Source: Diadema antillarum
Lineage: Eukaryota
Direction: 5' to 3'
Assembly (NCBI RefSeq): GCF_040938485.1
Contig: NW_027272096.1
Location: 248,001 to 312,000, forward strand
DNA length: 64,000 nt
Both the position numbers and the translations under genes were made by a program. Shown one piece after another: positions 1 through 64,000 of this stretch (its first letter is position 1; each line of letters opens with the position of its first letter). The notes below the pieces were generated by a model. The model made no database searches, was not told the DNA's origin, and worked only from the letters and a program-made list of their open reading frames with translations.

Positions 1-11500: not shown

Positions 11501-14500
11501 AAGACTTCACTTTAAACACTAGTTTCGAAATCACCTATACTTTAACGTCATATTTTTACCAATAATTAGACGATACACATCACCAGGGGCCCGTTGCAAA
11601 AAAAAAAAAAGTTACAATTATGGTAACTTTGCCATCCAATAGTAACTTCCATGGAATTCTTGATTTTGATTGGTTGGTGAGTACTGTTGCCATGGTAGTT
11701 ACCATTGGATGGCAAAGTTACCATAATTGTAACTTTTATGCAACGGGCCCCAGGACTTGTCAGAATATGTAGTCCTATGCATTACGAAAGCATGTACAGA
11801 TACTGTTCAACCTTTTTGCTTTCAGCGGATCACACATTTGGTTGACATGAAATCTGCATTAGCCATTAACGATCAAGCATTCGTTCATAGTCTTCACGGT
11901 ACATTCTCCTCTTGCATCACAAACTTTCTTTTATTTGGTCACCAACTTCAACTGGACCTTTCGCATTTTTGTCCCCCCCCCCCCCCCCCCAGCGTGTGAT
12001 ATTACAGAGGAAGCCACCAGCTGCGAGACAACATCAGGATGCAGAACTCACGTCTGTCATTACATCAAGCAACAGAGCTTGTGTATTCTTAAAAGCCTCT
12101 CCGAGGATTCTCCGTGCTGCGAGTGCAAAAAGGGTGAAACCCTGCATAACGGCACCCGCTGCGTACCCATAATGGAATGTCCTTGCCTCGATGCCAGTGG
12201 CGAAAGACGTGAGGTAAGCACAGAATTATGAATGTTTGTAAACCGCGGAATACCTTTCCACGCGCACAGATACCAGCGAGCTTCGGATCTGCGACGCGCA
12301 AGATAAGCTAGAGACGACACTAGTAGGCTATAAAAGGTGTTCTGCACACGCGCAAGACAGCCGTTTTCATTGTTCAACCGTCGTCGAAGCGTTCGCGTCG
12401 GAGATTTTTAGCGTGCTTCTGTCGTAGTTGACCAGAGAGTGGATTATGACAAATAATCATTTAATTGTTTCTGTGTTTTATATTTCTACATGACGTCTGT
12501 ACCAAACATATCTTTGACACTTGTAACTGAACATCTTGTTCCTATGAGATTTCAGCAAATGTGTTAAAATTAGCACAATATCATGTACAAATTTCTGGAG
12601 ACATACTTCTATCAATCCTCAGAAAAATTTGAATGGTATCATAAAAAAGGAAAATATCATTACTATTTTTACTTTTATTTTGCTATTACAGCAATGATGA
12701 TAATTGTGAATAGCGCTGAATTCATTGATACGTAGAACGGCAAAGTGATTTTTCCCAATGTCTTAACGCTTGTGTGGAACGTTCTTCGGAATTGTAGCTT
12801 CTTTATGAATTGGTATTATTTCATTCACAGGCCCACGAGCGCTGGTCAAATCCACTCAAAGAGTGCGAAACATGTCGGTGCTCATCGAACAGCATCGTCT
12901 GTTATCCCACAGCAAACTGTACGACGTCAACAACCACTCCAGGTATTGTTTTCTTCCCTCTCTCCCCCCCCCCTTTTTTTCTCTTTTTCTTACCTATACT
13001 TATCACTTTGACATCGTAAAACTAGATTATGCTGATGATAATCTTCATGATCTTGATTTTCCAATGAAAATTTGCCTCGGCGTAACTGGTAGCATTTTTT
13101 TTTGTCTTTAATTGCCTTTATATACACTGTACAATACTGTTTCAAAGGTACTGTTTACCATCGGGAGCAGTGGTTTTAAAAAAGATGCTCGAGATATCAC
13201 AGTTGATGCATATGTGTAGGTCAGTTGTATCACGAAACATCCAACCATATTGAAATTTTGCAATAAAGCCTAGAATATAAGGAGATATCATTTTTTCTAT
13301 CAATAAACCATAACTGTAGACGGTTTAGTCTACAGGTGTTTTTATTATAACTATCGTTCACATTTATCATATATAACAATACTTAACATTGATTATACTT
13401 ATTCAAATATTTACATTAGTTGTATCTATCCCTACCTCAAATTTTAGAACTATTTTGAAGCAATAAGACTGGGTTTTTGTTTCATCTGCATAATGATGGT
13501 TATGTTATTGCTGTTTTCTTTCTCACAGTCATTACCACGGCCGCACCGACTACAACACCACTTCTGCCTCCAGGTATGCTTCATTTCTATCACAAAGTGA
13601 TATCTGGAGAAGGTTAAAAAATCCATCGATTTTGTGATGGGGTACCCTGTCCCATAAAAGAAATACGTAAAAGAAATAAAGAAAGAAAGGTTCGCGCTCA
13701 TTAAGACCAAAATTGTGCCAAAAAAATGTGAATATCACATCGGTATTTGTCTTTATCTGCCCCCACCCTCCTTTCCGAGACAACAAAGAGTACTTTGAGT
13801 ACCGATACCATATCCGTATACTATGTACACTTACTTGTGTTATGTGAGTACAAACTCACTGGTATCGAAATTATCGGGGATTGCAATGTCGACCGATATT
13901 GACAAGTGCTAGAATATGAACTCACGCGTATTATTTGATATCATTCGGGAAAAAACCCCACACACAATGCAGAAGACTGCTATTCGGTTCTTGGCCTGGA
14001 AAATCACGTGCATGGTATCACCCTGAGTGCATCGACTAGTCAGACTCTGCGACCGGCGTCCATGGCTCGCCTCAACAACGCCTTCGCTGCCTGGGTGCCC
14101 ACTTCAGACGACACCAATGTCTGGTTGCAAGTCGATTTCTCCGTGCCCACTCGAGTGACCGGGATAGACACCCAGGGTTTCCACACCGAGTGGGTGAGCC
14201 GGTTCCATATCGAATACTTCAGGGACGAGGATGGGGACGTCGGCACTGCCGTCCTGAACGCACACGGGAGGCCGATGGTACGTTGGTATTTTCTTCTTCG
14301 TTTGTTTTTTTCTGAGAATATTGCCAAGAAAAACCGTTCATAATCATGCGCAGCAACAGACTTAAGCCAGCTTTCCTCCATCCAATTACATGAAGCAATA
14401 AATGCAACAACAACAACAAAAAAAGATTGTGTTGAAGATTAAAAAACAAAATAATGTCCTCAATATAATAATTCCCCCTTTCGTTTGTTCTATGTGTGCG

Positions 14501-17500
14501 AAATGTAAAAATACAATAAGCATACCAATGGGAATTTTTACTTTGCAGAGTGATATTGCCTTTGTTCAGAAGGGGATATTCTTTGATTAAAGAAGAAGCT
14601 ATTAAACATAATTTAAACATAATTAAACAAAAGTGTTAATATTCAAAATAGTTATTTATAGTTGTATATAAGCAGTAACTGCTTCTTCGTATGGGTGTAA
14701 GTACAAATCAGAAAAGAGACAGCTTTTAAATTTCTCTTTCATTTCAATTCCAATTACATTCTATTTCCAAAATCACATTTTTGTTGTTGATGCAAATTCA
14801 AGGAAAACAAAAACAATGTATTACAACAATATGTAAACATTCCGGTATATAATATATACAAATGATGAATTCCATTCGGTCTCATGTTTTTTTTTTTTTT
14901 CTGTAGAAATATTTTTGAGGTGTTCATGTTAATTTCAGAGGAATAACGATTTCAATAAATATGGACACTGGTGATACATAATGATAACGTCTTGAATTTC
15001 TGTCTTCAGCTCTTCAAGGCAAACAGTGATGGGGACAGTATTGTCAGCAACGTCATTCCAGACATGCCTTACGTCGACGCCATAAGAATCTTGCCCGTCG
15101 TCGACGCGCAGACGAACTGGATAGCCCTGAGGATAGAACTGCGTGGATGTCAAGGTGACTATTTATGTTAGGATTCTCTCCGTGTTTCAGACATGCTGCT
15201 CAGTAGGAGCTGCTCCAGTTCTTCGGCCCCGTTGCAAGAAAGTTGCAATCAATTGCAAATAATTGCTAATTTTGAAACAACCATTCTGATTGGCTCAGGG
15301 TCTGCCCTATTAAGAAGACATGCATGCAACAATGATTTTGATTGGCCAGGGACAATCATTTGCAAGTTGCGATTAAACGCAAAGTTTCTAGCAACGGGGC
15401 CCTGGTCTTTATAACGGTATCTTATAATAAATGCGATTTGAATCAGTGAGTTGGGTGGTATAGGTCCAAACCGAAGAAAAAAATGATCCTGACTGTTTTT
15501 CTTGTAATTTGGCTAGGATTCTATTCGGGGTTTTTTTTTCCAATGGCTCTTTTGCAAGTATACACTAAATAGACTAGAGGTCGCAACCTAAGGTTAGGAT
15601 TTTCTAACCCATTCATTTTGTAAGTGGTGGAGTGAAAACGGGGTTCTTTGTACTCACTTTGCTTTCCACGGAATGTACGACCTCCTCAATGCAGTCCTGC
15701 CAAGAATGTCAAGAATCAGGATTAAGATAATCACCTTCAAATGCAGGCCCAAGTGAAATTTTTTATAGGAGTAGATGCAAACATTTGGATAATGAGGGCA
15801 TATTTTCTTTTGCTGGAAATCACATCTCACTTCTCAATCACATCTCAATCATTTGTAAACTAAACTATGAAAAAGAGGGGAAACATTTCATATATTGTCT
15901 CGTTTACATCTGTGCAGAGGTTTCACATTACTAGCATTTATAAATATGTAACGTTTAACTTTGATAATGCAACTTTTGCTAGGCTGTAGCTCGGCACATA
16001 TTTTCATACTTACTGTCATGACTGTAGCCCCTCTGTCAGACTGTAATATTTCTCTTTGAGGAACATATCATTTCAATATTGCCATGGGAACTATCATCTG
16101 TTTGTTGTTTCTTGTGTTTGTGATGTAATGTATTTTGTTAGGCAGCTCACCCCAAGCTCTGTTTTTTTTAGGTCTACCTTCCTTGTACAGTCTTATGTAT
16201 GTGATATACAACATAAAAAGATGAGAAATAAAATATTTTACAAATTTGAACTAGAACTTGAACTTGAATTAAAAATGTTGGCCAATACCTGGCTTATTTC
16301 AATTTTCTTGGTCCTTGTTCACTAAAATTTCGACTTGGGTTAGTCCTCACTTTGTACGTATTTCCACACTAATTGGTAAATTATCTTCGCAATGTGAATA
16401 ATTCAGATAAAAAGGGAGAATTCTTTTGTAATAAAGGAAAATGGTAAAACATTTCATGATGCCCGATACTACAGCAATTACGTATCCTACTACAATGTAG
16501 TAGGCCTACGTCGAGGTATAGACGTGTTCAACGCATAGAAATGTGTGCCAGCTAGTACGCCTGTGTCTGTGCACGTTTCGTTTTGGATACATAGGTCTCC
16601 AAAAAGTTATCACTTAAAAAGAGTAGTAAGAGAAAAATACTCAAAACCATAAAAAATTATTTAAAAAATATGTATTTCCATAATGCACTCAAATGCTAAA
16701 GACAATCACACTGGCTACTGTCATGGCATACAATGATTAGCTAGCCAATCCTTCTGTTTCCTATGCAGAAAAGTATAACTCCTCCAAACAGATCATGCAA
16801 TCAATATTTTATATGTATTCTTGTTTTTGTCTTCCTTTCATTTCATCTGCAGAAATCATCTCAGTGCCTACTACCACTGGTAAGACTTTATTTGCATTTT
16901 TTATGGCAGAACACACCCACAGATTAAGACACGCAAAAGTGTTTCCACACAAATTAGCGCGTGCAACGCTAGCACAAGAACACAAACTCACACACAAACT
17001 CACACACAATGATCGCAAGAAAGCTGTATGACGATGTCTTCTGTTTTTCCGTTCTTCTAAGTGTGTCCCATTTCGATATAAATCACTGCAGTAACATTCA
17101 ACGTCAAAATACAAGAAACAGGGGAATAGTTAATTACTTCATCTTTATCTTGTAGTTGACAACACTTTTCCTTTCCTCTCGAACCATGCCAGTTACGTGA
17201 GAGATAGGAAAATAAAACTATAAGGAGGTGAAGAAATGAAGATATGTACAAGGATTGTGATGGTCATATTCGAATGACCCCCTTTTGAGACCGATGTTTC
17301 CCCTAGTCATGAGCTGCAAAACAACAACAGCATACAAACAAACAACAAACAAACCAAACTCATATGTCTCGAATAGCTATACAACGCCAAAAGGGCATTA
17401 ACTAGTGAATCAATCTTGTCCTCCCATTTTGAAAAAGGACCTCCCTCCACTCCACAAGTTACCACCCGTCCTGCCACCACGCCTCCAACAACAGAAGCAA

Positions 17501-20500
17501 CAACTTTCCAAGGTAAAGACCCTACTCGTTGGCCGGCCCTTTAGTGTTAGAGCCAATCGAAAAGATATTCTAACGTTGTACCGCCGAATAGTCACGAACT
17601 ATCCTCCGAAGATTTTCCAGTGTTAGCAGATGTGCACATTCCTTAATATTTGATATCGAATATGAGATGATATCGAATATGAGATGATAAGGAGTCAAAG
17701 ACAAGGATTTCGAATAATTCGTGCAGTGGATAAGATTTGCTAGCAGTAGAAGTTCTTTGTGGTGTATAATTTCCTTTTTATCTCGGCACCGCGAAAGAGA
17801 AAATCTTGTAGTCCAGTGTGATAAGATGAGGATGTTTCCAGTCTCCCCGGATTTATTCTCGTTGGATAAAGCCATAGTGAAGCGCCATCAATATAAGAAT
17901 GGGATATGAGATTCTCATAGTATTTCCTTTCTAAAACTATACCAGTAAAGGTGAATAGAGATTATGCAGTTTTGTGCACGTTCATGCCGATTTGCGTTAT
18001 CGCCTTTCCAGAAACTACCGAACCTGCTAGGACAACCACAACTATTTCATCTACCACAACACGAGGTAAGAGAGCTTAGATATCATTGCGTTATAAAGTT
18101 TAAATTGTTTCTGATTCAATCCTTGCTAAACAAATTGCTCGAAAAACACACGATTCGATAACGCACACAGACACACACACAAACGAAAATAATATGGACT
18201 AATCAAAAAGGAAATGTCTTGCGAGATAATAGATTACTGATATGAAACAGTAAAGAGCGTACAATTCTACGAGACATTTAAAGTTTATCGCAATATGAGG
18301 AAAATTGGTTTTGAATGTCTTAGATATCCACAGAGGTCCTAATGAAAGGTGGATCCCACAGTTTACTGGGACTTTGTTTTACTTCGTACTTGAATATTTT
18401 CTCCAAAAATTGATACATTTTGAATTCCTCTTAGAAAAGCATATTTTTCATATGTCTTGAGAGGTTGGTCATTATCTCGCAAAACAAGTTGCAATCTGAA
18501 TCTTCTATCTCAGAAATATACCTTCCCTTTAAAAGGCTATGTATCTGCCAAATCTCGCTCCATGACAGGTGTATGCGAGGAGCCAATGTTCGAGCTTGGT
18601 GTACTTGTGTCGACTAATGGCGATCAAGAGAGCAATATCTTCCAAGTATCCGGCGTACCAGCAGCATACGATCCCGCGAATCCACCCGCTGTCAGCTCCC
18701 TGAACACCGCCTACTTTCAGTTCACCAAACCCGTCACAGTGCGGCGAGTGCTTATTGGTCAGGCGGACGGGGGCGACGCGCCGGAGTCTCTCCTGATCCG
18801 ATTGCTCAATCCCGCCACGAACTCTTTCTTCGTCGATGCCAATAACTCGCCCATCGCGGCAGAGCCCATAGCAGTGGTTGGAGGATCAATCGAACTTCCC
18901 GAAACTCTGTTTCCTGTCAGTTCGCTGACGTTGGCAGTCGTCCAGGCAAGCCGGACACCACTCAGCTTGACAGCCGACTTCCTTGGATGCGAAAAGGAAG
19001 GTTAGCTCTCTATCATGTTTATTAATGTGTGGCGCTCGGGATCTTGTTTTAAATCTCTCCATACGAGTACACTTGTCACGCTTCTGGTTCTGGTTTTAAA
19101 CACCAAGTGACTTTATTGAAACGCAATTTCACTCTTCACTTATACAAGTGATGAAGTCGCAGAGCAGAATGAAGAGGACAACCTGCCTCCTCTATTGTTT
19201 CTATTTTAATAGTTGGGTTCTTGTTTTGGGGATCGGAATCACTGACTTCTTATAGATCTTAAAAGAGAGGGGGTGGCGTTGTTTATTGTCAAAATTGATG
19301 CTGATAGATAACCTTGACCATCTCCTTTAACTCTTTTTTTTTGCCACGTTCGCAAGCCCGAATCAGTCGACGGCGTGCCAAGTATATTCTACTCAAACGC
19401 ACAATCCTGCCCAAGCCGATTGATAAATCGACAAAATCCACAGTACAATGAAAGAGTTTCTCGCGATTGTATTCCTGTTACATACACCTTGAATTTTTTA
19501 ATGTGGTGACTGACCATCAAGCGGTGTTGTTCCCAACTTAATTCAGAGGTAAATTCTTAGTTTCAGTCAAGTTACATACTAGATTTCAAAGACATGTTTC
19601 CCCAAAACATGACTCTGACAATGCTGTCTCAGAAAGATAATGACGCACAGGGAGTTTTCACGATAGTTGTATATAAAAGAGTTAAACTTGATGATGTACG
19701 AGAAGTTATTGCGTTGATTTCTGTATTTCAGAGAGAGAGAGAGAGGTAGCAATTACAATTGAAAACACTCACTTTGGTGATTTCCTCTTTATTGTGTATA
19801 GTAACGACCGTCGAAACGACTACTGTGACAAGGACATCTGCGACGACGTCCGAGACAGAACCAACGACGAGGACAGAGATCGTGGTCACAACGACCAAGA
19901 CAACTACCGGTCCCGGCACTGTTACAAAAGTGACGACGTCATCGACCACAAGCATTGAAGGTGAGTTTGCAAGAAGTTGCTCCTAGCGTACCGCGTGAAA
20001 CGTACCAATTCTAGATTGACATTGTAGTGCTTTGTGTACATGTTCAAGTCGCTGTGATTGATAATACCTTGTATCTGCCATTGAGCAATATCACTGCTTA
20101 ATAACAATGAATTTCTCCGAGTGCATGTCGGACAAAATCGTGATGCAGTGTGTAAGTTAGACTGATGATTAATGTGATATCAGTTGTGGTCCTTGAGCAG
20201 AGAAAACAATACTCCGGAAACCCAAAACAAATTGCAATGAACAAGGTAGCAGTTTTACATAGGAATGCACGAATAGAGGCTCATATATTTCAGAAATGTA
20301 GCACTGCAATTCCATTACAATACCGCTTGCTTTAACGAGGTCACCTGTGCACAATTTATGCATGCTTTCTTATTTTATTTTGTTCTGCTACCATGAGCCC
20401 CCTTTCAAGCATTCTTATTGTGAAGCTGCTATGTCATCATAATGATTTGTTATAACTTCGAAAGCTTTCCTATTTCGTACCAAATCACTATAAAATCTGA

Positions 20501-22850
20501 AACTCTGTACCAAGTATAACCAATTTATAGTTGTTCCAATGTTCAAGTCTGAGTTTCCCTTCAAGAATGGCTATGTGTGACTTATTTGCAGGGGAATGCA
20601 GAGACGACATGGATGATTTGAATGTCGTGAGCTCGATCAATAACGTACCACGAGAGGAGGTGGATACCCTGACATTTAGTGGTATTCCTGAATCCTACGA
20701 CAACACTCAGCCACTTGTGCCGTCCATCGCCAACTCCTTCACCGTCATATTCAACAGGCCGGTAATCGTCAACGTGCTGCCAGTCGCAGCTGACTCGGGA
20801 AGCGTGCCACAGTTCGACGTCATCGTGCGGGAGGAAGACGGAACGCCATTCACTGACGTCAACGGAACGCCTCTGGCTTCGCAACAGATTCCGTTGGTGA
20901 ACGGCGAGCTCAACCTGCCTGACACGCTGCCACCTGTGACGGGGCTCCTCGTCATCGTCGTTGCGTCAGACCAGCCAACGTTTAACGTCAATGCCGGTTT
21001 CCTTGGCTGTGTACCAGGTAATATTATCGCCGTTCACACCCATTTTACGATAGCCCATCTCTGTAACATATGCATCCGACTGAGCCGTACGATACTGGAA
21101 ATTGATTCGTTAGTGATTACTTTAACTTGACGCATGTTCATTTATTGTTTGTACTATTTCCTGCACCCATTCGTGAATACCATGAGAAAATCTAAGTTGA
21201 TTTTGTGGGAGGGGGGGGGGCGTGATTTAAAGAACAGCAGAGAGAGTGTTTTTGTTTTTGTTTTTGTTTTTATCAGTTATCATTTTCTACAAGGATTAAG
21301 GTGCTTATTTGCACTGGCTTTAGATTTACGATATATAATACGAATATACTGGCAATGTATCAAAGCAGATCGTACTAAAATATTATGTTCACTTCTGCTC
21401 ATCAGTATAGTCCATGGGTCTGTTGCTTTAATTCGTCCACATAACAGAGCACACGACTCTTCCAACCGAACCTCGGCAGACAACCACCAGCCTTCCACCA
21501 ACCACCCACATTCCTTCTTCGACGCCAACGTTACCAATCGTCACCACGAAAATACCAGAAATTTCAACCGTGCGCACAACAGAATTGCCAACGTCAAGAG
21601 TTGCCACTACTCTCCCCACAACAGTGCCTGTACAAGAGACAACTGCTTTTGCCAGAACGACAACAGCGGCTCAACCTACAACAGTCTCGGCAACCACAAC
21701 CGTACCACTTTCCACAACTTTGCCGAAATCAACAGTCATCACGACTCTGCACCAGACCTCCAAACTTCCAGAGGTCACGACCTCCAAACTTCCTGAGATC
21801 ACGACCTCCATACATCCAGAGGTCACGACCACGAAACTTCCTGAGGTGACGACATCGGTCCCCGAAACAAAAACACAGATACCCCATTCAACCGTCACTC
21901 TCCCGCTCAGTACGGCAACGATTCCCCGGGTATCTACATCACACATTCTCGAGAAAACGACTCTCCCAGTATCCACAACCGAACTCCTTAAAACTACATC
22001 TCTGCCGGAATCCACCACCGCTCTACCCAAAACCACGAGTCTCCTAAAGTCTACAACCGCTATCCTCGAGACAACAAGTCCTGTGGAAACGACCAGCCTT
22101 TTCTCAACAAAAACTGTTCTTCCAACCGCACCAACCACCACTCCGACATTTAAGCCGGTGACAAGTGAACGAACGCCGGCTGTTACTTCTCAACTCGCCA
22201 CAACTCTGTTGTCTTCAATTTTGACGAGAACGACATCCGCCCCTTCAGTAACTACAAGGCCAGCGGAACCTACTACAACGACAATTGCAGAAATTACAAC
22301 AAAAGGTGAGGGAAAGAAATTGTGACGAAGATCATAACAATAATAATAATGATAATAATAATTGCATTTATATGGCGCTTCATACTGACGTTTCTAAGCG
22401 CACGATCATATGAACCGTGGCCAATTGTCACGCGAACATATTTTTTTTCCATAAGTTTTGTCATTTTGATTAAAGAATTATTGATTTCCCTCGAATGGAA
22501 TAACGTATGAGTTACTGTGGTTCCATCAATATTCACGTTTAAAGGATTTGTAATTTGAAGTCCAATCCTACCATTGCCTGTTCCAAAAAATGGTAGGGGA
22601 AGATAAAGTATAGGGAAAACGGTGACAGTTATCTAGAGATACAAAACAAGAAATGGAAAAGGTGTTTGCTGATGTGCCAATTGTGATGCCGAAAATATGA
22701 CTATGACCGAATTGGTCAATGATATAATTTTTTAGAGTCAAAATTCTTCAGGGTTTTTTTTTCTTCAAGAAACCAGGATGGAAGTAATTCTTTACAGACA
22801 TGTGATAAATTCGACGAGTAAGACATGCTTGCACATATATATTCAGTTTG

Positions 22851-22883
<33 letters not shown>

Positions 22884-22900
22884 ACGCTTACAAACACACA

Positions 22901-22934
<34 letters not shown>

Positions 22935-23843
22935 TATTCCATCCTGGTTTAACGAAATTATTTTGCCGCTAGAAAATTATAATATTTATGTCAGTTATCA
23001 ATTATTGAATCTCTGTATCTCTGTATCACTCTTATTTGTTCCATCTTCTTGTCGTTACTGTTATTTTGGACTTACATTGTCCTAATGTTATTTTTTATTA
23101 GGATTGTTATTATTATGATTATGATGATGATTATTATTATAATCATTATCATTATTATAATCATTACCATTGTTGTCACTATTATCATTATCATTATTAT
23201 AATCATTACCATTGTTGTCACTATTATCATTATCATTACTAATCTATTTCAGGTCAATGTGAGGATCCAATGACCAGTCTCGGAGTCGAAGTAAATATAG
23301 GTACAAGAAGGTCGAGCTTCGATGTCAGCGAGGTACCTGAGACATATGACTCGACAGCGTCGTTTTCTTTCGCGAGTCCAAACGTCGCGGTCGTCGAGTT
23401 TTCTGAATCTGTCATCGTACGACGAGTGGTCATAACATCCGCATCGGAGCCACCACAGTCGTTGTCGGCCGTCCGTTTCCTTGTGAGGGATACGACTTTC
23501 AATCCATTCGTTGATGCCGACAATAACCAAGTTGCTGTAGAGCCGATATCCCTTGAGGGTGATCGACTGGAACTTCCATCCAGTTTACCAGCGCTAAGAG
23601 ACCTCGTGTTGATTGTTGCTCAGGCTGACGAGTCCGCATTGTCCTTGAATGCGGAATTCTTCGGATGTATAGAAGAAGGTAAAATTGTCTTATTATACAG
23701 AGAAATCAATTCTTTCGGTTCATACTTTCTCTAAAAGAAACTGACAATGTTCTCTGTTGAAACAATGCAAGGGAAAATGAGTATTATGCTACTCTTACAT
23801 GCAGAAATGCTTCAAAAGACATCGCACAATTCATACGATGCAG

Positions 23844-23874
<31 letters not shown>

Positions 23875-26823
23875 CGTCAGGAAGAAAGTGCGATTTTTCC
23901 AAAATCATCCCACATGATGATCTGCTTGCAAAACTAGTCTTTCAAGCATTAATTAGATATCACAGAAAAGGTCAAATTATACAACTGCGGTGTAAGTCAT
24001 GTTGTTAAAATTTTTACACGCTTAAGGTACTACAAATGATGAAAAGTAAAACGGAGTCTCAGTTTTGCAATTTGAAGGCTTTGAACCTCATCCTACGAGA
24101 ATCATCCTATTCGAAAATCGGAATGACCAAAGTGTAAGAGCGTACTCCCATAATGAAAGTTGATCTGATTTGCAAACTGATATCATAGCGTGGAACCACT
24201 CACAGTCTATTGCAACTGACTAATTGCCAATCCAACTAAATTAACAACTTTCGCTTGATCAACATACGTGGAAACAGGGACCAACTCTCTGCCGTTGGAA
24301 AGTTTCGGATATAGTCAGAAATAATTGTGTCCGCCGTAAGCTTTTATTTTGGTTTTATTCTTCACATTTTCCGAACATCAGTAACTGTCGTCGAAACCAC
24401 GACTGCAGTGAGGACTCCTGTTCCTACCACAACGCAAGCACCTGAGACAACTAAGACAGAGTTGTTGACCACTACGAAGACCATCACCACATCGGGCACT
24501 ACCCGCACCGTGGAGACAACAACAGTACCTACTGTTCCAGGTTGATACAGCCTTACCATTTTTCAATATCCACATTTTTTTTTCCTGAATGTTTTTAGCA
24601 GACATCCCAGCCATTCTAAATTTGGAGAAAAGAGTCAAAATTTTGACCATTTCCAGGTCTTGTTTCATAGCATTTTCCTTTTTCTTCTTGGTCATTTCAC
24701 TACACACTCTTATGGTAACTGGGTTCTCTCTTTCCTACCATAAAAGCAACCCTGTTTTTCAGTCAGAAACGTTGGGAGGTCTGTGTTAGGCTATTATAGG
24801 CTACGTTAGGCTATGTCGACAGTATAAGTACTATACCCGTGATGTCAAAGTCGCAGACGAATGAACTTGTGGCTTCATTCGCTTTCGGAATAATTAATTT
24901 CATTCCTGCCTTTCATAACGTCTCTCTAGTGTTTCCATTTTCTCTGCTTCGCATAGATGCGTACGAAGTCAGTGCATCTAGTCAATATGGCACTGAACGA
25001 CGCTTCGGACAGAATATTAATCTTTTCTCCTTTCATTCTAATATTCATTTGTGATGTTAGCTACTACTACTGCAGCGCCATCGAGTGAAATTTACACCGA
25101 GAGGACCACCATAGTGACAACGCCAATCACGGGTAAATTTCATCTTAGTTTCGTGACGACCAACTGCGTGTTGGCGTCATGATTCCGTTTTATGAAATGA
25201 ATCCTATTATGAAAAGCTGACTTCTTCATAGTTAACTACTTACTTGGTTGCTCAATCATTTATCAATTAACTTGCCGAAGCATTTAAGAAGGAAACTCTC
25301 TCCACTTTGACGTGCTTTGCTTGAGTGAAACAGAACGCATTATTTCATAACATGTTACAATAACATGTATCACGCTTTTTAACATTAGTTGAATTTATGA
25401 GTATATTTGTTTGTGTATACATGACACATACACTTCTCGAATGCTTCATAATGTCTGGACTTCATAGCTTTCTTCATTAACGATGAACCAATCTAAACCA
25501 GTTTTTTTGTCCATTTCTTCCTAGAATGTGAAATCGATGGCACTGTTCTTCAGGTACGTAAGATCCCGTCGATCCAAATATATCGCATGCCCACAATGCG
25601 AGTAAGAAACACGTGTTACGCGTAATTATATCACATGAGGCTACACTTAAAATATTAAAATAAATCATAAGAATCTGTATGTATCAATAAAGACATGCAC
25701 AGGGACGGAGCGGGAGGAAATACTCCGAGGTAGGGTCATAAATATATCACTTTCTGGAAATGGAGACATCAGCTCATAAAATCACGGATATGCATTATTT
25801 TCCCCGTGATCTTCATACAGCAAAACGTGACAAAAATCAAGTATGCCTAATCATTGTATTGCCGCCATACTGTGAATGCACCGTCCCCTCTTTCGTATCT
25901 CGTTCGATCGTGTCTGAAACGTTTCTCATCGGCTACTCATGCAGACGAACGAGTCGCTGCAGGATCCTAATGACAACTGCACAGTTTTCCGATGCTTGGA
26001 CAATGGGTTATTCAGCAGGACAGACTATGTATGTGAGATGCCGTGTAAGGTAAGTTTGTTTGTTTGTTTGTTCATTTAAAAAAAGTAAATCATATAAAAA
26101 TTAAACAATGTTGAACATGACATAATTGAAACAACAATCAAGGTTGAAGTATCAGAACACAATGCAAACATTGGACATTTGACGATGATGATGGTAGCAT
26201 GTGTCAACGTACGGTTGATAGCTGCATCTTTAATGTACTGACCAGTCTGAAAATGCCTTGACAGCATACAATCAAATCATGAGGTCATGGCACTGTAGCC
26301 TAACTGGAGGTCTTGCTGTCTTTAGGTGTGTTTAAAGCTTACATGTTTGTGAGTCACTGAACAAGGATGCGTGTGATAGTTTAGCTTTAGCTTTAACTTT
26401 AGCTTTTCTCTCTCTCTCTCATCAGACGACCTACCCTCCGGGATGCTGTGACGGATGTTGTAAGCGCACCACAATCCATATTTCTTTATATCTCATTATT
26501 ACGTGATTATTAATCTTACACGTAAACTTAAATAGGCCATAATTTGTAAACTGGTTGACCCATGCACGTCTGGCGTTCAATGTAACACATTCTCGCACAC
26601 AGTCATTTCTATGCCCATGACTTCGGAAATTCCTATCATACGCGAATGATATGTGTATATAAGCTTGTGTTAGGGTAATCCAAAAGCCTCCACCCAGAAT
26701 CGTATTTTCGCTCATACTCTTTATACTGATGGTAACAACGTATTACCAGGGAACAGAAACTGGATATGATGATAATAACAGTAATGATCATATAATCATA
26801 TTTATATTTGACACCTTCAAGCT

Positions 26824-26864
<41 letters not shown>

Positions 26865-28002
26865 GCTACATATAACGTATCCTGTACGAAGAGACAAAGG
26901 TGAATGAACCTCTGTATGTAATTGATATTAAAAAATCACCCAAGGATTTAGAAAAATTTGAACGAATACATATATATTTATATATTAATATGTATATGTA
27001 CATGTACATGTGTATACACTTTATAACATGTTGTTTTTTGATTTTCAAAATGCCGTTTTTTTCTCTTTTTCTTGTGTCATGCATCGGCTTTTACAGCAAG
27101 TAGTAAGTACTTTTTTGTATTGCTTTACGAGTTATTCTTAATTACGTGATTCCTCCCATCACCCCATTATACATGTCCATTATAACTCCCATATTTACTG
27201 TTTAACATATCAGGACAAGTGAACAGGGTGGATTTAGAATGGTCATGAAGAATTTAAAAAAAAACGGAAGGAACACTGCAATTTCTGGCAACTCATAGGA
27301 AATTCTTAAAGTGAAAGGACAAGTCAACCTTCAGAGACAAGTGGGTTGAGTGAATGCAGCAAAATTAGTAGAACACATCAGTGAAAGTTTGGGGAAAATC
27401 CGACAATCCGTTCAGAAGCTATGAATTTTTGGAGTTTCTGCTCAGTCACGACAGGATGAGAAGACTACTATGGAGCGTGATGTCACATGCGTACATCGAT
27501 ATAAAGAAAGTATAAAGAAAATTCAACATATTCTCATTTTTCTCTCATAACAAAAGAACACTCAGCTTCTCTCTTTCAGAAGGCAGAGGGAATGACATTA
27601 CATTACGGAGACATAATATGCACTTTATTCAAAAAGTAAAGTTGTGTGAAATTCTCTTTTTATTTTCCTTATATCGTTGTACGCATGTGACATCATACAC
27701 TGTAGTAGTCTTCTCATCCAGCAGTGATTGCGCAGATACTTTAAGAATTCAAAACTTTTTAACAGATTGTCGGATTTTTCCCAAACTTTCACTGATGTGT
27801 TCCACTAATATTGTTGCATTCACTAAATCCACATGTATATGAATGTGACTTATCCTTTAAGTAGATGGTGAAAAGAAGAGACACAGGTAAATTTCCTCCT
27901 GTATCTAGTGAAAGTAACCAGAGTTATGAAGCTGCAGTGTCCAGTTGAAAATGATGCGAACCTTGACCCCGCTGTTCAATGAGTAGGGAGTGAGACGTTA
28001 GC

Positions 28003-28044
<42 letters not shown>

Positions 28045-30454
28045 ATAGATTAATTCATAAACAATATATGATTATTCTAGAAAATTTCAGGAAGATTACA
28101 ATAACTTCCTTATTTACAAATACAAGATGGGCATAATCAATATAATTCTGGTGGGGAAGAAATTAAAGAAATATTTTTAAGAATAAGACGTAGAGTAATT
28201 TGTGGTAAGTATAGGGAATTTCAATATAAGTCACTACAAGGTTACCTTACGTACTCCCTTATATATTTGGATTTGCAGCTAAAGTCATGTTCTTTTTGTT
28301 AAAAAAAAAGAGGAGGAGACGTATCCACATATATTTCTGTTTTGTAAACAAGTTCAAAGAACTTGGCAAGAAATGATAGATTTGATTTGAGGGAGATAGA
28401 AATTATTGACTAGAATTTGATTTGTATGGGAATTCAAGGAAACTCTCTAAAATCAAAATGTGCGATACCATTATTTTAATTATAAAATAAATCATATATT
28501 TTTCCGCATCAAAAGGAGTGCTTCCTTGAGCGAATGAAATTCTAATGATTATAAATTATAAAGATCAGGAAAAGGAATTGGTTATTAAAATTTCTAAAAT
28601 AAGGTTACATTTATTGAATGGGAAAGAGTTATATATTTAGGGAATGTAAGTGTAGTATTTTAATTTCATTGAACCTTTTTTATCATTGTGTTAGGCAGTT
28701 TGTAAGATGTAATATTGTTTGGGTTTTTGTTGTTGTTTACTTTTTTTCTACCTTCCTACACACCCATAACTAATGCTTCCCTGGTAGTATCAGAACTGTC
28801 ATTTTGGGATTTATATATTTGAATGACTCACTGAGTGAGAATGTGAGCGCGTTCACTGTACATGGGGTTGGTTGAGGATGGGTGCCTTTTTCCCTTCTGT
28901 ATGATGTGTTTGTTCCTTTCCCTTTAGTTTTTCTTTATCCATTTTTTGCATACAAAATTCTTTGTGTTCCATTCGTAACATTGATAATGTAGAATTTATG
29001 TTGTCATAATGATATTTGTATCATTTTGTAATTAACTAATTTGTAAGAAAGAAAGGAAGAAAAATAAAAGATTGTCAAAGAAAAAAAATATATATAATAA
29101 CATTCTGTTTCCGACTTTTTGGACAGCATGAGAATAAGTCTTCACGTCTCTCTCTGTTTTTGTTTGTTTTTTTTATCAGCTACGACAGTCAAAGGTCCAT
29201 CAATAGATGGTGAGTGTATTTCTTTAACGCGCAACAAATACAGAGTGAATTGTTGGGCTAAACGCACTTGGAATGTGTTTTACTACAAACACTGTGATCA
29301 ACTTTTTTTTTTTAATCTGCGCTATAACAATTTCGTTCATACTATCCACAATCCGCCATTGTATTATGCTGTATAATCCGTTTTCCCAGCATTATTACAA
29401 CGTTTCTTCCTGCAGGGCTTATGATCAGGCAAATTTTCAAGTGAATTTACTTTTGTAATTCGCTTTTGTTGATCAAATGACAGGATCAAATCTGTACAAT
29501 GCATCTGTTGCTGTGGTCGTATCAACCTACACTGTGCATGTACTTTCGAGCGTGAGATACGCGTTGCCTGGCTTTATAGTTTATAGTGTTGCGCGTGCTA
29601 ACTATACAGTGTGTAAGTCGACTTTAGTTCATTAATGTGTTTGTCTGGTGATTCTAAGACATTGCTGTATAACGATTTGCACAGGTTTATCAAAACGCAA
29701 TACTTTATAAACCAATTAAAGCAATTGCTTCGATATCGTTAAATGTGAACTTTACATGGAATTGTAATGATGTGGCTTCATTTACACTTCAGGACATTGA
29801 TATTCCTAAACTACGTTGTATTCTTTATAATCAAATATAAGAATTATATTTTCTGGCTCTTTCTTCTTTCAGGGTGCACTTACGGAGGCGTGACATATCA
29901 GGTAAGCCTCACTGATGATGTGGACATCGTTTGTTTGATTTACTGTTTTGAATTGATAAATTTACGTTTTTAAAGTTGCGTTAGCATCCCCTTGTGCCTA
30001 TGAAAGTAAACTGACATTTATCACGTTTTATCAGTAAATCATTATAAGATAATGAGACAAATTGCAGAAATCACAATTTCCAAGTCACTGTTTGAGCCCA
30101 AACTTAGGAATTATCTAGGAGAAGAATTTGCTCTTTTAGGAAAATAATATAAAGACCAAAGATTGACTAGATTGACCAAATATCACCTTTTTTGAGTCCT
30201 CATGTAAAAACTGGGTATGCGGGGGTTTTTTTTATTAGTTTTGTGATGCATGGTTAGGATATCAATTATAATGTGTACGTGTGTGTATGTGCTGCGTCAG
30301 GTTGGCTCAACGATCTATAACATCCGAAAGCAAGTTCCCTGTTACGTCGTGATCTGCGGAAAATCAGGAAGGCCAGAATGGGTGCCCGAAGTTTACAACT
30401 GCTCAGAGCAATGTGATGTGAGTACCAATGTAAAAACATCCCCGGGTACAGGAT

Positions 30455-30485
<31 letters not shown>

Positions 30486-33400
30486 CACATCATTCGTTCA
30501 TAATGATGTGTTACAGTAAGTACGTTGTAATCACAATGTACAATGAAACCTGTTCATAGCGGCCACCCGAGTGAGACGAAAAGTGTGCCCTCTATGACAG
30601 GTTCTTTCACGTGGCTTGTCTCTCGGAGGGAATTTCTTTAGTGGCCGTATACCTGCAGTTGACCGCTGTAGAAAGGTGGTCGCGAAGGCAGGTTTGACTG
30701 TATTCCTATCAAAATAAAAGATAGAGAGAGGAGGTTAACAGATAGAAACATATTTATATTCAGACTACAACAGGCATTTAGTTGTCTATAGGCAGACTAT
30801 TATCGCCCATCCGGCTGTGACGGTTTAATGACTTCTACCTACTTTCCCGCACATGTCCTTGCCTGTTATTCTCGTTACCTTAACGAGTTAACCTTAACTA
30901 CTCGCTTGTGGTGCTAATATTTGAATAATCTACAAACGATACTGCCTATTACGTAGGGGATACCAGAAGCAAGTCATCGCGAATTGTTTGCTATTTTCTC
31001 TGATGTCCTCTTTTGCTGGCTTCACGTTTTGAATTCAATGCGTCTCTTCTGAAATTTAGAGAAGTTCTATGCTTTCCAACGATTCCCCTCTTTCTGTGAT
31101 ACCATCATCTACTCGTATTGTAAACCAAGCAACGTGTAGTCATTGATTCTTATTGCAAACAATGCAATCACCGGGATATTATTGTACGTGTTAAACAATA
31201 ATAATGATATTCATTATAAAGATCATGAGGATAATGATGCCAATAAAAAAAAAAATATGATAACTGTTTTTTTTTTTTTTACCTACGACTTTTGGCCATA
31301 AAGAATTAATGAAGATAATGGATATGAAAGCAAAATTCAAGATGATGGGACCATTGATAAGTACTCCAAACCACAAAATGAAAAAAAAAAATTATGCGTC
31401 ATAAGCGTTATATTAGATGGTTCCTGAATGGAGCATGATGAAGTCACTTGCATCAATCACATGGGGATAGTGTTTCAAATATCAAAAGTAGCATTAAGCT
31501 ATGATACACTTCATGCTTTCTTATGTTCAATGTGTAGGACGACGTTTCTTACCCGAGTGGCTGCTGTGACGAATGCAGTGAGTACCGTTCAAACCCCATC
31601 CTCCTTCCCCTCTTCCTGTGGAGTGTGCAAAAGCAGTAATTGTCAATTGTAATCAGAAAGCAGAGTACATCAAGTAAATATATTGTACACACGATGAGAG
31701 AGATGTGACATCAAATAAAGCTGAAGTTGATTGTGTCATGTTTTAGCCTTTACCCCGGGCTAATCAAACTTTGGCTCCATATTCAAGGAACAGTAACAAC
31801 AGCAATTGATAATGCTGAAGCGTAACGTATATCTAAGTAAGGCAGTGTTGTATATTTCAGACAAGGGCTCCATCACCCAATTGTGGTTGCTATTAGGAGA
31901 AATTATACTGTATATCACGGGCAAGATTATTTCAAGGACATAGAGAATGCCCAGTACGTCGGTGCATCAACTCTTTGTTTCGTTAAAGCTTTGTGCATAT
32001 CTGTCAGATCTGCTTGTTTCGAAACTGTGAATGAAGGCGACATCGACATCGGGTTCTTTTTTTTTTTTTTTTTTTTTTGTTATGATTTTTTTTTTTTTTA
32101 ATCCGACAGAAACCCAGGAAACTACAACCGTAAGCACGACCACTGGTGTAGCAACAACACAGAGTAGCGAAGGTAAGACTATATTATCACGATTATATTT
32201 GATTAGCACCTTTTAGACGACACATACCGTCGTGATAGCTAAGTAAATGAAAGGTAAAGATAAGTTGTGAACAGTATCCGCAAGATTCAAAAGTCAAGCA
32301 AAAGTACAGAATATGAAAATGTAGCCATAAGCGTGTCGCTTTCATATTGTGCAACTTCAGATCTGTGATGCTACTGCTACGACGCGCCTATTAGACCATG
32401 AGATGCCTTAGACAGCTGTTGTCAAAAGAATTGTAAAGGGGAATTCCCATGCAGTTAAAAGTTAGTTTTGAATACTTTACAAGTTTCTTAGTAGGACAAT
32501 TAATATTTGATTAAATTCGGATAAAAAAGTAAGAAAGCTATGTCAGTTTCGCTGACAAATACATTTTGTTCAATATCACTCTCTGTGTAAGTCGTTTCCT
32601 CGCTACAAATGGTGTTGGGTTTTTTTTTTTTCAAGTGTGTAGCCGTAATTCGAGTATGAATTTTCCTTTGCCATTGAGACTTTTCTACTTAACTAATTGT
32701 TCTAACCGACAAGATAACGAGTCATTTTAATCTCAGACCGAGAGGATATCAAATTTGTCAAGTCTTCGGATGCACTACATCGAATTCGCCAGCGATTGTT
32801 CATGTTCATGTTTTTATAAGAACTGAGAGCGAAACGCACAACAAGCTTATGCTTTCGGTACATTTCTTTCATGTACCGTTTTGTGTGTCTTTCTTTTTAT
32901 CACATACAATAGAGGCTATGCTTTCTAGACAATAGAATAGGAAGAAATAGTTTATTATCATTCAAGAAAAGATGGAGTCAATGAATAAGGACACTTTTCT
33001 ACCTCTGCCATGTGGAGATGACTTTCTAACCGATTTATAAATGTGTGTATATCTCTTCATATTATCCACATATTACAGAAAAAACAACATCGGGACTGCC
33101 AGGTAAATTTCATAGCTTTCATTTTCTTGTTCTTGCCCTAAGACTTCATATCCTTCTTAATGTGTCGTAATATGAAAAGAATCGCTGCTTTACCACTAAT
33201 AAGGATCGTTCGCCAGAACTTTTTTTTCTCTCTCCCCCCCCCCCCCCCCCCCCCCCCCCCCACCTGTGCATTGTGATTGCTTATACCCCGTTTACAGTGC
33301 GGGGCTGGACCGAGTCGGGCCGGGCGAGCACGGCCTCAATTATCACGGTACTCGGCCGCGCAATTCTGTTTGATTTACAGTGGAGGGCTCAGCCCGGGCT

Positions 33401-36400
33401 TTTAATAAAACTTTTAATATTTGTCATAGTGGCGCTCTGCTTGTACACAAACGATTATTTGGTACCGCATTATGCCCAGTTTCCTTTTACAGAGAGAAAA
33501 GGCCAGACTGCTTCCAGACCTTGGCCAAATGCGCGGCCATATGTTGAACCGCATTTGGCCATTTTTAAGGGTTTCCAGCGAAAGGAAGGCCAGGCTGAGC
33601 CCGATCTTTTCACTCACTGTAAACGGGGCCTAGGTTAATATGCTGGAGAGGCGTGTTACTTACTGCACATTATCTCATTGATAATTAAACAGAATTCACC
33701 ACGACCAAGACACGAACAGAAGCAACAACCAGACCGGGAACCGAAAGAGCAACAACTGTCATTGAACAAACTACTGCAACTCCTGAATCAACAACTACAA
33801 CTCAGACAACTGTTACATCAACCACTAGTGCAAGGCAGGAATCTACAACGCCAGGTACTTTTTTACTTGCGTTTTTCTAGGACTCCTGTCCCCAGATTCG
33901 AAACCGGAAGGATTTCATTTATTACTAGAGGACAGTTGGACAATTTTTCGCGTTAACGTAACCTGATCTTCCTCTACATTCTGCCTAAATGTATTCAGGA
34001 AGCAAGTCAGTTTCCTACACTGAACAAATGACTGAATACAAATGGTACTATCTCTGAATAAGTTGCACGTGTCATGTTTGCTGAACAAATGTACGCTTCA
34101 TACTCGTCGTCATCGAGGTTATACCTATCTACATTCAACTTTCCAACTTTACCAGGTGCTTGTAGGGAACCACTGGATGGTGTGGATCTTTATACTAATT
34201 TGCAAGTTTTACTGGATAACGAACGTGTTACTGTTCACGCTAATAGCGAATCACCTAAAAAGACAGATTTTGACAATCACAATAGGTGATACGCTGATAC
34301 CGTATCACCTATAGCGTACACATTCTGCAACGTGCGTTTCTCACCTTGGATTTCCGATTCATTTTTGTTTCATTAATCAGCAACGGGCATGGAAACAACA
34401 GTAGTTACAACCGTTGTAACTACAACAGTACCTACCACCACGTCGAAACCCACAACAGTCACTGAAGCTACCACCACAGCTGTTACCACAACAACTCCGA
34501 TGGGTACTACTAGGATGGAGGAGACCACAACTCTTTCTACTACTACTACTCCTGCTCAGACTACAGCAATGGGTAAAGCCTTGTTCTTTTTTTTTTCTCT
34601 CTCTCTCTGGCAAATGAAATTTCTTTATAAATTAATATCGTAAGTTAACACTTCCCTTCTATCCCAATTTAAGGCATGGAATTTAGTTGAGAATAATGTT
34701 CTAAATTGACTACTGGTGGCACTTTAAGACTTAGGAGATTGTCATCGCTACAATACAATACATTGTTATGTATCCCCAAAACAACATTTGCACCAACAAC
34801 TAAAGTAGTAGTAGTGGAGACAACTGCTACTCAGTCGACCATCACATATACCACTTGAGCAACTGAGCAACCAACAACAGCACCAGGTAATTTCCATTCC
34901 ATTCTAATATGATTCATGTCCCATTAAACATCAACGGTAGTGGAACGCTATGGTATGGCCAAAATATTTTACCCAATAACTGAGACGAACGATTGACCAT
35001 TCTTTTCAGAATGCTACGAGCCACAAGAGCCATTGCAAGAAGTCACTACCTTGACATACGAAGCCAGTTTCAGTCAGCCTACTACTATCAGAGGAATAAA
35101 ACTACCTGCCAGCAGCTTCCCTACAATGACTACAGTAGTATTCAGGATCAAGCGCGCCGAAGGAGATGAATGGATTATTGTTCCTGCACAGAGCACAGAA
35201 TCAGGATCTGGTGACTTCTCCGGTTCAGGATCGGGAGAGTCAGAGAATCAGGTAAATCCTAAATAGACAAGTATTCCCTTGTTCTACACAAAACATACAT
35301 TACCACTTCTTGTATTAATACGTTATAAATGAAATGGGCGGTATTTCGCCTGTATCTTCTATTAACCCTTTATGTGTTTTGAGTGTTGATTTGCACGTAC
35401 AACCCTAAAGCATTGTTTACGATATCCAACAACAGTGGATGATGATAGAGAAAGGCTTCACAATATCATCTATCTTCAATCTTCAGTGTACCAGTCCTAC
35501 ATGTAAAATTTCTACAGTTCATCTACTCTGATTCCTCATACTAATACTTTTTATCTTTCTTAGAAAAGCATAATTATGTGACCCCTTTATTGTAGTCGTA
35601 TTTCAAACATATTTGATTTTCCAGATTGACATTTGCATTTTCTGAACGTTGTTTGGTCCAGATATCAAATAGAAAAGTTGTACTAATGCACTGATTAATT
35701 TCGTTGTATTCTTCATAGGGAGAAGTGACGTTTTCTTTGAGTGACTCTGCTCCAACTAACCTCTGGCTTCCATCCGAATTGGGGCCTGTGCGAGCTATCG
35801 AAGCAAGCTTTGGAGATGCACTTAATCTGGGAAATGAAATCGATGTCTACGGCTGTCAGGGTAGGTGCACTTAAACCGACTTATTCACAAACAGCACTCT
35901 TGTGTGGAAAAGTTCTTTTCAGTTCAAACCGAAAAATCTCGTTCACGAATAGAATTCAATCAGTTCTATCTAACGTGTCTGTCGCGATCCCCTTAGATGT
36001 TCTTATTACGCAGAAAAGGTATATACTAAGATTTATTTCTAATCATTTGATTCTTTCTCCATTTATAGATTATAAGACATATTGTATTCCCTCCGTGCTC
36101 TATGAACTGTATAATCAGTGAACTTACAGCATTATAAGTTGTTAGCTATTCCAATATCAATTCCCTTAAAACTGAGAGCATTTTCAGTTGTTAGCTATGG
36201 CCAGATCAATTTCATTAAAAAGGTTCCTATGGATTTATTTTCCCCTTTGTTTGTATATTACCGCAGGACCCACTCTGGCTCCAACCACGAGAGGTACCTC
36301 TCCCCCAGGTAATACATTCCATTTTTATAAAAATATTAGGTTTCCTCGGTTTGGTCAAATACCTTGAAACATTAAATAAGTAAAAAAAACAATATCTCTT

Positions 36401-38460
36401 TTAAAGCTCAAGACCACAGCGAAGCGCCAAACGCTGCAATCTCATTTTTTCCTCCCTCAACATCTAAAGCGATGACACTGTTTTTTTTTTTCAAAATACA
36501 CTTGAAATCATCATTTTAGTCAAGAAAAGGAGGAAAATTGTCTTTTAAGATATATTTCATACTTCAACTCTGTCTAATACGACTGTATTCGATCCAAAAG
36601 TAGAATGTTCTCATTTGTTTCTTTCTCTCAACATTTACAGAAACGACAACTCTGGGTCAGTCAGGTAGGTCTACGTCTCCATTGTATTTCTAACCTTTTT
36701 GAATTAACATGTAGTAAAAAAAGAAAATCAGATATCACTAAATGATAATTGCTTTAAGATCAAACTGGTTTCGACTATTCTTCCCTATAAGTCTTCTCTT
36801 TAAAAACAAAAGTCTCTCAACTGTCAAAAACACTGAGTGAAAGATACATGTGTGTCGTTTTCTCCTTTTTTACAGAAGTTACAACAACAAGGACGCGAAC
36901 GCGAGCGACAACGACTACTGCTCCAGGAACCGAGCAAACAACAGCAGTAGTAGAGGAAACTACTGCCACTCCTGAAGCAACAACTACAACTCAGACAACT
37001 GTTACATCGACCACAACAGCACGACAGGAATCTACAACGCCAGGTAACTTCTCACTTCCATTTTTCCAAGACTCGTGTCCGAAGACGTAAAACCTGAATT
37101 ATGTCATGTAAAACTAGAAGGCGGTCACTCAACTCTTTCGTGTTAGCGTAACCTCTTCCTTCATCTTCATTCTGCTTGATGGTATCCAGCAACCAAGTTT
37201 GCTTAACTAAACGAATGACTAAAATGCATATGTTAATATCTCTTTCAATGACTTTAACGTGTTACTGTTCACTTAACAATATTGTACCCTACAAATTCGT
37301 CGTCACGCCCGTCTACATCCAAGACATTTCTTTTATTTACCAGCTGCTTGCAGAAAACCACTGGATGGCGTGGATCTTGATACTAAATTGGAAGTTTTAC
37401 TTGACAACAATAAAACCAACCTTTGGAGCGAACCTACTTCAGAGAGGACAGTGAAGGTCACTGTCAAATCAGTCGATGACACCTCAGACCTGACGATTAA
37501 GATATCAGCTGTCAGCATAAGCACAACCAATGGTTCACCTCCCGATAGCGTTACAATTGGTGTCCTCTCGTCCAGCGATGGACCTGTTGAACGCGAATTT
37601 ACAGCTCAACCCGGAGACGATCAGACTCAAGGAATGTACGAGCTTCGAAACTTGACTGGTTTGAATGAAGTTTATTTCGAAATCACTCTTCCTGACGACT
37701 ACAACGTGGCAGATTCGGAATTGACGGTGACATTCAGAGGATGTATTGAAACAGGTAATTTCATTTCTTTATGCGCTGAAGAAGTCCTCATTCATCTCTT
37801 TTGTTCTTGTATATGATCTATACATTTCTCCCACTAAATTTAACCACTACCTGCTGATATTGCAACAGCATATCAACTTTGGAATTTTGTGTGATCACAA
37901 AAAGATGATTGGCAGGTTATTGATTTGGTAAATTTATGTCTATACATTTTTCACCCATTACTCCTGCACTTTAATTCTTTTTTCTAATTAATCAGTCCTC
38001 ATCCATCTCTTTTGATCGTGTAATGATCCATTCATATATAACCGGTAACTGCTGATATTCCAACAACACATCAACTTCAGAATTTTAAGTAATCACAAAG
38101 AAAAAAAAAAGATAATTGGCATGTTATTGCTTTGGTAGGTTTATGTCCATATATTTCTTGCTGATTATTCTGGTACTTTATAACAGTGCACTCAACTTAT
38201 CAGCAACAATTTCACACTACACTACACTACGATTCATTATTGTTTCATTAATCAGCAACGGGCATGGAAACAACAGTAGTTACAACCGTTGTAACTACAA
38301 CTGTACCTACCACCACGTCGAAACCCACAACAGTCACTGAAGCTACCACCACAGCTGTTACCACAACAACTCCGATGGGTACTACTAGGATGGAGGAGAC
38401 CACAACTCTTTCTACTACTACTACTCCTGCTCAGACTACAGAAATGGGTAAAGCCTTGTT

Positions 38461-38491
<31 letters not shown>

Positions 38492-41400
38492 GGCAAATGA
38501 ACTTTCTTTATAAATTAATATCGTAAGTTAACACTTCCCTTCTATCCCAATTTAAGGCATGGAATTTAGTTGAGAATAATGTTCTAAATTGACTACTGGT
38601 GGCATTTTAAGACTTAGGAGATTGTCATCGCTACAATACAATACATTGTTATGTATTCCAAAACAACATTTGCACCAACAACTAAAGTGGTAGTAGTGGA
38701 GACAACTGCTACTCAGTCGACCATCACATATACCACTTGAGCAACTGAGCAACCAACAACAGCACCAGGTAATTTCCATTCCATTCTAATACGATTCATG
38801 TCCCATTAGTATAAACATCAACGGTAGTGGAACGCTATGATATGGCCAAAATATTTTACCCAATAACTGAGACGAACGATTGACCATTCTTTTCAGAATG
38901 CTACGAGCCACAAGAGCCATTGCAAGAAGTCACTGCCTTGACATACGAAGCCAGCTTCAGTCAGCCTACTACTATCAGAGGAATCAAACTACCTGCCAGC
39001 AGCTTCCCTACAATGACTACAGTAGTATTCAGGATCAAACGCGCCGAAGGAGATGAATGGATTATTGTTCCTGCACAGAGCACAGAATCAGGATCTGGTG
39101 ACTTCTCCGGTTCAGGATCGGGAGAGTCAGAGAGTCAGGTAAATCCTAAATAGACAAGTATTCCCTTGTTCTACACAGAACATACATTACCACTTCTTGT
39201 ATTAATACGTTATAAAAGGAAAATGGGCGGTATTTCGCCTGTATCTTCTATTAACCCTTTATGTGCTTTGAGTGTTGATTTGCACGTACAACCCTAAAGC
39301 ACTGTATCGATATCCAACGACCATGAATGATAGAGAAATGCTTAACAATATCCTTTATCTTCAGTGTACCAGTCCTAGCTGTCAAATCTCTACTTATCAT
39401 CTTCTCTGATTCATCGTACTAAAACTTGTTATCTTTCTTGGAAAAACATTATTATGTCACCCCTTTATTGCAGTCGTATTTCAAACATATTTGATTTTCC
39501 GGATTTGCATTTGCATTTTCTGAACATTGTTTGGTCCAGACATCAAATTGGAAAGTTGTACTAATGCATTGATTAATTTCTTTGTATTCTTCATAGGGCG
39601 AAGTGACGTTTTCTTTGAGTGACTCTGCTCCAACGAACCTCTGGCTTCCATCCGAATTGGGGCCTGTGCGAGCTATCGAAGCAACCTTTGGAGAAGCACT
39701 TAATCTAGGAAATGAAATCGAGGTCTACGGCTGTCAGGGTAGGTGCACTTTAAGCGACTTATTCAAAAACAACACTCTTATGTGGACAAGTTCTTGTGAG
39801 TTCAAACGGAAAATTCTCATTCACGATTAAAATTCAAACAGTTCTATCTAACGTGTCTCTCGTAATCCTTAAAAGTTCTAGTTACGCAGAAAAGGAATAT
39901 ACTATGATTTATTTCTAATCATTTGATTCTTTATCCATGTATAGATTATAAGACACATCGCATTCACTCCGTGCGCTATGAGCGGTATAATAAGTGAACT
40001 TACAGCATTTTAAGTTGTTAGTTATGGCCAGATCAATTTCATTAAAAAGGTTCCTATGGATTTATTTTCCCCTTTGTTTGTATATTACCGCAGGACCCAC
40101 TCCGGCTCCAACCACGAGAGGTACCTCTCCCCCAGGTAATACATTGTATTTTTATAGAAATATTAGGTTTCCTCGGTTTGGTCAAATACCATGAAACATT
40201 GAATAAGTAAAAAAAATAATAATATTTCTTTTAAAGCTCAATACCACAGCGAAGCGCCAAACGCTGCAATCTCATTTTTTTTCCTCAACATCTAAAGCGA
40301 TGACACTGTTTTGGTTTTTTTTCAAAATACACTTGAAATCATCATCTAAGTCAAGGAAAGAAGGAAAATTGTCTTTGAAGATATAATTATTTCATATTTC
40401 ACCTCTGTCTAATACGACTGTATTCGATCCAGAAGGAGAATGTTCTCATTTGTTTCTTTCTCTCAACATTTACAGAAACGACAACTCTGGGTCAGTCAGG
40501 TAGGCCTACGTCTCCATTGTATTTCTAACCTTTTTGAATTAACATGTACCAAAAAAAGAAAATCAGATATCACTAAATGATAATTGCTTTAAGATCAAAC
40601 TGGTTTCGACTATTCTTCGCCATAAGTCTTCTCTTTAAAAACAAATGTCTCTCAACTGTCAAAAACACTGAGTGAAAGATACATGTGTGTCGTTTTCTCC
40701 TTTTTCACAGAAGTGACAACAAGGACGCGAACGCGAGCGACAACGACTACTGCTCCAGGAACCGAGCAAACAACAGCAGTAGTAGAGGAAACTACTGCCA
40801 CTCCTGAAGCAACAACTACAACTCAGACAACTGTTACATCGACCACAACAGCACGACAGGAATCTACAACGCCAGGTAACTTCTCACTTCCATTTTTCCA
40901 AGACTCGTGTCCGAAGACGTAAAACCTGAATTATAAGGTCACTGTCAAATCAGTCGATGACACCTCAGACCTGACGATTAAGATATCAGCTGTCAGCATA
41001 AGCACAACCAATGGTTCACCCTCCCGATAGCGTTACAATTGGTGTCCTCTCGTCCAGCGATGGACCTGTTGAACGCGAATTTACAGCTCAACCCGGAGAC
41101 GATCAGACTCAAGGAATGTACGAGCTTCGAAACTTGACTGGTTTGAATGAAGTTTATTTCGAAATCACTCTTCCTGACGACTACAACGTGGCAGATTCGG
41201 AATTGACGGTGACATTCAGAGGATGTATTGAAACAGGTAATTTCATTTCTTTATGCGCTGAAGAAGTCCTCATTCATCTCTTTTGTTCTTGTATATGATC
41301 TATACATTTCTCCCACTAAATTTAACCACTACCTGCTGATATTGCAACAGCATATCAACTTTGGAATTTTTGTGTGATCACAAAAAGATGATTGGCAGGT

Positions 41401-41951
41401 TATTGATTTGGTAAAATTTATGTCTATACATTTTTCACCCATTACTCCTGCACTTTAATTCTTTTTTCTAATTAATCAGTCCCTCATCCATCTCTTTTGA
41501 TCGTGTAATGATCCATTCATATATAACCGGTAACTGCTGATATTCCAACAACACATCAACTTCAGAATTTTAAGTAATCACAGAGAAAAAAAAAAGATAA
41601 TTGGCATGTTTATTGCTTTGGTAGGTTTATGTCCATATATTTCTTGCTGATTATTCTGGTACTTTATAACAGTGCACTCAACTTATCAGCAACAATTTCA
41701 CACTACACTACACTACGATTCATTATTGTTTCATTAATCAGCAACGGGCATGGAAACAACAGTAGTTACAACCGTCTGTAACTACAACTGTACCTACCAC
41801 CACGTCGAAACACCACAACAGTCACTGAAGCTACCACCACAGCTGTTACCACAACAACTCCGATGGGGTACTACTAGGATGGAGGAGACCACAAACTCTT
41901 TCTACTACTACTACTCCTGCTCAGACTACAGCAATGGGTAAAAGCCTTGTT

Positions 41952-41982
<31 letters not shown>

Positions 41983-44900
41983 GGCAAATGAACTTTCTTT
42001 ATAAATTAATATCGTAAGTTAACACTTCCCTTCTATCCCAATTTAAGGCATGGAATTTAGTTGAGAATAATGTTCTAAATTGACTACTGGTGGCATTTTA
42101 AGACTTAGGAGATTGTCATCGCTACAATACAATACATTGTTATGTATTCCAAAACAACATTTGCACCAACAACTAAAAGTGGTAGTAGTGGAGACAACTG
42201 CTACTCAGTCGACCATCACATATACCACTTGAGCAACTGAGCAACCAACAACAGCACCAGGTAATTTCCATTCCATTCTAATACGATTCATGTCCCATTA
42301 GTATAAACATCAACGGTAGTGGAACGCTATGGTATGGCCAAAATATTTTACCCAATAACTGAGACGAACGATTGACCATTTCTTTTCAGAATGCTACGAG
42401 CCACAAGAGCCATTGCAAGAAGTCACTGCCTTGACATACGAAGCCAGCTTCAGTCAGCCTACTACTATCAGAGGAATCAAACTACCTGCCAGCAGCTTCC
42501 CTACAATGACTACAGTAGTATTCAGGATCAAACGCGCCGAAGGAGATGAATGGATTATTGTTCCTGCACAGAGCACAGAATCAGGATCTGGTGACTTCTC
42601 CGGTTCAGGATCGGGAGAGTCAGAGAGTCAGGTAAATCCTAAATAGACAAGTATTCCCTTGTTCTACACAGAACATACATTACCACTTCTTGTATTAATA
42701 CGTTATAAAAGGAAAATGGGCATTATTTCGCCTGTATCTTCTATTAACCCTTTATGTGCTTTGAGTGTTGATTTGCACGTACAACCCTAAAGCACTGTAT
42801 CGATATCCAACGACCATGAATGATAGAGAAATGCTTAACAATATCCTTTTATCTTCAGTGTACCAGTCCTAGCTGTCAAATCTCTACTTATCATCTTCTC
42901 TGATTCATCGTACTAAAACTTGTTATCTTTCTTGGAAAAACATTATTATGTCACCCCTTTATTGCAGTCGTATTTCAAACATATTTGATTTTCCGGATTT
43001 GCATTTGGCATTTTCTGAACATTGTTTTGGTCCAGACATCAAATTGGAAAGTTGTACTAATTGCATTGATTAATTTCTTTGTATTCTTCATAGGGCGAAG
43101 TGACGTTTTCTTTGAGTGACTCTGCTCCAACGAACCTCTGGCTTCCATCCGAATTGGGGCCTGTGCGAGCTATCGAAGCAACCTTTGGAGATAGCACTTA
43201 ATCTAGGAAATGAAATCGAGGTCTACGGCTGTCAGGGTAGGTGCACTTTAAGCGACTTATTCAAAAACAACACTCTTATGTGGACAAGTTCTTGTGAGTT
43301 CAAACGGAAAATTCTCGTTCACGATTAAAAATTCAAACAGTTCTATCTAACGTGTCTCTCGTAATCCTTAAAAGTTCTAGTTACGCAGAAAAGGAATATA
43401 CTATGATTTATTTCTAATCATTTGATTCTTTATCCATGTATATAGATTATAAGACACATTGCATTCACTCCGTGCGCTATGAGCGGTATAATAAGTGAAC
43501 TTACAGCATTTTAAGTTGTTAGTTATGGCCAGATCAATTTCATTAAAAAGGTTCCTATGGATTTATTTTCCCCTTTGTTTGTATATTACCGCAGGACCCA
43601 CTCCGGCTCCAACCACGAGAGGTACCTCTCCCCCAGGTAATACATTGTATTTTTTATAGAAATTAGGTTTCCTCGGTTTGGTCAAATACCATGAAAACAT
43701 TGAATAAGTAAAAAAAAATAATAATATTTCTTTGAAAGCTCAATACCACAGCGAAGCGCCAAACGCTGCAATCTCATTTTTTTTCCTCAACATCTAAAGC
43801 GATGACACTGTTTTGTTTTTTTTTCAAAATACACTTGAAATCATCATCTAAGTCAAGGAAAGAAGGAAAATTGTCTTTGAAGATATAATTATTTCATATT
43901 TCACCTCTGTCTAATACGACTGTATTCGATCCAGAAGGAGAATGTTCTCATTTGTTTCTTTCTCTCAACATTTACAGAAACGACAACTCTGGGTCAGTCA
44001 GGTAGGTCTACGTCTCCATTGTATTTCTAACCTTTTTGAATTAACATGTACCAAAAAAAGAAAATCAGATATCACTAAATGATAATTGCTTTAAGATCAA
44101 ACTGGTTTCGACTATTCTTCGCCATAAGTCTTCTCTTTAAAAACAAATGTCTCTCATCTGTCAAAAACACTGAGTGAAAGATACATGTGTGTCGTTTTCT
44201 CCTTTTTCACAGAAGTGACAACAAGGACGCGAACGCGAGCGACAACGACTACTGCTCCAGGAACCGAGCAAACAACAGCAGTAGTAGAGGAAACTACTGC
44301 CACTCCTGAAGCAACAACTACAACTCAGACAACTGTTACATCGACCACAACAGCACGACAGGAATCTACAACGCCAGGTAACTTCTCACTTCCATTTTTC
44401 CAAGACTCGTGTCCGAAGACGTAAAACCTGAATTATGTCATGTAAAACTAGAAGGCGGTCACTCAACTCTTTCGTGTTAGCGTAACCTCTTCCTTCATCT
44501 TCATTCTGCTTGATGGTATCCAGCAACCAAGTTTGCTTAACTAAACGAATGACTAAAATGCATATGTTAATATCTCTTTCAATGACTTTAACGTGTTACT
44601 GTTCACTTAACAATATTGTACCCTACAAATTCGTCGTCACGCCCGTCTACATCCAAGACATTTCTTTTATTTACCAGCTGCTTGCAGAAAACCACTGGAT
44701 GGCGTGGATCTTGATACTAAATTGGAAGTTTTACTTGACAACAATAAAACCAACCTTTGGAGCGAACCTACTTCAGAGAGGACAGTGAAGGTCACTGTCA
44801 AATCAGTCGATGACACCTCAGACCTGACGATTAAGATATCAGCTGTCAGCATAAGCACAACCAATGGTTCACCTCCCAATAGCGTTACAATTGGTGTCCT

Positions 44901-47900
44901 CTCGTCCAGCGATGGACCTGTTGAACGCGAATTTACAGCTCAACCCGGAGACGATCAGACTCAAGGAATGTACGAGCTTCGAAACTTGACTGGTTTGAAT
45001 GAAGTTTATTTCGAAATCACTCTTCCTGACGACTACAACGTGGCAGATTCGGAATTGACGGTGACATTCAGAGGATGTATTGAAACAGGTAATTTCATTT
45101 CTTTATGCGCTGAAGAAGTCCTCATTCATCTCTTTTGTTCTTGTATATGATCTATACATTTCTCCCACTAAATTTAACCACTACCTGCTGATATTGCAAC
45201 AGCATATCAACTTTGGAATTTTGTGTGATCACAAGAAGATGATTGGCAGGTTATTGATTTGGTAAATTTATGTCTATACATTTTTCACCCATTACTCCTG
45301 CACTTTAATTCTTTTTTCTAATTAATCAGTCCTCATCCATCTCTTTTGATCGTGTAATGATCCATTCATATATAACCGGTAACTGCTGATATTCCAACAA
45401 CACATCAACTTCAGAATTTTAAGTAATCACAAAGAAAAAAAAAGATAATTGGCATGTTATTGCTTTGGTAGGTTTATGTCCATATATTTCTTGCTGATTA
45501 TTCTGGTACTTTATAACAGTGCACTCAACTTATCAGCAACAATTTCACACTACACTACACTACGATTCATTATTGTTTCATTAATCAGCAACGGGCATGG
45601 AAACAACAGTAGTTACAACCGTTGTAACTACAACTGTACCTACCACCACGTCGAAACCCACAACAGTCACTGAAGCTACCACCACAGCTGTTACCACAAC
45701 AACTCCGATGGGTACTACTAGGATGGAGGAGACCACAACTCTTTCTACTACTACTACTCCTGCTCAGACTACAGCAATGGGTAAAGCCTTGTTCTTTTCT
45801 CTCTCTCTCTCTCTCTCTCTCTGGCAAATGAACTTTCTTTATAAATTAATATCGTAAGTTAACACTTCCCTTCTATCCCAATTTAAGGCATGGAATTTAG
45901 TTGAGAATAATGTTCTAAATTGACTACTGGTGGCATTTTAAGACTTAGGAGATTGTCATCGCTACAATACAATACATTGTTATGTATTCCAAAACAACAT
46001 TTGCACCAACAACTAAAGTGGTAGTAGTGGAGACAACTGCTACTCAGTCGACCATCACATATACCACTTGAGCAACTGAGCAACCAACAACAGCACCAGG
46101 TAATTTCCATTCCATTCTAATACGATTCATGTCCCATTAGTATAAACATCAACGGTAGTGGAACGCTATGGTATGGCCAAAATATTGTACCCAATAACTG
46201 AGACGAACGATTGATCATTCTTTTCAGAATGCTACGAGCCACAAGAGCCTTTGCAAGAAGTCACTGCCTTGACATACGAAGCCAGCTTCAGTCAGCCTAC
46301 TACTATCAGAGGAATCAAACTACCTGCCAGCAGCTTCCCTACAATGACTACAGTAGTATTCAGGATCAAACGCGCCGAAGGAGATGAATGGATTATTGTT
46401 CCTGCACAGAGCACAGAATCAGGATCTGGTGACTTCTCCGGTTCAGGATCGGGAGAGTCAGAGAGTCAGGTAAATCCTAAATAGACAAGTATTCCCTTGT
46501 TCTAAACAGAACATACATTACCACTTCTTGTATTAATACGTTATAAAAGGAAAATGGGCGGTATTTCGCCTGTATCTTCTATTAACCCTTTATGTGCTTT
46601 GAGTGTTGATTTGCACGTACAACCCTAAAGCACTGTATCGATATCCAACGACCATAAATGATAGAGAAATGCTTAACAATATCCTTTATCTTCAGTGTAC
46701 CAGTCCTAGCTGTCAAATCTCTACTTATCATCTTCTCTGATTCATCGTACTAAAACTTGTTATCTTTCTTGGAAAAACATTATTATGTCACCCCTTTATT
46801 GCAGTCGTATTTCAAACATATTTGATTTTCCGGATTTGCATTTGCATTTTCTGAACATTGTTTAGTCCAGACATCAAATTGGAAAGTTGTACTAATGCAT
46901 TGATTAATTTCTTTGTATTCTTCATAGGGCGAAGTGACGTTTTCTTTGAGTGACTCTGCTCCAACGAACCTCTGGCTTCCATCCGAATTGGGGCCTGTGC
47001 GAGCTATCGAAGCAACCTTTGGAGAAGCACTTAATCTAGGAAATGAAATCGAGGTCTACGGCTGTCAGGGTAGGTGCACTTTAAGCGACTTATTCAAAAA
47101 CAACACTCTTATGTGGACAAGTTCTTGTGAGTTCAAACGGAAAATTCTCGTTCACGATTAAAATTCAAACAGTTCTATCTAACGTGTCTCTCGTAATCCT
47201 TAAAAGTTCTAGTTACGCAGAAAAGGAATATACTATGATTTATTTCTAATCATTTGATTCTTTATCCATGTATAGATTATAAGACACATTGCATTCACTC
47301 CGTGCGCTATGAGCGGTATAATAAGTGAACTTACAGCATTTTAAGTTGTTAGTTATGGCCAGATCAATTTCATTAAAAAGGTTCCTATGGATTTATTTTC
47401 CCCTTTGTTTGTATATTACCGCAGGACCCACTCCGGCTCCAACCACGAGAGGTACCTCTCCCCCAGGTAATACATTGTATTTTTATAGAAATATTAGGTT
47501 TCCTCGGTTTGGTCAAATACCATGAAACATTGAATAAGTAAAAAAAATAATAATATTTCTTTTAAAGCTCAATACCACAGCGAAGCGCCAAACGCTGCAA
47601 TCTCATTTTTTTTCCTCAACATCTAAAGCGATGACACTGTTTTTTTTTTTTTCAAAATACACTTGAAATCATCATCTAAGTCAAGGAAAGAAGGAAAATT
47701 GTCTTTGAAGATATAATTATTTCATATTTCACCTCTGTCTAATACGACTGTATTCGATCCAGAAGGAGAATGTTCTCATTTGTTTCTTTCTCTCAACATT
47801 TACAGAAACGACAACTCTGGGTCAGTCAGGTAGGCCTACGTCTCCATTGTATTTCTAACCTTTTTGAATTAACATGTACCAAAAAAAGAAAATCAGATAT

Positions 47901-49622
47901 CACTAAATGATAATTGCTTTAAGATCAAACTGGTTTCGACTATTCTTCGCCATAAGTCTTCTCTTTAAAAACAAATGTCTCTCAACTGTCAAAAACACTG
48001 AGTGAAAGATACATGTGTGTCGTTTTCTCCTTTTTCACAGAAGTGACAACAAGGACGCGAACGCGAGCGACAACGACTACTGCTCCAGGAACCGAGCAAA
48101 CAACAGCAGTAGTAGAGGAAACTACTGCCACTCCTGAAGCAACAACTACAACTCAGACAACTGTTACATCGACCACAACAGCACGACAGGAATCTACAAC
48201 GCCAGGTAACTTCTCACTTCCATTTTTCCAAGACTCGTGTCCGAAGACGTAAAACCTGAATTATGTCATGTAAAACTAGAAGGCGGTCACTCAACTCTTT
48301 CGTGTTAGCGTAACCTCTTCCTTCATCTTCATTCTGCTTGATGGTATCCAGCAACCAAGTTTGCTTAACTAAACGAATGACTAAAATGCATATGTTAATA
48401 TCTCTTTCAATGACTTTAACGTGTTACTGTTCACTTAACAATATTGTACCCTACAAATTCGTCGTCACGCCCGTCTACATCCAAGACATTTCTTTTATTT
48501 ACCAGCTGCTTGCAGAAAACCACTGGATGGCGTGGATCTTGATACTAAATTGGAAGTTTTACTTGACAACAATAAAACCAACCTTTGGAGCGAACCTACT
48601 TCAGAGAGGACAGTGAAGGTCACTGTCAAATCAGTCGATGACACCTCAGACCTGACGATTAAGATATCAGCTGTCAGCATAAGCACAACCAATGGTTCAC
48701 CTCCCGATAGCGTTACAATTGGTGTCCTCTCGTCCAGCGATGGACCTGTTGAACGCGAATTTACAGCTCAACCCGGAGACGATCAGACTCAAGGAATGTA
48801 CGAGCTTCGAAACTTGACTGGTTTGAATGAAGTTTATTTCGAAATCACTCTTCCTGACGACTACAACGTGGCAGATTCGGAATTGACGGTGACATTCAGA
48901 GGATGTATTGAAACAGGTAATTTCATTTCTTTATGCGCTGAAGAAGTCCTCATTCATCTCTTTTGTTCTTGTATATGATCTATACATTTCTCCCACTAAA
49001 TTTAACCACTACCTGCTGATATTGCAACAGCATATCAACTTTGGAATTTTGTGTGATCACAAAAAGATGATTGGCAGGTTATTGATTTGGTAAATTTATG
49101 TCTATACATTTTTCACCCATTACTCCTGCACTTTAATTCTTTTTTCTAATTAATCAGTCCTCATCCATCTCTTTTGATCGTGTAATGATCCATTCATATA
49201 TAACCGGTAACTGCTGATATTCCAACAACACATCAACTTCAGAATTTTAAGTAATCACAAAGAAAAAAAAAAGATAATTGGCATGTTATTGCTTTGGTAG
49301 GTTTATGTCCATATATTTCTTGCTGATTATTCTGGTACTTTATAACAGTGCACTCAACTTATCAGCAACAATTTCACACTACACTACACTACGATTCATT
49401 ATTGTTTCATTAATCAGCAACGGGCATGGAAACAACAGTAGTTACAACCGTTGTAACTACAACTGTACCTACCACCACGTCGAAACCCACAACAGTCACT
49501 GAAGCTACCACCACAGCTGTTACCACAACAACTCCGATGGGTACTACTAGGATGGAGGAGACCACAACTCTTTCTACTACTACTACTCCTGCTCAGACTA
49601 CAGCAATGGGTAAAGCCTTGTT

Positions 49623-49653
<31 letters not shown>

Positions 49654-52600
49654 GGCAAATGAACTTTCTTTATAAATTAATATCGTAAGTTAACACTTCC
49701 CTTCTATCCCAATTTAAGGCATGGAATTTAGTTGAGAATAATGTTCTAAATTGACTACTGGTGGCATTTTAAGACTTAGGAGATTGTCATCGCTACAATA
49801 CAATACATTGTTATGTATTCCAAAACAACATTTGCACCAACAACTAAAGTGGTAGTAGTGGAGACAACTGCTACTCAGTCGACCATCACATATACCACTT
49901 GAGCAACTGAGCAACCAACAACAGCACCAGGTAATTTCCATTCCATTCTAATACGATTCATGTCCCATTAGTATAAACATCAACGGTAGTGGAACGCTAT
50001 GGTATGGCCAAAATATTTTACCCAATAACTGAGACGAACGATTGACCATTCTTTTCAGAATGCTACGAGCCACAAGAGCCATTGCAAGAAGTCACTGCCT
50101 TGACATACGAAGCCAGCTTCAGTCAGCCTACTACTATCAGAGGAATCAAACTACCTGCCAGCAGCTTCCCTACAATGACTACAGTAGTATTCAGGATCAA
50201 ACGCGCCGAAGGAGATGAATGGATTATTGTTCCTGCACAGAGCACAGAATCAGGATCTGGTGACTTCTCCGGTTCAGGATCGGGAGAGTCAGAGAGTCAG
50301 GTAAATCCTAAATAGACAAGTATTCCCTTGTTCTACACAGAACATACATTACCACTTCTTGTATTAATACGTTATAAAAGGAAAATGGGCGGTATTTCGC
50401 CTGTATCTTCTATTAACCCTTTATGTGCTTTGAGTGTTGATTTGCACGTACAACCCTAAAGCACTGTATCGATATCCAACGACCATGAATGATAGAGAAA
50501 TGCTTAACAATATCCTTTATCTTCAGTGTACCAGTCCTAGCTGTCAAATCTCTACTTATCATCTTCTCTGATTCATCGTACTAAAACTTGTTATCTTTCT
50601 TGGAAAAACATTATTATGTCACCCCTTTATTGCAGTCGTATTTCAAACATATTTGATTTTCCGGATTTGCATTTGCATTTTCTGAACATTGTTTGGTCCA
50701 GACATCAAATTGGAAAGTTGTACTAATGCATTGATTAATTTCTTTGTATTCTTCATAGGGCGAAGTGACGTTTTCTTTGAGTGACTCTGCTCCAACGAAC
50801 CTCTGGCTTCCATCCGAATTGGGGCCTGTGCGAGCTATCGAAGCAACCTTTGGAGAAGCACTTAATCTAGGAAATGAAATCGAGGTCTACGGCTGTCAGG
50901 GTAGGTGCACTTTAAGCGACTTATTCAAAAACAACACTCTTATGTGGACAAGTTCTTGTGAGTTCAAACGGAAAATTCTCGTTCACGATTAAAATTCAAA
51001 CAGTTCTATCTAACGTGTCTCTCGTAATCCTTAAAAGTTCTAGTTACGCAGAAAAGGAATATACTATGATTTATTTCTAATCATTTGATTCTTTATCCAT
51101 GTATAGATTATAAGACACATTGCATTCACTCCGTGCGCTATGAGCGGTATAATAAGTGAACTTACAGCATTTTAAGTTGTTAGTTATGGCCAGATCAATT
51201 TCATTAAAAAGGTTCCTATGGATTTATTTTCCCCTTTGTTTGTATATTACCGCAGGACCCACTCCGGCTCCAACCACGAGAGGTACCTCTCCCCCAGGTA
51301 ATACATTGTATTTTTATAGAAATATTAGGTTTTCTCGGTTTGGTCAAATACCATGAAACATTGAATAAGTAAAAAAAATAATAATATTTCTTTTAAAGCT
51401 CAATACCACAGCGAAGCGCCAAACGCTGCAATCTCATTTTTTTTCCTCAACATCTAAAGCGATGACACTGTTTTTTTTTTTTTCAAAATACACTTGAAAT
51501 CATCATCTAAGTCAAGGAAAGAAGGAAAATTGTCTTTGAAGATATAATTATTTCATATTTCACCACTGTCTAATACGACTGTATTCGATCCAGAAGGAGA
51601 ATGTTCTCATTTGTTTCTTTCTCTCAACATTTACAGAAACGACAACTCTGGGTCAGTCAGGTAGGTCTACGTCTCCATTGTATTTCTAACCTTTTTGAAT
51701 TAACATGTACCAAAAAAAGAAAATCAGATATCACTAAATGATAATTGCTTTAAGATCAAACTGGTTTCGACTATTCTTCGCCATAAGTCTTCTCTTTAAA
51801 AACAAAAGTCTCTCAACTGTCAAAAACACTGAGTGAAAGATACATGTGTGTCGTTTTCTCCTTTTTCACAGAAGTGACAACAAGGACGCGAACGCGAGCG
51901 ACAACGACTACTGCTCCAGGAACCGAGCAAACAACAGCAGTAGTAGAGGAAACTACTGCCACTCCTGAAGCAACAACTACAACTCAGACAACTGTTACAT
52001 CGACCACAACAGCACGACAGGAATCTACAACGCCAGGTAACTTCTCACTTCCATTTTTCCAAGACTCGTGTCCGAAGACGTAAAACCTGAATTATGTCAT
52101 GTAAAACTAGAAGGCGGTCACTCAACTCTTTCGTGTTAGCGTAACCTCTTCCTTCATCTTCATTCTGCTTGATGGTATCCAGCAACCAAGTTTGCTTAAC
52201 TAAACGAATGACTAAAATGCATATGTTAATATCTCTTTCAATGACTTTAACGTGTTACTGTTCACTTAACAATATTGTACCCTACAAATTCGTCGTCACG
52301 CCCGTCTACATCCAAGACATTTCTTTTATTTACCAGCTGCTTGCAGAAAACCACTGGATGGCGTGGATCTTGATACTAAATTGGAAGTTTTACTTGACAA
52401 CAATAAAACCAACCTTTGGAGCGAACCTACTTCAGAGAGGACAGTGAAGGTCACTGTCAAATCAGTCGATGACACCTCAGACCTGACGATTAAGATATCA
52501 GCTGTCAGCATAAGCACAACCAATGGTTCACCTCCCGATAGCGTTACAATTGGTGTCCTCTCGTCCAGCGATGGACCTGTTGAACGCGAATTTACAGCTC

Positions 52601-53452
52601 AACCCGGAGACGATCAGACTCAAGGAATGTACGAGCTTCGAAACTTGACTGGTTTGAATGAAGTTTATTTCGAAATCACTCTTCCTGACGACTACAACGT
52701 GGCAGATTCGGAATTGACGGTGACATTCAGAGGATGTATTGAAACAGGTAATTTCATTTCTTTATGCGCTGAAGAAGTCCTCATTCATCTCTTTTGTTCT
52801 TGTATATGATCTATACATTTCTCCCACTAAATTTAACCACTACCTGCTGATATTGCAACAGCATATCAACTTTGGAATTTTGTGTGATCACAAAAAGATG
52901 ATTGGCAGGTTATTGATTTGGTAAATTTATGTCTATACATTTTTCACCCATTACTCCTGCACTTTAATTCTTTTTTCTAATTAATCAGTCCTCATCCATC
53001 TCTTTTGATCGTGTAATGATCCATTCATATATAACCGGTAACTGCTGATATTCCAACAACACATCAACTTCAGAATTTTAAGTAATCACAAAGAAAAAAA
53101 AAGATAATTGGCATGTTATTGCTTTGGTAGGTTTATGTCCATATATTTCTTGCTGATTATTCTGGTACTTTATAACAGTGCACTCAACTTATCAGCAACA
53201 ATTTCACACTACACTACACTACGATTCATTATTGTTTCATTAATCAGCAACGGGCATGGAAACAACAGTAGTTACAACCGTTGTAACTACAACTGTACCT
53301 ACCACCACGTCGAAACCCACAACAGTCACTGAAGCTACCACCACAGCTGTTACCACAACAACTCCGATGGGTACTACTAGGATGGAGGAGACCACAACTC
53401 TTTCTACTACTACTACTCCTGCTCAGACTACAGCAATGGGTAAAGCCTTGTT

Positions 53453-53484
<32 letters not shown>

Positions 53485-56400
53485 GGCAAATGAACTTTCT
53501 TTATAAATTAATATCGTAAGTTAACACTTCCCTTCTATCCCAATTTAAGGCATGGAATTTAGTTGAGAATAATGTTCTAAATTGACTACTGGTGGCATTT
53601 TAAGACTTAGGAGATTGTCATCGCTACAATACAATACATTGTTATGTATTCCAAAACAACATTTGCACCAACAACTAAAGTGGTAGTAGTGGAGACAACT
53701 GCTACTCAGTCGACCATCACATATACCACTTGAGCAACTGAGCAACCAACAACAGCACCAGGTAATTTCCATTCCATTCTAATACGATTCATGTCCCATT
53801 AGTATAAACATCAACGGTAGTGGAACGCTATGGTATGGCCAAAATATTTTACCCAATAACTGAGACGAACGATTGACCATTCTTTTCAGAATGCTACGAG
53901 CCACAAGAGCCATTGCAAGAAGTCACTGCCTTGACATACGAAGCCAGCTTCAGTCAGCCTACTACTATCAGAGGAATCAAACTACCTGCCAGCAGCTTCC
54001 CTACAATGACTACAGTAGTATTCAGGATCAAACGCGCCGAAGGAGATGAATGGATTATTGTTCCTGCACAGAGCACAGAATCAGGATCTGGTGACTTCTC
54101 CGGTTCAGGATCGGGAGAGTCAGAGAGTCAGGTAAATCCTAAATAGACAAGTATTCCCTTGTTCTACACAGAACATACATTACCACTTCTTGTATTAATA
54201 CGTTATAAAAGGAAAATGGGCGGTATTTCGCCTGTATCTTCTATTAACCCTTTATGTGCTTTGAGTGTTGATTTGCACGTACAACCCTAAAGCACTGTAT
54301 CGATATCCAACGACCATGAATGATAGAGAAATGCTTAACAATATCCTTTATCTTCAGTGTACCAGTCCTAGCTGTCAAATCTCTACTTATCATCTTCTCT
54401 GATTCATCGTACTAAAACTTGTTATCTTTCTTGGAAAAACATTATTATGTCACCCCTTTATTGCAGTCGTATTTCAAACATATTTGATTTTCCGGATTTG
54501 CATTTGCATTTTCTGAACATTGTTTGGTCCAGACATCAAATTGGAAAGTTGTACTAATGCATTGATTAATTTCTTTGTATTCTTCATAGGGCGAAGTGAC
54601 GTTTTCTTTGAGTGACTCTGCTCCAACGAACCTCTGGCTTCCATCCGAATTGGGGCCTGTGCGAGCTATCGAAGCAACCTTTGGAGAAGCACTTAATCTA
54701 GGAAATGAAATCGAGGTCTACGGCTGTCAGGGTAGGTGCACTTTAAGCGACTTATTCAAAAACAACACTCTTATGTGGACAAGTTCTTGTGAGTTCAAAC
54801 GGAAAATTCTCGTTCACGATTAAAATTCAAACAGTTCTATCTAACGTGTCTCTCGTAATCCTTAAAAGTTCTAGTTACGCAGAAAAGGAATATACTATGA
54901 TTTATTTCTAATCATTTGATTCTTTATCCATGTATAGATTATAAGACACATTGCATTCACTCCGTGCGCTATGAGCGGTATAATAAGTGAACTTACAGCA
55001 TTTTAAGTTGTTAGTTATGGCCAGATCAATTTCATTAAAAAGGTTCCTATGGATTTATTTTCCCCTTTGTTTGTATATTACCGCAGGACCCACTCCGGCT
55101 CCAACCACGAGAGGTACCTCTCCCCCAGGTAATACATTGTATTTTTATAGAAATATTAGGTTTTCTCGGTTTGGTCAAATACCATGAAACATTGAATAAG
55201 TAAAAAAAATAATAATATTTCTTTTAAAGCTCAATACCACAGCGAAGCGCCAAACGCTGCAATCTCATTTTTTTTCCTCAACATCTAAAGCGATGACACT
55301 GTTTTTTTTTTTTCAAAATACACTTGAAATCATCATCTAAGTCAAGGAAAGAAGGAAAATTGTCTTTGAAGATATAATTATTTCATATTTCACCTCTGTC
55401 TAATACGACTGTATTCGATCCAGAAGGAGAATGTTCTCATTTGTTTCTTTCTCTCAACATTTACAGAAACGACAACTCTGGGTCAGTCAGGTAGGTCTAC
55501 GTCTCCATTGTATTTCTAACCTTTTTGAATTAACATGTACCAAAAAAAGAAAATCAGATATCACTAAATGATAATTGCTTTAAGATCAAACTGGTTTCGA
55601 CTATTCTTCGCCATAAGTCTTCTCTTTAAAAACAAATGTCTCTCAACTGTCAAAAACACTGAGTGAAAGATACATGTGTGTCGTTTTCTCCTTTTTCACA
55701 GAAGTGACAACAAGGACGCGAACGCGAGCGACAACGACTACTGCTCCAGGAACCGAGCAAACAACAGCAGTAGTAGAGGAAACTACTGCCACTCCTGAAG
55801 CAACAACTACAACTCAGACAACTGTTACATCGACCACAACAGCACGACAGGAATCTACAACGCCAGGTAACTTCTCACTTCCATTTTTCCAAGACTCGTG
55901 TCCGAAGACGTAAAACCTGAATTATGTCATGTAAAACTAGAAGGCGGTCACTCAACTCTTTCGTGTTAGCGTAACCTCTTCCTTCATCTTCATTCTGCTT
56001 GATGGTATCCAGCAACCAAGTTTGCTTAACTAAACGAATGACTAAAATGCATATGTTAATATCTCTTTCAATGACTTTAACGTGTTACTGTTCACTTAAC
56101 AATATTGTACCCTACAAATTCGTCGTCACGCCCGTCTACATCCAAGACATTTCTTTTATTTACCAGCTGCTTGCAGAAAACCACTGGATGGCGTGGATCT
56201 TGATACTAAATTGGAAGTTTTACTTGACAACAATAAAACCAACCTTTGGAGCGAACCTACTTCAGAGAGGACAGTGAAGGTCACTGTCAAATCAGTCGAT
56301 GACACCTCAGACCTGACGATTAAGATATCAGCTGTCAGCATAAGCACAACCAATGGTTCACCTCCCGATAGCGTTACAATTGGTGTCCTCTCGTCCAGCG

Positions 56401-57282
56401 ATGGACCTGTTGAACGCGAATTTACAGCTCAACCCGGAGACGATCAGACTCAAGGAATGTACGAGCTTCGAAACTTGACTGGTTTGAATGAAGTTTATTT
56501 CGAAATCACTCTTCCTGACGACTACAACGTGGCAGATTCGGAATTGACGGTGACATTCAGAGGATGTATTGAAACAGGTAATTTCATTTCTTTATGCGCT
56601 GAAGAAGTCCTCATTCATCTCTTTTGTTCTTGTATATGATCTATACATTTCTCCCACTAAATTTAACCACTACCTGCTGATATTGCAACAGCATATCAAC
56701 TTTGGAATTTTGTGTGATCACAAAAAGATGATTGGCAGGTTATTGATTTGGTAAATTTATGTCTATACATTTTTCACCCATTACTCCTGCACTTTAATTC
56801 TTTTTTCTAATTAATCAGTCCTCATCCATCTCTTTTGATCGTGTAATGATCCATTCATATATAACCGGTAACTGCTGATATTCCAACAACACATCAACTT
56901 CAGAATTTTAAGTAATCACAAAGAAAAAAAAAGATAATTGGCATGTTATTGCTTTGGTAGGTTTATGTCCATATATTTCTTGCTGATTATTCTGGTACTT
57001 TATAACAGTGCACTCAACTTATCAGCAACAATTTCACACTACACTACACTACGATTCATTATTGTTTCATTAATCAGCAACGGGCATGGAAACAACAGTA
57101 GTTACAACCGTTGTAACTACAACTGTACCTACCACCACGTCGAAACCCACAACAGTCACTGAAGCTACCACCACAGCTGTTACCACAACAACTCCGATGG
57201 GTACTACTAGGATGGAGGAGACCACAACTCTTTCTACTACTACTACTCCTGCTCAGACTACAGCAATGGGTAAAGCCTTGTT

Positions 57283-57314
<32 letters not shown>

Positions 57315-60300
57315 GGCAAATGAACTTTCTTTATAAATTAATATCGTAAGTTAACACTTCCCTTCTATCCCAATTTAAGGCATGGAATTTAGTTGAGAAT
57401 AATGTTCTAAATTGACTACTGGTGGCATTTTAAGACTTAGGAGATTGTCATCGCTACAATACAATACATTGTTATGTATTCCAAAACAACATTTGCACCA
57501 ACAACTAAAGTGGTAGTAGTGGAGACAACTGCTACTCAGTCGACCATCACATATACCACTTGAGCAACTGAGCAACCAACAACAGCACCAGGTAATTTCC
57601 ATTCCATTCTAATACGATTCATGTCCCATTAGTATAAACATCAACGGTAGTGGAACGCTATGGTATGGCCAAAATATTTTACCCAATAACTGAGACGAAC
57701 GATTGACCATTCTTTTCAGAATGCTACGAGCCACAAGAGCCATTGCAAGAAGTCACTGCCTTGACATACGAAGCCAGCTTCAGTCAGCCTACTACTATCA
57801 GAGGAATCAAACTACCTGCCAGCAGCTTCCCTACAATGACTACAGTAGTATTCAGGATCAAACGCGCCGAAGGAGATGAATGGATTATTGTTCCTGCACA
57901 GAGCACAGAATCAGGATCTGGTGACTTCTCCGGTTCAGGATCGGGAGAGTCAGAGAGTCAGGTAAATCCTAAATAGACAAGTATTCCCTTGTTCTACACA
58001 GAACATACATTACCACTTCTTGTATTAATACGTTATAAAAGGAAAATGGGCGGTATTTCGCCTGTATCTTCTATTAACCCTTTATGTGCTTTGAGTGTTG
58101 ATTTGCACGTACAACCCTAAAGCACTGTATCGATATCCAACGACCATAAATGATAGAGAAATGCTTAACAATATCCTTTATCTTCAGTGTACCAGTCCTA
58201 GCTGTCAAATCTCTACTTATCATCTTCTCTGATTCATCGTACTAAAACTTGTTATCTTTCTTGGAAAAACATTATTATGTCACCCCTTTATTGCAGTCGT
58301 ATTTCAAACATATTTGATTTTCCGGATTTGCATTTGCATTTTCTGAACATTGTTTGGTCCAGACATCAAATTGGAAAGTTGTACTAATGCATTGATTAAT
58401 TTCTTTGTATTCTTCATAGGGCGAAGTGACGTTTTCTTTGAGTGACTCTGCTCCAACGAACCTCTGGCTTCCATCCGAATTGGGGCCTGTGCGAGCTATC
58501 GAAGCAACCTTTGGAGAAGCACTTAATCTAGGAAATGAAATCGAGGTCTACGGCTGTCAGGGTAGGTGCACTTTAAGCGACTTATTCAAAAACAACACTC
58601 TTATGTGGACAAGTTCTTGTGAGTTCAAACGGAAAATTCTCGTTCACGATTAAAATTCAAACAGTTCTATCTAACGTGTCTCTCGTAATCCTTAAAAGTT
58701 CTAGTTACGCAGAAAAGGAATATACTATGATTTATTTCTAATCATTTGATTCTTTATCCATGTATAGATTATAAGACACATTGCATTCACTCCGTGCGCT
58801 ATGAGCGGTATAATAAGTGAACTTACAGCATTTTAAGTTGTTAGTTATGGCCAGATCAATTTCATTAAAAAGGTTCCTATGGATTTATTTTCCCCTTTGT
58901 TTGTATATTACCGCAGGACCCACTCCGGCTCCAACCACGAGAGGTACCTCTCCCCCAGGTAATACATTGTATTTTTATAGAAATATTAGGTTTTCTCGGT
59001 TTGGTCAAATACCATGAAACATTGAATAAGTAAAAAAAATAATAATATTTCTTTTAAAGCTCAATACCACAGCGAAGCGCCAAACGCTGCAATCTCATTT
59101 TTTTTCCTCAACATCTAAAGCGATGACACTGTTTTTTTTTTTTCAAAATACACTTGAAATCATCATCTAAGTCAAGGAAAGAAGGAAAATTGTCTTTGAA
59201 GATATAATTATTTCATATTTCACCTCTGTCTAATACGACTGTATTCGATCCAGAAGGAGAATGTTCTCATTTGTTTCTTTCTCTCAACATTTACAGAAAC
59301 GACAACTCTGGGTCAGTCAGGTAGGTCTACCTCTCCATTGTATTTCTAACCTTTTTGAATTAACATGTACCAAAAAAAGAAAATCAGATATCACTAAATG
59401 ATAATTGCTTTAAGATCAAACTGGTTTCGACTATTCTTCGCCATAAGTCTTCTCTTTAAAAACAAATGTCTCTCAACTGTCAAAAACACTGAGTGAAAGA
59501 TACATGTGTGTCGTTTTCTCCTTTTTCACAGAAGTGACAACAAGGACGCGAACGCGAGCGACAACGACTACTGCTCCAGGAACCGAGCAAACAACAGCAG
59601 TAGTAGAGGAAACTACTGCCACTCCTGAAGCAACAACTACAACTCAGACAACTGTTACATCGACCACAACAGCACGACAGGAATCTACAACGCCAGGTAA
59701 CTTCTCACTTCCATTTTTCCAAGACTCGTGTCCGAAGACGTAAAACCTGAATTATGTCATGTAAAACTAGAAGGCGGTCACTCAACTCTTTCGTGTTAGC
59801 GTAACCTCTTCCTTCATCTTCATTCTGCTTGATGGTATCCAGCAACCAAGTTTGCTTAACTAAACGAATGACTAAAATGCATATGTTAATATCTCTTTCA
59901 ATGACTTTAACGTGTTACTGTTCACTTAACAATATTGTACCCTACAAATTCGTCGTCACGCCCGTCTACATCCAAGACATTTCTTTTATTTACCAGCTGC
60001 TTGCAGAAAACCACTGGATGGCGTGGATCTTGATACTAAATTGGAAGTTTTACTTGACAACAATAAAACCAACCTTTGGAGCGAACCTACTTCAGAGAGG
60101 ACAGTGAAGGTCACTGTCAAATCAGTCGATGACACCTCAGACCTGACGATTAAGATATCAGCTGTCAGCATAAGCACAACCAATGGTTCACCTCCCGATA
60201 GCGTTACAATTGGTGTCCTCTCGTCCAGCGATGGACCTGTTGAACGCGAATTTACAGCTCAACCCGGAGACGATCAGACTCAAGGAATGTACGAGCTTCG

Positions 60301-61112
60301 AAACTTGACTGGTTTGAATGAAGTTTATTTCGAAATCACTCTTCCTGACGACTACAACGTGGCAGATTCGGAATTGACGGTGACATTCAGAGGATGTATT
60401 GAAACAGGTAATTTCATTTCTTTATGCGCTGAAGAAGTCCTCATTCATCTCTTTTGTTCTTGTATATGATCTATACATTTCTCCCACTAAATTTAACCAC
60501 TACCTGCTGATATTGCAACAGCATATCAACTTTGGAATTTTGTGTGATCACAAAAAGATGATTGGCAGGTTATTGATTTGGTAAATTTATGTCTATACAT
60601 TTTTCACCCATTACTCCTGCACTTTAATTCTTTTTTCTAATTAATCAGTCCTCATCCATCTCTTTTGATCGTGTAATGATCCATTCATATATAACCGGTA
60701 ACTGCTGATATTCCAACAACACATCAACTTCAGAATTTTAAGTAATCACAAAGAAAAAAAAAGATAATTGGCATGTTATTGCTTTGGTAGGTTTATGTCC
60801 ATATATTTCTTGCTGATTATTCTGGTACTTTATAACAGTGCACTCAACTTATCAGCAACAATTTCACACTACACTACACTACGATTCATTATTGTTTCAT
60901 TAATCAGCAACGGGCATGGAAACAACAGTAGTTACAACCGTTGTAACTACAACTGTACCTACCACCACGTCGAAACCCACAACAGTCACTGAAGCTACCA
61001 CCACAGCTGTTACCACAACAACTCCGATGGGTACTACTAGGATGGAGGAGACCACAACTCTTTCTACTACTACTACTCCTGCTCAGACTACAGCAATGGG
61101 TAAAGCCTTGTT

Positions 61113-61147
<35 letters not shown>

Positions 61148-64000
61148 CAAATGAACTTTCTTTATAAATTAATATCGTAAGTTAACACTTCCCTTCTATC
61201 CCAATTTAAGGCATGGAATTTAGTTGAGAATAATGTTCTAAATTGACTACTGGTGGCATTTTAAGACTTAGGAGATTGTCATCGCTACAATACAATACAT
61301 TGTTATGTATTCCAAAACAACATTTGCACCAACAACTAAAGTGGTAGTAGTGGAGACAACTGCTACTCAGTCGACCATCACATATACCACTTGAGCAACT
61401 GAGCAACCAACAACAGCACCAGGTAATTTCCATTCCATTCTAATACGATTCATGTCCCATTAGTATAAACATCAACGGTAGTGGAACGCTATGGTATGGC
61501 CAAAATATTTTACCCAATAACTGAGACGAACGATTGACCATTCTTTTCAGAATGCTACGAGCCACAAGAGCCATTGCAAGAAGTCACTGCCTTGACATAC
61601 GAAGCCAGCTTCAGTCAGCCTACTACTATCAGAGGAATCAAACTACCTGCCAGCAGCTTCCCTACAATGACTACAGTAGTATTCAGGATCAAACGCGCCG
61701 AAGGAGATGAATGGATTATTGTTCCTGCACAGAGCACAGAATCAGGATCTGGTGACTTCTCCGGTTCAGGATCGGGAGAGTCAGAGAGTCAGGTAAATCC
61801 TAAATAGACAAGTATTCCCTTGTTCTACACAGAACATACATTACCACTTCTTGTATTAATACGTTATAAAAGGAAAATGGGCGGTATTTCGCCTGTATCT
61901 TCTATTAACCCTTTATGTGCTTTGAGTGTTGATTTGCACGTACAACCCTAAAGCACTGTATCGATATCCAACGACCATGAATGATAGAGAAATGCTTAAC
62001 AATATCCTTTATCTTCAGTGTACCAGTCCTAGCTGTCAAATCTCTACTTATCATCTTCTCTGATTCATCGTACTAAAACTTGTTATCTTTCTTGGAAAAA
62101 CATTATTATGTCACCCCTTTATTGCAGTCGTATTTCAAACATATTTGATTTTCCGGATTTGCATTTGCATTTTCTGAACATTGTTTGGTCCAGACATCAA
62201 ATTGGAAAGTTGTACTAATGCATTGATTAATTTCTTTGTATTCTTCATAGGGCGAAGTGACGTTTTCTTTGAGTGACTCTGCTCCAACGAACCTCTGGCT
62301 TCCATCCGAATTGGGGCCTGTGCGAGCTATCGAAGCAACCTTTGGAGAAGCACTTAATCTAGGAAATGAAATCGAGGTCTACGGCTGTCAGGGTAGGTGC
62401 ACTTTAAGCGACTTATTCAAAAACAACACTCTTATGTGGACAAGTTCTTGTGAGTTCAAACGGAAAATTCTCGTTCACGATTAAAATTCAAACAGTTCTA
62501 TCTAACGTGTCTCTCGTAATCCTTAAAAGTTCTAGTTACGCAGAAAAGGAATATACTATGATTTATTTCTAATCATTTGATTCTTTATCCATGTATAGAT
62601 TATAAGACACATTGCATTCACTCCGTGCGCTATGAGCGGTATAATAAGTGAACTTACAGCATTTTAAGTTGTTAGTTATGGCCAGATCAATTTCATTAAA
62701 AAGGTTCCTATGGATTTATTTTCCCCTTTGTTTGTATATTACCGCAGGACCCACTCCGGCTCCAACCACGAGAGGTACCTCTCCCCCAGGTAATACATTG
62801 TATTTTTATAGAAATATTAGGTTTTCTCGGTTTGGTCAAATACCATGAAACATTGAATAAGTAAAAAAAATAATAATATTTCTTTTAAAGCTCAATACCA
62901 CAGCGAAGCGCCAAACGCTGCAATCTCATTTTTTTTCCTCAACATCTAAAGCGATGACACTGTTTTTTTTTTTTCAAAATACACTTGAAATCATCATCTA
63001 AGTCAAGGAAAGAAGGAAAATTGTCTTTGAAGATATAATTATTTCATATTTCACCACTGTCTAATACGACTGTATTCGATCCAGAAGGAGAATGTTCTCA
63101 TTTGTTTCTTTCTCTCAACATTTACAGAAACGACAACTCTGGGTCAGTCAGGTAGGTCTACGTCTCCATTGTATTTCTAACCTTTTTGAATTAACATGTA
63201 CCAAAAAAAGAAAATCAGATATCACTAAATGATAATTGCTTTAAGATCAAACTGGTTTCGACTATTCTTCGCCATAAGTCTTCTCTTTAAAAACAAAAGT
63301 CTCTCAACTGTCAAAAACACTGAGTGAAAGATACATGTGTGTCGTTTTCTCCTTTTTCACAGAAGTGACAACAAGGACGCGAACGCGAGCGACAACGACT
63401 ACTGCTCCAGGAACCGAGCAAACAACAGCAGTAGTAGAGGAAACTACTGCCACTCCTGAAGCAACAACTACAACTCAGACAACTGTTACATCGACCACAA
63501 CAGCACGACAGGAATCTACAACGCCAGGTAACTTCTCACTTCCATTTTTCCAAGACTCGTGTCCGAAGACGTAAAACCTGAATTATGTCATGTAAAACTA
63601 GAAGGCGGTCACTCAACTCTTTCGTGTTAGCGTAACCTCTTCCTTCATCTTCATTCTGCTTGATGGTATCCAGCAACCAAGTTTGCTTAACTAAACGAAT
63701 GACTAAAATGCATATGTTAATATCTCTTTCAATGACTTTAACGTGTTACTGTTCACTTAACAATATTGTACCCTACAAATTCGTCGTCACGCCCGTCTAC
63801 ATCCAAGACATTTCTTTTATTTACCAGCTGCTTGCAGAAAACCACTGGATGGCGTGGATCTTGATACTAAATTGGAAGTTTTACTTGACAACAATAAAAC
63901 CAACCTTTGGAGCGAACCTACTTCAGAGAGGACAGTGAAGGTCACTGTCAAATCAGTCGATGACACCTCAGACCTGACGATTAAGATATCAGCTGTCAGC
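1..64000 (+). CDS. Partial giant multi-exon secreted mucin/proteoglycan-like gene (PTS linkers + TIL + VWC + FA58C + divergent discoidin-like modules); extends beyond both window edges
   Basis: About 95 AG/GT-bounded exons join in one frame with matching phases and no internal stop, except for 1-nt indels in array copies 2-3. Domain mix resembles invertebrate gel-forming mucin / hemolectin / SCO-spondin-type proteins; no orthologue can be named from sequence alone. Confidence 0.85.
115..327. other. Assembly gap (213 N)
   Basis: Run of N. Confidence 1.
420..567. other. Assembly gap (148 N)
   Basis: Run of N. Confidence 1.
843..984 (+). CDS. Exon B: C-terminal half of mini discoidin-like module
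   Basis: catag|GGT...CAAG|gtaggt, 142 nt, phase 0-1; GEVSFILSDTAATNLWLPSELGTVRAIQATFGAPLSSVNIIEVYGCQ. Confidence 0.85.
1458..1517 (+). CDS. PTS linker exon
   Basis: cactag|GG...GCAG|gtaata, 60 nt, phase 1-1; ASSTAPPTTMASSTEATTA. Confidence 0.75.
2637..2807 (+). CDS. PTS (Thr-rich mucin) exon
   Basis: ttacag|AA...CCAG|gtaatt, 171 nt, phase 1-1; ITSPKVSTRGTTTSIPGTEQTT...TYTTSATEQPTTAP. Confidence 0.85.
3144..3391 (+). CDS. Exon A: N-terminal half of mini discoidin-like module with (SG)n loop
   Basis: tttcag|AA TGC...CAG|gtgaat, 248 nt, phase 1-0; CYEPQEPL...TYEASFSQPTTIAGIKL...EGDEW...DSGSGSGDFSGSGSGDSETQ. Confidence 0.9.
3696..4045 (+). mobile_element. tRNA-derived SINE with Deu-domain-like core, in the A-B intron
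   Basis: Pol III A box TAGCTAAACCGG (3706-3717), B box GGTTCCATTCC (3749-3759), core motifs GGAGGTCCCGT...GCACGTAAAAGATCCC...AAGAGCAGGG recalled from Deu-domain SINEs, (AAAC)n-like tail near 4033-4045. No clear TSD. Confidence 0.7.
4103..4244 (+). CDS. Exon B: C-terminal half of mini discoidin-like module
   Basis: gcatag|GGC...GAGG|gtaagt, 142 nt, phase 0-1; GEVTVALSDSASTNIWLPSTLGPVRAIQATFGAPLNLGNEIKVYGCE. Confidence 0.9.
4669..4704 (+). CDS. PTS micro-exon
   Basis: ttacag|CG...CCTG|gtaatg, 36 nt, phase 1-1; VTTTAPSTTAP. Confidence 0.75.
5471..5488 (+). CDS. Candidate 18-nt micro-exon
   Basis: ttgacag|TATCACCACAAGACACCG|gtaaaa, phase 1-1; VSPQDT. Confidence 0.45.
5567..5594. repeat. (TA)n microsatellite
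   Basis: Direct reading. Confidence 0.9.
5968..7315 (+). CDS. VWC domain 1 (10 Cys), three exons: 5968-6020, 6615-6725, 7225-7315
   Basis: Phases 1-0, 0-0, 0-1, all GT-AG; STTQAICYFAPTGESYQ / GGESFPYGNCETCICMVGQGIECFPDSCNLDPEDCST / GETVVHTADGCCQCRAIPTT. Confidence 0.85.
8493..8703. mobile_element. MITE with 8-bp TSD (hAT-like) and telomere-like CCCTAA internal repeats
   Basis: Imperfect ~35-bp TIRs (8493-8527 and 8670-8703, core TTTGCTC..GCGACAATTGCTCC); identical flanks CTGCAAAT at 8485-8492 and 8704-8711. Confidence 0.85.
8885..9099 (+). CDS. TIL domain plus start of VWC domain 2
   Basis: tatag|CG...GAG|gtatcc, 215 nt, phase 1-0; CLYPMVYRENCDCHRTCDD...CERGCFCQEGMVL...CVTKESCVTDCEYNGNVYE. 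Confidence 0.9.
9934..10756 (+). CDS. Remainder of VWC domain 2, exons 9934-10029 and 10705-10756
   Basis: LGETWKDSCYDCICEPDREVQCTPVCDLTCGS / GEELIYPDNNECCYCAP; phases 0-0 and 0-1, both donors gtaagt. Confidence 0.85.
11353..11394 (+). CDS. Pro-rich linker exon
   Basis: ttacag|CT...CCTA|gtaagt, 42 nt, phase 1-1; PTTALPTPPPPPP. Confidence 0.8.
11587..11750. mobile_element. Palindromic MITE, PIF/Harbinger-like (CAG TSD)
   Basis: Arms GGGCCCGTTGCA..AAGTTACAATTATGGTAACTTTGCCATCCAAT and its reverse complement; CAG at 11584-11586 and 11751-11753. Confidence 0.85.
11993..12942 (+). CDS. Atypical TIL-like domain plus short VWC/E-type module, exons 11993-12213 and 12831-12942
   Basis: CDITEEATSC...SPCCECKKGETLHNGTRCVPIMECPCLDASGERRE / AHERWSNPLKECETCRCSSNSIVCYPTANCTTSTTTP; CVP..ECPC is the mucin/VWF TIL-E junction pattern; phases 1-0, 0-1. 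Confidence 0.85.
13529..13573 (+). CDS. PTS linker exon
   Basis: ctcacag|TC...CCAG|gtatgc, 45 nt, phase 1-1; ITTAAPTTTPLLPP. Confidence 0.8.
13973..15154 (+). CDS. Canonical FA58C / discoidin (F5/8 type C) domain, exons 13973-14277 and 15010-15154
   Basis: DCYSVLGLE...AWVP...WLQVDFSVPTRVTGIDTQG..EWVSRFHIEY...GRPM / LFKANSDGDSIVSN...IRILP...IALRIELRGCQ carries all family hallmarks; phases 1-0, 0-1. Confidence 0.93.
15225..15402. mobile_element. MITE related to the 11587 element (PIF/Harbinger-like)
   Basis: TIR GGCCCCGTTGC(A/T)AGAAA at both ends; TSD not conserved. Confidence 0.6.
16853..18065 (+). CDS. Three PTS linker exons: 16853-16879, 17438-17512, 18012-18065
   Basis: 27, 75 and 54 nt, all phase 1-1; IISVPTTT / PPSTPQVTTRPATTPPTTEATTFQ / TTEPARTTTTISSTTTR. 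The 17438 acceptor (aaaaag) is weak. Confidence 0.7.
18569..19000 (+). CDS. One-exon divergent discoidin-like module D1
   Basis: gacag|GT...GAAG|gttagc, 432 nt, phase 1-1; VCEEPM...FTKPVTVRRV...FVDANNSP...LTADFLGCEKE; only 2 Cys, one at each end. Confidence 0.85.
19331..19681. mobile_element. TTAA-flanked non-autonomous element (piggyBac-like)
   Basis: TTAA|CTCTTTT at 19327-19337 and AAAAGAG|TTAA at 19675-19685; TIR is short. Confidence 0.55.
19802..19960 (+). CDS. PTS linker exon (159 nt)
   Basis: gtatag|TA...GAAG|gtgagt, phase 1-1; TTVETTTVTRTSATTSETEPTTRTEIVVTTTKTTTGPG... Confidence 0.85.
20592..21017 (+). CDS. One-exon divergent discoidin-like module D2
   Basis: ttgcag|GG...CCAG|gtaata, 426 nt, phase 1-1; ECRDDM...FNRPVIVNV...FTDVNGTP...VNAGFLGCVP. 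Confidence 0.85.
21448..22305 (+). CDS. Large PTS mucin exon (286 codons)
   Basis: taacag|AG...AAAG|gtgagg, 858 nt, phase 1-1, open throughout; Thr/Pro/Ser dominated with PEVTT(S/T)KL-type octamers. Confidence 0.85.
22851..22933. repeat. Compound (CT)n/(CA)n microsatellite
   Basis: Direct reading. Confidence 0.9.
23103..23240. repeat. (ATT/ATC/ATG)n low-complexity tract with a 42-bp duplication
   Basis: TCATTACCATTGTTGTCACTATTATCATTATCATTA starts at both 23161 and 23203; lies just upstream of the D3 acceptor. Confidence 0.85.
23253..23678 (+). CDS. One-exon divergent discoidin-like module D3
   Basis: tttcag|GT...GAAG|gtaaaa, 426 nt, phase 1-1; QCEDPM...FSESVIVRRV...FVDADNNQ...LNAEFFGCIEE. 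Confidence 0.85.
24382..25132 (+). CDS. PTS linker exons 24382-24540 (159 nt) and 25061-25132 (72 nt)
   Basis: Both phase 1-1; TVVETTTAVRTPVPTTTQAPETTKTELLTTTKT... / TTTAAPSSEIYTERTTIVTTPIT. Confidence 0.8.
25525..26459 (+). CDS. 8-Cys VWC-like domain a, exons 25525-25553, 25945-26049, 26426-26459
   Basis: CEIDGTVLQ / TNESLQDPNDNCTVFRCLDNGLFSRTDYVCEMPCK / TTYPPGCCDGC; phases 1-0, 0-0, 0-1. Confidence 0.8.
27097..27102 (+). CDS. Candidate 6-nt micro-exon
   Basis: cttttacag|CAAGTA|gtaagt; frame-neutral, gives Ser-Ser-Thr across the junctions. Confidence 0.55.
27316..27856. mobile_element. Long palindromic MITE with AGG...CCT ends and TTAA-type TSD (Kolobok-like)
   Basis: Inverted arms over 200 bp (e.g. 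GAACACATCAGTGAAAGTTTGGG and GATGAGAAGACTACTA with reverse complements); right end CCT|TTAA, left TGAA|AGG. Confidence 0.8.
28005..28040. repeat. (TG)n microsatellite
   Basis: Direct reading; abuts the LINE remnant. Confidence 0.9.
28041..29090 (+). mobile_element. Decayed 3' fragment of a Tx1/L1-clade LINE
   Basis: Broken frame gives ...KYREFQYK..., then CSFC / EEETYPHIFLFCKQVQRTW (28288-28368), the C-terminal CCHC knuckle pattern of L1/Tx1 ORF2; AATAAA and A-rich tail near 29063-29088; stops and frameshifts present. Confidence 0.7.
29180..29209 (+). CDS. Linker micro-exon
   Basis: ttatcag|CT...GATG|gtgagt, 30 nt, phase 1-1; TTVKGPSID. Confidence 0.75.
29873..31577 (+). CDS. 8-Cys VWC-like domain b, exons 29873-29901, 30301-30417, 31538-31577
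   Basis: CTYGGVTYQ / VGSTIYNIRKQVPCYVVICGKSGRPEWVPEVYNCSEQCD / DDVSYPSGCCDEC; phases 1-0, 0-0, 0-1. Confidence 0.8.
30541..30700. mobile_element. Tc1/mariner-type MITE (TA TSD)
   Basis: TA|CAATGAAACCTG..GCGGCCACC and GGTGGTCGC..CAGGTTTGACTG|TA; imperfect ~26-bp TIRs. Confidence 0.7.
32110..33854 (+). CDS. PTS exons 32110-32172, 33079-33102, 33693-33854
   Basis: 63, 24 and 162 nt, phase 1-1; the last two are diverged paralogues of the array's 24-nt micro-exon and T2 exon. Confidence 0.8.
33234..33261. repeat. Poly-C tract (about C28)
   Basis: Direct reading. Confidence 0.9.
33286..33628. mobile_element. GC-rich MITE (PIF/Harbinger-like ends)
   Basis: Perfect 14-bp TIR CCCCGTTTACAGTG (33286-33299) / CACTGTAAACGGGG (33615-33628); TSD unclear. 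Confidence 0.75.
34156..34289 (+). pseudogene. Truncated relic of the array D exon
   Basis: Intact acceptor tttaccag; ACREPLDGVDLYTNLQVLLDN matches ACRKPLDGVDLDTKLEVLLDN, then similarity is lost and TGA occurs at 34287-34289. Confidence 0.75.
34381..37754 (+). CDS. Array unit 1 (407 aa): T1 34381-34572, A 35010-35251, B 35719-35860, m1 36267-36308, m2 36641-36664, T2 36876-37043, D 37344-37754
   Basis: All GT-AG; lengths 192, 242, 142, 42, 24, 168, 411; frame continuous. Confidence 0.85.
34735..34886 (+). pseudogene. Stop-containing PTS exon relic present in every unit
   Basis: ...TQSTITYTT*ATEQPTTAP with intact CAG|gtaatt donor; TGA at 34856, 38738, 42230, 46069, 49900, 53731, 57561, 61392; the paralogous exon 2637-2807 has TCA (2777-2779). 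Confidence 0.75.
37851..38156. repeat. Old ~100-bp direct duplication inside the D-T1 intron (period 198 bp), repeated in each unit
   Basis: CTGCTGATATT..AACA..CA.ATCAACTT..GAATTTT...GATTGGCA.GTTATTG.TTTGGTA..TTTATGTC at 37851 and 38049. Confidence 0.75.
38256..41236 (+). CDS. Array unit 2: T1 38256-38447, A 38897-39138, B 39597-39738, m1 40094-40135, m2 40476-40499, T2 40711-40875; D exon broken (40935-41236)
   Basis: 351 bp missing at 40934|40935 removes the D acceptor and the first 110 coding nt. Confidence 0.75.
41742..45088 (+). CDS. Array unit 3: T1 41742-41937, A 42390-42631, B 43094-43236, m1 43595-43636, m2 43978-44001, T2 44213-44377, D 44678-45088
   Basis: T1 (+4 nt) and B (+1 nt) carry single-base insertions and are frameshifted as assembled; probably consensus errors. 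Confidence 0.65.
45589..48916 (+). CDS. Array unit 4 (406 aa): T1 45589-45780, A 46228-46469, B 46928-47069, m1 47425-47466, m2 47806-47829, T2 48041-48205, D 48506-48916
   Basis: Intact exons and splice sites, 1218 coding nt. Confidence 0.85.
49418..52747 (+). CDS. Array unit 5 (406 aa): T1 49418-49609, A 50059-50300, B 50759-50900, m1 51256-51297, m2 51637-51660, T2 51872-52036, D 52337-52747
   Basis: Intact exons and splice sites. Confidence 0.85.
53248..56577 (+). CDS. Array unit 6 (406 aa): T1 53248-53439, A 53890-54131, B 54590-54731, m1 55087-55128, m2 55467-55490, T2 55702-55866, D 56167-56577
   Basis: Intact exons and splice sites. Confidence 0.85.
57078..60407 (+). CDS. Array unit 7 (406 aa): T1 57078-57269, A 57720-57961, B 58420-58561, m1 58917-58958, m2 59297-59320, T2 59532-59696, D 59997-60407
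   Basis: Intact exons and splice sites. Confidence 0.85.
60908..64000 (+). CDS. Array unit 8 (partial): T1 60908-61099, A 61551-61792, B 62251-62392, m1 62748-62789, m2 63128-63151, T2 63363-63527, D from 63828 to window end
   Basis: Intact up to the window edge. Confidence 0.85.

Follow-up and report, generated by a model that had tools for sequence, protein, structure and literature searches.

The galactose-binding-domain-like superfamily corresponds to the Pfam clan GBD. One of its branches, the PITH domain, is cytosolic and proteasome-associated and lacks a terminal disulfide. The CysD domain of vertebrate mucins, which carries about ten cysteines, is another small domain relevant to the present locus. 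CysD has a WxxW motif, and both CysD beads inside regions rich in Pro, Thr and Ser (PTS) and FA58C domains inside mucin-like proteins have been documented (PMC4948705). In addition, combinations of VWD, TIL and FA58C domains recur in echinoderm adhesives (PMC10057474).

The DNA analysed here (the window) is a 64,000-nt stretch of the Diadema antillarum genome (contig NW_027272096.1, positions 248,001 to 312,000); coordinates below are those of the window and refer to the plus strand. The RefSeq protein XP_071476397.1, annotated as an "uncharacterized protein", maps exactly onto it; all spliced sequences in the analysis came from public RefSeq proteins. This protein carries TIL, VWC and canonical FA58C domains as well as PTS regions, and no VWD domain was seen in the part examined. 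It also holds three modules, D1, D2 and D3, each of which is one complete coding exon with Thr-rich exons on either side. Specifically, the D1 exon (18569-19000, 432 nt, phase 1-1, residues 174-316 of XP_071476397.1) has AG/GT borders and contains a Cys-to-Cys domain of 139 amino acids (18574-18990). The D2 exon (20592-21017, 426 nt) contains a domain of 138 amino acids (20597-21010), and the D3 exon (23253-23678, 426 nt, AG/GT borders) one of 137 amino acids (23258-23668). A Thr-rich, mucin-type PTS exon lies between D1 and D2 (19801-19965, residues 317-371), a long Thr/Pro/Ser-rich exon between D2 and D3 (21447-22307, residues 512-798), and a further Thr-rich exon downstream of D3 (24381-24539, residues 940-992). 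The first-pass annotation of this DNA had described D1-D3, together with a fourth, 411-nt module (D4) in a downstream array, as intronless units of these lengths. The exon borders bear out all four lengths, and D1-D3 are indeed single exons in the RefSeq model. The AG acceptor lies 5 nt upstream of the first Cys codon in all four modules, and the GT donor lies 10 nt past the last Cys codon in D1, D3 and D4 and 7 nt past it in D2.

The modules start with CEEPM (D1), CRDDM (D2), CEDPM (D3) and CRKPL (D4) and end with FLGC (D1 and D2), FFGC (D3) and FRGC (D4), as expected from the patterns C-x-x-[PD]-[ML] and F-x-G-C proposed earlier. The strings F..[PS]V.V..V, F[VT]D[AV][ND] and L.LP..L, also noted at that stage, are common to D1-D3. 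These three modules contain neither Trp nor the TQG motif, again in line with the initial description, and D4 contains one Trp. Pairwise identity among D1-D3 is 35-41% over ~139 residues (35% for D2 and 41% for D3 relative to D1), and the genome search assigned them E values between 1e-13 and 1e-19, so that the similarity of their sequences is above chance. D2 was the genome's top match to the family profile (E 2e-42).

Each module also occupies a single exon in the RefSeq model of Diadema setosum, and D1-D3 are 97-98% identical between the two species. Amino-acid differences amounted to 2.7% in the D modules and 4.5% in the PTS regions, a divergence too small to demonstrate stronger constraint on the former. 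No RNA run was found; the only sequencing runs found were genomic DNA of a close Diadema, and the differences in the two that were compared agreed with the D. setosum protein.

A profile built from D1-D3 was searched against 1.84 billion proteins and gave 25 matches, 23 of which have the entire domain and its motifs. These 23 true clusters comprise Diadema and short ORFs, each in a single exon, from metagenomes of marine and other origin; ERZ26222911, ERZ27295545, ERZ23489132 and Tara contigs are among the sources. The two bacterial matches were long repeat proteins in which 25-55 profile columns were hit many times, and they were rejected as spurious. In the metagenomic relatives, an AG precedes the first Cys codon by 5 nt in the clear cases (two loci), in five of the six loci a GT lies 10 nt beyond the final Cys codon, and Thr-rich exons occur on the same strand in three of the four longer contigs. 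The exon structure and the mucin-type context are thus found in other organisms as well. Both terminal Cys residues are conserved wherever the sequence extends that far. Conservation across the 25 members falls mainly on alternating hydrophobic strand positions, which form the core, and on the termini, and the loops vary in length and sequence. Additionally, the polar positions D6, Y32, D33, N44, S45 and D88, which lie outside the core, are retained in 64-76% of members.

The expectation that standard HMMs would miss the family proved correct. None of the 25 members, nor any of D1-D4, had a Pfam match at E ≤ 10, whereas PF00754 detected the canonical FA58C domain in the same protein, XP_071476397.1 (E 3.1e-10). 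Exon mapping places this canonical domain at 14062-15153 on two exons, the first ending at 14277 and the second spanning 15010-15153, with the first Cys of the domain at 13978. FA58C domains are split across exons in this genome, where most Pfam HMM matches stop between positions 82 and 99 of the 127 in the model. The one-exon D modules therefore truly differ from exon-split FA58C in this respect.

Sequence-level links to known domains were remote. A PDB sequence search with the three sequences only gave nothing significant, and with the family profile the sole solved protein reached was the PITH domain of TXNL1 (E 5.7e-4, profile positions 36-120). Alignment of the family with the gene's own FA58C domain by hhalign gave a score of 36.6, mainly from the C-terminal third, compared with 11.5 ± 2.4 (maximum 20.3) for 50 shuffled controls. 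Against a larger FA58C profile, for which 22 genomic exon pieces from Diadema were used, the alignment was confined to the 31 columns at the C-terminal end. The Diadema FA58C alignment displays the W-LQVDL Trp, TQG[R] and an ARLN/AW segment, and the hallmark core (W-LQVDL and TQG) is absent from D1-D3. Word-index protein searches, in which candidates are limited by length, returned no match for the D1-D3 alignment; the FA58C domain alone gave none either, and FA58C searched as a region of the protein matched only itself.

An AlphaFold model of D1 calculated with the 25-sequence alignment reached a pLDDT of 95.9 and a pTM of 0.88. In a VIA structural search of this model against 48,161 chains, ranks 1-8 and 10-16 were eukaryotic FA58C domains, and a bacterial F5/8 type C domain took rank 9. 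Among eukaryotes the matches were neuropilin b1/b2, factor V/VIII C1/C2, DDR1/2, CASPR2 and discoidin I (Z 7.2-8.3, 112-122 residues aligned; rmsd 3.2-4.5 Å and 110-122 residues for the top 16), although the best Z of just 7-8 is at a level that VIA itself calls common for top matches. Nearly all of the 50 structural matches listed belong to the same superfamily, with CBM32, PITH, DOC and muskelin also represented; the PITH and CBM32 matches had Z values of 6-7, and FA58C was only ~1-2 Z units ahead of CBM32, PITH and DOC. The first model gave the same structural picture. Foldseek returned no PDB match at E ≤ 0.001 for either model, and all of its weak matches were to the same superfamily, as were those of an ESM Atlas shape search (TM 0.52-0.62). 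In an ESM Atlas feature search recognition was low, and the viral clusters without names that alone came up were regarded as noise. Model residues 1 to 139 align to ranges 431-583, 275-424, 31-185 and 2174-2326 of FA58C domains, which coincide with the canonical Cys pairs, suggesting that the terminal Cys pair of the D modules corresponds to the FA58C-type disulfide. The model thus supports a discoidin-type jelly-roll beta-barrel for D1-D3, and the predicted fold and the remote sequence relationship together point to the galactose-binding-domain-like superfamily. The discoidin-like character proposed in the first-pass annotation is likewise favoured by FA58C being closest to the model and by the profile match to the gene's own FA58C far above shuffled sequences.

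The first intact D4 exon in the window lies at 37344-37754 (411 nt) and contains a Cys-to-Cys domain of 132 amino acids (37349-37744). Further intact copies have domain starts at 44683, 48511, 52342, 56172 and 60002; one more, with its start at 63833, runs off the window end. Two broken copies were also found: a D4-like start (CREPLDGVDL...) at 34161-34286 with a stop after 42 codons, and a copy at 40917-41226 (contig 288917-289226) with an internal TAA and 83-89% identity to D4 residues 30-132. Identity between D4 and D1 is just 19%, so that the kinship of D4 depends on profile evidence. An alignment of D4 with a newly found upstream array, termed D5, matched the D1-D3 family profile in hhalign with a probability of 87% over 95 columns and a score of 41.4, compared with 12.2 ± 2.2 (maximum 18.7) for 60 shuffled controls; the joint alignment is also what links D5 to the family. 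The earlier inclusion of D4 among the modules is therefore moderately supported by the profile score and by the equal exon borders. Against it, the N-terminal third did not align and D4 was not among the genome matches to the family profile at E ≤ 1. In the main reading below, D4 and D5 are putative, more distant members of the D1-D3 family.

The discoidin-type structural matches, together with the profile links to FA58C and to D4/D5, indicate a divergent and unmodelled family of discoidin type. We consider it somewhat probable that D1-D3 are discoidin-type beads in a mucin- or adhesive-type protein. Each is encoded by one symmetrical phase-1 exon and would be a folded extracellular module of ~139 residues, with its terminal Cys pair placed where the FA58C disulfide shuts the barrel. 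Of this reading, the analysis establishes the exon structure, the membership in one family, the class of fold and the mucin-type context. The modules would form globular beads amid heavily O-glycosylated Thr-rich exons of a giant secreted protein. By analogy with other discoidin and CBM32 domains, they may bind a ligand, with a glycan as the likeliest candidate, through the variable loops on the end of the barrel that faces away from the termini; possible targets are the mucin's own chains, neighbouring chains or microbial surfaces. Such binding could produce non-covalent cross-links or adhesion inside the gel, a role that would be positionally analogous to that of the CysD domains of vertebrate MUC2/MUC5. 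The most far-reaching version, in which the D modules are a new discoidin-derived lectin family that reversibly cross-links the gel through its own, neighbouring or microbial O-glycans, an invertebrate counterpart of CysD shuffled among marine animals as a symmetrical phase-1 exon, appears unlikely.

It is rather unlikely, but worth real consideration, that the modules are inert, compact, protease-resistant beads that have no specific ligand and serve to interrupt stiff O-glycosylated rods and to set how these are spaced or how flexible they are. The concentration of conservation on hydrophobic strands and termini would fit such a role, as would the 25-member alignment, in which no conserved aromatic or polar cluster of the sugar-site type was identified. 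However, a diversified binding surface would show variable loops just as well, and the retention of the six polar positions outside the core speaks against it. Moreover, a ligand is known for almost every discoidin/CBM32 domain that has been characterised. A different setting, with the modules acting as substrate-adhesion domains of the temporary glue of tube feet or spines rather than of a mucus gel, would have them bind surfaces or biofilm as has been supposed for the discoidin domains of Nectin. TIL, VWC, FA58C and PTS regions in one gene are compatible with this, and VWD/TIL/FA58C combinations are found in sea urchin, sea star, flatworm and limpet adhesives (PMC10057474), but the absence of a VWD domain from the examined part and the huge, more mucin-like PTS arrays make it very doubtful, and expression data were found for no tissue.

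The ancestry of the modules deserves the same scrutiny, as they might descend from another galactose-binding-domain-like branch, or be a convergent jelly-roll, and have acquired their terminal Cys pair independently. PITH rather than FA58C was the top PDB sequence match, the Pfam FA58C model is silent, only the last 31 columns align to the 22-sequence profile, and the Z gaps between superfamily branches are small. On the other hand, F5/8 type C domains (15 eukaryotic, one bacterial) fill the first 16 structural ranks and align in Cys-to-Cys register; the C-terminal part matches the FA58C domain of its own gene far above shuffles; and the setting is extracellular with a true FA58C in the same gene, whereas PITH is intracellular. 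We therefore regard non-FA58C descent as distinctly unlikely. Finally, the lack of an RNA run and the broken D4 copies might suggest that the exons are unexpressed, either annotation artefacts or decaying pseudo-exons. This is extremely improbable given the intact frames, canonical splice sites and conserved phase of D1-D3, their near identity between the two Diadema species, the high AlphaFold confidence and the intact related exons in other organisms. Discoidin-type beads in a mucin- or adhesive-type protein thus remain the preferred reading.

Much of this giant and highly repeated secretory gene of a sea urchin consists of a domain annotated only as "uncharacterized". With the family profile, the domain could be recognised both in the genomes of echinoderms and in marine metagenomes that contain eukaryotic fragments. 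Should the modules prove to bind glycans, the toolkit of invertebrate mucus and bioadhesives would gain a lectin or cross-linking element, and there would be a second example, beside CysD, of how mucin gels are knitted. D. antillarum is a keystone reef grazer that has suffered mass mortalities, and its surface-mucus biology may therefore be of some applied interest. What is new is a divergent sequence family without a Pfam model, not a new kind of protein; as this fold is already familiar, the advance in concept is a modest one.

Compared with known systems, the D modules resemble the CysD domains of MUC2, MUC5AC and MUC5B (Pfam Mucin2_WxxW) as small globular Cys-containing domains amid PTS regions (PMC4948705). 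However, the fold and sequence are unrelated: the D modules carry two Cys and match no Pfam model, and D1-D3 lack Trp. PITH (the C-terminal domain of TXNL1) and CBM32 belong to the same superfamily, but neither Pfam model matches D1-D3, and CBM32 domains are mostly appendages of bacterial enzymes. A two-exon mini-discoidin module in the same gene is Cys-bounded and has similar strings (CYEPQEPL at the start, LPSTLGPV, and VYGC at the end), but an intron divides it and it has a Ser-Gly insert; compared exon by exon with the D-family profile, it gave hhalign probabilities of 0.4% and 3.6%, which were not significant. The closest relatives are probably the FA58C domains (PF00754; neuropilin b1/b2, factor V/VIII C1/C2, DDR1/2 and Nectin), with which the D modules appear to share the jelly-roll barrel and, in the model, the position of the disulfide Cys pair. 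Their C-terminal strands, [IL]PD..P.V..I.I......L...[FL].GC, can be aligned with the FA58C domain of the same gene, and both types of domain occur extracellularly in mucin- or adhesive-type proteins at similar size (139 versus about 150 amino acids). Unlike FA58C, the D modules have no Pfam match, no conserved Trp, no W-LQVDL signature and no TQG[R]; they are ~10-20 residues shorter, and each is contained in one exon, whereas the Diadema FA58C domains are split.

The single-exon Cys-to-Cys modules D1, D2 and D3 (window positions 18569-19000, 20592-21017 and 23253-23678, plus strand) and the first intact exon of the array module D4 (37344-37754, plus strand) have the lengths reported in the first-pass annotation (432, 426, 426 and 411 nt, respectively) and carry the start motifs (CEEPM, CRDDM, CEDPM and CRKPL) and end motifs (FLGC, FLGC, FFGC and FRGC) described there; D1-D3 are also devoid of Trp, as claimed. 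An AG acceptor lies 5 nt ahead of the first Cys codon in D1-D4, and a GT donor follows the last one by 10 nt, or by 7 nt in D2, so the D exons are symmetrical phase-1 exons. D1-D3 share 35-41% pairwise identity over 137-139 residues and matched one another at E values of 1e-13 to 1e-19 in a six-frame genome search. The D1-D3 feature is real. Canonical FA58C (discoidin, PF00754) domains of the Diadema genome are split over exons, with at least 139 Pfam matches, most of which end at model positions 82-99 of 127.

P0027 (RefSeq XP_071476397.1), annotated as an "uncharacterized protein", maps exactly onto the window (G000:C1208:248001-312000). Its canonical FA58C domain occupies two exons, the first ending at 14277 and the second at 15010-15153. 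After a set of small Thr-rich exons come D1 (whole codons 18571-18999), the Thr-rich exon at 19801-19965, D2 (20597-21016), a long Thr/Pro/Ser-rich, mucin-type (PTS) exon (21447-22307), D3 (23255-23677), additional Thr-rich exons and a VWC-like end. Exons further upstream encode TIL and VWC. The orthologue of D. setosum (XP_072179195.1) has D modules that are 96-98% identical. Contig C849 (937000-1091000) duplicates the whole locus; its D1 is 100% identical, its D4 arrays differ in copy number, and it is evidently the other haplotype, apparently kept in an unpurged 1.75-Gb assembly; the genome of D. setosum is 886 Mb (PMC11066563). RefSeq models exist for both copies (XP_071507323.1 and XP_071476397.1). 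P0027 starts at a Met at 14062, inside the FA58C domain, whose first Cys is at 13978, and the model of the other haplotype reaches upstream into the VWC/TIL exons. This giant locus is apparently split among several partial gene models.

Standard HMMs miss the D modules, as the first-pass annotation had expected: Pfam returned no matches at E ≤ 10 for D1-D4 and none for all 25 D-family members, yet in the whole P0027 it detected the canonical FA58C domain, and that domain alone (E 3.1e-10). Searching 1.84 billion representative proteins with a D1-D3 profile yielded 25 matches, namely one Diadema protein cluster, 22 short ORFs and two long bacterial repeat proteins, and no annotated proteome besides Diadema was among them. 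The two bacterial proteins, in which 25-55 profile columns were matched repeatedly, were discarded as spurious. The short ORFs (118-196 aa) come from ENA, Logan and JGI assemblies, including a Tara Oceans marine metagenome (PRJEB4352), and cover the entire domain. They begin with Cys-x-x-x-M-D-[DE] wherever the frame is open upstream, and share the internal motifs I-P-x-x-Y-D, N-S-x-x-V-x-F and L-P-[DE] and the terminal motif F-L-G-C-[VIL]-H-P-G. Within the Diadema genome, the family profile retrieved nothing at E ≤ 1 other than D1-D3 and the copies of these modules on the other haplotype.

The metagenomic relatives have the same exon borders as Diadema: in the clear cases (loci L007 and L008) AG precedes the first Cys codon by 5 nt, and at five of six loci GT follows the last Cys codon by 10 nt. 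Same-strand Thr-rich exons occur within ~1 kb on three of the four longer contigs. The 26.7-kb contig L007 (ENA ERZ26222911) bears two tandem D-type copies 3.6 kb apart, adjoined by a non-LTR retroelement (endonuclease and RT, L007:9564-11242). Since the endonuclease of this element shares 68-71% identity with intact elements in Diadema, the contig might derive from another echinoderm, which is a hint rather than proof.

The AlphaFold model reached a pLDDT of 79.5 with three sequences, and a pLDDT of 95.9 and a pTM of 0.88 with the 25-sequence family alignment (A3), giving an eight-strand sandwich. Foldseek found nothing in the PDB at E ≤ 0.001; its weak list comprised neuropilin b1/b2, factor V/VIII C domains, DDR2, CASPR2, CBM32, the MGAT4 lectin domain, DOC and PITH. 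An exhaustive VIA search placed eukaryotic FA58C/discoidin domains at ranks 1-8 and 10-16 (Z 7.2-8.3, rmsd 3.4-4.5 Å, 112-122 of 139 residues aligned) and a bacterial F5/8 type C domain at rank 9, with CBM32, PITH, muskelin, IFT25 and DOC next at Z 6-7. Model residues 1 to 139 spanned neuropilin-1 431-583 and 275-424, DDR1 31-185 and factor VIII 2174-2326, ranges that run from Cys to Cys across the discoidin domains of these proteins. Since Z values of 7-8 are common for best matches, according to the tool's own warning, the safe conclusion is that the predicted fold belongs to the galactose-binding-domain-like superfamily.

The family profile matched the PITH domain of TXNL1 in the PDB at E 5.7e-4 and CBM32 "F5/8 type C" proteins weakly (E 0.2-1.3). 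Comparing A3 with the gene's own FA58C domain by hhalign gave a probability of 76% over 84 columns and a score of 36.6, against 11.5 ± 2.4 (maximum 20.3) for 50 column shuffles. With an FA58C profile rebuilt from 22 Diadema genomic exon pieces, which carries the classical ARLN...AW...QWLQVDL...V.GI.TQGR signature, the score was 32.7 (shuffles 9.8 ± 1.9, maximum 15.5), and the last 31 columns alone aligned ([IL]PD-.P.V..I.I.......L...[FL].GC). The D family thus lost, or never had, the N-terminal FA58C signature, and it has the C-terminal hairpin and terminal Cys in common with the gene's own FA58C. The discoidin branch is favoured by structural rank, Cys register and context.

The D4 array is enormous; its matches in the genome number at least 100 and include near-identical copies with a period of 3.83 kb or 2.2 kb at C1208:285-346 kb and a 74% identical subfamily with a period of 2.34 kb at C1208:381000-417000 (L028). 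Several copies of this subfamily are TGA-broken at ~393-396 kb (L029, C1208:392800-396200), and two array copies in the window are also broken, by a stop after 42 codons (34161-34286) and an internal TAA (40917-41226). Weak matches of the D4 search revealed a second array, D5, at C1208:173500-192100, 56-75 kb upstream of the window (L027:1071-1481 and 7176-7586; L030:2663-3073, 5175-5594 and 9185-9604). D5 copies are intact single-exon Cys-to-Cys modules of 137-140 aa (CNE[LP]LPVD...FRGC), 24-26% identical to D4; they are interleaved with Thr-rich exons. As single sequences, D4 and D5 aligned with A3 over 29 columns (probability 55%) and 92 columns (probability 27%), respectively. Their joint alignment (A4) matched A3 with a probability of 87% and a score of 41.4 over 95 columns reaching the terminal GC, against 12.2 ± 2.2 (maximum 18.7) for 60 shuffles and 15.0 for the reversed alignment. 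D5 appears to bridge D4 and the D1-D3 family in profile comparison. Given this score and the D4 exon borders, identical to those of D1-D3 relative to the Cys codons, D4 and D5 are probable distant members. Exon by exon, the array's two-exon mini-discoidin showed no significant similarity to A3.

No RNA runs with this stretch were found; the two runs that were listed consist of genomic contigs from a closely related species, with coverage extending over introns as well as exons, and in D1 they show the F>N, D>N and A>D differences of the D. setosum protein. At least 10 nucleotide differences are listed over the 432 nt of D1 and at least 10 over the 122 nt of intron directly upstream, which is consistent with constraint among the differences listed. 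The amino-acid divergence between D. antillarum and D. setosum (2.7% in D1-D3 vs 4.5% in PTS exons) is too small to discriminate constraint. Conservation in A3 falls chiefly on core positions, and the polar positions D6, Y32, D33, N44, S45 and D88 are kept in 64-76% of members. In the related DNA runs, a 24-nt insertion at window position 21770 lengthens the long PTS exon by one repeat of the TSKLPEVT type; the extra repeat is also present in the D. setosum protein and represents mucin-repeat copy-number variation between species. Intron stretches at 20200-20520, 19305-19485 and 22200-22560 reach a summed contig depth of thousands-fold in these runs, indicating dispersed repeats.

The D modules represent a new sequence family in a fold superfamily that was already known, and the earlier reading of a discoidin-like family is supported. 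We propose that they would act as ligand-binding beads, most likely glycan-binding, that may cross-link or anchor the gel via variable loops opposite the putatively disulfide-closed end. FA58C domains are known parts of bilaterian mucin-like proteins (PMC4948705), and combinations of VWD, TIL and FA58C recur in echinoderm adhesives (PMC10057474). The bead proposal draws on position and fold: CysD domains are known globular beads within the PTS regions of vertebrate mucins (PMC4948705), and the D modules hold a similar position as beads in PTS, but with a predicted discoidin-type fold.

What the first reader, a model, noticed from the sequence alone, without database searches (positions are those of the whole stretch)
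34381..64000. Near-identical 3.83-kb seven-exon tandem array: a VNTR whose unit is a multi-exon gene segment
Seen: at least 7.7 copies, with introns as homogeneous as exons; each adds 406 aa (T1-A-B-m1-m2-T2-D), alternating the SG-loop module and the D module between Thr-rich spacers. Known: vertebrate mucin VNTRs are usually short repeats inside one large exon, and intron-level identity implies very recent expansion or concerted evolution by unequal crossover. Inference: protein length and GAG valence could vary between alleles in 406-aa steps, and identical splice sites in every copy permit unit-skipping isoforms.
Basis: partly seen in the sequence, partly recalled or inferred. Interest (0 to 1): 0.85.

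Follow-up and report, generated by a model that had tools for sequence, protein, structure and literature searches.

The report
Repeated seven-exon cassette, sea-urchin glycoprotein gene
A giant secreted glycoprotein gene of the sea urchin Diadema contains a real, transcribed head-to-tail array of a 3.8-kb seven-exon block that crossover between copies keeps almost identical, an echinoderm counterpart of the known human LPA and DMBT1 coding repeats rather than a new kind of thing.

Summary
From 34355 to the window end there are 7.7 head-to-tail copies of a 3.83-kb unit. Core copies are 99.7-100% identical. Each carries seven exons totalling 1218 nt, or 406 aa.

RNA contigs from the same species show a GT..AG joint at every predicted junction. 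That includes D of one unit spliced to T1 of the next, and T1 spliced to A, which skips a stop-bearing relic exon.

Contig word depth in two DNA runs is 14-46 times that of the single-copy flank. The array is therefore not over-expanded and probably holds more copies than the window shows.

A sister array of 2.34-kb units occurs in D. antillarum and D. setosum. Its units are 99-100% alike within a species and 94% alike between species, the signature of concerted evolution.

Both globular modules look like divergent discoidin (F5/8 type C) beta-sandwiches. The fold model supports this for D; for A-B it is only a lead.

Caveats:
- 40313-43815 looks like an unpolished long-read patch: 24 single-base insertions and a 351-bp deletion that break two units.
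- Copy-number polymorphism is only suggested.
- GAG attachment and unit-skipping isoforms are untested.

This is a new member of a known kind, the multi-exon coding VNTR. First-stage notes on this genome report similar cassette arrays on other DNA.

The parts
34355..64000 (+). Tandem array of 3.83-kb exon-intron cassettes, 7.74 units, cut by the window end
34355..34951 (+). u0p: partial first unit (T1 exon 34381-34572, relic exon, start of the T1-A intron). The left edge of the array lies in the D-T1 intron.
   Evidence: In one search a loose end at 34355 in X1 shows that other copies continue into unit sequence there.
34952..38838 (+). u1: intact 407-aa unit and a mosaic (5' 2 kb diverged, 3' 1.8 kb identical to the core). 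Exons: A 35010-35251, B 35719-35860, m1 36267-36308, m2 36641-36664, T2 36876-37043, D 37344-37754, T1 38256-38447.
   Evidence: All junctions are seen in RNA contigs.
38839..42330 (+). u2: 3492-bp unit. A 351-bp deletion at 40934/40935 removes the D acceptor and the first 110 nt of D. There are 1-bp insertions in D and T1.
42331..46169 (+). u3: full unit with a 1-bp insertion in exon B (43192) and further ones in introns
40313..43815 (.). Zone of 24 single-base insertions with no excess of substitutions; probably an unpolished long-read patch of the assembly
   Evidence: PMC13511894 describes ONT patching of the D. antillarum assembly. That the window comes from that assembly is an inference.
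46170..50000 (+). u4: intact 406-aa unit
50001..53831 (+). u5: reference unit. Exons: A 50059-50300, B 50759-50900, m1 51256-51297, m2 51637-51660, T2 51872-52036, D 52337-52747, T1 53248-53439.
53832..57661 (+). u6: intact unit, 2 substitutions against u5
57662..61492 (+). u7: intact unit, 4 substitutions against u5
61493..64000 (+). u8p: unit cut by the window end inside exon D, no substitution against u5
53650..53779 (+). Relic of an eighth Thr-rich exon with an in-frame TGA (reference copy). The same motif is at 34850, 38732, 42224, 46063, 49894, 53725, 57555 and 61386. The older copy at 2594-2812 reads Ser there.
   Evidence: It is skipped in RNA contig X6 record 16, which joins T1 to A.
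33689..34286 (+). Degenerate older unit at the array's left flank: a T2-like exon (33689-33877, 74% to the unit) and a truncated D-like exon (34062-34286)
843..4243 (+). Older single copies of the cassette's modules upstream: B-like 843-983, Thr-rich exon 2594-2812, A-like 3146-3328 with its own Ser-Gly loop, B-like 4103-4243 (74-79% aa identity)
8767..24542 (+). Upstream exons on the same strand, taken to be the same gene: TIL (8767-9168), TIL/VWC-like (11863-12900), F5/8 type C (13939-14340 and 14959-15168), D1-D3 two-cysteine modules (18574-18993, 20594-21019, 23255-23671), and a 297-aa Pro/Thr/Ser exon (21432-22322)
   Evidence: Linkage to the array in one transcript is inferred, not shown.

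Best explanation
The region is an intragenic macrosatellite. A 3.83-kb cassette of seven exons and their introns is repeated head to tail inside one very large gene for a secreted, Thr-rich (23% Thr) glycoprotein. The species is a Diadema sea urchin, most likely D. antillarum.

Every cassette is read in frame and adds 406 aa in this order:
- a Thr-rich linker (T1);
- a small two-cysteine beta domain split over exons A and B, which carries an acidic Ser-Gly loop;
- three short Thr/Pro linker exons (m1, m2, T2);
- a second two-cysteine beta domain (D), whose predicted fold resembles discoidin / F5-8 type C domains.

Borders between cassettes are all phase 1, so any whole number of cassettes keeps the frame.

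The copies stay nearly identical, introns included, because unequal crossover and gene conversion between misaligned copies homogenise the array faster than mutation separates the copies. Edge copies escape this and decay: u1 is a mosaic, and the flank holds a degenerate unit.

Shown: the array, the exon structure, splicing, high copy number, selection on exons, and concerted evolution of the sister array.

Inferred: secretion and heavy O-glycosylation, carbohydrate or matrix binding by the beta domains, GAG attachment at the Ser-Gly loop, and copy-number differences between individuals.
For: Array and exon arithmetic.

Splicing. RNA contigs X6 and X7 of the same organism show GT..AG joints at:
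- A|B, 35249>35717
- B|m1, 35859>36266
- m1|m2, 36305>36638
- m2|T2, 36661>36873
- T2|D, 37039>37340
- D>T1 of the next unit, 37751>34378. This joint is absent from the DNA runs.
- T1>A, in X6 record 16.

Copy number. Contig word depth is 483 (D region) and 215 (T1-A intron) against 10.6-14.2 in the flank for X1. For X2 it is 115 and 51 against 4-8.3.

Selection. In the diverged half of u1, exons differ 2.1% and introns 7.0%, p = 2e-6. D against the paralogous D gives dN/dS 0.43.

Concerted evolution. Sister-array units are 98.7-100% alike within a species, 93.6-94.4% alike between D. antillarum and D. setosum, and 81-82% alike to the window type. Core-unit intron divergence of 0.2% is a tenth of the species' 2.52% heterozygosity (PMC13511894).

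Gene context: TIL and F5/8 type C exons lie upstream.
Against: - Two of the eight units are out of frame as assembled (u2, u3). I read these as assembly errors but could not check them with reads.
- No Pfam family matches A, B, D, T1 or T2.
- hhalign finds no link between A-B, D and the gene's own F5/8 type C domain.
- Single-copy upstream exons have no RNA contigs, so the link between the array and the N-terminal exons in one transcript is not shown.
- Word depth of assembled contigs is a rough measure. It cannot say whether the extra copies lie in this array or elsewhere.
- The tissue and level of expression are unknown.
Confidence: 0.85

Rival explanations
1. Assembly over-expansion: the genome has one or two cassettes, and the assembler looped reads through them.
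For: The units are longer than half the mean HiFi read (6.8 kb) used for the public D. antillarum assembly. A patch-like error zone sits inside the array.
Against: In two DNA runs the unit's contigs have 14-46 times the word depth of flank contigs. Array exons in the RNA contigs reach depth 16-22 while single-copy upstream exons have none. Units carry private substitutions, and u1 is distinct. Independent assemblies of two species show the same kind of array at the sister locus.
Confidence: 0.03
2. Decaying or non-coding array: the repeats are a pseudogenised tail, and translation stops at the first relic TGA exon or at the frameshifts in u2/u3.
For: The TGA relic exon is in every unit. u2 and u3 are out of frame in the assembly. 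There is low-depth RNA over the T1-A intron in X7.
Against: The RNA contig joins T1 directly to A, skipping the relic exon. X7 record 24 runs unspliced across the relic's putative donor, as pre-mRNA would. Five full units and both partial ones have open frames and intact AG/GT borders. Exons are conserved 3.3 times better than introns where units differ. Most of the frame-breaking changes copy a neighbouring base, and all are confined to one 3.5-kb zone that includes introns.
Confidence: 0.08
3. Very recent burst of duplication, with no ongoing homogenisation: the copies are alike only because they are young.
For: Core units differ by 0-0.4%. The window alone cannot tell the two processes apart.
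Against: The sister array has the same 2.34-kb unit and many copies in two species that differ by 6% there, yet its units are 99-100% alike within each species. That would need parallel recent bursts in both lineages. The mosaic u1, with a sharp breakpoint near unit position 2000, looks like a conversion or crossover tract.
Confidence: 0.15

Closest known systems
LPA kringle IV type 2 coding VNTR (human)
   Same: The unit is several kilobases long and contains exons plus introns (5.6 kb and 1-40 units per allele; PMC11462820). The units are nearly identical, in frame, and each adds a folded domain to a secreted protein.
   Different: The LPA unit has two exons coding for one kringle. Here the unit has seven exons coding for two beta-sandwich domains plus glycosylated linkers. 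Copy-number polymorphism is documented for LPA and only suggested here. The sequences are unrelated.
DMBT1 / salivary agglutinin SRCR-SID repeat CNV (human)
   Same: It is a secreted mucin-like glycoprotein in which binding domains alternate with Ser/Thr-rich spacers. These are encoded by tandemly repeated exon groups whose number varies (PMC9038570).
   Different: DMBT1 uses SRCR domains, not discoidin-like ones. Balancing selection and microbe binding are shown for DMBT1, and nothing of that kind is shown here.
Echinoderm secreted discoidin-domain glycoproteins (sea-urchin Nectin, sea-star Sfp1)
   Same: They are extracellular echinoderm proteins built from several F5/8 type C domains. In Sfp1 these sit with TIL, VWD and C8 modules, and the proteins are held to bind galactose or GlcNAc-bearing molecules (PMC7037938). 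The window's gene has TIL and a bona fide F5/8 type C domain upstream.
   Different: Nectin has six canonical discoidin domains and no Thr-rich linkers or cassette array. The A-B and D modules here do not match the Pfam model. No expression in adhesive organs is known.
Sister array of 2.34-kb cassettes (XP_071476389.1 in D. antillarum and its D. setosum counterpart, both named 'uncharacterized protein')
   Same: It has the same m2-T2-D-T1 exons, with 75% aa identity in D and 90% nt identity in T1. It is also tandem, homogenised and transcribed.
   Different: It lacks exons A, B and m1 and the relic exon. It is 81-82% identical in DNA, so it split from the window type before the two species did.

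Membership tests
Multi-exon coding VNTR (intragenic macrosatellite, LPA KIV-2 type) | Head-to-tail copies of a unit that holds two or more exons with their introns | tested here: met
   7.74 units of 3.83 kb with seven exons each
Multi-exon coding VNTR (intragenic macrosatellite, LPA KIV-2 type) | Units are spliced in frame into one mRNA, across unit borders | tested here: met
   RNA joints for all six intra-unit junctions, plus D>T1 of the next unit. Frame arithmetic: 1218 nt, with phase 1 at both unit ends.
Multi-exon coding VNTR (intragenic macrosatellite, LPA KIV-2 type) | High identity between units, introns included | tested here: met
   Core units differ 0.20% in introns and 0.04% in exons
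Multi-exon coding VNTR (intragenic macrosatellite, LPA KIV-2 type) | Number of units differs between individuals or alleles | tested here: inconclusive
   The unit/flank word-depth ratio is 34-46 in X1 and 14-29 in X2. The baselines are unresolved: heterozygous or homozygous flank contigs.
F5/8 type C (discoidin) domain, for module D | Match to the family's sequence profile (Pfam PF00754) | tested here: not met
   No Pfam hit even at E = 10. hhalign against the gene's own F5/8 type C domain is not significant.
F5/8 type C (discoidin) domain, for module D | Eight-stranded beta-sandwich fold superposable on solved discoidin domains | tested here: inconclusive
F5/8 type C (discoidin) domain, for module D | Cysteines at the start and end of the domain, which join the termini by a disulfide in factor V/VIII C domains (established knowledge) | tested here: met
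   C2 and C133 are invariant in D1-D4 and their relatives. The bond itself is not testable here.
Gel-forming mucin (MUC2/MUC5 type) | N-terminal VWD-C8-TIL assemblies and a C-terminal cystine knot | tested here: inconclusive
   TIL exons were found, and no VWD or C8 among the upstream ORFs scanned. The gene's ends lie outside the window.
Gel-forming mucin (MUC2/MUC5 type) | Long Pro/Thr/Ser region in one large exon built of short repeats | tested here: not met
   For the array, the Thr-rich parts are separate 24-192-nt exons inside a 3.83-kb cassette. One 297-aa Pro/Thr/Ser exon exists upstream at 21432-22322.
Proteoglycan core protein | Ser-Gly dipeptides flanked by acidic residues, the xylosyltransferase acceptor consensus (established knowledge) | tested here: met
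   Exon A ends in an acidic Ser-Gly run, E-S-G-S-G-D-F-S-G-S-G-S-G-E-S-E. The older copy at 3131-3424 gives a sub-threshold Serglycin hit, E = 0.02.
Proteoglycan core protein | A glycosaminoglycan chain is actually attached | not testable with these tools
   Needs biochemistry

The most novel reading that the evidence does not exclude
The array is a hypervariable valence dial. Individuals of D. antillarum would carry very different numbers of cassettes, tens per haplotype. They would therefore carry different numbers of lectin-like discoidin domains and Ser-Gly glycan sites on a surface or mucus glycoprotein. Host-microbe interaction would maintain this variation, as proposed for DMBT1, which makes it potentially relevant to a species struck by pathogen-driven mass mortality.
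Probability: 0.12. Interest if true: 0.7.

Novelty: new member of a known kind. Interest (0 to 1): 0.45.

Why it matters
- It is a clean non-vertebrate example of a coding repeat whose unit is a whole seven-exon block. Comparative evidence shows that such arrays are kept uniform for millions of years.
- Current assemblies and annotations of Diadema mishandle the locus. There is a patch-like error zone, and at the sister array the gene models are 548-aa and 558-aa fragments named 'uncharacterized protein'.
- The two globular modules have almost no sequence relatives. D has 2 hits among 1.8 billion representative proteins. They probably belong to a lineage-restricted branch of discoidin-like domains.
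- If copy number varies, the protein's length and glycan load would vary in 406-aa steps in a keystone reef species.

Tried and rejected
- TRF returned no rows because its period limit is 500. It was replaced by a k-mer distance histogram and BLAST.
- Pfam on all cassette exons found nothing usable.
- phmmer of D against 1.84 billion representatives gave only two hits, both Diadema-type. No wider family is visible by sequence.
- Foldseek against PDB and AFDB clusters gave only TM 0.3-0.5 jelly-roll or CBM matches. The VIA-align second look was more telling.
- Local hhalign of A-B against D, and of each against the window's F5/8 type C domain, was not significant.
- The fold of A-B was not predicted. 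The spliced product has no reference, and I did not type it in.
- I first took L001 (D. antillarum) for the orthologue in another species. I rejected that reading because RNA of the window's own organism contains exact L001 27- and 29-mers, and a D. setosum protein is 89% identical to the L001 type. L001 is a paralogous array of the same species.
- The idea that the 2.25-fold higher depth of the D half proves extra short units is left open. Summed depth over the A and B exon bins (388-525) is close to that of D (483), so variant 5' halves explain it equally well.
- A search of earlier findings by sequence was blank, which means nothing.
- The first call of the look-up of sequencing runs found the machine busy. 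The same request was repeated.

Full report
**1. Observation**

The window has no short-period tandem repeat (TRF stops at period 500). A 25-mer self-distance histogram nevertheless has a sharp peak at 3830/3831 bp.

BLAST of one unit against the window tiles 34355-64000 without gaps:
- a partial unit at 34355-34951;
- full units starting at 34952, 38839, 42331, 46170, 50001, 53832 and 57662;
- a last unit cut by the window end.

That makes 7.74 units. Identity to the reference unit (50001-53831) is 95.1% for the first full unit and 99.0-99.96% for the rest.

On the + strand each unit holds seven open segments with AG/GT borders:

| Exon | Length (nt) |
|---|---|
| A | 242 |
| B | 142 |
| m1 | 42 |
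| m2 | 24 |
| T2 | 165 |
| D | 411 |
| T1 | 192 |

They total 1218 nt, or 406 aa. Phase is 1 at every border except A|B, which is phase 0.

**2. Is it real DNA, and is it expressed?**

One reads call was available. I laid two DNA-type runs (X1, X2) and two transcriptome-sized runs (X6, X7) of 'organism A' on 32500-38100. This stretch covers the unique flank, the array edge and most of u1.

The RNA contigs show GT..AG joints at every predicted junction:
- A|B, 35249>35717
- B|m1, 35859>36266
- m1|m2, 36305>36638
- m2|T2, 36661>36873
- T2|D, 37039>37340
- a 'goes back 3374' joint, 37751>34378, which is D spliced to T1 of the following unit. It is seen in both RNA runs and in neither DNA run.

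X6 record 16 reads T1 (34378-34571), then A (35009-35249), then B (35717-35859).

Flank contigs in X1 have word depths of 14.2, 11.3 and 10.6. Unit contigs have 214.8 (T1-A intron) and 483.3 (D region). In X2 the flank values are 4.6, 4.0 and 8.3, against 50.6 and 115.2 for the unit contigs.

The genome holds more copies of the unit than the window shows, not fewer.

Word depth of assembled contigs is rough. It cannot place the extra copies, which could be further along this array or elsewhere.

The D half has 2.25 times the depth of the core T1-A intron in both runs. Two readings fit this: additional short units without A-B, or variant 5' halves. Summed depth over the A and B exon bins is 388-525, and a variant A-exon loose end appears at 35037.

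**3. Fine structure**

The first full unit is a mosaic. Its first 2 kb differ from the core by 5-12% per 250-bp bin, and its last 1.8 kb are identical apart from one base. In that diverged half, exons differ by 2.1% and introns by 7.0%, Fisher p = 2e-6. The exons are therefore under purifying selection.

Among core units, introns differ by 0.20% and exons by 0.04%. 'Introns as homogeneous as exons' is thus nearly true, but not quite.

To the left of the array lies a degenerate older unit, with a T2-like exon at 33689-33877 and a truncated D-like exon at 34062-34286. Further upstream are older single copies of A, B and a Thr-rich exon at 843-4243, with 74-79% aa identity.

Every unit also holds the relic of an eighth Thr-rich exon with an in-frame TGA. 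The older copy at 2594-2812 has Ser at that codon. The RNA contig skips the relic. The low-depth RNA over that intron in X7 runs unspliced across the relic's donor, as pre-mRNA would.

**4. A flaw in the assembly**

Units u2 and u3 are out of frame as assembled. All 24 single-base insertions that set them apart lie between 40313 and 43815, in introns and exons alike. Most repeat a neighbouring base, and there is no excess of substitutions. A 351-bp deletion at 40934/40935 adjoins them.

This is the signature of an unpolished long-read patch. The paper on the public D. antillarum assembly states that HiFi contigs (mean read 6.8 kb) were patched with nanopore reads from other individuals (PMC13511894).

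That the window comes from that assembly is my inference. If the inference holds, the number of units in the assembly is not a reliable allele length.

**5. Organism and relatives**

phmmer of module D against 1.84 billion representative proteins found two proteins only:
- XP_071476389.1 of Diadema antillarum, named 'uncharacterized protein', 75% identical;
- an ORF on a Tara metagenome contig, 91% identical.

The D. antillarum locus (L001) carries a tandem array of 2.34-kb units made of m2-T2-D-T1 only.

RNA contigs of organism A contain exact 27- and 29-mers of L001. The same organism's DNA contigs match the window at 99-100%.

A D. setosum protein is 89% identical to the L001 type. Its locus (L003) has the same 2.34-kb array.

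**6. Concerted evolution**

Identity over the m2-to-D segment:

| Comparison | Identity |
|---|---|
| Sister-array units within D. antillarum, five core units | 99.1-100% |
| Sister-array units within D. setosum | 98.7-100% |
| Sister-array units between the two species | 93.6-94.4% |
| Sister-array units against the window's type | 81-82% |

An array with the same unit length and content in two species, uniform within each but 6% apart between them, is the classic signature of homogenisation by unequal crossover or gene conversion.

For the window's own array the evidence is indirect. Its units differ by a tenth of the species' heterozygosity, 0.2% against 2.52%. Its edge unit is a mosaic with a sharp breakpoint. 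The D. setosum orthologue of the long-unit array was not retrieved.

**7. What the cassette encodes**

The 406-aa product is 23% Thr. D and A-B each begin and end with a cysteine.

Evidence on module D:
- No Pfam family matches any cassette exon.
- An AlphaFold model of D, built on a six-sequence alignment, has pLDDT 77.7 and pTM 0.73 and is an eight-stranded all-beta domain.
- Foldseek gives only weak jelly-roll or CBM hits.
- Language-model neighbours of D (0.94) and of exon A (0.89) are F5/8 type C clusters.

I therefore read both modules as compact, strongly diverged discoidin-like domains. This is fold-level support for D and a lead only for A-B. Sequence-profile membership was tested and not met.

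Exon A ends in an acidic Ser-Gly run that fits the acceptor consensus for glycosaminoglycan initiation (established knowledge). Attachment is untested.

Upstream on the same strand lie TIL exons, a bona fide F5/8 type C domain, three more D-type modules and a 297-aa Pro/Thr/Ser exon. This module set recalls secreted echinoderm glycoproteins such as Nectin and Sfp1 (PMC7037938).

That these exons and the array form one transcript is inferred. Single-copy exons are below the assembly threshold in the RNA runs.

**8. Comparison and verdict**

The closest known systems are:
- the LPA kringle IV-2 repeat, 5.6 kb per unit and 1-40 units per allele (PMC11462820);
- the DMBT1 SRCR/SID repeat (PMC9038570).

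The array meets three of the four defining features of a multi-exon coding VNTR. The fourth, variable number, is only hinted at: depth ratios are 34-46 in X1 and 14-29 in X2.

It is a new member of a known kind. The finding is well documented and useful for annotating Diadema genomes, but not surprising to a specialist.

First-stage notes on other pieces of this genome report similar intragenic cassette arrays, so the phenomenon may be common here.

Noticed in passing
window 40313-43815: There are 24 single-base insertions, most of them repeating a neighbouring base, and a 351-bp deletion at 40934/40935, with no excess of substitutions. This looks like an unpolished nanopore patch in the assembly, and it creates false frameshifts in two units.
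   Followed up: partly
window 33248-33621: Interspersed repeat of very high copy number just left of the array. Word depth is 11,305 in X1 and 2,578 in X2, against about 14 and 4.5 in the neighbouring flank. Many loose ends and small joints occur there.
   Followed up: no
L001 9668-23231 (D. antillarum) and L003 1-16011 (D. setosum): Sister tandem array of 2.34-kb four-exon cassettes (m2-T2-D-T1). It is homogenised within each species and 6% apart between them. Its last D. antillarum unit (21375-23231) is degenerate and frameshifted. NCBI models cut the array into 548-aa and 558-aa 'uncharacterized proteins'.
   Followed up: yes
L002 (Tara metagenome scaffold, 1809 bp): A marine metagenome contig carries sea-urchin DNA with a window-type D exon (95% nt, 91% aa). 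After a T1-like stretch it seems to run directly into the m2 region, that is, a short unit with the window's type of D, probably from a Pacific Diadema relative.
   Followed up: partly
window 52776-53172 (and the same place in every unit): A roughly 211-bp tandem duplication inside the D-T1 intron. The two halves are 73% alike.
   Followed up: no
window 53440-53485 (and the same place in every unit): A (CT)n microsatellite directly after the T1 donor site. It is the most length-variable spot between units, with indels of 1-9 bp in six units.
   Followed up: no
window 18574-23671: Three single-exon two-cysteine modules (D1-D3) are 16-20% identical to D of the array. They share only the terminal cysteines and a few hydrophobic positions, and have no Pfam match.
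   Followed up: partly
window 115-327 and 420-567: Two runs of N, masked or gaps.
   Followed up: no
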